The position numbers and the translations under genes are program-made. Below are positions 1 through 64,000 of a stretch of DNA of 64,000 nt, one piece after another (the stretch's first letter is position 1; every line of letters begins with the position of its first letter). The notes below the pieces were generated by a model that worked only from the letters and a program-made list of their open reading frames with translations, was not told where the DNA came from and did not search any database. Source of the stretch: Anthoceros angustus (lineage: Eukaryota; Plantae; Anthocerotophyta); contig VJWM01000135.1 in assembly GCA_010909165.1 (NCBI GenBank), positions 496,001 through 560,000 of the forward strand, read 5' to 3'.

Positions 1-1560
1 CTCGTTCGATCTTGGCGCTCCCGCGTCCAGTATAGCGGATGCGAGCGAAGTTCCGTTTAAATCGTAGATGACCACAGGGCTGGTCTCGTCCACTCCGTCC
101 ACACGCAAACCCAACTCGCGGACATATGAGTACCGGGCATGGCAAAGTTCACCACTTGCAACCGGCATTACGAGGCATGACAATGACCCGAACCACCGGC
201 ATTGTCAAACACATTGCGATCCGCGGATTGTGCGTGTTCACTTACCATCGAGTCTTCCGATTGTTGTCGGTGGCGCGCTCCCTCGCCCCGTTCGCAACCC
301 ATCCGTCTCGCCGTGTCGTCGGCGTGGCGCCTCCTCTCCCTCCTCGGTTTCGTTCTCCTCCACTCTCACGGGCGCCCCCGGCTCCTTCCCGGCGGAGCCG
401 CTTGCCCCACCATCCTCATACGCCTCGTCCCCACCTCCTCCGCCCCCACCTCCTCCGCCCCAGGCACGTCACGAGAAGGAGGCGCAAGGGATGCTGGTCC
501 TCCGTCACGGCATGCGCCTCTGTTTGCACCCTCGCCTTGGCGCAACCACATGGGTTGCGATCCTTGGCCGCCTTGCGGCCGTTGGTGGGGCAAGGCGAGT
601 CCTGCGGCGGCTCGAGCTGCGACCCTCGGGTTGCGCACCTTCTCCACCACTTCAAGAAGGAGGCGATGGCGCCCGTCATGGCGGCGTCGATTACCGCATT
701 GGACTTGGGTTGCTACCATACTCGGAGCTCCATTGGGTGGATGCCCTGATTTGCGGCCTTGGGCGGTGGCCCCTCCCAGTGCTGGCCCCATTCACGCCTC
801 TCGGCGAAGCAGGGTTCGCCCCTCGGCACTCTCGCCTTGCATCTTGGCCTTCGCCCACGCCCGCCCGCTAGGTCTGCCGCCCCTGTTGGCTGCACCCTCT
901 TCCTCTTCGGGTGCCCGGCGCCTCGAGCTCAGCGATGAGCTCGGCCAGCTCTTCTTGCCTCCTCCGCTCGACCCGCGCCCGGTCTCGTTCGATCTTGGCG
1001 GCGCTCCGTCGTTAGCGGATGCGAGCGAAGTTCCGTTTCGTAGATGACCTGTAGAGCTGGTCTCGTCCACTCCGTCCACACCGCAAACCCAACTCGCGGA
1101 CATATGAGTACGGGCATGGCAAAGTTCACCACTTGCAACCGCATTACGAGGCATGACAATGAGCCCGAACCCACCGGCATTGTCAAACACATTGCGATCC
1201 GGCCATTGTGCGTGTCACCCGAGTCTTCCGATTGTTGTCCGCACGCTCCCTCGCCCCGTTCGCAACCCATCCACGTCTCCGTCTGTGGCGCCTCCTCTCC
1301 CTCCTCGGTTTCGTTCTCCTCCTCTCCCGGCGCCCCCGGGCTCCTTCCCGGCACAGGCGCTTGCCCCACCATCCTCACGCCTCCGTCCCCACCTCCTCCG
1401 CCCGCCCCAGGCACGTCCACGAAGGCGCAAGGGATGCTGGTCCTCCGTCACGGCATGCGCCTGTGTTGCACCCTCCGCCTTGGCGCAACCACATGGGTTG
1501 CGATCCTTGGCCGCCTTGCGGCCGTTGGTGGGGCAAAGGCGAGTCGGCTGCGAGCGGCTC
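1..1560. repeat. Tandem duplication, ~985 bp period
   Basis: 1-~600 recurs at 985-~1560 (CTCGTTCGATCTTGGC...), differing mainly by small indels. Confidence 0.9.
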
Positions 1561-2599
1561 GAAAAGCCGCTGACCCTCGGCGCATGCGGCCGAGCCATCC
1601 CCACCTGCTGCAACCATTGGCGTGCATGCGGCCGAGCCACCCTCACTGCGGCCATTGGTGGCTGCGGTCGGCCGATCCACCCCTTCCCCTACGGTGGCGG
1701 CTGCACGCTGCCGGCCGTCATCCTCCACTGCGGCCCTGCGGGCGCATGCGGCAACCCGGCCTGGCTGCGGCCTCGGTGTCGCCTTCAAGCCCCTCATCTG
1801 CGGTCCGGGACTTCGCAGCATGCAATCGCCCCTCACGCCCTCCGGGTTTGGGCGGGCAGCGCCATCCGCTGCCGGACCCTTTGTGGGGCTGCAAGCGAGA
1901 CCTCCGGCCACGGCGCTTGTTGGGCGCCCCAGGTGGCACGCCACAGGCTGCGGAGGGCTCCACCAAAGCGGCATCGGGATGCCCGCCTCACCGGCATCGC
2001 AACCGGTGACCGAGCCTCACTTTCTGCATGCTCGTCCCTGGGGCTCTTCAAGCATTACTGGCCTCATGTGGGGCTGCGGCCTCCGCCCGCCGCCGCCGCC
2101 GCCGCCGCGCCGGGCGAGCGATCCCGCCGCCGCCCGCGCATCGGCCATTTCTCATCGTCGCCATCAGCGTCGGCCTCCCGATGCCCCGGCCGCCATGCCT
2201 TCGGTCGCCTCCCTCCTCGTCCCGGCGACATGGGTGTGTCGAGCTCCATGTCTTCCACCTCGCCGCGCCGCCCATCGCAACGCCTATGCTCGTGAGCTTC
2301 CACTTTGAAAAGTGGCACTTGGAGTTCTTGGTGAAGGCTGCAACAAGCGAAGAAAGCTCTGTTCAGCACGGTGGCATTTGGCACCCCAATGCATCACCGT
2401 TGCCACCGGTAGCGGCTGTTTTGGCGCTTCGCGCCAAGCTGCACTGCTGACTATTCGATTTCAACACCACGGCTTGCATGCGCATGTTGCCGCTGCTTTC
2501 GATTGCATGCGGTTCCAACCTTCTAAGCGCTTACGGCTTGCTTGGAGTCCGGACAGTCGTTGACCGCTAGTCAACCTACCACTTCCCGGCCTTTTCCGA

Positions 2600-4600
2600 T
2601 GTGTTCCTGCCATCTATCCATGGCATCTATACGGTACTTGCCTTTCCCTGCATTGCCTGCCTATAAATAGGAAGAAAAGTCCTTCGCATTTGGACCAATG
2701 TCACATGTGCATTGCCTATGGATGGCATCCACATGGTATGTATGCATGATGGCTGGTTGTCATGTGATGCATCGAACATTTGTACCTAGATCTTTGTGCC
2801 ATGGCACAATCCATGTATGTGCACCGTCATGCATGTCGGGAAGGGTACCATGCCATATAAAGGTCACGTGCGATATAGAGAATACATAAAAATCAAAACC
2901 CAAGGAAAAGGTGCCCATGACACAGCATCTAGGTAGACATGGTCACATGCATCACATGTCAACCAGCCATCATGCATACATACCATGTGCATGTGCATTG
3001 TGATATATGTTCGGCACGGTACTCTGACACATACATACGTCAACGAATCTATATAGAAAATACCTAAAAATCAAAACCCAAGGAAAAGGTGCACATGGAA
3101 AGCACATGGTATGCATGCATGCAGGATGGATGGTTGACATGTGAAGAATGTGAACAATTATACCTAGATGCTGTCATGGGCACCTTTTCCATCTATGTGC
3201 ATCGTGATGCATGTTCGGCGGTACTATGACACATATATAGGTCGGCGCATCTATATTCAAACTACGTAAACACCATAACCCAAGGAAAAGGGCGTCGTTC
3301 TTGATTGCATGAATATCAATTGTTCAAGGCCAAGGACAAGTGGGATTACAAATATACCTAGCGCCTACCATCGGTGAGGTGGCACTCCATCAACGTTCCG
3401 GTTTTGCCTATATATGTGGGCTACCCAACCATGGACTCCCAACTACACGCTACTTGCCTATCCCTGCCCTACCTGCCTATATATAGGAAGAAACGTCCTT
3501 GGCCTTTGGACCAGTGTCACATGTGCATTGCCGATGGATGGCATGCACATGGTATGTATGCATGATGGAAGGTTGACATGTGGTGTATGTGAACATGTCG
3601 ACCTAGATGCTGTGTCATGGCACAATCAACCTATGTGCATCGCGATGTTTGTAAGGGCATCTCGACACATATATAGGTCACCGCACCTATATAGAAAATA
3701 CGAAAATCATAAACCAAGGAAAAGGGCTAGTAGGTTGTTAAGTGCATAAATATCATTTGTTCAAAGGCCAAGGAGAAGTAGGACTCTAAATAGATAGTGC
3801 CTACCATCGTGTGAGGTGGTGCTTCATCGAGAGTCCCGGTGGTTTTGCCTATATATGTGGGCTACCCAACCTATGATTCTTCGATTGTACATGTTTGTCA
3901 TAAAGGATAGGCAGCCATACTTAGTCCCTTCTTTTCTCTTTTCCCTCTTCTCACCTTTGGGAACCGCATTGTCTAGTGGGAGCGTCGGTTCGCTTGTTGT
4001 CTTTGTCGCAATGGTACCTATGCCGCATGCTCCGACTAAGAATCGCATGGTCGCATACTTGGTTTCATTTGGTGATTCTCGGTTTGGTCCAAAGGCCAAG
4101 GTCTTCCTTCCCTTCATTGATTGACATATTGGTGCAAAGGCCAAGGAGTTTTGTTCCCTTCATTGCCAATGTGAAAGCTCCAAAGGCCAATGAGTATTTT
4201 TCCTTTCATGACGGTCAGGATGGTCCAAAGGGGAAGGACTTGTCTTATATATATAGGCGGGGAGGCGGGATAGGCAAGTACCGTGTTGGTTGGGAAATCG
4301 ATTTTCTACCTACACATGAATCGGACCTTACCTTCGGACCATTCGTCAATCCAGGATTACATTTTAGTCCTTGGCATTTGGACGACAACCAGATAATATC
4401 ATGTCCGAAACTAGTCCTCGGCCTATGGCCCAATGACGAAAACAACATGTTGTTTTCGTCATTGGACCATTAATCCGAGTACATTTTAGTCCTTGGCCTT
4501 TGGGCGTCAACGAGAAATATCATGTCATGAGTCCTCGGCCTATGGCCAGCGAAAACAACATGATGTTGTTTTCGTCATTGGGCCATCGGAACTGACATAA
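2600..4600. repeat. CATG-rich non-coding repeat module
   Basis: Recurrent CACATGGTATGTATGCATGATGG, AAACCCAAGGAAAAGG and AAGGCCAAGG subunits. Inverted homologues lie at 12.3-14.8 kb. Confidence 0.85.
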
Positions 4601-5075
4601 TCTGACAAGCGAAAACACGAAGTCGTTGTGCTTTGGACCGACCACTACAGGCGGCAAATTATTAGGCTTTGGACCGATTACAATTCTGCGGCAGTCGCCC
4701 TTCCTACCGCCATTCCACAACCACTCTTCCACTCGCGATCGCGGCCATTGCTATTATGAGCAGCGCATGCCGCCGCCACCCCATACAAGTTCACGCTATG
4801 CCTCCGGTGATTGCGGCGGCGCAATCAAAATGCACCTCCTTTGGAGGCCATTCCTGCGCCTCTCGCCTCCCTCCGTCGCCTTGCGCCCGCCCCTCCACAT
4901 TCGAAGGACCTTCCTCCCACCGCATAAGGCCGGCCGCCGACGGATGGTGTGCGGCGTGCGAGTGGGCTCACCATCGATGATGCACCAAAGCGCCTTCCCT
5001 CCGCATCCGCGACGCTGCGCTGCATCCCGTCTTCCACGCGGTCAAACTCCTCGGCGTCATGCCCGGCACCTCACC

Positions 5076-5455
5076 GGCACGGAATGCGATGGCCCATACC
5101 TCGCTTTGTCTCATCGGCGAGCACCCACCTCGGAACGCGCCGACCGCACTTCCACGTCGCACACTTCTGCGATTGTCTTCTTCGGTCGTCGCGGCTCTCG
5201 CATCCGATGTCTGACAAAACTTTGAGCTGTCCACCCCCGGATTGTCAATGACAACAACCTTGCTCGGCGGCACGGAATGCGATGGCCCATACCTCGCTTT
5301 GTCTCATCGAGCACACCCACTGAACCGCCGACCGCACTTCCACGTCGCACACTTCCTGCGATTGTCTTCTTCGGTCTGTCAGCTCGCATCCGATGTCTGC
5401 AAAAACTTTGGCTGTCCACCCTCGGATTATCGCCAATGACAACAACCTTGCTCGG
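5076..5455. repeat. Tandem duplication, ~192 bp x2
   Basis: GGCACGGAATGCGATGGCCCATACC at ~5076 and ~5268. Confidence 0.9.
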
Positions 5456-6209
5456 TGCGCACCACCCTCGCGATCGCCATGCGTGCGGTGACGCTCCATG
5501 GAAGACCTTCCGCCTCAAAACCCCCTGCACCTCTTTCCATTTGCCCATTGTGGTTGTCGGGCGGCCGCGGCCGATTGGAACCTCGGCGGGAGCACTTAGT
5601 TCGCGCCATTCGACTGGCGCCGTGCCACCGCCAACCCTACGGTTTCCGTATTATTGCGCCCGACCTTGTTTACATCCATTCTCAATTGGTGACGGAAAGC
5701 AATTCACGTCGAGGCGGCTCTCCATGGGTGCGATTGCCTCGATTTTCCGTGCCCGCCATCGCAAACCAAGTGAGTGCGGACGGGCTCAAAGTCTCTTCAC
5801 ATTAGTGCCCTCTTGTGCGGGGCGGGACAAACACAACCGAAACCACTTGCGTCTCTAATGAAACGCAGTCCGACTCGAGGCCGGCCTTTCAAGCGTTCCC
5901 ATACACGGAGTTCATGCGGATGGCTTCGTCACCCGCGTGGCCATCACGAGCTTGAGACATAGGCGGGAGGCGATGAGTGCGAGCACGTCCTCGCTGAGGC
6001 GGTGCCCAAATGCCGGAGGAACTTGCGACCACCATTGGCCTTGCTTGAGTAAACTCATCGGTGATGAAGGTGAGCAGCGCTCTATCGCCGAATGACATCT
6101 CTCGGCGATTTTCCGAACATTTCTCTAAAGCTGCAAGCGGCCTCGAATCTCACTCACTCGGGGCGCGTGCCTGCATCCATGCGTGGCGTGAAGAACTTGG
6201 TGACACTCT

Positions 6210-6365
6210 CAAGCGTGCACTCCCTAGACACTCCAACATGGCCCTCTTGTCCAGGTGCACCACATGCGGAACCCTCTCCCACCCACCGCCAAGCGTGCAC
6301 TCCCTAGACACTCCAACATGGCCCTCTTGTCCGGTGCACCACATGCGGAACCCTCTCCCACCCGC
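6210..6365. repeat. Tandem duplication, ~80 bp x2
   Basis: CAAGCGTGCACTCCCTAGACACTCCAACATGG at 6210 and 6290. Confidence 0.9.
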
Positions 6366-6949
6366 GCGTGCGGGCATCGGTGAATAAAAGCTGGTCCTGC
6401 ACCTTCTTCCGAATCGCGCCACCGCCCCGGGACATGCGAGGGCTTGGTCGGCCACATGCTTGAAAAATCCGGAGCCATGCGCCCATCGGACCAGCGATGA
6501 AATCGCAGCTGCGCTCCTCTTCGCCCGAGCCGCGTTTGATTCTTGGAGGATGGCCATCAGTGGGTGGGTTGTCAACATATCCGTCTTAAAAGCCCTCTTC
6601 AACGTCCTCTGTGCCGCATCCTTCCACTCCTTGTGCACGCCATCCTTTTGGCTCCCTAGTGCGTGCGTGTGTGGCAAATGTCATGGGACGACTCACCTCA
6701 ATGCCATTTGCGGCATGTACAGGTGGCGAAGAACATGGCACAAGGAGGCATCTGCCGTCGTCGGCGCACATTTGCATCAATTCACAAATATCTTACCATG
6801 CTGCAGGGGTCGGATGCACTCACAGGGCGATGTGGTAATGTGTAGCACCGACAGCGTTGCGTTCGAACACGCCGTCCACAAATGAGGCGACTCAGTACTT
6901 CGAGCCTCGATGCACCGTCGCGTAGGCACTTCGTCCAACCTCGTGGACT

Positions 6950-8410
6950 ACATCACCGATGTCCGTGCACAGTGCGATCTTGCACTCTAAGCGGTGGGAA
7001 AGGTCCCTCCTCCGGCGGGGGTGTCGAGCGGTTGGCACTCCATGCCCGCCTCAACTGCAATCACCAATCGTCGTGTTCGAACCCCATCGAGGCACCATGC
7101 AAATAATGGCATCGGCACTCACGGAGGTTAGGAGGTCCTCGAATCGCCGCTCCGTTCGGACGGCATCTGAGCCTTCTCGGTCACGCAAACATCGCATATG
7201 CGGCATCGTCTTTCGCGCGGAATGCCATAAGCGCGCGTCTTCTTTTCCCTCCTCGCCTGGCCTGGGCGACCCAGTCGGTGGCTGCGGTGCGATCGCACTC
7301 TAAGCGGTGGGAAAGGTCCCTCCTCCCGAAATTGTCGAGCAGTTGTTGGCACTCCATGCCCGCCTCAACTGCAATCACCACCGCGGGCAATCAACCCCAT
7401 CGAGGCACCATGCAAATAATGGCATGTCGCTCACGGAGGTTAGGAGGTCCTCGAATCGCCGCTCCGTTCGGACGGCATCTGAGCCTTCTCGGTCACCGCA
7501 AACGGCATCGCGGCATGTGCGGCATCGCGCCGCCGCCGCGGAATGCCATAAGCGCCGCGTCTGCGCCCGCCTCCGCCATCACCGATGTCCGTGCAGTGCG
7601 ATCGCACTCTAAGCGGTGGGCTGCGGTGCGGAGCATCTCCTCCTCATCCATCGCGAACCTCAAGTTGGTGCTATTCGCGTTATGCGCAACTCTTCCGTCA
7701 TGGATCGAAGGTCGGTCGTCCATATCCGCGAAGGCGGACCAGCCCGGCGGTGGAGGCGCGCTGCGTGCGAAGAACCCCTGGATGGTGGCGTGTCGAACAT
7801 TTCCAGCCGTCCATGCCTTGCACCATCGGATGCGGCGAGCCTTCGCCGAGTTCGTACTGCGCGTCTCCACAAGATGTTGCAGCCTTGCAGCGCCGCACCC
7901 GCATCGGTTTCGCGATCGCCATTCTGCCTTCTCCGCAAGTGACCCAAAATTTGAAGAACCTCCTCTGGCGATGGCCCGGATTCACCCCGGCCGCGCTCCT
8001 TCCCACCTGCGGTGGTGTGCGGAGCTCTTCCACAACTAAAAGGTCCGTTGCCATGCCGTTAGCGAGCCTCTTCCGCTCCCCGCGCGCTTCCATGAGCAGG
8101 CGTGCCGCGGCCGTCCATGCCTTGCACCATCGGATGCGGGCGAGCCTTCGCGAGTTCGTACTGCGCGTCTCCACAAGATGTTGCAGCCTTGCAAGGCGCA
8201 CCGCCGGTTTCGCGATCGCCATTCTGCCTTCTCCCGTGACCCAAAATTTGAAGAAGAACCTCCTCTCTGGCGATGGCTGCAGCCGCGCCACCTTCCCACC
8301 TGCGGTGGTGTGCGAGCTCTTCCACAACTAAAAGGTCCGTTGCCATGCCGTTAGCGAGCCTCTTCCGCTCCTGCGCGAGGCGCTTCCATGAGCAGGCGTG
8401 CCGCGCCCGT
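6950..8410. repeat. Two adjacent ~300 bp tandem duplications
   Basis: 6950-7240 recurs at 7280-7560, with a partial third copy at ~7580. 7806-8110 recurs at 8110-8410. Confidence 0.85.
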
Positions 8411-8879
8411 CCGCGCCGGGGACTTCTGCGCCCGCCTCACGTGCGGGCAGGCCCTACCCGCGCTGGCGCGCTGCGTTGGCCTGGGGAAAATTGCCTCCTC
8501 CCACATGTCCCGAGGGTCGGGTGGGATGCGTGCCTCAAGGTCGGGGATGCGGACGGTCGGCAGCGTTGTTGAACTCTCCCTCCGGGCGCGACCACGACCA
8601 CCGCGCCACGCTCTCCATCCATCGGTGACATCCACTTCTTCCTCCTCGCACCCAATCGTAAACCTCCGGCGCCGCCGCTCGCTCCCCAACCACCTCCGTG
8701 CAGAGGTGTAAATTACTGTCCGTCCCGGATGTACAGCATTTGCATCGACTGTCGGCCTCTGTGTGTTGTCTTTGCCGGGGAATTGACAGAATGTCGGATA
8801 CACGGACTTGTGTGTCGCGGCAACCCGACATCACGGACCACAAAGCGGCCGGACCAGTGCCGGAGCCTCGCACCCCTCA

Positions 8880-10600
8880 ACAATGGCGCCGCATCCCCTG
8901 AGCGTTCCATTGTCGTCGCCCCCGGCATGCGAGCACCGTAGCTCCACTGCGTGAGGTCGGCGCGGAACGAAGACAACGCCTTCTCCATCTCCCAAGTCGA
9001 CCTTGGGGCCTTGTCCAGCGGTACTTGTACCCGGACTTTGTGAGCCAGCGCCCGCCTCCGCCATCACGGTGCCCCAGCTCTTTTGCTTCTTGCGGGCCTA
9101 TACCGCAACCGTGATTCCGGAGTTGCGTGAATGGGATTGTCCCAACGGCGCCGCCGGCGGCCTCGCTCACTGCGCCGTCTCCATCCTCCCACCCGGCGCG
9201 GGCGGATTGCGTAGATGATCCGCCCACCCATTCTCCGCCATATGTGGATGGGCCACAGGGCACGTTGAACCTCCGGCGGTCAAGCGATGGCGGCTTGGGC
9301 GTGGCGGGGCCGTCATGGCGCCGATATTGGGCATCGGCGCGCCGTGAAGAGTGCGTCGCGCCGGCCGGCGCAATTACGCCCGGCTCGCGGTGCGAACGGC
9401 GGCGATGGCGGGGCGTCCGACAAGGCCGTCCATCCGTGAGGCGGGGATCGATGACCTTACATGGGGGCATATTCTTGGCGGTCATTCGTCTTCCCGTGCG
9501 TGCCGAGCAAGCGTATTGCCCACAATTTCTTCCTAAATCTGCCCGTTTGAGATGTGCACTCACGTGTCTTCCGGCGATGCCATGGTGCTGTGTGAAGACA
9601 CGCTTGCACTATACCATCGCGCCACCGCGTGTAGCGCCTCGATGTGGGGCGGAGACGGCGCTGGAAGGAGATCGATGGCGATGCACCATGCGTGCGCGCG
9701 TGTTAGTGAGTGGGTGCAGCCAAGGCTGAAATCATTGACGATATTCCTCCGTGTCCCATATCTTTGACACGGCCGCGCATGTCGGCATTGATTACGAGTG
9801 GCCGTCAGCGCTGCGTAAGTTTTGGCTCACGATATGCGGCGCTTGCATTGCGCTATGTGGCTGCAATGCTTTCAACTCCGCGCGCCCCATCTTGCGGTAG
9901 ATGCATCTGCGGCCACTCAACACCCTAATCGCGTTGCCGCGCATCGTTCCGCTCCCGCCTGGTTCTGCAGTGGACATGACACAGCCGGCGTTTGACTTTC
10001 CGCGCTCTCAGCCGCCAAACATGCCAGCTGTGGTCCCAGCGATCATGGTTCCTTCCCGCGTCACACGTGCGAAGATGCTGTACACATATGTGTCCCAATA
10101 ACATATTGGGTCCGATATGTTCCGAAATAAACTATTGGATCGGAAAGTGCGAATGATGCGCTATCAGTGCGCCGCCTCCGAGCATTGGTGTCCGGACCGC
10201 ACACCAATATCGGCGTTGTGGGAACAATTCATTGTGCCCTTGCATATTGAAATGCCCTTCGCATCTGATGTCTATGGCTGCGTTGGAGGCATGAGCAGGT
10301 CGACCACCGTGGTGGGAGGTCTTGTATTTGGAGACGGAGAAAGGCGCAGCCCGTGTGCCCGTCTGCATGGCCATTGCACAACCATCCGCTGGTCATCCTT
10401 CCTCGGCCAACATGCCTTTTAGGCATCCGCCATAATCTACGCACCATCTCGCTATGCATTAATATCCCTTCCGTAGTCGCGCCATATTCTGCGATGTGGC
10501 TCATGAAGTCCATCCCATATTGCTTGCCATAAAATCCGTGAACATGGCCCATCTTGGCAACCATCATCGCATTTTCGATGGCATGGTTGCCCTTGGCCCT
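8880..10600 (-). pseudogene. Degenerate HECT-like E3 ubiquitin ligase domain (cargo)
   Basis: Across frameshifts, in colinear order: SE(D)G.VDYGGCLKGMLAE (cf. GE.gvD.GG..reff), GWLC(A)MAMQTGTRAAPFSVSKYK (cf. G.l.glAi.ng..l..pF...YK), PTTVVDLL...DAKGIS (cf. tleDL..D..akgL), YSIFARVT...TMIAG, RKKLW(Q)YAC, RMPGATT (cf. LP.AhTC). The catalytic Cys is not clearly seen. Confidence 0.45.
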
Positions 10601-10866
10601 TCCGCGCCTCATGGTTGGAGATTTGTCTGACCCATCACCATCCGAGCTGGTCCTCCCACCATTACGGCCCGCTCCACGGATGAGGCGCTGACGCCATCGC
10701 CATAGGAGGGCCACCGCCGTCGAGCCCAGACGCCGCCACCCGCACCAATGAACCCCAACCCGCACCAATGAACCCCAACCCACACCAATAACCCAAACCA
10801 GCCCGCTAACCCGCCCCACCCACCCAACAAAAGCGAAAATGCCGACCCGAACCCCCCCAATACATA

Positions 10867-13800
10867 AAATGTATACAATGCGGAATAGTGCAAAATGCCC
10901 AAAACGCCTAAATTTCGCAAATTGCCTAACATGCCTTAAATTCATCAAATGCCATGCGAAAATAGCCATGCATTATGGGAGACAAGTGCTTGATGGAGTG
11001 ATGCGAATGGAGGCATGGCGGTTGATGCGTATGAGACGCCCACACGCTGCCCACACGCTGCCCACACTATGACGAGGCGCTGCCACACGGTGCCCACACG
11101 CTGCCCGGACTATGGAGCACGGTTTATGCGTTGACACGCAATCTAACTCCCTCTGAACTACACGATTGACAATGGAATAAAGCATGAGGGTGCATAATCG
11201 TTATATATGACATGAACAATGGTCCCTTCCCGCGAGCAAAGGAAAAGGTCAAATCAAGTTGGTTGCATGATGCTCCCACTAGATCCCATATGTCACAAGG
11301 AGAAAGAAGTGGGCAGTATGTATGCCTCTTCATCCAGAGAAATGTATACAATGCGAATAGTGCAAAATGCCCAAAACGCCTAAATTTCGCAAATTGCCTA
11401 ACATGCCTTAAATTCATCAAATGCGCTGCGAAAATAGCCATGCATTATGGGAGACAAGTGCTTGATGGAGTGATGCAATGGAGGCATGGCGGGTTGATGC
11501 GGTATGACGACGGTGCCCACACGCTGCCCACACTATGCGACGATGCACTTGCGACTATGGAGCACGGTTGAATGTGCGTTGCGAATGACCCTCAATCTAA
11601 CTCACTTCGAACTACACGATTGACAATAATAAAGCATGAGGGTGCATAATCGTTATATGAACACATGAACAATGGTCCCTTCGCCAGAGCAAAGGAAAAG
11701 GTCAAATCAAGTTGGTTGCATGATGCTCCCACTAGATCCCATATGTCACAAGGAGAAAGAAGGGGGCAGTATGTATGCCTCTTCATCCAGAGAAATGTAT
11801 ACAATGCGAATAGTGCAAAATGCCCAAAACGCCTAAATTTCGCAAATTGCCTAACATGCCTTAAATTCATCAAATGCGCTGCGAAAATAGCCATGCATTA
11901 TGGGAGACAAGTGCTTGATGGAGTGATGCAATGGAGGCATGGCGGGTTGATGCGGTATGACGACGGTGCCCACACGCTGCCCACACTATGCGACGATGCA
12001 CTTGCGACTATGGAGCACGGTTGAATGTGCGTTGCGAATGACCCTCAATCTAACTCACTTCGAACTACACGATTGACAATAATAAAGCATGAGGGTGCAT
12101 AATCGTTATATGAACACATGAACAATGGTCCCTTCGCCAGAGCAAAGGAAAAGGTCAAATCAAGTTGGTTGCATGATGCTCCCACTGGATCCCATATGTC
12201 ACAAGGGAGAAAGAAGGGAAGTTCATGGCGAGTATGGATGCCTCTTCATCCAGAGAAACATGTATAATGCAAGAATCAATGGTAGGAAGCCACATATATA
12301 GACATGTATAGTGGTCTGCGTGAACACCAAGGAAGCAGGTTGAAACACGTGCCACCTCTCACCGATGGTAGGCACGTCGGATGTATTTACGATCCTACTT
12401 TTCCTTGGCCTTCGAACAAATGATATTTATGCACTGCACAACATGCTCGCCCTTTTCCAAGACACGAAGAAGAGACGCTGCAGTGACGAAGGATGGACCC
12501 TTTTCCATCCAGGCAAACATCTACAATCCAAGTATCAATGGCTAGGTAGGCCACATATATGACAAGTACAGTGGTCCCGTCTGTCGAAGCCCAAGGAAAC
12601 AGGTTAAATCACGTGCCACTTCGCACCCGATGGTAGGCAAATCTATTTATAATCATACTTCTCCTTGGCCTTCGAACAAATGATAATTATGCGAACAACA
12701 TACTGCCCTTTTTTGATTTCAGTATTTTCAATATATATTAGACCTATATATGTGTCATAATCAGTCGAACATGCATCACGATGTACATAGATTGATTGTG
12801 CCATGACGGAGCATGTAGGTAGACATGTTCACACACATCGCATGTCAAGCATGCAACATGACATGCATACCATGTGCATGCCATCAATGGGCAATGAACA
12901 TGTTAGATTGGTCCAAAGGCCAAGGACTTTTCTCCGACATATAAGCGGCGGGGAGGGATAGGCACTGATGTGCACAGGAATCCATGGTTGGGCAGCCACA
13001 TATAGGAAAAACCCACAGGGTCTATGTATAATCCTACTTCTCCTTGGCCTTGAATAAATAATGTATGTCCACCAACACCATGCTCGCCTTTTCCTTGGGT
13101 TATGATTTTAGGTATTTCTATACTGTGAGACCCATATATGTGTCATAGTCCTGCCATAGAATGCATGTCAACCGTCCATCATGCATAAAGACCATCGGGT
13201 GGCATGGTGTTCACATCGACTTGGTGAGGTTTCCTTGGTTAGTGATTGACCTACCCATAAGTGTCTCAGGCGCGTAGAGAAAAACACGATGGATGACAAG
13301 ATGGATTCGCAAATTGCCTAAAATGCCTTAAATTCATCAAATGCAAAAACTGCGTAAAATAGCCATGCATTATGGGAGACAAGTGCAGTTGATGGAGTGA
13401 TGCAGAATGGAGGCATGGCAGTTGGATGCGGTATGAGACGCTGCCCACACGGTGCCCACACGTTGCCCACACTATGCAGCACGAGACGCTGCCCACACGG
13501 TGCCCACACGTTGCCCACACTATGGAGCACGAAGTTGAATGTGCAGTTGGGCAGAGAATGACCTGCAATCTAACACAGTGCACTTGCTGTTCGAACTACA
13601 CGATTGACAATGGGAATAAAGCATGAGGGTGCATAATCGTTATATATAGACATGAACAATGGTCCCTTGTGTCGCAGCGAGCAAAGGAAAAGGTCAAATC
13701 AAGTTGGTTGCATGATGCTCCCACCGGATCCCATATGTCACAAGGAGAAAGAAGGGAAGTTCTTTGGGGAGTATGTATGCCTCTTCATCCAGAAACATGT

Positions 13801-14795
13801 ATAATGCAAGAATCAATGGCTAGAAGGCCACATATAGACATGTATAGTGGTCCTGTCCTGAACACCAAGGAAGCAGGTTGAAACACGTGCCACCTCTCAC
13901 CGATGGTAGGCACGTCGGATGTATTTACGATCCTACTTTTCCTTGGCCTTGAACAAATGATATTTATGCCGCATGCTCGCCTTTTCCAAGACACGAAGAA
14001 GACTGCGGTGAAGGATGGACCCTTTTCCATCCAGGTATCTACAATCCAAGTATCAATGGCTAGGTAGGCCACATATAGACATGTATAGTGGTCCGTCTCA
14101 GCCCAGCAGGTTAAATCACGTGCCACCTCTCACCGATGGTAAACCGCAAATCTATTTATAATCATACTTCTCCTTGGCCTTGAACAAATGATAATTATGC
14201 CGAACATATAGCCTTTTCCTTGGGTTTTGATTTTTTATTTTCAATATATATTAGACCTATATATGTGTCATAATCTGTAGAACATGCATCACGATGTACA
14301 TAGATTGATTGTGCCATGACGGAGCATGTAGGTAGACATGTTCACACATCGCATGTCAAGCATGCAACATGACATGCATACCATGTGCATGCCATCAATG
14401 GGCAATGAACATGTTAGATTGGTCCAAAGGCCAAGGACTTTTCTCCGACATATAAGCGGCGGGGAGGGATAGGCAATCTGGTGTACAGGAATCCATGGTT
14501 GGGCAGCCACATATATAGGAAAAACCCACAGGGTCTATGTATAATCCTACTTCTCCTTGGCCTTCGAATAAATAATGTATATGTCCACCAACACCATGCT
14601 CGCCCTTTTCCTTGGGTTATGATTTTTAGGTATTTTCTGTATACATTCGCAGACCCATATATGTGTCATAGTCATGTTCCATAGTACCGTGTCAACCGTC
14701 CATCATGCATAAAGACCATCGGGTGGGTGGCATGGTGTTCACATCAGGACTTGGTGAGGTTTACTTGGTTAGTGATTGACCTACCATAAGTGTCT
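10867..14795. repeat. ~453 bp tandem array (x3) plus a ~1.5 kb duplication
   Basis: AAATGTATACAATGCG..AATAGTGCAAAATGCCC at ~10867, 11340 and 11793. The segment ~11850-13265 recurs at 13305-14795. Confidence 0.9.
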
Positions 14796-15169
14796 GCAGA
14801 AAAACACAGCGCATGGGCCAGATGGAGTCATGCAAAATGAAATATGGTAGGTTGACCGTCAAAGTGTACGGGGTTTGGTGCATGGAAATGAAATCAGGCT
14901 GAAAGTGGGTGGGGACACCGCGCCTGCAAAACGCAAGCTCATTTCATTACTGCCAAATATTCATGCAGCGGTTTTCATGAAATGACTGGCGGGCATACCC
15001 GTTTGGTCAAATGGTTGACAAACACGGGGTTTGTAGCCCACAATTCCCTTCAGGAAAGAAAGGAGTTCGCATCCCATCATCCAGCGGTTGCATGTGAACA
15101 ATGTTTCTCCGACTTTATGGAGTCGGGCGGAAAGGAGCGAAGGCAGGTACCGGCGGCGTTGGGAGGGGG

Positions 15170-18100
15170 GGTAGGGAACGCCTCGGAGGATGCATCCCAG
15201 GTTGGATGCGTGTCGCGCATCCCACTAGTTCGAGGATAGGTGGCGGGGAGCGAGGACCGAGCCGGTGGGTTTTGAAATAGGATTTGGGTTGGGCAGGACG
15301 GGCCACAGCGTGGTTCTGCCGATCCAATCGAGAAGGAATAGGGTAGGAGGCGGCCGCGGGTGGGTGGAAGGAAGCAGTGCGCATTAGTTAGGTGGAAGGA
15401 AGCGCGGCTGGTGGCGGGTAGGTGCAAAAGGGTGCCGTGTGCCGGAGGATGATGAGGAACCCAAGATCGTGGCGGCCATGAGCGGAGGCGGCGGCCCAGT
15501 GGGTTGGTGAACGGGTGTTGCTTGAAGAGGAAGGCTGGACAGCAGTAGGTAGCTCCACATCGTAGATGACTGGAATCACGGTGCGATGCGCATGTTTGCG
15601 GTCTGGCGGCAAGCCGCGGGCGGCCCAGTGGGTTGGTCCGAACGCGGGTGGCGGTTGCAATTGAAGAGGAAGGCTGGACAGCGTAGGTAGCTCCCATCTC
15701 GTAGATGACCGCAAATCACGGTGACCGATGCGCATGTTGCGGTCTGGCGGCAAGCGCACGGCGGGGGCGCGTGCAAGGCGGCGGGAGGAATGGGAGATGC
15801 AAAGCTCGCGAGTACATTCTGCGTGGCCTATGGTTCCCATCAACTATTGGGAGCTGTCCGAGTTCTTGGCATTTGTGGAGGACCATCAAAGCGGTGTCTG
15901 CGCATGGAGGGCTATCGAGAAACTTGCCGCCCTCGACTGCCGGCGAGGGGCGGACGGATGGAGTGGCGGTGGACAAATTCTGCGAGGTCTTACCGGTGGT
16001 GGAGTGCCATATTTTCATGCACCAAGTGTTCGTTGGCGCCGTCGGAATGGAAGAGGTACGGAAAGGGCCGCGCGTGGCGACCTTAGGATTTGGTTTTCCA
16101 GTGCACGCATCAAGTGCCACGACCTTGTGGAGAGGTGGCCTAATAGGTATTATGAATTGGTTGATTTAAATGCGGTATGGAGAAATGGAATGGAAGACAA
16201 GAATGGAGGCGTTGTTCGAGGATATCAACCGCGACGGAGAACCATGTTATGGCGTACTTGGCGGGGATGCGAGTGCGGGCGGTGGAACCAAGTGCCGTGA
16301 AGGCACAAAATGTAAGGGTGGTTGCGGTTGGGAATGGCGTGATGGTGCGAGCACGGGCTTATGATGACGTCCAAGCGTGCCGACAAGCTTAGGTACCATA
16401 GGTTCCGCTGGGGTTCATGTAATTCGTTGGAACTGCGGATGGAGTGGCGGTTGCGGGCGGGCTGCTGCACGGCAGCGCGTCGATAGGTGCAAGGGTCGGC
16501 AACGCGCGTGCCTGAGGATGATGAGGAACCCAAGATCGTGGCGGCCATGAGCGGAGGCGGCGGCCCAGTGGGTTAGTCCGAACCTGGCGGTTGCAATTGA
16601 AGAGGCTGGACAAGTGAGGTAGCTCCACATGTAGATGACCGCAAATTCACGGTGACCGCATGCGCATGTTTGCGGTCTGGCGCAGCGAAGGCGGGCGGCG
16701 GCGGGGCGGAGGAGTGGGAGATGCAAAGCTCGGTACATTCTGCGTGGCCTATGGTTCCCATCAACTATTGGGAGCTGTCCGAGTTCTTGGCATTTGTGGA
16801 GGACCATCAAAGCCGGTCTGCGCATGGAGGGCTATCGAGAAACTTGCCGCCCTCGACACCTGCCGTGAGGGCGGACGGATGGAGTGGCGGTGGACAAATT
16901 CTGCGAGGTCTTACCGGGGTGGAGTGCCACATTTTCATGCACCAAGTGTTCGGCGTTGGCCCGTCGGAATGGAAGAGGTACGGAAGGTGCCGAGGGCTTA
17001 GGATTTGGTTTTCCAGTGCACGCATCAAGTGCCCGACCTTGTGGAGAGGTGGCCTAATGAGGTATTGGTCGATTTTCGTGCGGTATGGAGAAATGGAATG
17101 GAATGAAACAAGAATGGAGCGTTGTTCGAGGATATCAACCGTGACGGAGAACCATGTTATGGCGTACTTGGCGAGGATGCGAGTGCGGTGGAAAGAACCA
17201 AGTGCGGCCGTGAAGGCAAAAAAATGTAAGGGTGGTTGCGGTTGGGAATGGCGTGATGGTGCGAGCACGGGCTTATGATGAGCGTCCAACAGCATTGCCG
17301 TGCTTAGGTACCATAGGTTCCGTCATGCGGTTCATGTAATTCGTTGGAACTGCGGATGATTGATTTCGGCTGCGAGGCGGCGGCGGCGGCGGCCGCACGT
17401 CGATGTGCGCGCTAAGTTGCGGATCGTTGTAAGGAGTGCGATGCGTGCGCGATGCGCATTCAATGTTCTGAAAATGCACGTTGTGAAATTTGAGTAGTAC
17501 ATGGCATACGCACCGATGCGGATCGGAACACGTGCGCGATGCGCGATGGCATCAATGTTTCACGAAAATGCGTTGTGAAATTTGAGTGTGCGGTACATCG
17601 CTGGACGCCCGGAAGTGCGATGACTCACATGTTGGCATATACTGCGGCGTTGCAGACGGCGGGGATGATGGGAGGCGGAGTAAAGGCGTCGATGGGGATC
17701 TCGACGATCCGAGGCGCGCAGTGGACCTATGATTCCGTGCGCATGATGTGCGTTGGCGGGGAAGGGCGGGGGTAGGGAACGCCTCGGAGGATGCATCCCA
17801 CCGTTCGATACGTCGGCCTCCCACTAGTTCGGATGCGGTGGGCGGCGGGAGGAGGAGGCGGCGGCCCAGTGGGTTTTGAAATAGGATTCTGGGGTTAGGC
17901 GGCGGGGTGCCCAGCGGTGTTGCCGTCCCAATCCGTGCGAGAAGGAATAGGGTAGGAGGCGGCGGGTGGGCTGGAAGGAAAGCAGTGCGCATTAGTTAGG
18001 TGGAAGGGCGGCGGTGGCGGGTAGGTGCAAAAGGGTCGCCGCGCGCGCCGTGCAGAGGATGAGGAACCCAAGATCGTGGCGGCCATGAGCGGAGGCGGCG

Positions 18101-18910
18101 GCGGCCCAGTGGGTTGGTGTGAACTCAGTGGCGGTTGCAATTGAAGGTGGCAACGGTAGTGGTAGCTCCCATCTTGTAGATGATGGCGGAATCACGGTGC
18201 GATGCGCATGTTTGCGGTCTGTGGCAAGCGGCCGAAGGGCGGGGGTAGGAGGCGGCGGGGAGGGTGGGAGATGCAAAGCTCGGCAGTACATTCTGCGTGG
18301 CCTATGGTTCCCATCAACTATTGGGGCTGTCCGAGTTCTTGGCATTTGTGGAGGACCATCAAAGCCGTGTCTGCGCATGGAGGGCTATCGAGAGAAACTT
18401 GCCGCCCTCGACTGCCGGCGAGGCGGACGGATGGAGTGGCGGTGGACAAATTCTGCGAGAGGTCTTACCGGTGGTGGAGTGCCATATTTTCATGCACCAA
18501 GTGTTCACGGTTGGCCGCCGTCGGAATGGAAGAGGTACGGAAAGGGGAGCTGCGAGCTGGGCGACCTTAGGATTTGGTTTTCCAGTGCACGCATCAAGTG
18601 CCCGACCTTGTGGAGAGGTGGCCTATGAGGTATTATGAATTGGTTGATTTAAATGCGGTATGGAGAAATGGAATGGAATGAAGAATGGGCGTTGTTCGAG
18701 GATATCAACCGTGACGGAGAACCATGTTATGGCGTACTTGGCGAGGATCACGAGTGCGAGGCGGTGGAAGAGAACCAAGTGCCGTGAAGGCACAAAATGT
18801 AAGGGTGGTTGCGGTTGGGAATGGGAGTGATGGTGCGAGCACGGGCTTATGATGAGCGTGCAGCCGACAAGGTGAGGTTGATCGGCATGTAATTCGTTGG
18901 AACTGCGGAT
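15170..18910 (+). repeat. Three diverged copies of a ~0.9-1.2 kb coding-like unit of unknown function
   Basis: MVPINYWELSEFLAFVEDHQS..ECHIFMHQVF..LRIWFSSARIKC recurs at ~15830, 16751 and 18304. Confidence 0.85.
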
Positions 18911-21049
18911 GCGAGATGCGAGGGTTGCGGCGGGCTGCTGCGATTGCGGCCTGCCGCCGTCGATAGGTGCAGCGCCTCGAGTTGCGGATCGTTGTAAGGA
19001 GTGCGATGCGTGCGCGATGCGCATTCAATGTTCTGAAAATGCGTTGTGAAATTTGAGTATGCGGCGAGCATATCGCTGTTGCACCGCGGCGGATCGTTGT
19101 AAGGAGTGCGATGCGTGCGCGGCGATCACGCACGTTGTTACTGCGGTAGCAGCATCATCTACCGCCATCGGAAGTGCGATGACTCACATGTTGGCATATA
19201 CTGCGGCGGCGGCGTGCGCGATGGGAGGAGGCGGAGTAAAGGCGGCGTCGGTGGGGATCTCGACGATCCGAGGCGCGTGGACCTATGATTCCGTGCACAA
19301 TGAAAGCATGCCATGATGGTGCGTTGAGCGGGAGGCGGTGGAGGAGGAGGCGGCGGCAGGCGCGCAGGAAGGAGCAATCGCGAGGAAAGAGGAGGAGGGA
19401 GGTGGGAGGGCGCCATGGACATCCGTGCGTCGTCCGAGCGGAAGGTGGAGTGGCGGCTGCGGCGTTGGCGGGATCACCCGGGCGCACCACCTTGGGAGGC
19501 GTTTGGGCGTCGATCGTGCGGATGTGCACCAAGTGGAGACAAAGGAGGTCGGCTGCGCGATCGCATCTGCGTCGGTCACCCATGAATTCTCAAACCTCGC
19601 TATTGATTGCGGTGGATTGCACCAGGCGTTTTCCATTGCCCACCATGCTTGGTTACGGCTTTCCGAAGGGCGTCTGACTCGCCGCCCGCCCAGCGTACAA
19701 GCGGTGCTATGTGGCCTCACTAGAAATGTAAGCATTGCGCATCTGGGAGCCTCCAAGCCTTGTGTGTTTGCGGTGAGTATGATCCATTCGAGTTGCGGCC
19801 CGGAGAGGCGTGGGCGATGGGCGTCGTCACGCGGCGATCATGCGGCGAGGTGGATGGCGCGCCGCCGGGCCGGTAGTGGGAGAAGTGGAGGAGGAGGCGG
19901 CGGCGATCATGCGGCGGCCGACATGAGGTTGAGCGGGATGTGGGGCTTGGAGCACGGTTTTGGTATGGCCGTCCGAAGCCGTCCTCGCCGGAAGGCGCTC
20001 CATGCGAAGAGGACGGCGGATGCCGGACGGTGGCGGGAGGCCGTGGGCGGCGGTGGCTCGGAATCTCGGCGGCCGTGGGCCGGTGTGGGAGTGGGAGAGC
20101 CCGGCAAATGCACTCCACGACTCGCATGTGCGAGGCGTACAGCCTGGGGAGGCGAGAAATGTGTACGCTGGTCCGGGAAATGGGTACTCATGGTATTGGA
20201 GGTTCGGGATTGTCCATGCACAAAGATTTCATTTTGCTGTGGAGAAGGCAGTTGTGGCCCACAGAGAAGTGGGTTGGAGGTGGAGGAGGAGGGGCGCGCG
20301 GGGAAGGGAGCAATCGCGAGGAAAGAGGGAGGAGGCGAGGTGGAGGCCATGGACATCCGTTGCGATCGTCCGAGCGGAAGGTGGAGTCAAGGTGCCTCGT
20401 GGGCGGTGGCGAGATCACCGGCGCGACCACCGTGGGAGGCGTTGTGGGCGTCGATCGTGCGGATGTGCACCGGAAGTGGAGACAAAGGAGGTCGGCCCCG
20501 CGCGATCGCATCTGCGTCGGTCACCCATGAATTCTCAAACCTGTTGATTGCGGTGGATTGCACCAGGCGTTTTCCATTGCCCACGACCATGCTTGGTTAC
20601 GGCTTTCCGAAGGAGGCGTCTGACTCGCCTGGCACCAAGCGGTACAAGCGGTGCTATGTGGCCTCCCGCTGCGAAATGTAAGCATTGCGCGGTCGGCATC
20701 GTGGGAGCCTCACAAGGCTTGTGTGTTTGCAGTGAGTATGATCCATTCGATTTTGGCCACGGAGGCGTGGGCGGTGGGCGCATCGTCCTTGAGCACGGCG
20801 ATCATGCGGCGAGTGCAACCGTCCGCCGGGCCGGGGCAGTATGATGGGAGAAGTGGAGCAGGCGGCGGCGACATGCGGCAATGTTGCGGCCGACATGAGG
20901 TTGAGCGGGATGTGGGGCTTGGAGCACGGTTTTGGTATGGCCGTCCGAAGGAGCCGCCGTCCTCGCCGGAAGGCGCTCCATGCGAAGAGGGAGGAGGCGG
21001 TGGCGGGGAGGCCGTGGGCGGCGGTGGCTCGGAATCTCGGCCGGCCGTG

Positions 21050-21520
21050 GGCCGGTGTGGGAGTGGAGGCCGGCAAATGCACTCCACGGACTCATGTGCG
21101 AGGCGTACAGCCTGGGGAGGTCGAAATGTGAGTCTGTTGCTGGTCAGGAAATGGGTCCTCATGGTATTGGAGGTTGCGGATTGTCGCCATGCACAAAGAT
21201 TTCCATTTGTGGGAAGGCAGTTGTGGCCCACAGAGAAGTGGGTTGGAGGTGGGTGAAGGTGCCTCGGTGGGCGGTGTCATGCGCATGGGGCCGCGGAATC
21301 TTTGGAGCAGCAAAGAATTGGCATGGCACGTTGGTGCCGTTGTGGATGCAATTCGCGACCGATTGCAATCTGCGTGCGACCATCGAGATAGGAGCCGGTG
21401 ACCATGCTCTGTGAGAAGTCAATGGAGGCTTACGTGGGAGTTCTGATCCGAAGGACGCCTTTTCGGCAATCACCGTCGTTCGAAAGTGGAGGCGGTTGGA
21501 TGGCACCCTATGGTCGCGGT
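21050..21520 (+). pseudogene. Degenerate SET-domain-like frame (cargo), copy 1
   Basis: Cys-rich CGSG..KCTP..C..C, then EMG(P/T)HGIGG, TKISF.(GE), HVGAVVDA...DCN, FxAIT..RKVE..MAPYG, read across frameshifts. Confidence 0.35.
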
Positions 21521-22129
21521 GGAGGGAATGATAGCGATGGATGTTACGCAATCGGAGAAGTGGAGTTGGAAGCTAGTGGTGAGGCGGTTGGGCGGAATGG
21601 GACCGGCGTCACATGTGGACGGGCCGCGGCATTGGAATATGCATGAGGCTCGTTTCGGCGGTGGGACATTGAGCATCCTCCCGAGGAGTTGGATCAACAC
21701 AATTTTTGTGGGCGCGTTCATTGCCGTTAAAGTCACGGAGCATTTCATATGTTACTTGGACTTGAAGCGAGCGAAGAGGGAGTATTCCAAACCGGAAGCA
21801 TGTGACACGATCATCGGGGCATGCCACACAATGGGGGTCGCACGGGATACGCCACGATAGCTGGAAGATCCCATGCCTTTTGTTTGCAGGGCCGTCGTGG
21901 AACCCTGCGCATTGAGGTAAGGCGAGGTTACATCGTTTGCGGGTTTGCCGCGCCGGCGGCACGAAGAATGAAGGCGGGGAGCGGGCCATCGACATTTGTC
22001 GGGGTAGAACATGCATGGAGCGAGGAAGTGTGTATGCATGCGGCGAGGCGCCCATGCGAAGAGGGAGGAGGCGGTGGAGGAGGCGGTGGCGGGGAGGCCG
22101 TGGGCGGTGGCTCGGAATCTCCGACGCGG

Positions 22130-22590
22130 GAGTGTGGGAGTGGGAGAGTCGGCAAATGCACTCCACGACTCATGTGCGGAGCGCAGGCAACCGGGAGGTC
22201 GAAATGTGAGCACGCTGGTCCGGGAAATGGGTACTCATGGTATTGGAGGTTCGATTGTCCGCCATGCACAAAGATTTCATTTTCGCCTGGAGAAGATGAC
22301 AGGGCCCACGCCACCGAGAAGTGGGTTGAGAGTCAAGGTGCCTCGGTGGGCGGCCGCCATGAACGCATTAATGGAACGCGCTAAAGAATTGGCATGGCAC
22401 GTTGGTGCCGTTGTGGATGCACCAAGACCAGGATTGCAATGCACGACCATCGAGATAGGAACGCCAGTGACCATGCTCGTGAGAAGTCAATGGAGGCTTC
22501 GTGGGAGTTTACGGCCAGAGAAGGACGCCTTTTTCGCAATCACCGCTGCTCGAAAGTGGAGGAGAGCAGTTGGATGGCACCCTATGGTCG
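22130..22590 (+). pseudogene. Degenerate SET-domain-like frame, copy 2
   Basis: VREMGTHGIGG..TKISFSPGE..HVGAVVDAP..DCNA..FFAITAARKV..GEQL(M)APYG, matching the SET order GxG / I..GE / N...N / A.r.I..GEEL...YG. Confidence 0.4.
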
Positions 22591-23599
22591 CAGTGGAGGG
22601 AATGATAGCGATGGATGTCCCGCAATCGGAGAAGTGGAGTTGGAAGCTAGTGGGCGGTTGGGCGGAATGGGACCGGCGTCACATGTGCTGGACCGGGCCA
22701 CAAAGCGGCATGGAATATGCGTGAGGCTCGCTTTCTTGGGACATTGAGCATCCTCCAGTGGAGTTGGATCAACACAATTTTTGTGGGCGCCGCTCATTGC
22801 CGCTCAGGTACAACAGAGAGCATTTCATTTGTTACTTGGACTTGAAGCGAGCGAAGAGGGAGTATTCCAAACACGGAAGCATGTGACCGATCATCGTGGC
22901 ATGCCACACAATGGGGGTCGACGGATACGCCCGATAGTGGAAGATCCCATGCCTTTTGTTTGCACCGAGGACCGCCGTGGAACCGCGCATTGAGGTAAGG
23001 CGCAGTGTCGCCGTTTGCGGGTTAAGCCAAGCACAAGAATGAATTCGGGAGAGGAGGCCATCGACATTTGTCGGGGTAGAACATGTGCATGGAGCGAGTG
23101 TGTATGCAACGGCCGTGAAGCGCCCATTCTAGATTGTTCACAGACGGCGTGTGTGGTGCGTCTTGTTGGTTTGGAAGTGTTCGTGGAGTGCATGTGGCGC
23201 ACTTCAAACAATGAATCAAGCGGATACCAAAAGTGGCGTGATAGCTACGGGCGCTTTCGACGAACTTCTGCGATCTACCTCTGCGATCTGCGGTGTGCAA
23301 ACCCCGCCCCAAGCGCTTCACGGACCGTCCGTGGAACACAAATCGGAGTAATAATGCTGATCGAGTCCGCTGTCTGAAACCCTTGGCTGCGGACATGCCA
23401 TTACTCGGGCGGAAAGTGTTAGGGAGGATCGAAATCGGTATGCACGAGAGGTGCATTTGGGGTTTGAGCGGGAGGAAGGCGCATGGGCAGGAAAAAGCGC
23501 TCCATGGGAAGTAGGCGGTGAGGTGGAGGTGTTGAGGCCACCAGTCTCCACCTTGGCCATCACGTGGGGCAAAAAGCAGTGAAGGGTGCCCATGGGCCG

Positions 23600-26500
23600 G
23601 GCCGGCCTTCCGAGCGGGCGGAAGAAGGAGGAAGATGGTGGGCGGTGCGCCCGGCCAGGCTCATCAAGAGGTCATGGCGGAAGCCCATCATCATCGGACG
23701 GTGAAAACTTGAGGCAATTCTCGTGCGAGGCAGTGGGGATGAGGGCTGGAAGGTGGAGATGAAGGGATGCATAGGAGCGGCGGGGTCTTGCCCCACCGCA
23801 TAAGCTGTATGATTTGGCGGTGCGGCACTTGCAGCGGGGAGACCATTGAAAGGCCTACCAAGCGGAGCTAGGCTGCAGCTTGAGCACGGTGACGAGGCTC
23901 CTGCATCGGCACACGGCATGGCGCGGGGTGTATGGGAGGTTGTCCGTGGAGGAGGTGTGCCGCGGTGCCACGCACACACCCATCACCCGGCAGCGTGAAC
24001 GCTTAAATGCGAGGCGGGCTGGCTGGATGGAATCGAAATCCCAAGGAGGCGGTCACGGGCGCTGCGTTTGATGCGGCCGGAGCACATGGCACGGCAGTCG
24101 GCGATGCGCATCCGCGTCGATACCTGCGACACCCATGTACATGTGGCATATGGATTGTAAGTGCGTGATGCGGGGCATGCGATGTTCGCGAGTTGGCGTT
24201 GCGGGGAAGAAGTGATTGCGAGTTGTGGCGCAATCGGTGCGGTGCACATGGTTGCCTGTCGCGACTTATGACAAGATGTACCAATTCTACTTGAGTGCAT
24301 GGGGCCATAGATGGGGCAACCCATTCGTCCCACAGTTGGTCTGGAGGATAACAAGCGGGCAGCGATTTTCAACGCCTATGTGGAAGCGGTGAGGAAGTTT
24401 GGGCATCGCGGGTTCGGTCGGACTACGCGAGCACAACGATAAGCGGATATGAACGGCGAGGCCAAGGGCACATGGAAGCAACTTCATGCCCCTCTACTGT
24501 GAGTAAAAGTTTGGGAGTCTGCGTTTTCCTTATGCTGCGGTGGTGAAGTCGATGAATGCGGGATTATTGCGGAGGATTGAGCATTTGGCGGTGCGGCACT
24601 TGGCGGGAGACCATTGAAAGGCCTACCGGCGGAGCTGGGCTGCGGCTTGAGCAGTGGCGAGGCTCCACACGCCGGCTGGCATGGCAGCGGTGTATGGGAG
24701 GTTGTCCGTGGAGGAGGTGTGCCGCGATTGCCACGCACACCCACGCAGCGTGAAGGGAATACGATTCGCGGCGGGCTGGCTGGATGGAATCGAAATCCCA
24801 AGGAGGCGGTCACGGGCGCTGCGTTTGATGCGGCCGGAGCACATACGGCAGTCGGCGATGCGCATCCGCGTCGATACCTGCGACACCCATGTACATGTGG
24901 CATATGGATTGTAAGTGCGTGATGCGGGGCATGCGATGTTCGCGAGTTGGCGTTGCGGGGAAGAAGTGATTGCGAGTTGTGGCGCAATCGGTGGGTGCAC
25001 ATGGTTGCCTGTCGCGACTTATGACAAGATGTACCAATTCTACTTGAGTGCATGGGGCCATAGATGGGGCAACCCATTCGTCCCACAGTTGGTCTGGAGG
25101 ATAACAAGCGGGCAGCGATTTTCAACGCCTATGTGGAAGCGGTGAGGAAGTTTGGGCATCGCGGGTTCGGTCGGACTACGCGAGCACAACGATAAGCGGA
25201 TATGAACCGAGCGAGGCCAAGGGCACATGGAAGCAACTTCATGCCCCTCTACTGTGAGTAAAAGTTTGGGAGTCTGCGTTTTCCTTATGCTGCGGTGGTG
25301 AAGTCGATGAATGCGGGATTATTGCGGAGGATTGAGCATTTGGCGGTGCGGCACTTGGCGGGAGACCATTGAAAGGCCTACCGGCGGAGCTGGGCTGCGG
25401 CTTGAGCAGTGGCGAGGCTCCACACGCCGGCTGGCATGGCAGCGGTGTATGGGAGGTTGTCCGTGGAGGAGGTGTGCCGCGATTGCCACGCACACCCATC
25501 ACCCGGCAGCGTGAAGGGAATACGATTCGCGGCGGGCTGGCTGGATGGAATCGAAATCCCAAGGAGGCGGTCACGGGCGCTGCGTTTGATGCGGCCGGAG
25601 CACATGGCACGGCAGTCGGCAGTGCGCATCCGCCGCGTCGATGCAATCGACACCCATGTACATGTGGCATATGGATTGTAAGTGCGTGATGCGGGTCTGC
25701 GATGTTCGCAGGTTGGCGTTGCAGGGAAGAAGTGATTGCGAGATGTGGCGCAATCGGTGGGTGCATGGTTGCCTCGTCGCGACTTATGACAAGATGTACC
25801 AATTCTACTTCAGAGTCCATGGGGCCATAGATGGGGCAACCCATTACGTCCCCTGGTTGGTACTCGAGGATAACAAGCGGGGCATGGCGATTTTCAACGC
25901 CTATGTGGGCGGTGAGGAAGTTTGGGCATCGCGGATTCGGTCGGACTACGCGAGCACAACGATAGGCGAGATATGAGCCGGCGAGGCCAAGGGCACATGG
26001 AAGCAACTTCATCCAGCCCCTGTGCACAACCGGTAAAAGTTTGGTGCTTGGTCTCGTTTTCCTTATACGCAATAATTTGGTGGAATGCGGTGGGGATTAT
26101 TGCGGAGGATTGAGCATTCTGGCGGTCCTTGGAGAAGTGGGCATTCCTCTAAGGGGTACATGATGGATATGGTGAGGAGCGTGTTGGACATCACCAACCT
26201 CGGCACATCCATTCCCGCGTGACCTTCATGCCACGATGAGGCGGAGCTCGGCGTTGGAGGCGGTATGGAATAGGCCGGGTGCGGAAGATCGAGGCGGCCA
26301 GCGGAGACATTCCGGCCATGTGCACGCTATCGCATTCAAGAAGAAGGTCGACTACAAGGGTGGGTGCGACCACCCGCATATGGTGAGGAGGCGATGGCGA
26401 GGAGTTCGATGTGGGTGGCCCTCGGTATGCACAAAGCGTGGCCCCAGATGCCACCACTCGTGACATAAATTGCTTGGCGGGGTGAGCAAGCTGTGTCCAT

Positions 26501-26830
26501 TCATTTGTCTGTGGTTCTGTGGGGAGGGAGGCGCGCCAGCGCCATTTGCGAGCAGAGGCCCTCGTATGGGCCATGGGTTGTGCGAGAGCTGCGGATGGCG
26601 AGGACAATGCATATGCAAAGGATTGCGGACATGGACTTCCTCCGGACATGTATCGGTGCACATGGCACTAACAACACTCTGCGGTGCGGGGAGCACGAGG
26701 GGCGCATTGCCCGAATACCTCCACCGGTGGGCGGAGGCTGAAGCCACCCGTGGGCGTGGGGCCATCACCTGCTGCGGTCATGGTGCACGAGGTGTGAGGC
26801 GTGTGGCCCAGTTGCGGCCCCTTGGGAGTG
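23600..26830 (+). pseudogene. IS3EU-type DDE transposase (integrase-core family), intron-containing, frameshifted, central part triplicated
   Basis: Stitched translation: AELGCGLSTVTRLL..GMARVYGRLS (HTH-like), LDGIEIPRRR..ALRLMRPEHMARQSAMRIRR, TPMYMWHMD|intron|YDK..YQFY.HGAIDGATH..L.EDNKR..IFNAYVEAVRKFG..SRVRSDYAS, NFI...HN|intron|RIEHFWR, VLDITN, FMP..AEL..AVWN..VRKI. This parallels the family pattern WHxDGYDKL..IHGxIDG..G.PSRVRSD..STHNQRIERxW..WNxH. Confidence 0.8.
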
Positions 26831-27295
26831 AGCTAGGTGTGGTGGAGAAAATTGATTTGTCGCTCACCATGACACAGGAGGCGGTGACATTTTATGCGCT
26901 CACCATGACACAGGAGGCGGTGACAATTTGGATTTGTTTGTTACGGCGTTTTGAGAGTTGAGCCAGTGGTGGCTTTGTTGTGGTGCAATGTAAAATTTGG
27001 TTCTGTGAAGATGGTGTGCGCTCGCGAGGCTGTATGGCTGGCCCCTTGTGCGCCACGCCTTTGGATGGCTGCGAGCGGTAGCGTCATGCGCCCTGCGCTC
27101 GAGGCGAAGGGCTGTATGCACCTTCGCAGCCCTGTGCCTCCTCACGCTATCTCCCATCAAGCCCTGGTACGGTTCGTGATGGCAGCGCAACGGCAGGCGG
27201 ATGGGGTCATGCGAAGGATGTCCGATGGCCCATGCCCTCACCCTAAAAGCGAAAACATTGTGTGTCACACAACCAGAAAAGATTCGACACAAACA

Positions 27296-27442
27296 CCATT
27301 AGTGACGAGATCGGGACACGAGGCGGTAGCGACCGATGTCGTCAAGTGTGACGAGTTTTCCGCCGTATGCGGCCGGAAAACTTCTTTGGTCACAATGGAA
27401 AAAAACCCTAAAGGGCCCGTGTGACGAGATCGGTATTCCATA
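27296..27442 (-). repeat. Right terminal and subterminal region of the IS3EU-like element
   Basis: Ends in GGTATTCCATA. GTGACGAG(ATCGG) is repeated at ~27303, 27348 and 27421. A related terminus occurs in the opposite orientation at 38945. Confidence 0.6.
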
Positions 27443-27827
27443 GGGACCATAGCACGTAACGTCTGTCACTTTTGTCCGCCCAAAAAACTATAGTCCGCAA
27501 AAGAAAAACTAGTCGCTCTTGTCCGCAAAAGAAAAACTTTTGTCACGATTGCCCAGTTCAAGCTGTGAGAATATCCAAGCTCTACAGAGGCAGATAAAGC
27601 AAGAATCAGGCACAGAATCTTAAGCTGCCTGTAACAATCCACATGATCCTTGGATAGCTCGCAAAAAGAAGAGCCTGCGACTTAAGAAGCTGGACGCTAC
27701 TAATCACCTATGTACAGTTGGGCTATTGCTCTGGAGGGAACCTACATCCGGCTTATCATAAAAAATCAGCCCTTAAACAATGGTTACAGTTGCGACCAGC
27801 AACTTCAAAAGACAGTCGAAGCACACA

Positions 27828-29810
27828 TCAGGGCTTCTTCAAGCCTGCATACAATGCATCGATTTCACTCTGATAGTATTTCAACAACTGGGGTCGCTTC
27901 TTCTTGAAGGTCGGCGTTAACAGATCCCTTTCCAGATCAAATGGCAGAGGATCCAGATGAACTGCCCTGATGGCTTCAAAACCTTTCAACTTGCTCTTCT
28001 TACCGACAGCATTGAGTTGCGACAATATGTACTCTTTAGCCTTGGGACTTTTGCACAAAGCTTCGAAGTCACCGGCCTCGTCATGGGCCTTTGCCCAACT
28101 CTCCAGCGCATCCTTGTTAGGCACGACAACTGCAACAAGGGATGACTCGAAGCTGTTGCCATAGACCCAAATGGAGTCGACGTCAGAGCACAGCCCATAA
28201 ACGTTCTCCAAATTCTCCACTGCCACATACTCCCCTTGAGACAACTTGAAGATGTTCTTCTTGCGGTCAATGATCTTGAGGGCACCATCTGGTTGCCATT
28301 CACCAATATCACCGGTGTGGAACCATCCGTCCACCAAAACCTCCTTGGTGAGATCATCCCTCTTGTGGTAGCCAGAAAACAAACTCTTGCCCCGGATACA
28401 GATCTCTCCTCGAGGGATGGCACCGAGAGCATCGTAGTTCATTTCAGGCACAGATTCCAGCCGAACTTCAATATTTGGCATTGGAGGACCCACAGTTCCC
28501 TGCATCCCGATCACGTCCGGAATGGACACAAAACTGCCAGCACAGGTTTCGGTTAATCCATAACCCTGGACAACCATAGAACACGTGGACACTCTCAGAA
28601 ATTCTTCAACGTGCTGCGCCAGGGGCGCAGCACCAGACATCACGAGACGAACCCTTCCTCCAAACTTCGCCTTGATCTTCTTAAACAGCAAGAGATCAAA
28701 GAAATGAGATGCATTCTCCTGCTTCGCCCCCTTCTTCAAAGAATCCAACTTGGACTTGAACCCATAGTCAAATATCTTCTTCCGCAACCACCCGGACTCT
28801 GCAACCTTAGCAGTGGCTCCCGAGTAAATTCGATCAAACACCCTGGGCACTCCACAGAAAAAGGTCGGCTTCAACGCCTCCAAATCATCCAACAACGTCT
28901 TCACATCCCCCTGCCAGAAGCCGATGGACGCTCCGCAGTAGATAAACTGCTCCTCCATCGTCCGGTCAAAAATATGAGCCAAAGGCAAAAACGACAAATA
29001 AACATCAGCCTCAGTCATCTGCAAGTTGAGATTCTTGAGCAGACAGTCCCCTGCAGCAATGACGCTCACGACACTCTCATTAGTCAAGCGTACTCCCTTG
29101 GGCTCCCCGGTAGTCCCACTAGTATACATGATCGTGCACACATCCCCCGCCACCGGCGGCGACAGCTCCGCCGGGTTCTCCCTCCCCAGCTGCAAAAACT
29201 CACTCCAAGAGTACCCCTTGACCCCCAATCCCTCCAACTCCCCCCTCTGCGCCTCCGACACCTCGCTGAAACTGACCACTGTCTTCACCAAGTCCCCGCA
29301 ACTCTTCAACGATGGCAACAGAGCGCCAATCTTGCTCTCCTGCACAAACACAATGGGGATCTCCGAATGCTTCAGAATAAATTCCACCGCCTCCGCCCCC
29401 AGCGTATCATACAGCGGGACGCAGTACACGGAATGCCCGTTGCAGGCCTCCATCGCCGTCACCCACTGGGGAGAGTTTGCCCCGTACACCCCGGCCCGCC
29501 CCTTCGGCTCCACTCCCACATGCCGCATCGCAGCCCCGATCTGCAGCACCTTCTCATAAACCTCCTTGTACGTCTCCCAAACATACTCCCCGGCCTTCCC
29601 GCCTACGATCTTCCGGTGGCCTAACATCTTGTTCCCGGGATACTTCTCCACGGAGCGCGCAAACACGTCCCACACCGTCTCCACCCCGGGCAAAGGCGGG
29701 GGAAATCCGTCCTTGGCGAACACGCTGCGGTACACGGGCCCGACGGACGGAGAGCCCTCGCTCCCGGGCCTCCCCTTCTCCACCTCCACCACGTACCGAT
29801 GGACCGCCAT
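27828..29810 (-). CDS. LACS: Long-chain acyl-CoA synthetase (LACS4/5-like), intronless CDS
   Basis: Uninterrupted ORF from MAVHRY, with AMP-binding IMYTSGTTGEPKGV, QGYGLTETCAG and the signature DGWFHTGDIGEWQPDGALKIIDRKKNIFKLSQGEY. Confidence 0.96.
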   Translation of the reverse strand: MAVHRYVVEVEKGRPGSEGSPSVGPVYRSVFAKDGFPPPLPGVETVWDVFARSVEKYPGNKMLGHRKIVGGKAGEYVWETYKEVYEKVLQIGAAMRHVGVEPKGRAGVYGANSPQWVTAMEACNGHSVYCVPLYDTLGAEAVEFILKHSEIPIVFVQESKIGALLPSLKSCGDLVKTVVSFSEVSEAQRGELEGLGVKGYSWSEFLQLGRENPAELSPPVAGDVCTIMYTSGTTGEPKGVRLTNESVVSVIAAGDCLLKNLNLQMTEADVYLSFLPLAHIFDRTMEEQFIYCGASIGFWQGDVKTLLDDLEALKPTFFCGVPRVFDRIYSGATAKVAESGWLRKKIFDYGFKSKLDSLKKGAKQENASHFFDLLLFKKIKAKFGGRVRLVMSGAAPLAQHVEEFLRVSTCSMVVQGYGLTETCAGSFVSIPDVIGMQGTVGPPMPNIEVRLESVPEMNYDALGAIPRGEICIRGKSLFSGYHKRDDLTKEVLVDGWFHTGDIGEWQPDGALKIIDRKKNIFKLSQGEYVAVENLENVYGLCSDVDSIWVYGNSFESSLVAVVVPNKDALESWAKAHDEAGDFEALCKSPKAKEYILSQLNAVGKKSKLKGFEAIRAVHLDPLPFDLERDLLTPTFKKKRPQLLKYYQSEIDALYAGLKKP

Positions 29811-30738
29811 CTCTCCCAGCTCAGCTTCCCCGCTGCCCCGGCTTGATCGCTTCCAGCACCCCGTTCCTTCCCGCGCGACCTCACTCCCGAGCTGCAACAA
29901 TCTCCGGCCTGCTAGCTAGCACGCTGCAACGGAATCACGAACGGCTTCAGAATCTGGACACGAATTTGAGCGCCAAGCTCACGCCGCGCGCCAGCTCCGC
30001 GGGAAGCTTCCGGACAGCAACAAGGCGCCAACAACAAAGCAACAAGGAGCCAACAACAAAGCAACAACAACAGCCGACTCACAATGGCCTGGGGCAGCAA
30101 CCAGCAACCACCGGGACGACCGCTCCGACAGGACCGCCGGCATGCAGCCGCTCCGTCTCCCGCTCGGATACTCTCGCCGGCAATGGAGGCGCTGAGAACA
30201 CGATCGGCGTGCCGCCAACAAACGGCAGCGAGGGAACTAAACGCGGCCGCTCGAAGGCCGTGCTACAGCAGACGCCAAGTCGTTGGACGAGGACAATCTC
30301 GAACGGGAAAAAACGTCGACCCGGACTCCACTGATAGTGATACAGAATTCATCCCTCAACACTTCCTTTCGGGGTAGGCATCTTCTTTTCTGGCTCATTG
30401 CGTCCTCTCGAAGTCACTGCCTTCCTGCCTCTTACCACGACCGGATTAGTAACCTACTGTATCCAGGCTCACCATGACATGCGTTAGGCGAGCTACCTGA
30501 GTATGCACTAGTTTTCTGTTTAGAATGGTCAAGTTTTAGCAACAATTTCAGGGGAGGGGCCTGCAAAATTATTTCCTCTTATTTCACCTCACAAAATGGC
30601 TGGACAATTAGCTGCAGCACCAACTTGAAGGACACGCGGTCCAGACTCCAAGTACTTGAAGGTTGGTACCGGTTCAGAACCTTAGGAGGTGGGAATGGCT
30701 TGATGATGAGCTGGAATTGAGGGCGCTGCCAGTCTTGT

Positions 30739-31981
30739 TTACAAGTAAGGTCGAGGGTCCAGAGTCTTGACATCCACTTTGATATACTCAAGGTCGTCCC
30801 TGCATGCGGAATGGAGGTGTCAGATAAGTGGAGATGAGTTGATCATGGAAGGGAAGAAGGGATGTTCTGGAAAACCTACCTGCGCTTGTATGTTTCCATC
30901 TGCGACTCCGCTTCTTTCTTCATCTGTGCCAGTTCGCCCTTGGCAATGGAGAGCTCAAGCTGTGCTTCCAGCTCATCTAGGGCGTCGGGGTTCAGACCAA
31001 GTCTGCACAACATGAAGCGGTGATGGTTAGACTAGGAAGACAAGAGAGCCAGGTGTATTGTGGGAGAAAGGTGTTGAGGTGTGCCAGTGTTGCTTACTTT
31101 GCGTTGACAGCATCCAGCTCTTCCTTGAACAAAGAAATACCCTTGACGTCATCTCTCACCAGAGGCTTCCCGATCTTCTTCTCCACCTTGTCTATAGCCT
31201 GGAAGACAGCTGATTCGTATCCCGGGATCTCGGGCACGCTCATCCTGCACCACAAGTGCGAAAGATCGTGTCTCCATACAGGAAGCCCTAGTGATGATCG
31301 ACAGCATCAAAGTAGGTTTTTGGTTAGCAGAGTGTCTTGTTCAACATACTCGATGCGCAAACTTCGCTGCAAGAGGTAGAATGTTCTGACATCGGGCGCG
31401 TCTTCGGCAGCACTGTCCAGAAGATCACCGAGCTTCTCTGTGTAGGATGGGATGCTGAGCCTGCAGGTAACCGGCATGCAACACACGTCAATTCCGCCAT
31501 TTGAGTGCTACCAAGGTGTGGCAACAGCTCAACGTCTGCGATCACAGAACAGCATGTCCAACCCTTGGATGCCGCAGAGCAATTACTTTTGCCTGATTTG
31601 CCTCATTGTCGACTGGTACTCCTTCACAGCTCTGTCATCGTTAGGGTCGACATTTATCTTCACGCGCCCTAGCTCTCCCAGGATGGCTCTGAACTTCTTC
31701 TGGGAGGTGACGAAGATACTCTTCACAATATCTTCGACACAAAAATCCAAGCAAAGGCATAAAGCCTCATCAGAAGAGGCCGAGCTGCGTCCTCATCAGT
31801 CTCAACGCCCCTCCCGTCCCCCCCTCTGATGAGTGATCCCAAATGACAAGCTCATCTTACCACTGTCCTCCCCGGCAGGGATCGCCAATCCACGGTGACG
31901 AAGAGCTGAGCCCCGGCTAGCATGGAGAAGCCCCGCACGGGCCCCGAGCGACCCCAGCCGCTGCTTCATCGCGCTCGCCAT
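30739..31981 (-). CDS. MGP1: Mitochondrial ATP synthase 24 kDa subunit FAd (MGP1-like), 6 exons
   Basis: Spliced by hand at GT-AG sites: MASAMKQRLG..|DIVKSIF..KINVDPNDDRAVKEYQSTMRQIRQK|LSIPSY..APDVRTF..|..IDKVEKKIGKPLVRDDVKG..|LG..LELSIAKGEL..|..DVKTLDPRPYL*. This is colinear with plant FAd. Confidence 0.9.
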
Positions 31982-32489
31982 GGATGGTAACCTGGGTAGT
32001 CTGCTGGGCTTTCACACTGTCGGGCCTTTCACATTCAAGACCAACGAACTGCTCACTGCCTGGTGCGCTGGTGAGTCAAGTAATACCTATTGATGTAGTC
32101 TAAGTACGGCTTAGCATGGCATCTGGACCAAGTGCCTACAATAGGTACAGACTTAGACGTTAACCGACTTGTGGTTGCTGTTTAGTTCAGGTACATGGTA
32201 TTTTGTGAAAAATAATTTATACATATTTTTATTATAATAATTTTAACTATTAATTAATTAAAATATATACTAATTTTATATATTGAAATAATTGATGATA
32301 GAATATGATCATCCAATTCATAGCCGAATTGAATTCTAGTCCGGAGAATAATTCACATATTTCCGTAAATGAAACATGCAAACTACCCTATAGAAGAAGG
32401 AGAAAAATTTTATTGAAGTCCACTAAGGACGGATTTCCGTCATGGGACTTGGTACTTAACAACTTGTACCATGGTGTGCCTAAGCTACT

Positions 32490-32612
32490 TGCACCAAGGG
32501 CATCCACTCTCTTTAGGCACCCCATCTAAGTACCAATCTAAGCGCAGGATGTTTAATCACGAAGTTCTTATAAATGTGTGTCCATTTGGCCTAAGCCATT
32601 TGGACACACATA
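32490..32612 (+). mobile_element. Helitron-like 3' end remnant, copy 1
   Basis: Shares CTAAGTACC..TTCTTATAAATGTGTGTCCATTTGGCCTAAGCCATTTGGACACACA with 39481-39565. Confidence 0.5.
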
Positions 32613-34160
32613 ACTATGACTATGAGCGTGGTCCCTTGATGTCACAAAAAAGGGATAAACCTTACCTTAGAAATCATGTAACGTATGTACACAATGCTCC
32701 ATGTCGTTTTGCTTGCAATACACTTCAAGCATGGTATTATGCAGATGAATTGGCCCACTTGTATTGTAAGCCAAGTCTTGTTAGATTGCTGAACTTCATG
32801 CTAGAATGTTGTTCCTTACTAGAGAGTAAATAATTTCTTGTGAGACAAACAATCAAACGATTGAGTGTGCATTACAAGTTGTAAACCAAGCATTAGTTTC
32901 CCCACATTCATTATACAGTGATACCCTGTTGTAAAACCCAATCACTAGTTTTTTAGCACATACCTATTGTACCATTGTTCAGCACATGGTGATAGTAAGA
33001 AGTATAAGGTACATCATAGTCACCCCAACGTGACACAAAAAAATATCTTGACTAAAATTACAAGGAAGTGCAACTTAGTGCAATAGGTAGTTGTACTTAT
33101 GCTTGTCTTTGTTTTGGTGCGCAACTTAGAGCTAAGAGCAATAACAGGTGGTTGTAATTCTACTTGTCTTGTGATTTGTTTTTATTAAATTTTAATTTAT
33201 ATCTGATTATGTATATTTAATTAATCTTTCATAGAGCAAGGACATTCCAAGTATATATGCGCCACAATGAATCACAAAAGTAATCATTAAAAGCTTGAAG
33301 TTCCCTTCCAGCTCTATATATGCTACCACGAATCACAAAAAAAAGTGATCATCAAAAACTTGAAGCTTCCTTTCACCCGACATATAACGAGCTTGTATGC
33401 TCTACGTCTTGTGATTGTAAGGCTTGTGATTGTAAGGTTAAAGGTAATTTTTTTGTATATTCTCTGATGGCTCATAGATCAGTTACATACTAGCCTCTGC
33501 GCCTACTCTTTACTCACTCGCATAGTTTACAACATGGTCTACCTATACCCTTCTTCCATATAATTTGATTTTAAAATTAGAAAAATTCTTAAAATAATAG
33601 CCAAACCCTTGTTATAGAAGAGCTTGGTAGTGCCAAACCTTGGTGGGACTGTTACAGATATAATAATTTTTTTTATATCTTAATTTAGAAATAAGATTCA
33701 GTCTGCAAAACCAGCCGAAGCCCTGTTATAGGAAGGTTGGTGGTGCCGACCCTTGGTGGCACTCCACGGCAACCCGGAGTGTTAAGAATTCGTATTGCTT
33801 TGAGCGGAACTTTGTTAGGAATTCGTATGACTATGAAGCTTATTGGTGCAAGTAAGGTTTGCTTTCTTTTTGCGGTGATATCGGGCAAGTAAGGTTTGAT
33901 TGTGTATGGATCCTCTGGTGTGTCTGTGAGGGGAACGCCTTTACCCCTTGACCCACCCGCATGTCCATCTCACCTCCAATGCGCGCATGGACTGTGCGAA
34001 TGATTTTCCGCCCTTGGGAGCCGAGAATTGTGAAATGAATGAGAGGAATGAGATGATGGAAGGTGTCATTTGCAAGTTGATCTGGGGATGCGAGAATCGA
34101 GGCAATGGCGGGCATACTGACGAGCATGATAACCGCGAATGAGCATGCGCAGGTGCAAAG

Positions 34161-37100
34161 ATGACGGCTGGGGAGAGGAGTCTGGGCCAGGGGCAGGGCG
34201 ACGCTGCTGTTGCGGCCGCCGGGGCCGGGCTGCAAGCTGCGGGAGGAGCAGCAGCAGCAGCAGCAGCAGAGGAAATCAGGGCTCAGACTAAGCAGGTGGC
34301 TGTGCGTGAAGGACAGCCCGATCTGTCCGGGGAAGCGATGGCTCCGGACAGCAACAATGAGGCTGAGCAGCCGGAAGATTCCAAGGACGAAAAGCCCCTG
34401 GCATACAGGAAGAAACTGCTGCAGATGGCGGCTACACACGGCGGGAAATCGGCAGATGACAAGCCGCCGGTCCCGGAAACTCCCGCGGCCGCAGTCGGGA
34501 AGAAGGCGGTAGTGATCGGGAAATTGGATGCCGGCACCGCTGTGAAGAAGGCGATGGTGAGGAAAATGGCAGGGAAGCAGGAAGCAGAATCGGCCACCGG
34601 CAAGAGGCCCTTGGAGGACAAGGCAGGCAGCTCCAACGCTGCGAAGAAGCTGAAGCCGTCCGTACTGGCGAAGGCATCGGGAGCGACCAAGGCGAAGGAT
34701 GAGCCCGATTTTCATGACAGTGATGAAGATGATATTCCCCTTGCGCAACGCAGAGTCGGGAGGAAGGTTGCTGAGGCGCCTGTTAAGGATGGGAACTCGG
34801 GGATCAAGCGTCCTCTAGACGGGAAAGGTACTACCTCGCATTCTCCTGCGGCTAAGAAGGTGAAGCCGAGTGCGAAGGAGGAACCAGCGACGGGAAGGGC
34901 GGAGGTTGGGAAAGGAAGGCAGTCTGGGAAGGCTAAGGATGAGCCGGCAAAGGTGAAAGAAGAACCTCTAAAGCGGGAGCCGGATCCTGATAATGACGAC
35001 GACGACGATGTCCCCCTCGCACAGCGCTATTCTGCGTCCAAGGCCGTATCCGTCAAAAAAGTTTCCAGCAGCTCCGGTGCAAAGGTGGCTACCAAGAAAG
35101 TGCAGGAAACTAAAACCACTAGGACGAGGCAAGTTGAGAAGACAGTGAAGAAGAAGGTGGTGGTGGCTGACAAAAACGGAGGAGGTGGACAGAAGTGGTC
35201 CACACTGGAGCATAACGGCGTTATTTTCCCTCCACCTTATCAACCGCATGGAGTAAAGATGCTGTATGATGGGAAACCTGTAGATCTAACCGAGAGACAG
35301 GAGGAGGTGAGTATTTGCTTGAGGTGCTCTTTTCTTTCCGCCGGCATTGTGGCATGGTTTGAGTGTGTCTGAAAGTTTTAGAGATATGGTTCCAGGAATT
35401 GTTTGTTTGGTCTGCGACTTCTGGTGGATGATTCAGATGAGTGATTCTGGTGTTGCAGGTAGCCACCATGTTTGCTGTGATGAAAGATACAGAGTATGCT
35501 GGCAAGGAGAGATTCATCACAAACTTCTGGAATGACTGGAAACCTCTTTTGGGATCTAGCCACGTCATTAAGAAGTTTGAGCTGTGTGACTTCACCCCAA
35601 TCTATGAATGGAACCTCCAAGAAAAGGAGAAGAAGAAGCTGATGTCTACGGAGGTAAATGTCTGGCTCTGTGCATTTGGTTTTTGCTGTCAGTCGTCCAG
35701 TGAGCAGTTTTTTGTCACATGTTTTCTTCAATTTGGAAGTCTCAGGCATGTTTCTTCTTTACCCTACTGTTTGACATCCTGCAAGTACTGGGCTCCTCAG
35801 TACCTGCCTTCCTGGGAGACATTACCTTGCGTTTTGCAAAGACTGGGAAGTTATGATAGCATGTGAGCTCAGTGGTACAGTGTATTGTTTAATTGTTCAG
35901 GAGAAGAAAAGGCTGAAGGAGGAGAAACTGAAGATGGAAGAGAAGTACATGTGGGCACTAGTTGATGGTGTGAAGGAGAAGGTTTGTCTTGTTTGCAGTT
36001 TTTCCAATGGCACGTGAGCATGCCACAGTGTGAGAGAATGCATCCTGAAGCAGTTCACTGGTCTGGTTCACTTATATAGTTTTGATGTTTTGGTCAGGTT
36101 GGTAACTTTAGGGTTGAACCGCCGGGGCTTTTCCGTGGTCGAGGAGATCATCCAAAGGTAGGAAACTTCTGGCTGACTTGAATGATACACAGCCATTTGC
36201 TATGACATGTTCTAGTAAGATGGGGTTTGTTTCTTGATTACTGAGCTTGAGTGTTGGTATGGCAGATGGGAAAGTTGAAGAAACGTATTCAGCCCAAAGA
36301 TATTGTCATCAATATTGGGAAAGATGCGCCGATACCAGAGTGTCCCATCCCAAACACAAAGTAAGGAGTGTATATCTTCATAGTCATGCACCTCTTGGAG
36401 TGAACCTGCTATGGACTATGGGTTGTCTTTGCTAATGCTTTAACATGTGAATGCTTCATGTAGGTGGAAAGAGGTGAGGCATGACAATACGGTCACATGG
36501 CTTGCCTACTGGAATGATCCCATCAACCCAAAGGACTTCAAGTATGTAGGACTAGCTGCCAGCAGTAGTCTGAAAGGGCAGAGTGACAAGGAAAAGTACG
36601 AGAAGGCTCGATTATTAAAGGTGAGGTTTGATTACGAGGTTGCTTGCTATCAATATGGTCATGGACTTTGCTGTCAACCTGATTGCCTGGGTATCTCCTC
36701 TCAGGACTACATTGATGACATTCGGAAAACCTACACGAAGAATTTCACTTCGCAAGACATGGCCAAGCGACAGATTTCTGTTGCGACATACCTGATTGAT
36801 CGCCTTGCCCTGCGAGCAGGCAATGAGAAGGTTAGTCTCCTGCAATTTTACTAGTTTTACCCACCCTCTTTCTTCCAGCAAGATGGAAGTTTGCCCTTCC
36901 TGCTGGGCCCTTCGGAATATATTTGCTTAGTTGGAATCTGTTCTAATCAGGATGAGGAGGAGGCGGACACTGTTGGCTGCTGTTCTCTCAAGGTTGAGCA
37001 TGTATCTCTTGTGCCTCCAAGGTCCTTAGAGGTAATCCTTGTCCCCTTCTCTGATTCAGTCTGTAGCAGGACTCGAGAACTAAGACGCTGTATCTGTCCC

Positions 37101-38426
37101 TCTTTGCAATATGTCACTGAAGAAACGTTGGGATTGGTTTCCAGTTTGATTTTTTAGGAAAGGATTCCATCAGGTACAACAACACTGTAGAGGTTGAAGA
37201 GAAGGTCTACAAAGCTATTGGTGACTTCAAAAAAGGTATTCATCACCAACGTCTAGATAGTAGGTTGATTTTCCTTCGTCATAGCGTTCTAATACTGTGC
37301 AAATCTCCGTGCTGCTTTATGCTGAATATTAATTCACTGATACTTGGATGGCCCCAGGGAAGAAGGAAGGGCAGGACCTCTTTGATAAGCTGGATACAAA
37401 TAAGCTTAATGCTCATCTGAAAGAGATAATGCCAAATTTGACAGCAAAGGTGTTCCGTACATACAATGCATCCATCACATTGGACAATTTGGTGAGTACG
37501 CACTCAGTGATTTCCATTTCCGGTATTTCTTCTTGAGCCCAGGTTGACGCCAATGACTCTAATGTACAGCTATTTGACGAAGAGAGTGAAGGAACCACGG
37601 TAGTGGAAAAGATTGCCGACTACCAACGTGCAAACAAGGAGGTCTCATCTCTCAGCTTGTTTCCTTTTGGAGTTCCTGTCCTTACACTTCGGTGTAGTAG
37701 GTGTCAATGCTGTTGTTTCGTCTTGAGTCCAGGTTGCTATTTTGTGTAACCATCAAAGAACGGTGTCAAAGACACATGGTGCACAAATGGAGAGGCTTCA
37801 AGGCAAAATGGCTGAGATCGAGGTATGAGTAGTTGCCCTGCCCTTCAAACTTCTTTTGCAGGGTGTAGGTTGGACATTTAATTCACCCATCGTTCCTTGT
37901 GGCAGTCTGCTCTGGAAGAGCTGACCTCTGACCTGGAGAAATCAAGGAAGGGGAAGCCTTTGGGCAAAGACAAGGAGGGAAAACCAAAGAGGAATATGGC
38001 CCCAGAAATGTGAGAACTGCATGTGAACTTCACATGTTACAGTCTGCATGGTCTATTTGTCCTTCTACTGGCTGTTTGTCACTCGCGTTTGCCCCAATGC
38101 AGGATAGAGAAGAAAATAGCACAACACCAACAAAGGCTCGAGAAGATGAAGCTGGACATGACTATCAAAGATGATATGAAGACGGTTGCTCTTGGGACGT
38201 CGAAGATTAACTACATGGATCCCAGGATCACCGTAGCCTGGTGCAAGCGGCACGAAGTACCTATTGAAAAGGTGAGGTGGTCCACTCTCATCACAGGGCA
38301 CTTTCCCGACTCCAAATATCCGTCCCTGGTGTTCTAACTACCCGTGTTGGCGCGCAGATTTTTAACAAATCTCTGTTGGCCAAATTCGCTTGGGCCATGG
38401 ATGTGGAGCCTGATTATAGGTTCTAG
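34161..38426 (+). CDS. TOP1: DNA topoisomerase IB, ~15 exons
   Basis: [67 protein letters not shown], catalytic SKINYMDPR, and C-terminal KFAWAM..YRF*. Confidence 0.97.
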
Positions 38427-38944
38427 GGAAATTTGATATTTATCTTACCTCATGCGTGAAGAGTGCCTAATTGGGTGCATCTTGCATGATGGGTGTGGGG
38501 AAGGCCGCACCCATCACCTGTGGCATGGGAGCGGCTTTGTTGCCTGGATGTTTCCTAATAAAGTGCACGTTCACAACTGGGAACAAATTTGACTTTGCTT
38601 ATCTGGCTTGCTGAGCAAGCTGACATTTTCACCGATTACCCTCTCGGTCCTAGGGACCGCCTTGTGTGTACGTGTAGTATGTACCCTCGATTTTTGACCG
38701 GAGGCGGACTGGGACTTTAAACAATTTTTGGTCCAAGCTATGTACATTGTACATACGTCCGATCTCTTTCGTGAAAGAAGACTTTACGTCCGATCTCTTT
38801 TACACTGTGATTCCTGTAGGAGCCACCGGTTTTGGACATCCTAATATCGAATAATTTTTATTTGCAGAGTACATTACTTTTTTATGCATGGTACATCTAA
38901 GCATCATTATTATTCATAATCATCCACGGATGTATTGAGTAGTC

Positions 38945-39120
38945 TATGGAATACCGATATCGTCACGGGCCATCCATATCTTTTTAGGGTTCTGTACATA
39001 CAGAAATGGTCCCACCATATGGAAAGAAATAGTCCCACCGCATACGACTGGACTATTTCTTTATGTCACGGATGACCACATGGGTGTTGGTTGCGGCCCC
39101 CGGTGTACTGATCTCGTCAA
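38945..39120 (+). mobile_element. Terminus of a non-autonomous or decayed relative of the IS3EU-like element
   Basis: TATGGAATACCGATATCGTCACGGGCC..TTTAGGGTT matches the reverse complement of 27405-27442. A weaker copy starts at 39712. Confidence 0.55.
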
Positions 39121-39370
39121 GCTGATGATGCACACAAACTTTTTTTTTATTGCCCACTTGTGGTTAGGGTTGTGCCAGCCACTACAGGCACGTTTGGTGA
39201 GAACCCTTCTGCATTTGTTGTAGACCCTTGCATTGTGCGTCTCTGTGGCTGTGCTTTCGTGTAGCTGTGCGTCTGCGCAAACTTGAACATGTGCCTTGTT
39301 TCTGTGAGTGCAATTACGCAAGCATGACCCCAAGTGTGGAGTTTTCTGTTTGAAATTGGGGGTATCACTT

Positions 39371-39453
39371 ACATAGGATCTGATGGCCTGGACAAGGCAT
39401 GAAGGTTTTCTAGAGTGGCTTGGATGCCTTGTTCAGGCCATCAGATGCTATGT
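39371..39453. repeat. Near-perfect hairpin (miRNA-precursor-like or MITE-like)
   Basis: ATCTGATGGCCTGGACAAGGCAT pairs with ATGCCTTGTTCAGGCCATCAGAT (22/23) around a 23 nt loop. The stem extends by ACATAG/CTATGT. Confidence 0.85.
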
Positions 39454-39480
39454 GATGAAGGGAAATGACGAGAAATGAGT

Positions 39481-39575
39481 CTAAGTACCGATCCAAGCGT
39501 AGGATGCTTAATAAGCACATTCTTATAAATGTGTGTCCATTTGGCCTAAGCCATTTGGACACACAAAGCTTCTAG
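39481..39575 (+). mobile_element. Helitron-like 3' end, copy 2
   Basis: Hairpin TGTGTGTCCA..TGGACACACA followed 6 nt later by CTAG|T. Confidence 0.6.
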
Positions 39576-39974
39576 TACTATCCGAATACATGGTCACTTC
39601 CGCCCACTTCTTAAGTTCTTCAGACTTTCTTGTAATAGTTCTTTATCGTGACAAATGTGAATATGAATCAGAGTAGTCAATGAAACTGAATATGAATATG
39701 AATAAGACTACTATGGAATACCATTATTCTCATCACCGGCCATCATGTGTGTGACATGTTTTTTTTGGCTGTACTATACTCAAATATTCCATGTCATCTT
39801 GAACATTCCTTCGTATAATACATGTATAATTTGCACCACATCAGGGTAGGGTCATACGAGGGCAAAAGACTTTCCATCACACACTTTTGACCTGGTGTTC
39901 CCATTGGATCATGGAGAAGTTTTGTTCTTTGGAATTTTAGGGTTACGATCACCACACATACATGTTTACACACG

Positions 39975-40312
39975 GCAGTGCACACACACACATTTTATTT
40001 CGGCAAATTTAGCCCGCGTGCAGGCAGTGCACACATATAGAGATTATTTCAGCAAGTTTAGCCCGTGTGCACTACGTGCACACATACACAGTTTATTTTG
40101 GCAAGTTTAGCCCGCGTGCAGGCTTCGCTCTCTTATCTTCGAAGGGTTCGCTCTTGCGTGCAGGCTTCACTCTCGCATGAAGGCTTCGCTCTCGCATGCA
40201 TGCAGGCTTCACTCTCGTGTGCATGCAGGCTTTGCTCTCGCGTGCATGCAGGCTTTGCTCTCGCGTGCATGCAGGCTTCGCTCTCACATGCATGCAAGCT
40301 TCTCTCTCGCGT
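39975..40312. repeat. Minisatellite
   Basis: Three GCAA(A/G)TTTAGCCCG units, then multiple GCATGCAGGCTT(C/T)GCTCTCGC units. Confidence 0.85.
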
Positions 40313-41343
40313 GACAGTGGCTACAACATGCACCTAAGGCTTGTGCATCGTGCAGCATAAGAGGCTCAGCCTAGGCACGGGTTTAGACCTTCCCCGTGTT
40401 ACCTTCATTAGACTGAGACTACGAATACCAGAGTGAGAGCAAGTATGAGCCCTGACTCTGTAATCAACGGCTGAAGGTTATCTATGCGCTAGCACATAAC
40501 AAGACCTACATGGCTGGCACATGCTCTCAGCATTGGCACATGACGAGGCCATACTGGTGCCATTGGACCATATAAGCAGTCTGTAGAAGTCACGCTTCCA
40601 CACCTTCCAGCAACCACCCTAGAGGATGGACAGACATCTTTTGTTTTGTGTCTACGATAGGCTCAGGCTCCCTGGTGCGAGTTATTTTAGCGTGAGATTA
40701 CCATTTCTTAAAGTGAGTAAAGAAGCTCTTTGAGGTCCTCTCTTAAAGGAGTGACATCCAGACTTGGGTTCATTGAACTCCATAGTCAATAACAAAAGCT
40801 GATAAACTGCTGCCAGTTGTTAGTGCCCGAGGTTACTCCCGATTAAATTGCCCCCCTAGTGCCCTACGGGGTTGCTCCGAATTAAACTCCCAGCGTGGGA
40901 CTTCCTTGTATACTTTGAAATATCTATATAAAGTCTATAAATTCTCTAAAAAGAGAAGCCCTTTCCGACCAACGGAGACTTTATGTAAACTGTAAAAAGA
41001 TTAGGGAACCAACTGCCCGATTTAAAAAAGTGGTCAATCAAATGGAATTCCAACTCGACTATTGGCGCCTTTTCCAACCTGCCACGTGCTAGGAGGCACA
41101 TGTGAGACGTCACACACCCATTGCGGTTGGGCGATTTCCTCCTACTTCGGTATTCCCCAAGCCCGTGCTGACAACGGGGTGTCGCCCGTTCCGTTAGGAA
41201 CTTAAGAACAGAGTTACAAAATGTCGCAGGTTGAGGAAATATCTGTGCTACATAGATAGATACTTGCTTCTTCACCAGTGTTATCGGCGATGTCAGTGTG
41301 GAGGCTGGGCTGATCCCTGGTCCCCATCTTTCAGCAAGTAGCG

Positions 41344-42377
41344 ATGGATTGCGGAGCCGTGTGCAGGGTTAGCGCGGCGCATCTCCCCGGCTCGCACGGC
41401 GGAGATGGATGGAGCACTGTTGCCTCCTCTGCTGTCGCAGCTGTTGCTTCTCCACGGAGTTGTCTGCCGCAGCCTGTTTCCCTGGTCTCTGGAGGCCGAG
41501 CGATGGCCGTCTCCGGGCGCGGAGTGAGGGCCTCGTTGGTTCCGAGGCCGGGCTCCTCAGGTGCGGACCGGGGCATTGCGAATCCGGGCTTGGGATGTGG
41601 TTTCACCGCCCCCAGGGACCGTTCTGTCAAGGTGCGTGGCAAGGGGGAATGGGAATGTGCGTGTAGAGGCGAGGTCAGTCCAAAGATGGCTGCTTAGGGT
41701 TTGGACGAGTTTTTCTGCTGATGCTCGGAAGTGATCATCTGCCGCAGGTCTCTGCAGCGAAGCAGACGTTTAAGTCCTTTGATGACATGTTATCCAATTC
41801 GGATCTTCCAATCTTGGTGGATTTCTACGCTACTTGGTAGGTGTCGGCTGTGGTTTTCCCTAAGTGAAAAATTTGGATGGAGGTGGTGTGTTTTGGCGGC
41901 CTTCACTGACAGTCCGCGCAGGTGTGGTCCGTGTCAATACATGGTTCCTGTTTTGAATGAAGTTGGCAAAGCCTTGAAGGACGAACTTCGCATTGTATGC
42001 TCTCTTTCCAAAGCCTGGTGAAATGTGAGCAAGGGTGTGTGGCGTTTGCTGTACAGTAGTCGAAACTGAGGTGATTTTCTCGCTGTCAACAGGTGAAGAT
42101 TGATACGGAGAAATATCCTCAAGTGGCCAGTCGATATGGAGTGCAAGCATTGCCGACATTCATTATTTTCCGGGATGGACAACCAATCGATCGCCTGGTT
42201 TGCAGCTGTCCTTGGTGGATCCATCTGCTTTCAGTTCATTTTTCCATATTGGTGGGCTCCTCATGGGGTAGTGGTGCACTGCAACGTCTTTTACAGGAAG
42301 GAGCTCTACCGGCGGATAAACTGATCAACCACGTCAAGAACGTCCTCTTTGGTTCCAGGGCCAAGGCAAGGAACTAA
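41344..42377 (+). CDS. TRXy: Plastid thioredoxin y, 5 exons
   Basis: Transit-peptide-like exon 1, then KQTFKSFDD..LVDFYATW|CGPCQYMVPVLNEV..|VKIDTEKYP..ALPTFIIF..|EGAL. Confidence 0.93.
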
Positions 42378-42667
42378 ACCTGGAACGCACTCTCACTCCA
42401 GCACTTCGGAGATGTGTATTTTTTACTCCACTGTACTGTAAGATTCCTGCGTGCCGCCCCAGGGTACCGAGTAGTGTAAAGCCGTGGTGTGGAAGCAAGA
42501 TTTTCTGATAGACATAGGACGATGACAGTCTTGTAGAGTACCAGTAGTTGCCTTATGTTTCCTACTTGCCAGTAGTTGCCTCATATTTCCTACTTAGTGA
42601 ATTGAAGATGCACCTCTCGCGGTCCCCAAGGTGAGGCCACCATGAAGTCGATGACCACAGTTACTGA

Positions 42668-44184
42668 TTACAGTTGTTGATGCTCTCCTCGCGTACAAAT
42701 TGCCTGCATATGGAGGCACTTCATATCAGTTCCAACAACACGTGGATAATGACTCATGTCAACAACAATACTTCATGTCAGTCGTTGCTTACTCACCTCC
42801 AGAGTTCCCGTGCTTGTATACTCACATCTCGAGGCAAAGGCTTTGCTCTGCCGTAAAAGACATCCGGCTTCTATGGAAAAACCCCCGTTTTTAGAGGGCC
42901 TAACCTGCGACCAAAGACCCTTAGGCAGGGTAACGAGGCCGTCGAGGTTTCTGCTGATCTCCTCGAGATGGCCAGCTTGTAGCTTCTTCACCGTGGCAGT
43001 GCCGTGCTGCAACAAGCGGAAATACGTCAGTTCGATCCCTTCTGCCAAGGGAGAGACATGTGATGAGAAGCAAAAATTCACTGACAATTACCTGTAAGCC
43101 GGATGCCGAGTACGTCACTCCTGTCCACTTTCCCTCTAACGAAGAGGCCTCCAGTTTAGGAGAGACGGCAAACCCGGATCCATTGCTCCCGCAACCTCCC
43201 AGAGACTCGCCATTCCTGAAAGGACCCTCCCACCGTTCTCTGTAGACGGTGATTTTTTTCAGGAGAGGGAGTTTCCAACTCCCGCCATGGGATGTCCAAC
43301 CAACAAATTGTTGCAAGATTCTCACACGAGATCTCTCCGTTTCTTCCTCCACAAAACAGTGCTCCACCTCAAACGCATCCTCCACGTCCCTCTTTCGCAC
43401 TACAACCTTGGCGGCGCAGCCAATACCAGCAGTCAAGACCGACGTTCCTGGCCATACTGCAGTGTAAGAGCCATCCCTGTGGAAAGCAAGCACGACCGCT
43501 TCACTTCCCTCCAGGCTTCGTTTCTCTGTGCTGTACTGAGTGGCCGCATCAGCTTCACATCCGACTGTAGGAAGCAACCGAATGACCTTATACGAGAACT
43601 CCAGACGGCCTTCGCCGGAAACTCCAAGAGTAGGACACTGTGTTTGCCAGTCATGAATTTCCACTCCCCAGTCCTTGAAGGCTTCCGGTACCACAGACGA
43701 AGGCAGCTCCAAAGCTTCCCCGGTACCGGTGAACTCAGCTCCATAGCCATCCCACTCCCCGGAAACACGGTCCGAGAACTCACTCCACGCCTCGCGGATC
43801 TCCCCGGCTGTGGAAGTGTCTGTAAAGAGCGGCAAGATTCCCATTGCTCATGCAGACAAAACTCTCACACCGTCCGCGCCTATCAACCCTGACAAGCTTT
43901 ACGATCCCCAACCCCCTAGTCACTCCCTCAACAACACAGAGGGATCAAGAATCAGCACCTGCAAGTCCTTCCTCCACGGAAACTGCTGCCTTGTAAACCT
44001 GCGCAGGCACACAGCCTCCAGAAACCGCACTGTGAGCTCTCAAACCGCAGAATTCCATCCTCGGCAAGGCAGCTGCGGACCGGAACCTGACCGCATCATC
44101 AGAACGCAGAGGCAACACTCTTCTCTTCAGCTGCAAGCCGAGACATGACGCATCCAGACCGTAGGACACGCCGGCCATCGCCAT
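42668..44184 (-). CDS. Conserved plastid-targeted protein of unknown function (At4g38225-like), 4 exons
   Basis: VSGEWDGYGAEF..LELPSSVVPEAFKDWGVEIHDWQTQCPTL..RLLPTVGCEADAA..ERWEGPFRNGESLGGC, with a consistent GT-AG exon chain. Confidence 0.8.
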
Positions 44185-45647
44185 GACGAGGATGAAGTTC
44201 TCGACCAGAAGGATGCAATTGGTTTCAGTCGTCTCCTTCGGATCAAAATTTGTTTGCTCCGCCATTGGCCGTAAATTGATAAACGTATTGTAACCGGCTC
44301 CTCGACTCTTGTCCTTACATGCTTACATGATTCCTTGCCCGAACGCAGATGCTGCATTCGCACGTCCTGGAGTCCTGCCATTCGCGAACATCGGGCAGGC
44401 ACGATGAGGCTTTGGAATACGGCGGCTATGGAATCGGGAAGGTCCTGGACGGTCCGCCTCATTCCTCTGCACAACTTGAAGCGTGAGGAGAGCCGGGCGA
44501 TGCCGGGCGGCGCTTTTGGACGCCTTGCAGTCCAACCAAGTCTTGTGCGGGGTTGGATTTCAAGCCTTCCAAGAGCGCCCTGCTGCATCGCTCGCACCTG
44601 TTTGTTCACCAGGGGATCACGCAACCGAAGCACACGGTGTCAGTGTCGCCTTCACCTTTGTTTCAGCTGGCCTGTCCTCAAGGGCTCTGCCCTAGTGAAG
44701 ATGCTGCCTTTCCACATCCTAACCCTGTTCCTGTGCTGCTGGAAGGCTCGGCGGCTGTATTGTGATACTAATCTGCCCTCGGCTCGGTATGTTGGCAGCT
44801 TTGCATGTGAACAAAGATTGAAGAACATGCTGCTGTGATTCAGGCCACCAGTGTGGTAACCATGTCTGCAAGGACCGTAAAGCATGGTGGATCTCGTATG
44901 ACATCACGCAGGACATGTGTTCATGGCAAGCATACACGCCCATGGCCAGATGTGTGAGGAGGCTGTGAAACGAAGGTGAGGAGGACAGTGATCAAGGCAG
45001 AACACTTGCTTGCCAAGCAAAGATCCGTGGGAGACTAGCAAAGATCCGTGGGAGACTGTACAATGTAAGTAAATGATTCCTTGTCCTGTAAAAAGGGAAA
45101 CACAGAATAGCGGATTTCTTGGGCTCCACAAGGGCGGACGATGTGTTACCAGACATGGCTGCCTTGCTTGTTTGCATTTCAGGGAAGATGGCTTGTCCCC
45201 TGTCAGCGTAGTAGACTGTGTATGTGCACCTCTACAACACGCATTGCCGGTGGCAGCTCCATTTACGTAATTGTATGGTTTTGTATTATTGTATAGTTTT
45301 GTGCACGAGTTAACGGTAAGTACAGAAGCAACGAGTTGTCCGCCAGTCTAGATACTTCCCGGCCTGGTTGGATACGCCTTGCGCTGTAAAACAGTGCGCA
45401 TGTGCTTTTCGCAGCTGGCATGCAATGTGATGTAGAAAAGGGAAGAGCTGCGGATCGCCATGGCAGATGCAGGATGCAGCGGGGCCGTGATGGTGACTGT
45501 GGCATCACCGCTGTTGCCATGGCCATCTCCTCGGTCGGTTTCTTCCACCGATCCTGACGCGTGGATGCGGATGGCAAGGGCGCATTTCTTGGCAGGGTTG
45601 ATCGGATCCGGATGCGCAGGGGAGTGTCAAGGCGCACGAGCAGGAGC

Positions 45648-47470
45648 ATGGCGGGAAGCAGCGGCAGGGGCGGGGCCAGGGCGAAGCCTGAGCTTACCGT
45701 GAATTTGGTAGTGGGAACGCTGCTGGTGATCTTTGCGGTCTCGCTGCTGTGGACCTTCCGGTCCGCAGGCAGGACAGTGAGGACGCGTCAAGGTTACCTG
45801 GATGCGGCATCGCATGCGCAGCCGAAGCAGGAGCAATCGGGAGAATGCCAGTCCACAGATCCGCCGGTCTGGCAGTTCAATGAAACAAGGCAGGAGTACC
45901 CCCCGAAGCCGGCTGCGGTGGCGGCCCGGGAGGCAACGGAGCGGGAGGAGCTGCGGGAGGCCCTGCAGTCCAGCTGCCCCGGCCAGGCCATCCCCTTCAT
46001 GGTGGTGACCGGGGAGCGGCCCGGCGGGTGCAAGACGCAGAAAGGATGCCAAATCGTCATGCGCTCCTACAAGAACAAGGTGGATTACTGCAACCTGCAC
46101 GGATGCAAGGTCTGGTTCTGCCTTGAGACGTGGGAGGAGTCGCTACAGGGCACCTGGGCCAGGTACCCGCTCCTCCGCAGTCTCATGGACGCCTACCCCC
46201 GCATCCCTTGGTTCATGTGGATGGACGCGGACGCCGTCTTCACCGACCTGTCTTTCGTCCCGCCGTTTGCCGAGTATGATCGGCTGGGAAAGAACTTCGT
46301 CCTCAGCGGATCCGAGGAAAAGGTGAGCTCCCATTGCCTTGATTTTTCTTGCTGCCTTAGATCCTTGTCGCGTGGTTCTCCTTACTTGTTGCCTTGATTT
46401 TCCTTGTTATCTTGACCATCCAAACTGCCTTGATTCTCCTTCGGTACTTTGATGAATACTTGCCTTGTTTCTTCTTGGTTGTTGCCTTGATTTGCCTTTG
46501 CTGCATTGAGGAATCTTTTGCTGCGCTGATGAATCCTTTGGTGCTCTGCTAAATTCTTTGGTGCTTTGCTGAATTCTTTGGTGCTTTGCTGAATTCCTTG
46601 GTGCTTTGCTGAATTCCTTGGTGCTTTGCTGAATTCCTTGGTGCTGTGCTGAGTTCCTTGGTGCTTTGCTGAATCCATTGGTGCTTTGATGAATTTGATG
46701 AATCCTTCGGTGCTTTCATGAGTCCTTTGGTGTTTTAATGAAATCTGGTGTTTTGATGAAATCTGGTGCTTTGATGAATCCCTTGGTGCTTTAATAAATC
46801 GAAATTTGGTGTTGAACGAATTGTGTGGTGTCTTCGATTTTTTTGGTGCCTTGAGCGCCCTGAATCGTGTGGGGCCTGGAAACTTGATGCACAACTCACT
46901 CACCGGCCTCTGGTGCAGGTGTACGGAGATGACCCGGACTGGACGGGGCTGAACGCGGGCATCTTCCTCATCAGGAACTGCGACTGGTCCAAGGCGTTTC
47001 TGGACAAGTGGATGGCGATGGGAAACCCCGCGGAACAGGAGCAGGTGAAGAAGATGCTAAACAAGGAGATCCCCAACCGGCCCCAGCACTGGGCGGGCGA
47101 CGACCAGAGCTCGCTGGTGTATCTGCTGCGGCATCACAGGCGGGAATCGGAGGCGGATGACGCCGCGACGCTTCTGGAGCAGCGCTACTCTCTGCACGGC
47201 TACTGGATGTACATCGTGTCGGAGTTCGAGCAATGGCAGGCCACCGGAGGGTCCGGCGGGACCGCCGATCCCCGCTGGCCTTTCATCACGCATTTCGTCG
47301 GATGCAAGCTCTGTTCGGGCTTCTACGCCAGCTCGCCGGTGGAGGAATGTTTCTACAACTTCGACCGCGCCTACACCTTCGCTGACAACCAGCTTCTGGC
47401 TATGGCCAACCTGCGGCATGTCCGGCTAGCGGACCAGCATGTCCGCCCTCTCGATGATCTTAACAACTAG
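45648..47470 (+). CDS. GT34 glycosyltransferase (xyloglucan xylosyltransferase / galactomannan galactosyltransferase family), 2 exons
   Basis: N-terminal TM segment, RSYKNKVDYC.LHG, WFMWMDADAVFTD (DxD), GLNAGIFLIRNC.WS, DDQSSLVYLL, WPFITHFVGCK, RAYTFADNQLL. Intron 46323-46918. The start could instead be the ATG at 45612. Confidence 0.93.
46520..46810. repeat. 20 bp minisatellite inside the GT34 intron
   Basis: Repeated GAATTC(C/T)TTGGTGCTTTGCT, degenerating towards both edges. Confidence 0.92.
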
Positions 47471-47695
47471 CTTCCCAGTATGTAAGTTAAACTCAATGCT
47501 TGTAACTAGATACCTAGGTTGATAATTATGTCTCGCGATTTAGCGTGTTCTCTTACATTATTCCTCATTTTCGATGCCTCGGAGCCGCGCATTCGCGGGT
47601 TTGAGGGGTTTTCAGACGAACATGGCCAGATTTTGTGCAAAACGTATATACATACATAAATGTTACTGCTCGTTCGGTAACATCTGCTGCCAGCG

Positions 47696-48580
47696 ATGGC
47701 CGTGGCCGCACGGTTTGGCGTGGCCCCGCTGCGCCGCTGCTGCTGGCGGTCGCAGGAGGCCACGCTGTGGTGGCGCGCGGGCGTCGAGGAGACGGCGGCT
47801 AGGAAAGCGGCGGAGCAAAAGAGCAAGAACAAAGTGCGGGAAGTGGCGGAGCGGATGCGCCTGGCGCAGCAGTACGTGCAACACAAGTGCTTGCCTCAGG
47901 ATTTGCGAGGCCGCGCACAATTCGTCAGGTGAGGTGGCAGGGATGGATGCCGCGTCGTGCAACCACGGCTTGAATGGGAAGGCAAGGCAATTACATGGTT
48001 ATTGGCAGGACGGAGGCGGATCTGGCCAACGTCGTGGAGCAACGCATACTTGAGTCCATGGGGGAAGGGGAGTTTGAGAATCTGCCGGGAAAGGGGAAGC
48101 CGCTCAATCTTGATCATAACCCTCACGGCGATCCCGATGAGGAGGTACTCAACAGGGTGTTGGCCAAGAACGGATTCGCGCCTAGGTGGGTGGAGCTGCA
48201 CAAGGAGATTCGATTCCAAATTCGTAAGTGGCGCCTCACGTTGCGGTTAGCCATGGAGAAGAGAGCCGAGAGTGAAAAGAGATGGATTGAGAGAAAGCAG
48301 TCCTTGGAGAGTGAACTCAAGGACATCAACCGACAGGTCGTTTCCTTTCTTGGGCCGGGTGGCCTCATCTTTCTGAACTTTTTTCAGGATGCAGAGCGGT
48401 CAAGAATCAAGACTTACGTTGCAAGTTTTGCAGGTCTTGGACTACAATCTGATGGCGCCCTTCGGGCGGCAGACCTTCAGCTACAATTTCCAAAGGGAGG
48501 TTGATAATGTGGCGAAGGAACACTTAGCTCCAGCGGAAGTAGAGGACGATGAAGTTCTTCTTGTCCGCTGTCACTTGTGA
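47696..48580 (+). CDS. DUF1992 (DNAJC28 conserved domain) protein, 3 exons
   Basis: VVEQRILESMGEGEFENLPGKGKPL..NRVLAKNGFAPRWVELHKEIR..IN.QV.DYNL.APFGRQ. Confidence 0.88.
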
Positions 48581-49470
48581 TCGGTCTTCAATTGTAAACA
48601 TAACTCGTAAGCACCAGAAACACAGTAACAAAATGGTCGAAGGGAACCTTCTGCGTCACCCAGGTGCAGGACCGCCATTGACAGAAATGAAGGTGATATC
48701 CCCTAGTCTCTCGCCTTCGACAACCTGCACGAATCATGTATCAGCATTCATGGAGGTCAGCAAACCACCAGGATTCTGAAGGGCAGGCCGCCGCCATTTG
48801 GGTGTCGCACATACCACGAAAACACCACGTTTTGGAATTCGCTACACCAGGTAACAGTACCACAACTGCCTCTTTCTGTAGCATATTTGGAGTGGTTTTG
48901 CAACTGTGTCGCGAAAGCGGATAGGCCGATTACTGGAAAGGCCGGTATAGGATGAAACTGCCTGCTGCCTTGAGCGGCAGGCAAAGACTACTCGTCGCAG
49001 CATGAAGGAGATTCAGGATTTCCAACAACTCATGGACCTGGCCGTTCATCGGTCTCGATCATGCTCAAACCACGAGGAAACACTCACCACCTCACCTACA
49101 ATCACGAAAGACTGTTTGAGGTTAGGAGATCCTCATACTCACTCGAAGAACAAAGACTCCCTAGTCCAGAAACTCCATGACAGCAAGAACAAGAAATGAC
49201 TTGTCTACTTCCAGTAATCCACTAACCGAGCAAGGCCGCTGAATGTACAGGGTGTGACCTACGAGCCCCACACAGATTCGTCTGAGAGGTCAAACACTGT
49301 AAAAAAAATTGCAGACATGTCAGTACAAGGATAAGCAATTCCCAGAAAAGCAAATCGGCAACGGCGTTGGAGCTGAAATGCACAGATCACAATTTTCCTT
49401 CATCTGATTTAGATTTCACCTAAAAAAATCGGCCCTACTTGACCGCAATTCTGTTGCCGGCTAAGTACCT

Positions 49471-52381
49471 CTAAACTGAAAGATCATCTTCGTCGCTCAA
49501 ATGCCTGTTTGAAGCAGGCCGTCTGCTTCCAGTGGCAGTACGCTTCATCGGCGTCGTTTCTAGAAGAGGTGAACGCCCACGCTTGAGCCGCACAGTTTGG
49601 TCCACACTGGCCTCTCCTCGACCCTGCTTTCCAGAACATAAGTTACCAACCTTGTCTGGTTTTTGGCACAAAACATTAAACAGCAGTCAAAGGCAGAGAC
49701 GACTGACCTCCACAAAGTTCTTCTTTGTTGCAGCCCTCTGCTGCTCGTCTTCAGGGGTTGGTGGGACATACCGCACTGACACACTTGAAGGGATGGCAAA
49801 GTCATTTTCCACTTCTGTTCTGCCTTCCCTCGCCTTTTTCTTTTGAAGTTGCAACTTCGTGTGCAGAGGCTACAACACGCCAACCACCAGTATAAGTACA
49901 AGCGGGAATAAAAGACATTCTAGAATATAAATGCCACGCACTGACAGAACCTCTCGAGGGATAAAACTTACCACATATCGAACATCATCCTGCCCAAAGC
50001 AGAACACATAAGTATTTCGCGCATCTTCAGCACGGACCTGCATAGGACAGCATAAGGCATAGCAAAATGCATCAGGCCACGGAAACCCAACAACAGCAAA
50101 ATAGAAAACGGAATTGCCACCTTAAATCCGGTGACTTCTTGAGAGGGAAACTTACATCCCAATGGTACTCTCGAACCCACGTGTAGCCAATTTCCTCCTC
50201 CTCACTGTAAGGATCTTTGCCTAGCTGTAGAACAACCAAATTCAAGGGTTAACAAAGAAACAGAACACAGATACAATCTCAGCTGATGGGAAAACGGTCC
50301 GCAGCATACCTCCTCCACCCTTGGCACCATATATGCAACAAACTTCTCATCTGGACGAGATTCATCAATTGCAGGTAACGAGTAGCTCTTCACCACAGCC
50401 TGCAAGCACCTTGTAACCTGAGTTCAAGGGGATTCATTACAAAAACCAGTAATATGACTTTATGGTTACAAGCACTTACACGTTCTTCCAATTTATCTCG
50501 CACATCCTCTCCAAGCTTTGCAAAAAGCTCGGCATCTGCAGTAATTTCATTGTCGAACACCATATGCACAAACTGGTCTCCCCAGCTGAAACAAGCAAGC
50601 ATGTAACGCACCAACTGTCATGCTTAAAAAGTGAAGTAAGCCAGACAGAATGCAACAAAACACACATCCACATGCTCCATACCGTGAAAAGTCTGGTAAT
50701 AAAGGTAAAATTTCCACAGGCTTGAGCTCTGGCTTGGTTTGATGCACTGGCGACTGTTTTGCAATCTCAAATGACTCCTCAATGGCCTGGATTTGCTGCT
50801 CCCTGCCATCCCACAAGAAACAAAAGGTAAGCTTTTGCACCTCTGTTGACAGTTCCAAATTTCTAGTCAGGACAGTCCAGAAAGTGATGAAATACCTGTC
50901 ATTATGAGTTTCCAGAAATTCTTTTCTTCCCTCCTTCATTTCTCTTAGCTCCTTCGCTTGCTTTTCCGTTAATGGCTGGAAACGTACAGAAAGCAACAAG
51001 CACCCTGACTTAGATAGGAACATCCCCCGTTTGCAAGGAACTCAATACATACACCAATAGAGTACCTGTTTGGCAGGATCGAAGCTGATAGGAGAGATGT
51101 ACTGAGTCTTGACTAGCCATGCTACACCCTTGTCAGTAGGCCTATCCTTCTTTCTGAGGCTCATTGGCAGATCTTTTTTCAGTACTTCATCATCAAGAAG
51201 CAGCTCCGCATCAGCAGGATCTAGAGGTGGCCTCACTTTCGGAGCACTGCCGAGAACACTTAAGCCATCAGCAAAAGCACCCCAACGATTTAACGTTAAA
51301 AAGCTTATGTAAAACTTTGTGGGCTCATGATTCCCGCGAGAGCCATAAGACATACTTGTAGGCACTTATGTCCAGAAGATCCAAGGGAACTCCCAGGTCT
51401 GGGTCCACATGAAGTCTGTACTTGTGAGCCTTCTCTAAGCTGGTGATGGTATACTTGGTGTACCTGCACAACCGAGCTAGATGAAGTAAGAGAGATGCTT
51501 CACACACAACCGACCAGTCTGTGATTGCATCGAGAAATCAAGCATAAAAGCCAGGTACGTACTGATCCCTCGTGTTGCCCATTCTCAACAACTTGGGCTG
51601 CGACACCGGATCAGGTAGCTCGTTCCTGAACCTGCATGTAGTGCAAGCCAGGAATAAGCAATTGAGAAGCAGAAAGTGAAACTGCAAGGCCCGAAAAAGT
51701 CTCGATGGAGAGCAACCTCATTTTGCAAATAAATGTTGACGATCTCTTCAGGCGATTCTCCTGTGTCTTGTCATTCACCGCCTGTGCCCTTTTATCTGCA
51801 CGAGGATCCCGGGGGGGTCCGCTAGGCCCTGGCTTGCCTGGAGCTGCCTGACTTCCTCGCTGATGATTCTGCCCAGCTGCCAAAGCTTTTTCTCTTTGCC
51901 GCCTGTCCTCCACCTTCCTGGCCACATACTCCCTCTTCTTCCGCTCATGCCTCTCAGCCTCTGTCTCAGCCCGTCGACCATGCGCGCCGGCAGGCTGCTG
52001 AGCCTGCTGCTGGGCCGAGGGAGGCGGAGCCGAGGGGAGAGCCTGGGATGGCGGATGAAAAGCCGGAGGATGCTGACCAGGAGCATGAGCCGGCCGTTGC
52101 GGAGCTTGTGGCTGCGCAGGAGGCTGTGCTGCAGACCCTGGCGCCGAACCCCTTCCCACGGCCGGAGGCGGGGCATAATTCCCGTAGGGCGGAGCAGGAG
52201 CTGCAGACCCTGCTGCACCTCCGGCAGCGGGATAGGGAGGATAGCTCTGGTACCCGGAAGAATTATAGTAGTTCCCGGGTGGAGGAGGCTGAGGCGGCTG
52301 CTGAGGCTGAGACTGCCTGAAAGGAGGTGGCGGACCTGGTGGCCTCCCCGGGGCCGTGTTCTGATACAACGACGACGCCAT
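49471..52381 (-). CDS. PAF1: RNA polymerase II-associated factor 1 (PAF1/ELF7), ~12 coding exons
   Basis: Pro-rich N-terminus, TFICKMRFRNELPDP, YTKYTITSLEK, DLGVPLDLLD, VAWLVKTQYIS, IEESFE, PVEILPLLPDF, YTWVREYHWD. Confidence 0.93.
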
Positions 52382-52884
52382 AACACAATGCCACCCTCAC
52401 GTTCCACCACCAAGCAACCGGGCGCCGATCCCTGGCCTCAAATCATAAGCCTCAACCCCCTGCAAAAGCAGAGAAAACATCTCAGGCAGGGAAACAATTC
52501 GTTCAAAACCCCGCGAACTCCATGCTCCAGGGTTTTAAGCCATTGAACGGTCTCCACTAGGGTTCACAAACGAAAACCCCATGCCTGCAGCAAACAAGCA
52601 AACAGAACTGACCTCTAACGCGCGCGGCGAACACACAACACGGTAACGCATCAGCCGCAGTTGCGCAAAGCTCAGAGATGGCGCGCTGAATTAGGACAAC
52701 CGCTCCAGACGGCTCCTGCTGGGAACTAAGCAGGCTTCCATCTCAGGAACAAAAGCGTGCACGGAACATACAAGCTCCAAATCCGCGGCTCCTCCTCCCG
52801 CCACCCACGAGTCTCCGAGACTCGGCCGCAGCTGCCTGATTCTATACCCAAGACTAAAACTCTAACCTGCGCGCAGTTGCCAGA

Positions 52885-52985
52885 TCCAAGTGGCGTAGGC
52901 CGAATGGACACACACATAAACAAAGAACGTGGCTATTAAAGCGTTAAAAGCACTGCCTAGACGGGATGGATGCCCTTGGTGCCAA
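52885..52985 (-). mobile_element. Helitron-like 3' end remnant, copy 3
   Basis: The reverse complement reads GCACCAAGGGCATCCA..TGTGTGTCCATTCGGCCTACGCCACTTGGA, matching 32491-32603. Confidence 0.5.
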
Positions 52986-53369
52986 GGTTTGCAGGGGGCA
53001 TAAGGTTTATACTGCGTCCAATGAGGCCGCTATTGGGAGAAAAGCACCTCTTCAGGTGGCCGGACTGCGTGCTGTGGTTCGTGCACACGTGAGCATAGTC
53101 CACCACACGCGGTTAGGCCGATGTCGGGCTAGAGGGGTGTCATAGTAATAAGTCGCGCCATTAAGAGTATGGCCGTCCCTTTCGGCTTATTCGATGAATT
53201 ATGCAAGGGAATGGCTTGGTTTCGGGGGATGATTAGTAATCCTTCGGGCATGTTAAAGAAGAAGAACAATTTTATTTCAATTAACTACGAATGAATTTTT
53301 GTGATGGACTTGGTACGTAAAGTCGCCACCTCGATAGGAGGCTCGACCCACTCGCCCTATCTGGAGCGG

Positions 53370-53772
53370 ACAAGTGTAGTTAGAAATACAGACCGCGTTG
53401 GTTATGGTTAGCTTAGCTTAACTCAACGTGGTCATACCCTTTGGTATCTAGTACCGAAGAGGTACAACTCTTCAGACACAGGCTATAAAAGCCCACCTCT
53501 TGTAATTAGACACAGGCTATAAAAGCTCACCTTTTGTAATCAATTGTATCAATTAGTAACGCTTCCGCAAAGCACTTCAAACTTGGTATCAGAACATAGT
53601 TTAATTACTAAGTCCACCATGCATTATGATGTGAATCTAGATTATATCAATTAGTAAAGCACTAAACTTTGATCAAACGCTTCCGCAAAGCACCTCAAAC
53701 TTGGTATCAAACTTGGTATAAGAGCAACGTTTGATTACTAAGTCCACCATGCATTATGATGTGAATCTAGAT
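53370..53772 (+). mobile_element. LTR remnant with tRNA-iMet primer-binding site, locally duplicated
   Basis: GGCTATAAAAG TATA-like motif x2. ..CA-AACT-TGGTATCAGA at 53584 and TGGTATAAGAGC at 53714. A ~95 bp segment is duplicated. Confidence 0.65.
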
Positions 53773-53945
53773 GTTCTTTTAATATGCAACGTCTTTGTAA
53801 TGCCTTTGGTATTTGTTTTATGTTATTATTTTATACTTATTCATAGATCCTTTTATATTCAACAAACATATTTTACTAATAAAATAGTTTGGCTTCTTCT
53901 ATGATTAACTTTTATATTCATTAAAGTTTCATGTCTCATTACCGC

Positions 53946-56900
53946 TCATACTTCATCTTGTTCTTCCAACGCTTCTAGCACTCTTATCATTCTCTCTTGC
54001 TCAAAACTTTGTTTCTTTATCATTTCATTCAAAGTTATAACATGGCAAGAAGACACAATTACAAGAGTAATCAAGCTAAGAGAAGCGGAGAACCAGAAAG
54101 GAGAAGGAGAAGTAGACGAAGTGTGCACCCTCGACGATCCTAATATCATAACAGGCTGAATTCTTCTTTGTTTAATACCCTAGGGAGTAAGATAGCCTAC
54201 GTACTATCCCGTTTCTTCCTGGAAAACGACTTTGTGTTATCTTTCACAAGAGCAATTTCAAGCAATCTAAGAATTCATCGTCACAATGTTCTAACCAGTC
54301 GGATCATCATCATACTATATCATCTGCTAAGAAATGTGATTATGCTGAAGGACCGAATCAATCACCTTCATCACCAGTTCCTCAACAAAATTCTTAACAG
54401 ATTTAGCAAGTCAATCTTCCTCATTCCTCACATCTGCTACAACAGGAAAAGCTTGCTATCAGAAGTACTCCTTCTGCATCAAATGCTATTACTATTCAGC
54501 TATCACACTCGTCAACTTCCTATGCATAAATTCAAGCAGAAATTTCAACCACTGCAGATTTCCTCTCGCATTTCAGGAAAAGCTGATCATGTCTCAACAC
54601 AGGAGATTCCACTAGGTAGGGCGCCCTCTCTTAGCACCCCTTCTGATCCCATGGCGCTGAGATTTGAGCAGGCACATGCTGAGATTTCAGCAGGCAAATC
54701 TAGAGCGACCAGAGTCTTTCAGGAGGTGTCGACAGGCGACGACTCATCCGCCGGCTGCGAAACTTTGGCAGCAAGTGCGCCTTCTCCTGGCGCTCCTTTT
54801 GATCCCCTGGTGTCCAGATTTGAGCAGGCACAGACTCCGATTTCAGCACACAATGCCGGAGCGTCCAGAAACTTTGAGGAGACGCCGTATGTCGCTGGAG
54901 CATGCCAGAAGAAGAAAGATAAAATTCATTGTTTTACTCATTTAGGTCAAGTCCAACATATGATGGGTCTAGGTACAATTGGTTACAACCAGAACAGGTG
55001 GGTAAAAAATAAAACTAGAAGGTTATGAACAGAACTTGAAGCTAGCAAACATAATTAGTGGGTAGAAAATAAGAGGTATGAAATATTCACCCAGTGGCTT
55101 ACCCAGTGAGGAGCTCCAACTGCCCTAATCTGATTTAAAGAACACAAGGTTAAGAAACTTGCATGCCGATCTAGATTTACGTTCAAAAATGAGAAGAAAA
55201 TCATTCCTCCATAAAATACGTAGATAAGCATGAAAATCAAATAACGAATTATTAAAAATAACGAATTACCGACTAGAGGCTGATTACCAAAGATAATCAA
55301 CTTAGACAATAATCTAAATGAAAACAATCAACAAAATAACATACCATTAGCATAAGACAAACCACACAGATCTCACTAAGAGCCTCGATCGGCAAAACAA
55401 TTGGAAAGTTTAAGAAATTAGGAAGAGAACACACTAACCGTACTTATGCCCGAAGTTAATTGTACAGTTCTGGATAGTAACTCCACCAGAAAATATGTGG
55501 ATAAGAAGTGTTGAGAATCTTTCCAATAGAACCATCATCATGACTAGCCAACATCTAGTGAAGTTCTGGGCTATTCAAAAATGATTCATCATCCTGAAAT
55601 ACATCCTTCAAATCTCTAGCACCTCCAGCAACATCCTTTGCACTATCTCTGACTTGGAGAGCCTTTGCTCATGTCTGCAAATAAAGTAAATTTATTAATA
55701 CACATAACAAACAAACACAAACATAATTAATTTAATCTTACTTACGTACTGCTGCCACGCTAGTAATAAATTAGACGGACTTTTGATCTGTACTGCATCC
55801 ATCCTCGATTTCGCCTTTTCTTCATCTCTGACTTGAAGAGTTGTTGCACATGTCTGCACACAAAGTAAATTTATCAGTATAAAATAATAAACCCAACACA
55901 AACAAAATTAATTTAACCTTACTTACAAATTGCTGCCCCGGTAGTGACAATTTGGGTGGCCAGACTTGGTTGTTAAGTTCAGAACACTTCAACTTCTTTA
56001 CTGCATCCATCCTCCTTTTGGCCTCCTCTTCTTTCCACTTACGCTTGAGTGCTTTAATATGCTCCCTTTGCAATTTCAGCTGGTCGCCTTTCTGCTCTTT
56101 CAGCTGCTGCAACTTTTGCTCTTTAATTCTCCTTTCCTCACTCTTGCATTATATCTCCAATGCTCTTTCGTTGATTTTCTAACTTTTTATTCGAAATTTT
56201 AGGAAAATCTTTATATTCTCCAGGTGCCACACTTCGAATAGCAGCAGCTTGTTGCGCTTCCTTTGTGTGGTCAGACCTAAAACATATAAGAACTCACAGG
56301 CAAAAAAAATAATACATTAGCAACATAAGTTACCTGTAAAACCTTGCATTCGTTTTATATCATATGACAGTTGTACTTGCAGAAGAGGGCACCCGTGCAA
56401 GTTGCAACATGGTAATCATTGTAATCCTAGAACTCTTGTTTGTGTAATGCCCTTTTAGCCCAATTACATCTGTCATGCTCTTCATGAACTTCGAAAGCAT
56501 TCCCTTGGACACGCGCCCTTTAGCATACCATATGGGCCTACCAAAAGCCATTATGAGCAATTGTATACAGCCACAAGTTAAACAGACATTACGAAACATA
56601 AACATTGAGAAAGATAAACTTACATGGTCTCTGTGGTTGTCAATGGGAGAGTTGAGCAAAAATCCTTGAATATCTTTCTTCTTGTCTTGATCTGTCCAAA
56701 CAAAAGAATGGCCAATTACTTCTTTGAAGGTCTGGACAACATCGCCCTCGTGGACCTTGACAGGGAGCCTAAAGTGTTCAGCTCGATAGTTTCACATGTG
56801 AACTTTGTAGTTCTTGTTAAGCCTTTATGTGTACCTAGCACAATAAATGGTAGCTAGCACAAATTACACACATAACAGTAAACAACAAACAAAATATTAA

Positions 56901-57220
56901 TATTACTTATACCACAAAAACTCCAGCTGAATCTTTGTAAAAGATAAAGTTATCAATCTTCAAATTGTACAACTCCTCCCCTCCCCGGACCCCAAACCTG
57001 GACATGAAGTAGTAGGCACACCTGCAAGGAATACATGTTAGCCCTTTGAGTAACTTGATAGTAATCAAGAGAAGAACATGATAGGCAAAAAGAACCTTAC
57101 CTTTTCTAAGATCCTCTTGGAAAGCTAATCTGATGGTACGGGTGGCTGAGAGTCAGCAGTTCCTTATCATCTGTGATGAGTTTTGTCTCCTTCCTGGTGG
57201 AGATTATACCAAGACCTCCT
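53946..57220 (-). pseudogene. Spliced Crypton-like (DUF3504-type) tyrosine recombinase pseudogene
   Basis: GLG...K..ITDDKE..HPY..PRGS*KR|CAYYFMSRFGVRGGEELYNL..|YT*RLNKNYK..|WYAKGRVSKGMLSKFMK..HYTNKSSRITMITML..VI*YK..FYR|SD, with GT-AG introns and in-frame stops. Degenerate downstream exons run to ~53946. Confidence 0.8.
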
Positions 57221-57224
57221 TTGG

Positions 57225-57770
57225 GATTTCAGTGGTGGAAATTCTCTTCCCCCCATTCGTCCTCTCGAGGAGAGCGATTCCTGACCATAGAATACTTGGG
57301 ATTCAGTCGGTATTGTTTGATCCTTACAGGAGTGCTGCCCTCTTTCAGATCGATTCGATGAATCCCTAGTTCTTCCGGAATTCTTGTCATGTCAGGATGA
57401 TTTCAAAAGGATGCCAAGCATCCTCAAGCTCTTGGCTGGTCAAGAGCCCCTCCGTTTCCCACAAGTGCACCAAATAGGTGCTAAGACAACACGGCCTCGC
57501 TCCTCCTTCATCCACCGTGTTGGGCCTAAGAAGCTTCTCCCTGTGATGGATGTAGGCCTCATACATAATGGTCCCCCAATGTGGCTTGGCCCCTCGGGTG
57601 ACCTTCCACAAGAATTGCAGGAAATTGGTGCTGAAGTAAGAGGTACGCTGATAATTCACCAACCCCAAGACAATCTAGGCAAAGAGCCTCCACTTCAACT
57701 CCTTGATGCTATCCGTCTTCCATCCGTTCTTGGTGTGGGCCTTCATCCCTCCGTCCATCAAATTCCAAGA
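57225..57770 (-). mobile_element. Ty3/gypsy fragments
   Basis: RIPEELGIHRIDLKEGSTPVRIKQYRLNPKYS is the pre-RT region of gypsy pol. It is joined to an unrelated frame (PHWGTIMY..LSTYLVHLW). Confidence 0.7.
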
Positions 57771-60329
57771 TGATTATTCCAATACCTATACGGGGTATTC
57801 AACGTATTTCAATTGTATATTTTTTGTACCATATTTTTGGGTACTAATATTTGCAATGCGTTCATCCGGCTGCTTACTATTTTACGTGTAGCTTTGTCCC
57901 CTATATTCTGTATAGTATCTTCTACATTAACCGTGTATCATGCGTTTGTATACGTCATCCTTATGACGTTCATATATGTGCAAACCCTTAAAGTCAAAAA
58001 ATATGATATATCCATATTTTAATGCTCGATACAGATGCCGGTTCATCCGACCATCCACAATTGCATTCTAGCATGCTCCTTTTCGCCGCTGCGAGAGTGA
58101 AGTAGGGGCTGTGGTGCTGATTATCCTCATTCTTGGCCGATGCACGGTACATACAATGCCTACTGTACATAAAAGGTAACTGCTGGAAACTCTCGGCCTT
58201 CTGCACTGCTTGTGATTGGCCTTTCTCTTCCTCTTCCGTTCTGCAGCCATTTTCCTGCTGTCATGTGCGTGCATTTCTCCTTGCATGGTGTTGGAATAAT
58301 CCTGCAATCACAGCCATGCACATGCCGTACGGATGGCCTTTGGTCTGTAAGCAGAGAGAAATCGCTAGCTGGACAATTGCAATTTGCACGCTCACCTTGG
58401 CAGCCTTGTCTCTAATTTGTTTCCGCCCATTCCCTACCAACGGTTCCGTGCTTGTCAACGTCCTCTCCGCCAGTGCAACCCTCAACCGTGTTATCCATGT
58501 TCCCCCATCCGGCTCTCCAGGCCTTGTACTGGCTTTCCTAGCCTCTTTCGGCCTCCTCCCTTCTCCATAACTTATGTCACCTCTGCTAGATCCGCATCGC
58601 TATAATGTAGGTCCATGCTTTCGGCCTAAGACTCCGCCAGGTATGTGTCCGATACAAAATCCGGCGTCTTGCAATTTGAGCAATAAAGCATGTTGCAATT
58701 TGAAATTGTAACAAAAATTGCAACAATAACTGTAACATAGGTTTCCTTTTCTAGTAGGGCTCCTTGTACCATGAAGAACCACCCCTAGAACGGCGAAGAC
58801 ACCACCGAGGGAGAAAGAGAAACAAAGTCCACGGCGCCTCATCCCCGGGATCGAGCACGAGGCGGTGGGAAGCCGATAGGCAAGGCGAATGTTGTCATGA
58901 AGGCTCCTTGAGAGACACAGAAAGAGGAGGGGTCCCGGAAAATGCGCTTCGTACAAAGTGAGCAGGTGATCCGACTGCAAGCGCAACCAGTGCCAGGATT
59001 CTGGAGGTGGCACGAGGGGAGGAGCCAAATGTGAAGTCAAGTGGGCAACCGCACTGGAAGAAGTAAGTCTCTCCTGAGCCTCCCACGTGGTACGATCGAA
59101 GTCCTTTTGCTTGTGCCCAATATGACATTTCACCCCCTTAACCCTAAAGCAAAGCTAAGCGCAGATCGGGCAGGGAGTATCCTTGACTGTCCCATAAGAG
59201 ATGGACTACACCATTGGGGAGAGCCCAAAAAAACCAACAACAGGCAATGCAAAACTGTTGAGGACAGGCAGCAGAAGAGAATGTAGGATGTTAACAACCT
59301 ACGGACGACAACCCGTGGGTGTAAGGGTCAGGGAGACACCGAGGGCCAGGGACAAAAAAGTTCCCAACCTTTACCGGACATGCAAAGTGTGCACTCCGTA
59401 TGGTGAGCCCCAATAGACTCGCCAAAGGCCCCCCGCCCAGAGAGGCCGCAACCCACCAGAGCCCTCGACAACCCATCGCATAAACACACGCCCCCTTTAC
59501 TTTCTGGAACTCTAGAATCCCGATGGCTAACGGAACGTGACGGTGCCGTTGATCCGACTGCACTGACCTTGTCGGCCCGCCGCACTGTTTACGGGGCATC
59601 ACGCCACGCGGGAGGCCGGCAGGCAATGCGGAGACTGGCCAAGGCAGGCCGGGCCAGGCCCTTGCAGCCCGCCACACCCCCCCCTTCTGGCTTATGGCAC
59701 ACCGCGCTCCTCATCCGCGCTTTGTTTCAAACCATTGTGTACTTTTTTTATCACATCTACACCGGGTTTGAGATCAACCACTAATGGGGCTCAAGCTAGA
59801 GGACTGTCAGTCCGTGGTTGTTTACCCTGAAACTAGTATCTAGCGCCCCCAAGATGTCATATTCTAGGATAAGGAAGTGCCTACTCACCAGATTTGCCTG
59901 AGAATGCGGTTGAGGATGCTAGTCTGGTGCGGTTAGTGGTAGTAAGAAGTGTGGGGTAACTTTTGCTAGCGGACTAGCAGAGTGCACACTTATAACCCAT
60001 TGTTGATGTAGTACTGGGGTTTGTTCCACAAGAATGGACTCGTGCTTATTCTGCCCTAACTCCACCACTTGTCGCCTGAATGGACTTCATCATGTTGGGT
60101 TCGGCGAAAGCCTCGGAGCCAACGCGTGTGCCATACCAGTTACAAAGAGAGGGGTGCATTTTGTTGGGGAGTCTGTTAGATTGCTAACAATAGATCCATC
60201 TATCTTAAATGCTGTTGAAGAGTGCTTGCAGACAAGACATGTTTTCCAAGCAGAATCCTTGGAGTTGCAGCTAAATGGTCAAATATCTGATAATGGTGAG
60301 TTTGTTCTATGATTTGCCTATGTCGGAAG

Positions 60330-61400
60330 TGGTCCTTGATAATGAATGTTATGAAATGTATGAGGCGGACAGGGTACCTCACTCGAACGGTTGCTCCCTC
60401 CCCAATTTTTCTATCAAGTTTGGGGAAGTTCGATAAACATGTTATGCAGGCGTTTGGGGACATCATTGGGCCAGACACCTTCGAGTGAGGCGGTAAGTGT
60501 CCCTACCTATCGCCTTTGGGGACATTGGTCTGCTAGCCATGGAGACCTCAGCGCTGACAGCCTTCCTCTGGAGCTTGGCCCTCTCTGCCCCCGTCTTGGT
60601 TTCTTGGTTCTTAATCCGGGATTCCCCCATCTTGGAGGCCTTCGTCTAACTATAAGGTGTTGAAGAGGGGGCCTTCCCATTACAGATTCCCTTAAGGTTG
60701 GCTAGGGATTTCCTAGCCTTGGGCCAGTGCTTGCCTTTTTCCATGCTCTCGTGGGCCAGGCTGCGGTCTTGTGCCTCTATCCAAGAGAAGCAAATGGCAG
60801 TAGCAGCTCAGCTTTTAGCTTGGCTATGCATCCAAGCTTTTCGAATCGCACCAGCCTCTTTTTCTACCGCGATGAGGTTCCACTTGGGCTTGGTCCAGCC
60901 TTTGGCTTGTTCTCTATCATCTTGTAGTTGTGGGGCCCCCTGCGATGCCTCAAGTCCCACCTGGCTTGCTGTTCAGCTGGAGGGCAGCGTATTGCTAAGA
61001 TGCGTGCGGGTCCAAAAGTTTTATCTGCCTCTCACAATACCCTTACTATGTTTTTCGCCATTCGCGACCTCATGTTCTCGATGGCCAAGGAGAGTGGATT
61101 TCTTCCGCATAGGGAGCGCCCATATACGCTACGCAATGGCGTGTCGATCAGGGTGGATCCATTTCTGATAAGGGGGGATCAATTCTAATGTCGTTATAAC
61201 GGACCCTATCCAGGACACCGTTTGTGAGCACGTCATCATCAGCCCTCCGGATTGGGCGGCGAAGGGACGCGCGACATCCAAAGTACAGAAGTACACGCCT
61301 ATGTAGGACGACCACGCCTTCATCCCCTCGCCATTGAGACCCAGGGAGTTAGCCCTCCCTGGCCCTTGGCCCTTTAATGGGTTGTTCCCCATCGACTTAG
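60330..61400 (+). mobile_element. 5'-truncated, decayed CRE-type non-LTR retrotransposon (RT thumb, Zn knuckle, restriction-like endonuclease)
   Basis: RTGYLTRT..P..FD..VSLPIAFGDIGL..AFL.S; ARLRSCA..AWL..F..AMRF.LGL; CSCG..CD..HL.CC..GGQRIA..IRD; E....RVD..VVITDP..AAK..K.QKY..FIP.AIETQG. Confidence 0.8.
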
Positions 61401-61555
61401 GGTAGATGAGTTTTCCCATCTCTTCTCTGTACAAAGTCTCCACTTTCAAGTTGGAAAAGGGGGAAAATATGCTAGTGTCTTTTTTTTTTTCCCCCTTAAG
61501 GTTTGGAATAATGTAGTGTAGTAATGGGTACGCGAGCGTTTGAAATGCATATCGG

Positions 61556-61620
61556 ATATTACGTGGGCCGAAGGAGCTAGGTTTGAGGAGTTGGTGAGGC
61601 AAGGAGGAAATGACGTGGTA
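61556..61620 (+). promoter_or_regulatory. Two ACGT-core elements upstream of the bZIP gene
   Basis: TTACGTGG at ~61559 and TGACGTGG at ~61611. Confidence 0.35.
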
Positions 61621-61955
61621 GAGACGGGCTCCACCTCACCTCTCGGGGTCTCCCAAAACCGCAGGGGCTGATAGGTATTTGCATTTGCCCGAGACCGGCC
61701 AAAATGACTCTGCGCGTCAGTGGAGCACACTAAGGCAAGGTGGCTTGGCTTTTGGTCTCGTAATTAGATATGTCTGCGCAGCAAGAGCAAGAGCTGGGCT
61801 GGCCCGATGCCCGTGCGATGTGCGTCTCTCTTCTGACCTGATTCCGGCTGCCTGTTCAGTGGTGGGCGTAGCAATCGCATCACCAGCATGGCGGTCTCTA
61901 GCTTGCGCCCGCAATTCCTCTGATACCCCGCAATTCTTTCTCCGATCAGCCAGCA

Positions 61956-64000
61956 ATGGGCACTGGAGAAATTGGGACACCTACTAAAGCTGCTAAGGTA
62001 CCCGGCGAGCTCCTCCGCTGCCTTCCCCGGATCACCCGCCTTGCTTCCCCCTTGCGACTGGCCTGGCATGTCCAATGCCTGCGAGCCGTTGGGTTCCCTT
62101 CTTGGAATTTATGTGCTGGCTGCAAATAATGCGTTTCTAGCTTTGCAGGACTCGGCCGCTGTGGCGGCTCCTCCAGCAGCAGCAGCAGCAGCCGCCCCCT
62201 CTTATCCAGAATGGGCCGCAGCGTTTCAGGTCATGCTCGGATCTTCCAGACGCTCTTGGAACTGGGTTTGGAATGCTCTGCTGACGCGTTTAGGGTGTCT
62301 TGGCTGTGGTGCAGGCGTATTACAGTTCTGGTGGGCAACCTCCACCAGGCTACTTTCCCCCTTCTGTCGCCTCCGGCCCTCAGCCTCACCCTTACATGTG
62401 GGGTGGTTCGGTGAGTTTGGAGCTCAGCCGGCTGCCGGAGTTTTGTTGTGGTTAACATTTTTACCTGGAATCTCACGCTTGTGATCCATGCTCAGATGTT
62501 ACCTCCGTATGGAACACCTCCTCCTCCTCCCTACGGTGCTATGTATCCGCATGGAGGAATGTACGCCCATCCTTCTATGCCACAGGTAAATGTGATGTGT
62601 CAGGCTTGTAGTCGAGTTGGCTGGGATGCCCGTGCCATACATGGTTGCTTGAGGTGCCTGTGGTTTGGATCAGGGTGCTCATCCCTACACCCAGTACGGA
62701 ATGCCATCACCTGGTGGACCAGAAGCCACTGCGGTATGTTTGTTTAGCCTCTTACATCTCGTCAGTGGGGGAGCCTACTCTGCTGCTGTTTTCATCTCTC
62801 TTGTTTGGAATCTGCGGGTATGGATTGACATACTTAGGGTTGGTGTCTGTATCCAGCCTCAAACAGCAGGAACAGAGGCTGACGTCAAGACTGAAGGAAA
62901 AGAGAAGAATCTTCTGAAGCGGTCTAAAGGAAGTTTAGGGAGTCTTGGAATGGGTTCTGGAAAAGGAAGTGAGAGTGCAAAAGGAAATTCAGCTAATGAG
63001 GTTTTCTCGCAAAGGTAGTTGTTGGCTGCTGCTTCAGTGTGTGATTGTGAGTGGAGCTCATGGCAGTTGTTATCCTCATCTTACATTTTCTTGGAGCATT
63101 TTGAAAGTCTCAGTGCAGGATTGCACTTTTTTCCAGTGCAGCAAGGGGAGTTGACCTCCAGTGAGAATGATAGCTGTACTTGTGTGTCTCCAGTGGTGAG
63201 AGTGGCAGTGATGGCTCAAGCGACGGAAGCGAGGAGGACAGTACGCCCAATGTAAAGTTTAAAACCTTGTCCCTGTGCAAGTTTGACCTTTCGCTTTATG
63301 TTGTTTGAGTAGCACGTTTACAGGTCGTGAGCAGCTAAACTGGGGCGTGCTGCTGCGCAGATGCTTCGGAAACGAAGTTTTGAGCAGATGACAATGGAAG
63401 GTGAGGCTCAAAGACCCACCTGTATGCAAGTGGGTTTATAATCTCACATGGTCTAGGCGTCTGGGTGCAATATCATATGGTCTAGTCTGTTGTCTGGTTG
63501 GTTGGGGCTGTAGAGTCCTCCACAGCATGGGAGTTTGCAGTTTGATCTTACCGAAGGTTTGACAGGAGTGGGAGTAGGAGGTTCTAGTATGCCTGCATAT
63601 AATTCACAACCTGGAGGTTCATATGTAAGTCCTGGCGTTCCAGCTGCGGGGACCACGTCAGGCCAAAATGTTGCTCCCCCCCACCTCGTGGGAAAGCCAG
63701 CTCCAGGTGGACCAACAACCAGTCTAGGTATAGGCATGGGAGGAATGGATTACTGGAGTGGATCGGCACCTGGAATGGCTGCTGGCAAGAACAAGCGGAA
63801 TCCAGGAAGCTCTGCCGGTGGAATTGTCCCAGGAACTCCAGGTACTCCACTGATGGGTGCCAATCGGGATGGAGTCCCTGCTGAGTTATGGTTGCAGGTA
63901 TACAATCGTCCCTCCTTTCACTTGTGACTCAAGCTCCGCCTTTGCTTAGCCCAGTCGACGAAGAGCTCGGGTTTCCTGCATTATCCCTCATTGCTATGTG
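61956..64000 (+). CDS. GBF: G-group bZIP (G-box binding factor, MFMR N-terminus), 3' end beyond window
   Basis: MGTGE..|YPEWAAAFQ|AYY..PHPYMWG|..MLPPYGTPPPPYGAMYPHGGMYAHPSMP..KRSKGSLGSL..SGESGSDGSSDGS..TTSLGIGM..DYW..ELWLQ. Confidence 0.92.

What the first reader, a model, noticed from the sequence alone, without database searches (positions are those of the whole stretch)
1..27442. Giant IS3EU-type transposon in a land plant with putative ubiquitin and chromatin cargo (HECT + SET) and repeat-expanded spacers
Seen: an IS3EU-type transposase, a TATGG terminus, a leftward gene block (HECT-like and unknown frames), a rightward block (unknown, SET-like, transposase), and spacers built from amplified short motifs. 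Known: IS3EU is described mainly from animals and fungi, with TAY..RTA ends and 6 bp TSDs. Arabidopsis VANDAL elements encode VANC anti-silencing proteins whose target motifs are amplified by tandem repeats in non-coding DNA. Inference: this is a cargo-carrying plant IS3EU lineage of more than 27 kb that may encode its own chromatin or anti-silencing tools.
Basis: partly seen in the sequence, partly recalled or inferred. Interest (0 to 1): 0.9.

Follow-up and report, generated by a model that had tools for sequence, protein, structure and literature searches.

The report
Dead GingerRoot transposon end, no cargo
This is the right-hand part of a dead copy of a jumping gene of the IS3EU/GingerRoot kind, already known from non-seed plants; its bulk is internally duplicated non-coding DNA, and the proposed ubiquitin (HECT) and chromatin (SET) passenger genes are not there.

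Summary
The right terminus is real. The sequence ...GGTATTCCATA ends at 27442, and short-read contigs of the same species carry this end next to several unrelated flanks. The transposase is a relic. It holds only the N-terminal half of an integrase-type (Pfam rva_4) transposase, in two exon pieces with the first two catalytic aspartates. All three copies of a 771-bp tandem unit share the same frameshift. The C-terminal half with the catalytic glutamate is nowhere in the window.

I found no HECT or SET. Four checks were blank: Pfam on every open frame of 80 aa or more, a HECT-like profile built from relatives, motif scans, and codon-phase tests. About 67% of 1-27442 is internal, mostly tandem, duplication, against 4% in the gene-rich remainder of the window.

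The left end is not in the window. The size of more than 27 kb and the 6-bp target duplication therefore stay untested.

IS3EU and GingerRoot are one lineage, described in mosses and clubmosses in 2019. This scan has already followed up several such copies on other DNA of this genome, some of 19-28 kb.

A distant relative of the family, in another AT-rich genome, carries a HECT C-lobe piece in 5 of 5 copies. It is probably a captured gene fragment.

Verdict: an ordinary new member of a known kind.

The parts
27419..27442 (-). Right terminus of the element. Read outward-in on the - strand it is TATGGAATACCGATCTCGTCACAC; on the + strand the element ends ...GGTATTCCATA at 27442.
   Evidence: sequence; related ends at 38945, none expected by chance; contigs of the same organism diverge exactly after 27442, and depth steps there.
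27443..27448 (.). GGGACC, the 6 bases after the end. It is a candidate copy of the target-site duplication and is untested.
   Evidence: No GGGACC+TATGG junction occurs in the window.
27302..27431 (-). Subterminal region with two exact GATCTCGTCAC motifs (27302-27312 and 27421-27431). It also holds a TTAGGG-containing stretch and a small hairpin around GCATACG. The related ends at 38945 share this layout.
26127..27442 (+). Terminal 1.3 kb that is not repeated within the window but is multi-copy in the genome.
   Evidence: no internal repeat. (many short-read contigs at 88-100% identity, summed depth 22-119 against 9 in the flank).
23812..26126 (+). A 771-bp unit in three tandem copies at about 92% identity. 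Each copy holds the N-terminal half of the transposase gene.
25647..25676 (+). Copy 3, end of a transposase exon (STPMYMWHMD, first catalytic Asp). A GTAAGT donor follows at 25678-25683. The equivalents in the other copies are at 24126-24161 and 24880-24915.
   Evidence: The same WHID|intron|YDKL junction is seen in relative L002 and in spliced Ceratodon models.
25785..25955 (+). Copy 3, next exon piece (YDKMYQFYFRVHGAIDG...RIRSDYAS, second catalytic Asp). The equivalents in copies 1 and 2 are at about 24238-24441 and 25048-25194, and each is split over three frames.
   Evidence: Pfam rva_4 E=2.3e-4 at 21.4 bits, below the cut-off of 26. Family HMM E=7.8e-20, positions 90-165 of 337. tblastn E 1e-10 to 4e-12. 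A -1 frameshift is shared by all three copies, and a compensating -2 occurs in copy 3.
19339..23098 (+). About four tandem copies of a unit of roughly 0.94-1.09 kb (82-85% identity), G-rich on the + strand, with no recognisable coding.
15167..19303 (+). Three copies of a unit of roughly 0.94 kb with spacers (84-88% identity), G-rich on the + strand, with no recognisable coding.
10867..14799 (+). AT-richer block made of tandem units of 473 bp and 1467 bp. It includes small 11-bp and 48-bp motif arrays at 11038-11106 and 13435-13532.
2624..4300 (+). Modules of about 150-440 bp that recur in inverted orientation at about 12350-14700 (75-80% identity). The modules contain a CTATAAATAGG / CCAAT stretch.
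4300..10866 (-). C-rich (+ strand) block with four local duplications (5075-5455, 6210-6363, 6972-7562, 7806-8412). It includes 8880-10600, where a HECT remnant was claimed. No protein family was detected.
1..1580 (+). 66% GC block with a 983-bp direct repeat (1-629 and 984-1580). It runs off the window's left edge.

Best explanation
The stretch is the right-hand part of a dead, non-autonomous copy of an IS3EU/GingerRoot cut-and-paste DNA transposon. The host is a non-seed land plant, probably a hornwort; the hornwort guess is my inference.

Shown:
- A genuine, multi-copy element end at 27442. It lies 386 bp downstream of the stop codon of an intact long-chain acyl-CoA synthetase gene.
- A transposase pseudogene reading towards that end. 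It keeps only the N-terminal half, with the first and second catalytic Asp. It was already frameshifted when a 771-bp piece of it was triplicated in tandem.
- An interior of which two thirds is internal, mostly tandem, duplication of long units.
- No detectable protein-coding cargo.

Inferred:
- Such a copy could only ever move if a family transposase supplied in trans bound the TATGGAATACC... ends and the GATCTCGTCAC subterminal sites, making 6-bp target duplications as in the rest of the family.
- The length comes from repeated unequal exchange or replication slippage inside the element, not from captured genes.
- The part from about 23.1 kb to 27442 certainly belongs to the element. I put the odds at about 55% that the whole gene-free, repeat-built block back to position 1 (and beyond) belongs to the same copy.
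For: Terminus and subterminal motifs.

Repeat boundary: it falls exactly at 27442, with differing flanks in other copies and a bridging contig for this locus.

Transposase homology:
- Pfam rva_4 hit.
- The nearest relatives are all rva_4 above the Pfam cut-off.
- Profile of 122 relatives: E=7.8e-20, covering positions 90-165, with weak pieces back to position 24.
- Conserved exon junction WH(I/M)D | YDK(L/M).
- Named relatives in the moss Ceratodon purpureus.

Decay:
- Frameshift shared by all three 771-bp copies.
- No HNQRIE-type block and no profile positions 166-337 anywhere in the window.

Repeat load: 67% of 1-27442 against 4% in 27443-64000.

No coding:
- Pfam on all frames of 80 aa or more.
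- No period-3 or codon-phase signal, while the flanking genes score 6-17.
- Majority consensus of the tandem units restores no long frame.

Literature: GingerRoot has 6-bp TSDs, TA..TA ends, a bryophyte and lycophyte distribution, many single-ended and non-autonomous copies, and loses its transposase when it carries extra DNA (PMC6839031). IS3EU and GingerRoot are one lineage (PMC10045372).
Against: - The left end and the TSD were not seen, so even membership rests on one end plus a half transposase.
- The three blocks (1-10.9 kb, 10.9-14.8 kb, 14.8-27.4 kb) share no sequence with each other apart from the inverted modules. They could have separate origins.
- Differences between tandem copies contain as many gap events as mismatches. 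Short-read contigs also leave 23.0-26.1 kb almost uncovered. The sequence inside the element may therefore be poorly polished. That weakens every frame-based negative and could exaggerate the decay.
- The Pfam rva_4 score of the window's own exon (21.4 bits) is below the gathering cut-off (26).
Confidence: 0.75

Rival explanations
1. Only the last 3.6-4.3 kb or so (about 23.1-27.4 kb) is a 5'-truncated GingerRoot fragment. The rest of 1-23 kb is unrelated long-monomer tandem repeat (macrosatellite-like) DNA, or other decayed repeats, that the fragment happens to abut.
For: - No left end in the window.
- Blocks with different composition and no shared sequence.
- Single-ended GingerRoot copies are common: 287 in Selaginella lepidophylla (PMC6839031).
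- Earlier notes of this scan describe many long-unit tandem arrays elsewhere in this genome that are not transposons (unchecked leads).
- The relative's elements are only 6-14% internally repeated.
Against: - The G-rich strand skew and the style of about 1-kb tandem duplication run without a break from about 14 kb to the transposase relic.
- No host gene or other transposon protein interrupts 1-27442.
- Earlier follow-ups in this genome report complete two-ended GingerRoot copies of 19.6-27.8 kb filled with the same kind of GC-rich duplicated DNA (I did not verify them).
Confidence: 0.3
2. One reading: a giant (>27 kb) autonomous or recently autonomous IS3EU element that carries HECT-type and SET-type genes as its own ubiquitin, chromatin or anti-silencing toolkit. 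In this reading the genes are currently hidden by introns and assembly errors.
For: - A distant relative of the family in another (AT-rich) genome carries a HECT C-lobe ORF inside the element in 5 of 5 copies. It scores above the Pfam cut-off, and the catalytic-Cys motif LPxTSTCAN is present in 3 of them.
- The interior here may be badly polished, which would blunt protein searches.
Against: - No HECT or SET signal by Pfam, by a profile of the element-borne HECT pieces (best E 1.3), by tblastx/tblastn with the relative's element or by motif scans.
- No codon-phase signal even in 60-nt windows, which tolerate frequent frameshifts.
- Consensus of the tandem units restores no frame.
- The transposase lacks its C-terminal half, and its frameshift is inherited by all three copies.
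- The relative's HECT piece evolves neutrally between copies (dN/dS 0.9-2.1) and covers only part of a HECT domain. That is what a captured gene fragment looks like.
Confidence: 0.04

Closest known systems
GingerRoot elements of Selaginella lepidophylla and mosses (Cerbin, Wai, VanBuren & Jiang 2019, PMC6839031)
   Same: - Terminus ending in TA.
- Integrase-related DDE transposase of the same Pfam family; the nearest named relatives are in a moss.
- Non-seed land-plant host.
- Many non-autonomous, single-ended and transposase-less copies.
- Extra internal DNA goes with loss of the transposase.
   Different: - Published copies are 3.9-12.9 kb. If the whole block belongs to one copy, this one exceeds 27 kb.
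- The bulk here is tandem duplication (67%), not captured gene fragments.
- TIR length (100-150 bp) and the 6-bp TSD could not be checked.
- The host is probably a hornwort, a group not sampled in that paper (inference).
IS3EU superfamily as defined in Repbase (TA..TA termini, 6-bp TSD; same lineage as GingerRoot with 99% bootstrap, PMC10045372)
   Same: The terminal TA (TATGG...CCATA) and an IS3/IS481-like DDE core without an HHCC zinc finger region in the preserved part.
   Different: Only D1 and D2 of the catalytic triad are preserved. No autonomous copy was seen in this window.
Gene-fragment-carrying transposons (Pack-MULEs; the 22 of 77 GingerRoots with acquired gene fragments, PMC6839031)
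   Same: This is the best model for the HECT C-lobe piece found inside the relative's elements (L001, L002, L004-L006).
   Different: No acquired gene fragment could be recognised in the window's own copy.
VANDAL21 / VANC anti-silencing system of Arabidopsis (my own knowledge; not tested here)
   Same: Only that non-coding tandem repeats occur inside a DNA transposon.
   Different: - VANDAL is a Mutator-like element.
- Its repeats are arrays of a short VANC-binding motif. Here the units are 0.19-1.5 kb, and one is a piece of the transposase gene.
- No VANC-like or other accessory protein is present.

Membership tests
IS3EU/GingerRoot DNA transposons | Termini 5'-TA...TA-3' (here TATGG...CCATA) | tested here: met
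   The right end is ...GGTATTCCATA at 27442. The same terminal 11-14 bases occur at two other ends in the window and at the ends of related elements in another genome (L001:10908, L005:12660). Only one end of this copy is available.
IS3EU/GingerRoot DNA transposons | 6-bp target-site duplication | not testable with these tools
   The left end lies outside the window. The upstream sequence could not be fetched: the flanking gene's product is not on record.
IS3EU/GingerRoot DNA transposons | Terminal inverted repeats of about 100-150 bp | tested here: inconclusive
   There is no partner end. Against the related left-type end at 38945, only the first 29 bases (90%) and a 108-base patch at 65% align.
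IS3EU/GingerRoot DNA transposons | DDE transposase with integrase-like core (Pfam rva_4) grouping with GingerRoot/IS3EU proteins | tested here: inconclusive
   Homology is clear: family profile E=7.8e-20 and nearest relatives all rva_4, some from the moss Ceratodon. D1 (WHMD) and D2 (RSDY) are present. The part with the catalytic E is absent. No phylogeny with the published GingerRoot or Repbase IS3EU proteins was possible, because those sequences were not at hand.
IS3EU/GingerRoot DNA transposons | Dispersed multi-copy element whose homology between copies stops at the terminus | tested here: met
   Contigs of a DNA run of the same organism match up to 27442 and continue into different sequences. 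Depth steps there, and one contig bridges this junction.
HECT ubiquitin ligases (PF00632) | HECT domain with C-lobe motif LPxAHTCFN and catalytic Cys | tested here: not met
   No Pfam HECT hit in any frame of 80 aa or more. The HMM of element-borne HECT pieces had a best E of 1.3. No motif was found. The caveat is possible indel noise in the sequence.
SET-domain methyltransferases (PF00856) | SET domain with NHSC and ELxF/YDY motifs | tested here: not met
   No Pfam SET hit and no motif in 1-27442.
VANC-type anti-silencing system | Element-encoded accessory protein plus tandem arrays of its short binding motif | tested here: not met
   No accessory coding sequence was found. Short-motif arrays total about 350 bp, and the terminal motif GATCTCGTCAC is not amplified inside the element.

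The most novel reading that the evidence does not exclude
A sub-lineage of IS3EU/GingerRoot transposons regularly carries a HECT-type ubiquitin-ligase C-lobe gene. It is seen inside 5 of 5 copies in a moss-like AT-rich relative genome, and 3 of these copies keep the catalytic-Cys motif. In this reading the module is a working element-encoded factor rather than a captured fragment, and the giant copies in this genome descend from such an element and have lost it or hide it under unpolished sequence.
Probability: 0.07. Interest if true: 0.6.

Novelty: new member of a known kind. Interest (0 to 1): 0.2.

Why it matters
As it stands, little. This is one more dead GingerRoot/IS3EU copy in a genome where this scan has already followed up several.

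Two modest points remain:
- If the whole block is one copy, these elements reach two to three times the published maximum size (12.9 kb). They would do so purely by internal tandem duplication, including duplication of a piece of their own transposase gene. That is a useful caution for transposon annotation and for claims of 'giant cargo-carrying' elements.
- The HECT piece inside related elements of another genome is a concrete, checkable case of gene-fragment capture, or less likely of an accessory gene, in this superfamily. I found no paper that mentions it.

Tried and rejected
1. Left end in the window. I searched with the 24-mer and 14-mer terminus, with the terminal 300 bases at word size 7, and for the expected GGGACC+TATGG junction. 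I found only two solo left-type ends at 38945 and 39712, which face away from this element. The GGAACCTATGG matches at 16396 and 17311 are at chance level and lack the subterminal motifs.

2. A right end for the 38945/39712 ends. The candidate at 41146-41159 does not align beyond chance.

3. Palindromic origin of the two skewed halves. No similarity exists between 1-10860 and 14800-27442 on either strand.

4. An older GingerRoot end in the 125 bases right of 27442. This was suggested by a relative species' contig that reads ...CACGGTATTTCCTAG there. Alignment scores were within the range of shuffles.

5. Fetching the upstream sequence through the flanking gene. The product is not on record.

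6. The whole-library protein search with the exon gave only short fragments (E 1.5e-4 to 1e-3) and low-complexity hits. Full-length relatives were not obtained, so no tree against published GingerRoot proteins could be made.

7. Selection on the relative's HECT piece. dN/dS between copies is about 1, which is uninformative about a master copy.

8. Rfam and tRNA scans of the window were blank.

9. Look-ups of earlier findings by sequence were blank, which means nothing.

10. Majority consensus of the tandem units. This was made only inside a script, and only statistics were printed. It restored no reading frame and no extra transposase or HECT match.

The spliced transposase model was searched exon by exon by reference. 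The joined protein was never built or searched.


Full report
WHAT IS IN THE SEQUENCE

The window falls into two very different halves. From 27443 onward it is ordinary gene-rich DNA:
- an uninterrupted 660-codon long-chain acyl-CoA synthetase (LACS4-like) gene on the minus strand at 27831-29810;
- a topoisomerase I gene starting near 34161;
- a GT34 glycosyltransferase at 45561-47470;
- a DJC28-type gene at 47974-48504.

All of these give strong period-3 signals. The LACS protein is 61-67% identical to land-plant LACS4 proteins, with a lycophyte best and liverwort and moss close behind. The host is therefore a land plant from a lineage poorly represented in protein databases. I take it to be a hornwort, but that is inference.

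In contrast, 1-27442 has no period-3 signal at all. It has a strand-asymmetric composition: C-rich on the + strand up to about 12 kb and G-rich from 14 to 27 kb. It consists largely of internal repeats. 67% of its bases align to another place within it, almost all in direct orientation, against 4% for the rest of the window.

THE END OF THE ELEMENT

The sequence ...GTGTGACGAGATCGGTATTCCATA stops at 27442 and is followed by GGGACC. The motif GATCTCGTCAC occurs twice in the last 140 bases. Two more ends of the same type, TATGGAATACC..., lie at 38945 and 39712 in the opposite orientation, with a similar subterminal layout. They are solo ends of other copies.

I laid the contigs of a DNA run of the same organism on 23000-28900. 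The result shows that 27442 is a true repeat boundary:
- Several contigs match up to 27442 and then run on into mutually different sequences.
- The summed contig depth is 47-119 in the last 700 bases, against about 9 in the flank.
- A 71-base contig bridges the junction of this very locus.

The observation of a TATGG-type terminus is therefore confirmed.

THE TRANSPOSASE

I put all 178 stop-to-stop frames of 80 aa or more in 1-27500 through Pfam. Exactly one gave a relevant hit: window:25590-25973:+ matches the integrase core family rva_4 (PF24764) at E=2.3e-4 and 21.4 bits, below the curated cut-off of 26.

A search of 1.84 billion representative proteins with this frame returned short fragments at E 1.5e-4 to 1e-3. 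These fragments are themselves clear rva_4 members. A profile search with an alignment of them returned 230 relatives, among them three proteins of the moss Ceratodon purpureus. A profile built from 122 of these relatives scores the window frame at E=7.8e-20 over profile positions 90-165 of 337, with weak pieces reaching back to position 24.

The gene has at least two exon pieces:
- One ends ...PMYMWHMD (first catalytic Asp) and is followed by GTAAGT.
- One reads YDKMYQFYFRVHGAIDG...RIRSDYAS (second catalytic Asp).

The same WH(I/M)D | YDK(L/M) junction is seen in a related element (L002) and in the spliced Ceratodon models. I searched the exons separately, by reference, and never joined them.

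Nothing in the window matches profile positions 166-337. No HNQRIE-type block, which holds the catalytic Glu, exists anywhere.

The preserved half lies inside a 771-bp unit present three times in tandem (23812-26126, about 92% identity). All three copies share a one-base loss between ...KFGH and RVRSDY. Copy 3 has a further two-base loss that puts the downstream part back in frame while garbling eight residues. Copies 1 and 2 carry further shifts. The gene was therefore already broken when the piece was triplicated.

THE PROPOSED CARGO

No HECT and no SET domain was found by any of these checks:
- Pfam on every long frame.
- Inspection of the frames in the region where a HECT remnant had been noted, 8880-10600. 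They look like translated GC-rich non-coding DNA.
- Scans for the hallmark motifs.

These negatives depend on reading frames, so I checked how trustworthy the frames are. Between tandem copies, gap events are as frequent as mismatches, for example 59 gap events against 42 mismatches and 70 against 61. Short-read contigs leave 23.0-26.1 kb almost uncovered, while they match the flank perfectly. The interior may thus be poorly polished long-read sequence, as earlier notes on this genome also suspected.

I therefore added two tests that tolerate frameshifts:
- A codon-phase heterogeneity statistic in windows of 60, 90 and 150 bases. Every part of 1-27442 sits at the null value and at the level of intergenic controls (means 5.7-7.6). 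The LACS and GT34 exons give 10.6-21.
- A majority consensus of the copies of each of the three main tandem units, made only inside a script. It restored no long frame and no extra profile match.

The cargo claim is not supported for this copy. The stated caveat is that a very decayed or badly assembled remnant cannot be excluded.

RELATIVES ELSEWHERE

The closest database relatives with usable context lie in an AT-rich (30-32% GC) eukaryote assembly, ENA ERZ25073694. Loci L001 and L002 are two 95.7% identical copies of an element that ends ...TTTTGGTATTCCATA, the same terminus as here.

About 5.5 kb downstream of the transposase exons, on the same strand and about 2.2 kb from the end, there is an ORF that matches Pfam HECT above the cut-off (E 2-5e-6). 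It continues into a C-lobe-like ...FALPxTSTCANxxSIPSYP. Here the catalytic Cys is kept in three copies, changed to Phe in L002 and lost in P0137.

Three further loci (L004-L006) share the HECT piece and, where the sequence reaches that far, the right end, but they lack the transposase. In L004 the homology stops just after the HECT piece. L006 shows that the family's body extends at least 17 kb in L002.

HECT-like sequence is element-borne in a distant relative (5 of 5 copies). However:
- It is only a partial domain.
- It evolves neutrally between copies (dN/dS 0.9-2.1).
- It has no counterpart in this window.

GingerRoot elements are known to pick up host gene fragments and to lose their transposase when they do (PMC6839031). 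That is the simplest reading. I found no paper linking HECT with IS3EU or GingerRoot. The relative's elements are only 6-14% internally repeated, so the heavy tandem amplification is a feature of this genome's copies.

HOW FAR THE ELEMENT REACHES

The left end is not in the window, and I could not fetch the upstream DNA. The part from the transposase relic to 27442 certainly belongs to the element.

For the rest I can only weigh indications.

In favour of one large copy:
- The unbroken G-rich skew and the same style of about 1-kb tandem duplication run from about 14 kb to the relic.
- No host gene or other transposon protein is present.
- Composition changes abruptly at 27442.
- Unverified earlier follow-ups in this genome report complete two-ended GingerRoot copies of 19.6-27.8 kb filled with GC-rich duplicated DNA.

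Against:
- The three blocks share no sequence.
- An AT-richer block at 10.9-14.8 kb, whose modules recur inverted at 2.6-4.3 kb, could be a separate insertion.
- Long-unit tandem arrays unrelated to transposons are common in this genome according to other notes.

I put about 55% on the whole block being one element and about 30% on a short truncated fragment next to unrelated repeats.

COMPARISON WITH WHAT IS KNOWN

IS3EU (Repbase; TA..TA ends, 6-bp TSD) and GingerRoot (Selaginella lepidophylla, mosses; 6-bp TSD, TA..TA ends, 100-150 bp TIRs, 3.9-12.9 kb, frequent gene fragments) are one lineage with 99% bootstrap support (PMC6839031, PMC10045372). A plant IS3EU lineage is therefore not new.

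The features met here are the terminal sequence, the multi-copy boundary and a homologous transposase half. The TSD and TIR length could not be tested, and the catalytic triad is incomplete.

The VANDAL/VANC analogy has no support. There is no accessory protein, the amplified units are mostly 0.19-1.5 kb rather than short binding motifs, and the terminal motif is not amplified internally.

VERDICT

This is a real but dead GingerRoot/IS3EU copy, seen from its right end. It is swollen by tandem duplication and carries no recognisable HECT or SET cargo. It is a new member of a known kind, of low interest. This scan has met the same family several times on other DNA of this genome.

Noticed in passing
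L001:8102-8693, L002:15505-16333, L004:9980-10504, L005:9905-10494, L006:9962-10494 (ENA ERZ25073694): Elements of a distant GingerRoot/IS3EU relative in an AT-rich eukaryote genome end in the same GGTATTCCATA. All five fetched copies carry a HECT C-lobe-like ORF (Pfam HECT above cut-off; LPxTSTCAN motif with the catalytic Cys in three copies). Only two of the five keep the transposase. dN/dS between copies is about 1. It is probably a captured host gene fragment. I found no paper that mentions HECT in this superfamily.
   Followed up: partly
window 27831-29810 (-): An intact LACS4-like long-chain acyl-CoA synthetase gene of 660 codons without any intron. It is 61-67% identical to land-plant LACS4. 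A contig from a run guessed to be RNA covers it without a single difference. An intronless copy of a gene that I recall, from my own knowledge, as being intron-rich in seed plants may be a retrogene or a lineage feature.
   Followed up: partly
window 38945-38968 and 39712-39725 (+): Two solo left-type GingerRoot ends (TATGGAATACC...) lie 767 bp apart in the same orientation, between the topoisomerase I and GT34 genes. They have no matching right end or TSD in the window.
   Followed up: partly
window 15167-26126 (tandem units); 23000-26150 (contig coverage): Differences between tandem copies contain as many gap events as mismatches. Short-read contigs of the same organism barely cover 23.0-26.1 kb, while they match the flank exactly. 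The interior of repeats in this assembly may be poorly polished, which affects any frame-based reading here.
   Followed up: partly
window 27569 and leftwards: Contigs of a sister species (organism B) follow the LACS locus at about 96% identity but become unlike the window left of 27569, 127 bases outside the element end. They continue for another 7.6 kb. Whether that species has an empty site could not be decided.
   Followed up: no
window 2638-2700 and inverted copies near 14420-14476: The repeated modules of the AT-richer blocks carry a CTATAAATAGG plus CCAAT stretch that looks promoter-like. The modules occur in opposite orientation on the two sides of 4.3-12.3 kb.
   Followed up: no
window 27398-27442: In a run of the same sample guessed to be RNA, a 1350-base contig of very high depth (314) contains the terminal 45 bases of a family end joined to other sequence. 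Some copy's end may lie inside an abundant transcript.
   Followed up: no
window 34161-35372, 45561-47470, 47974-48504: These are host genes to the right of the element: topoisomerase I (N-terminal DNA-binding fragment hit), a GT34 galactosyl/xylosyltransferase in two exons, and a DnaJ C28-type protein. The element borders gene-rich DNA.
   Followed up: partly
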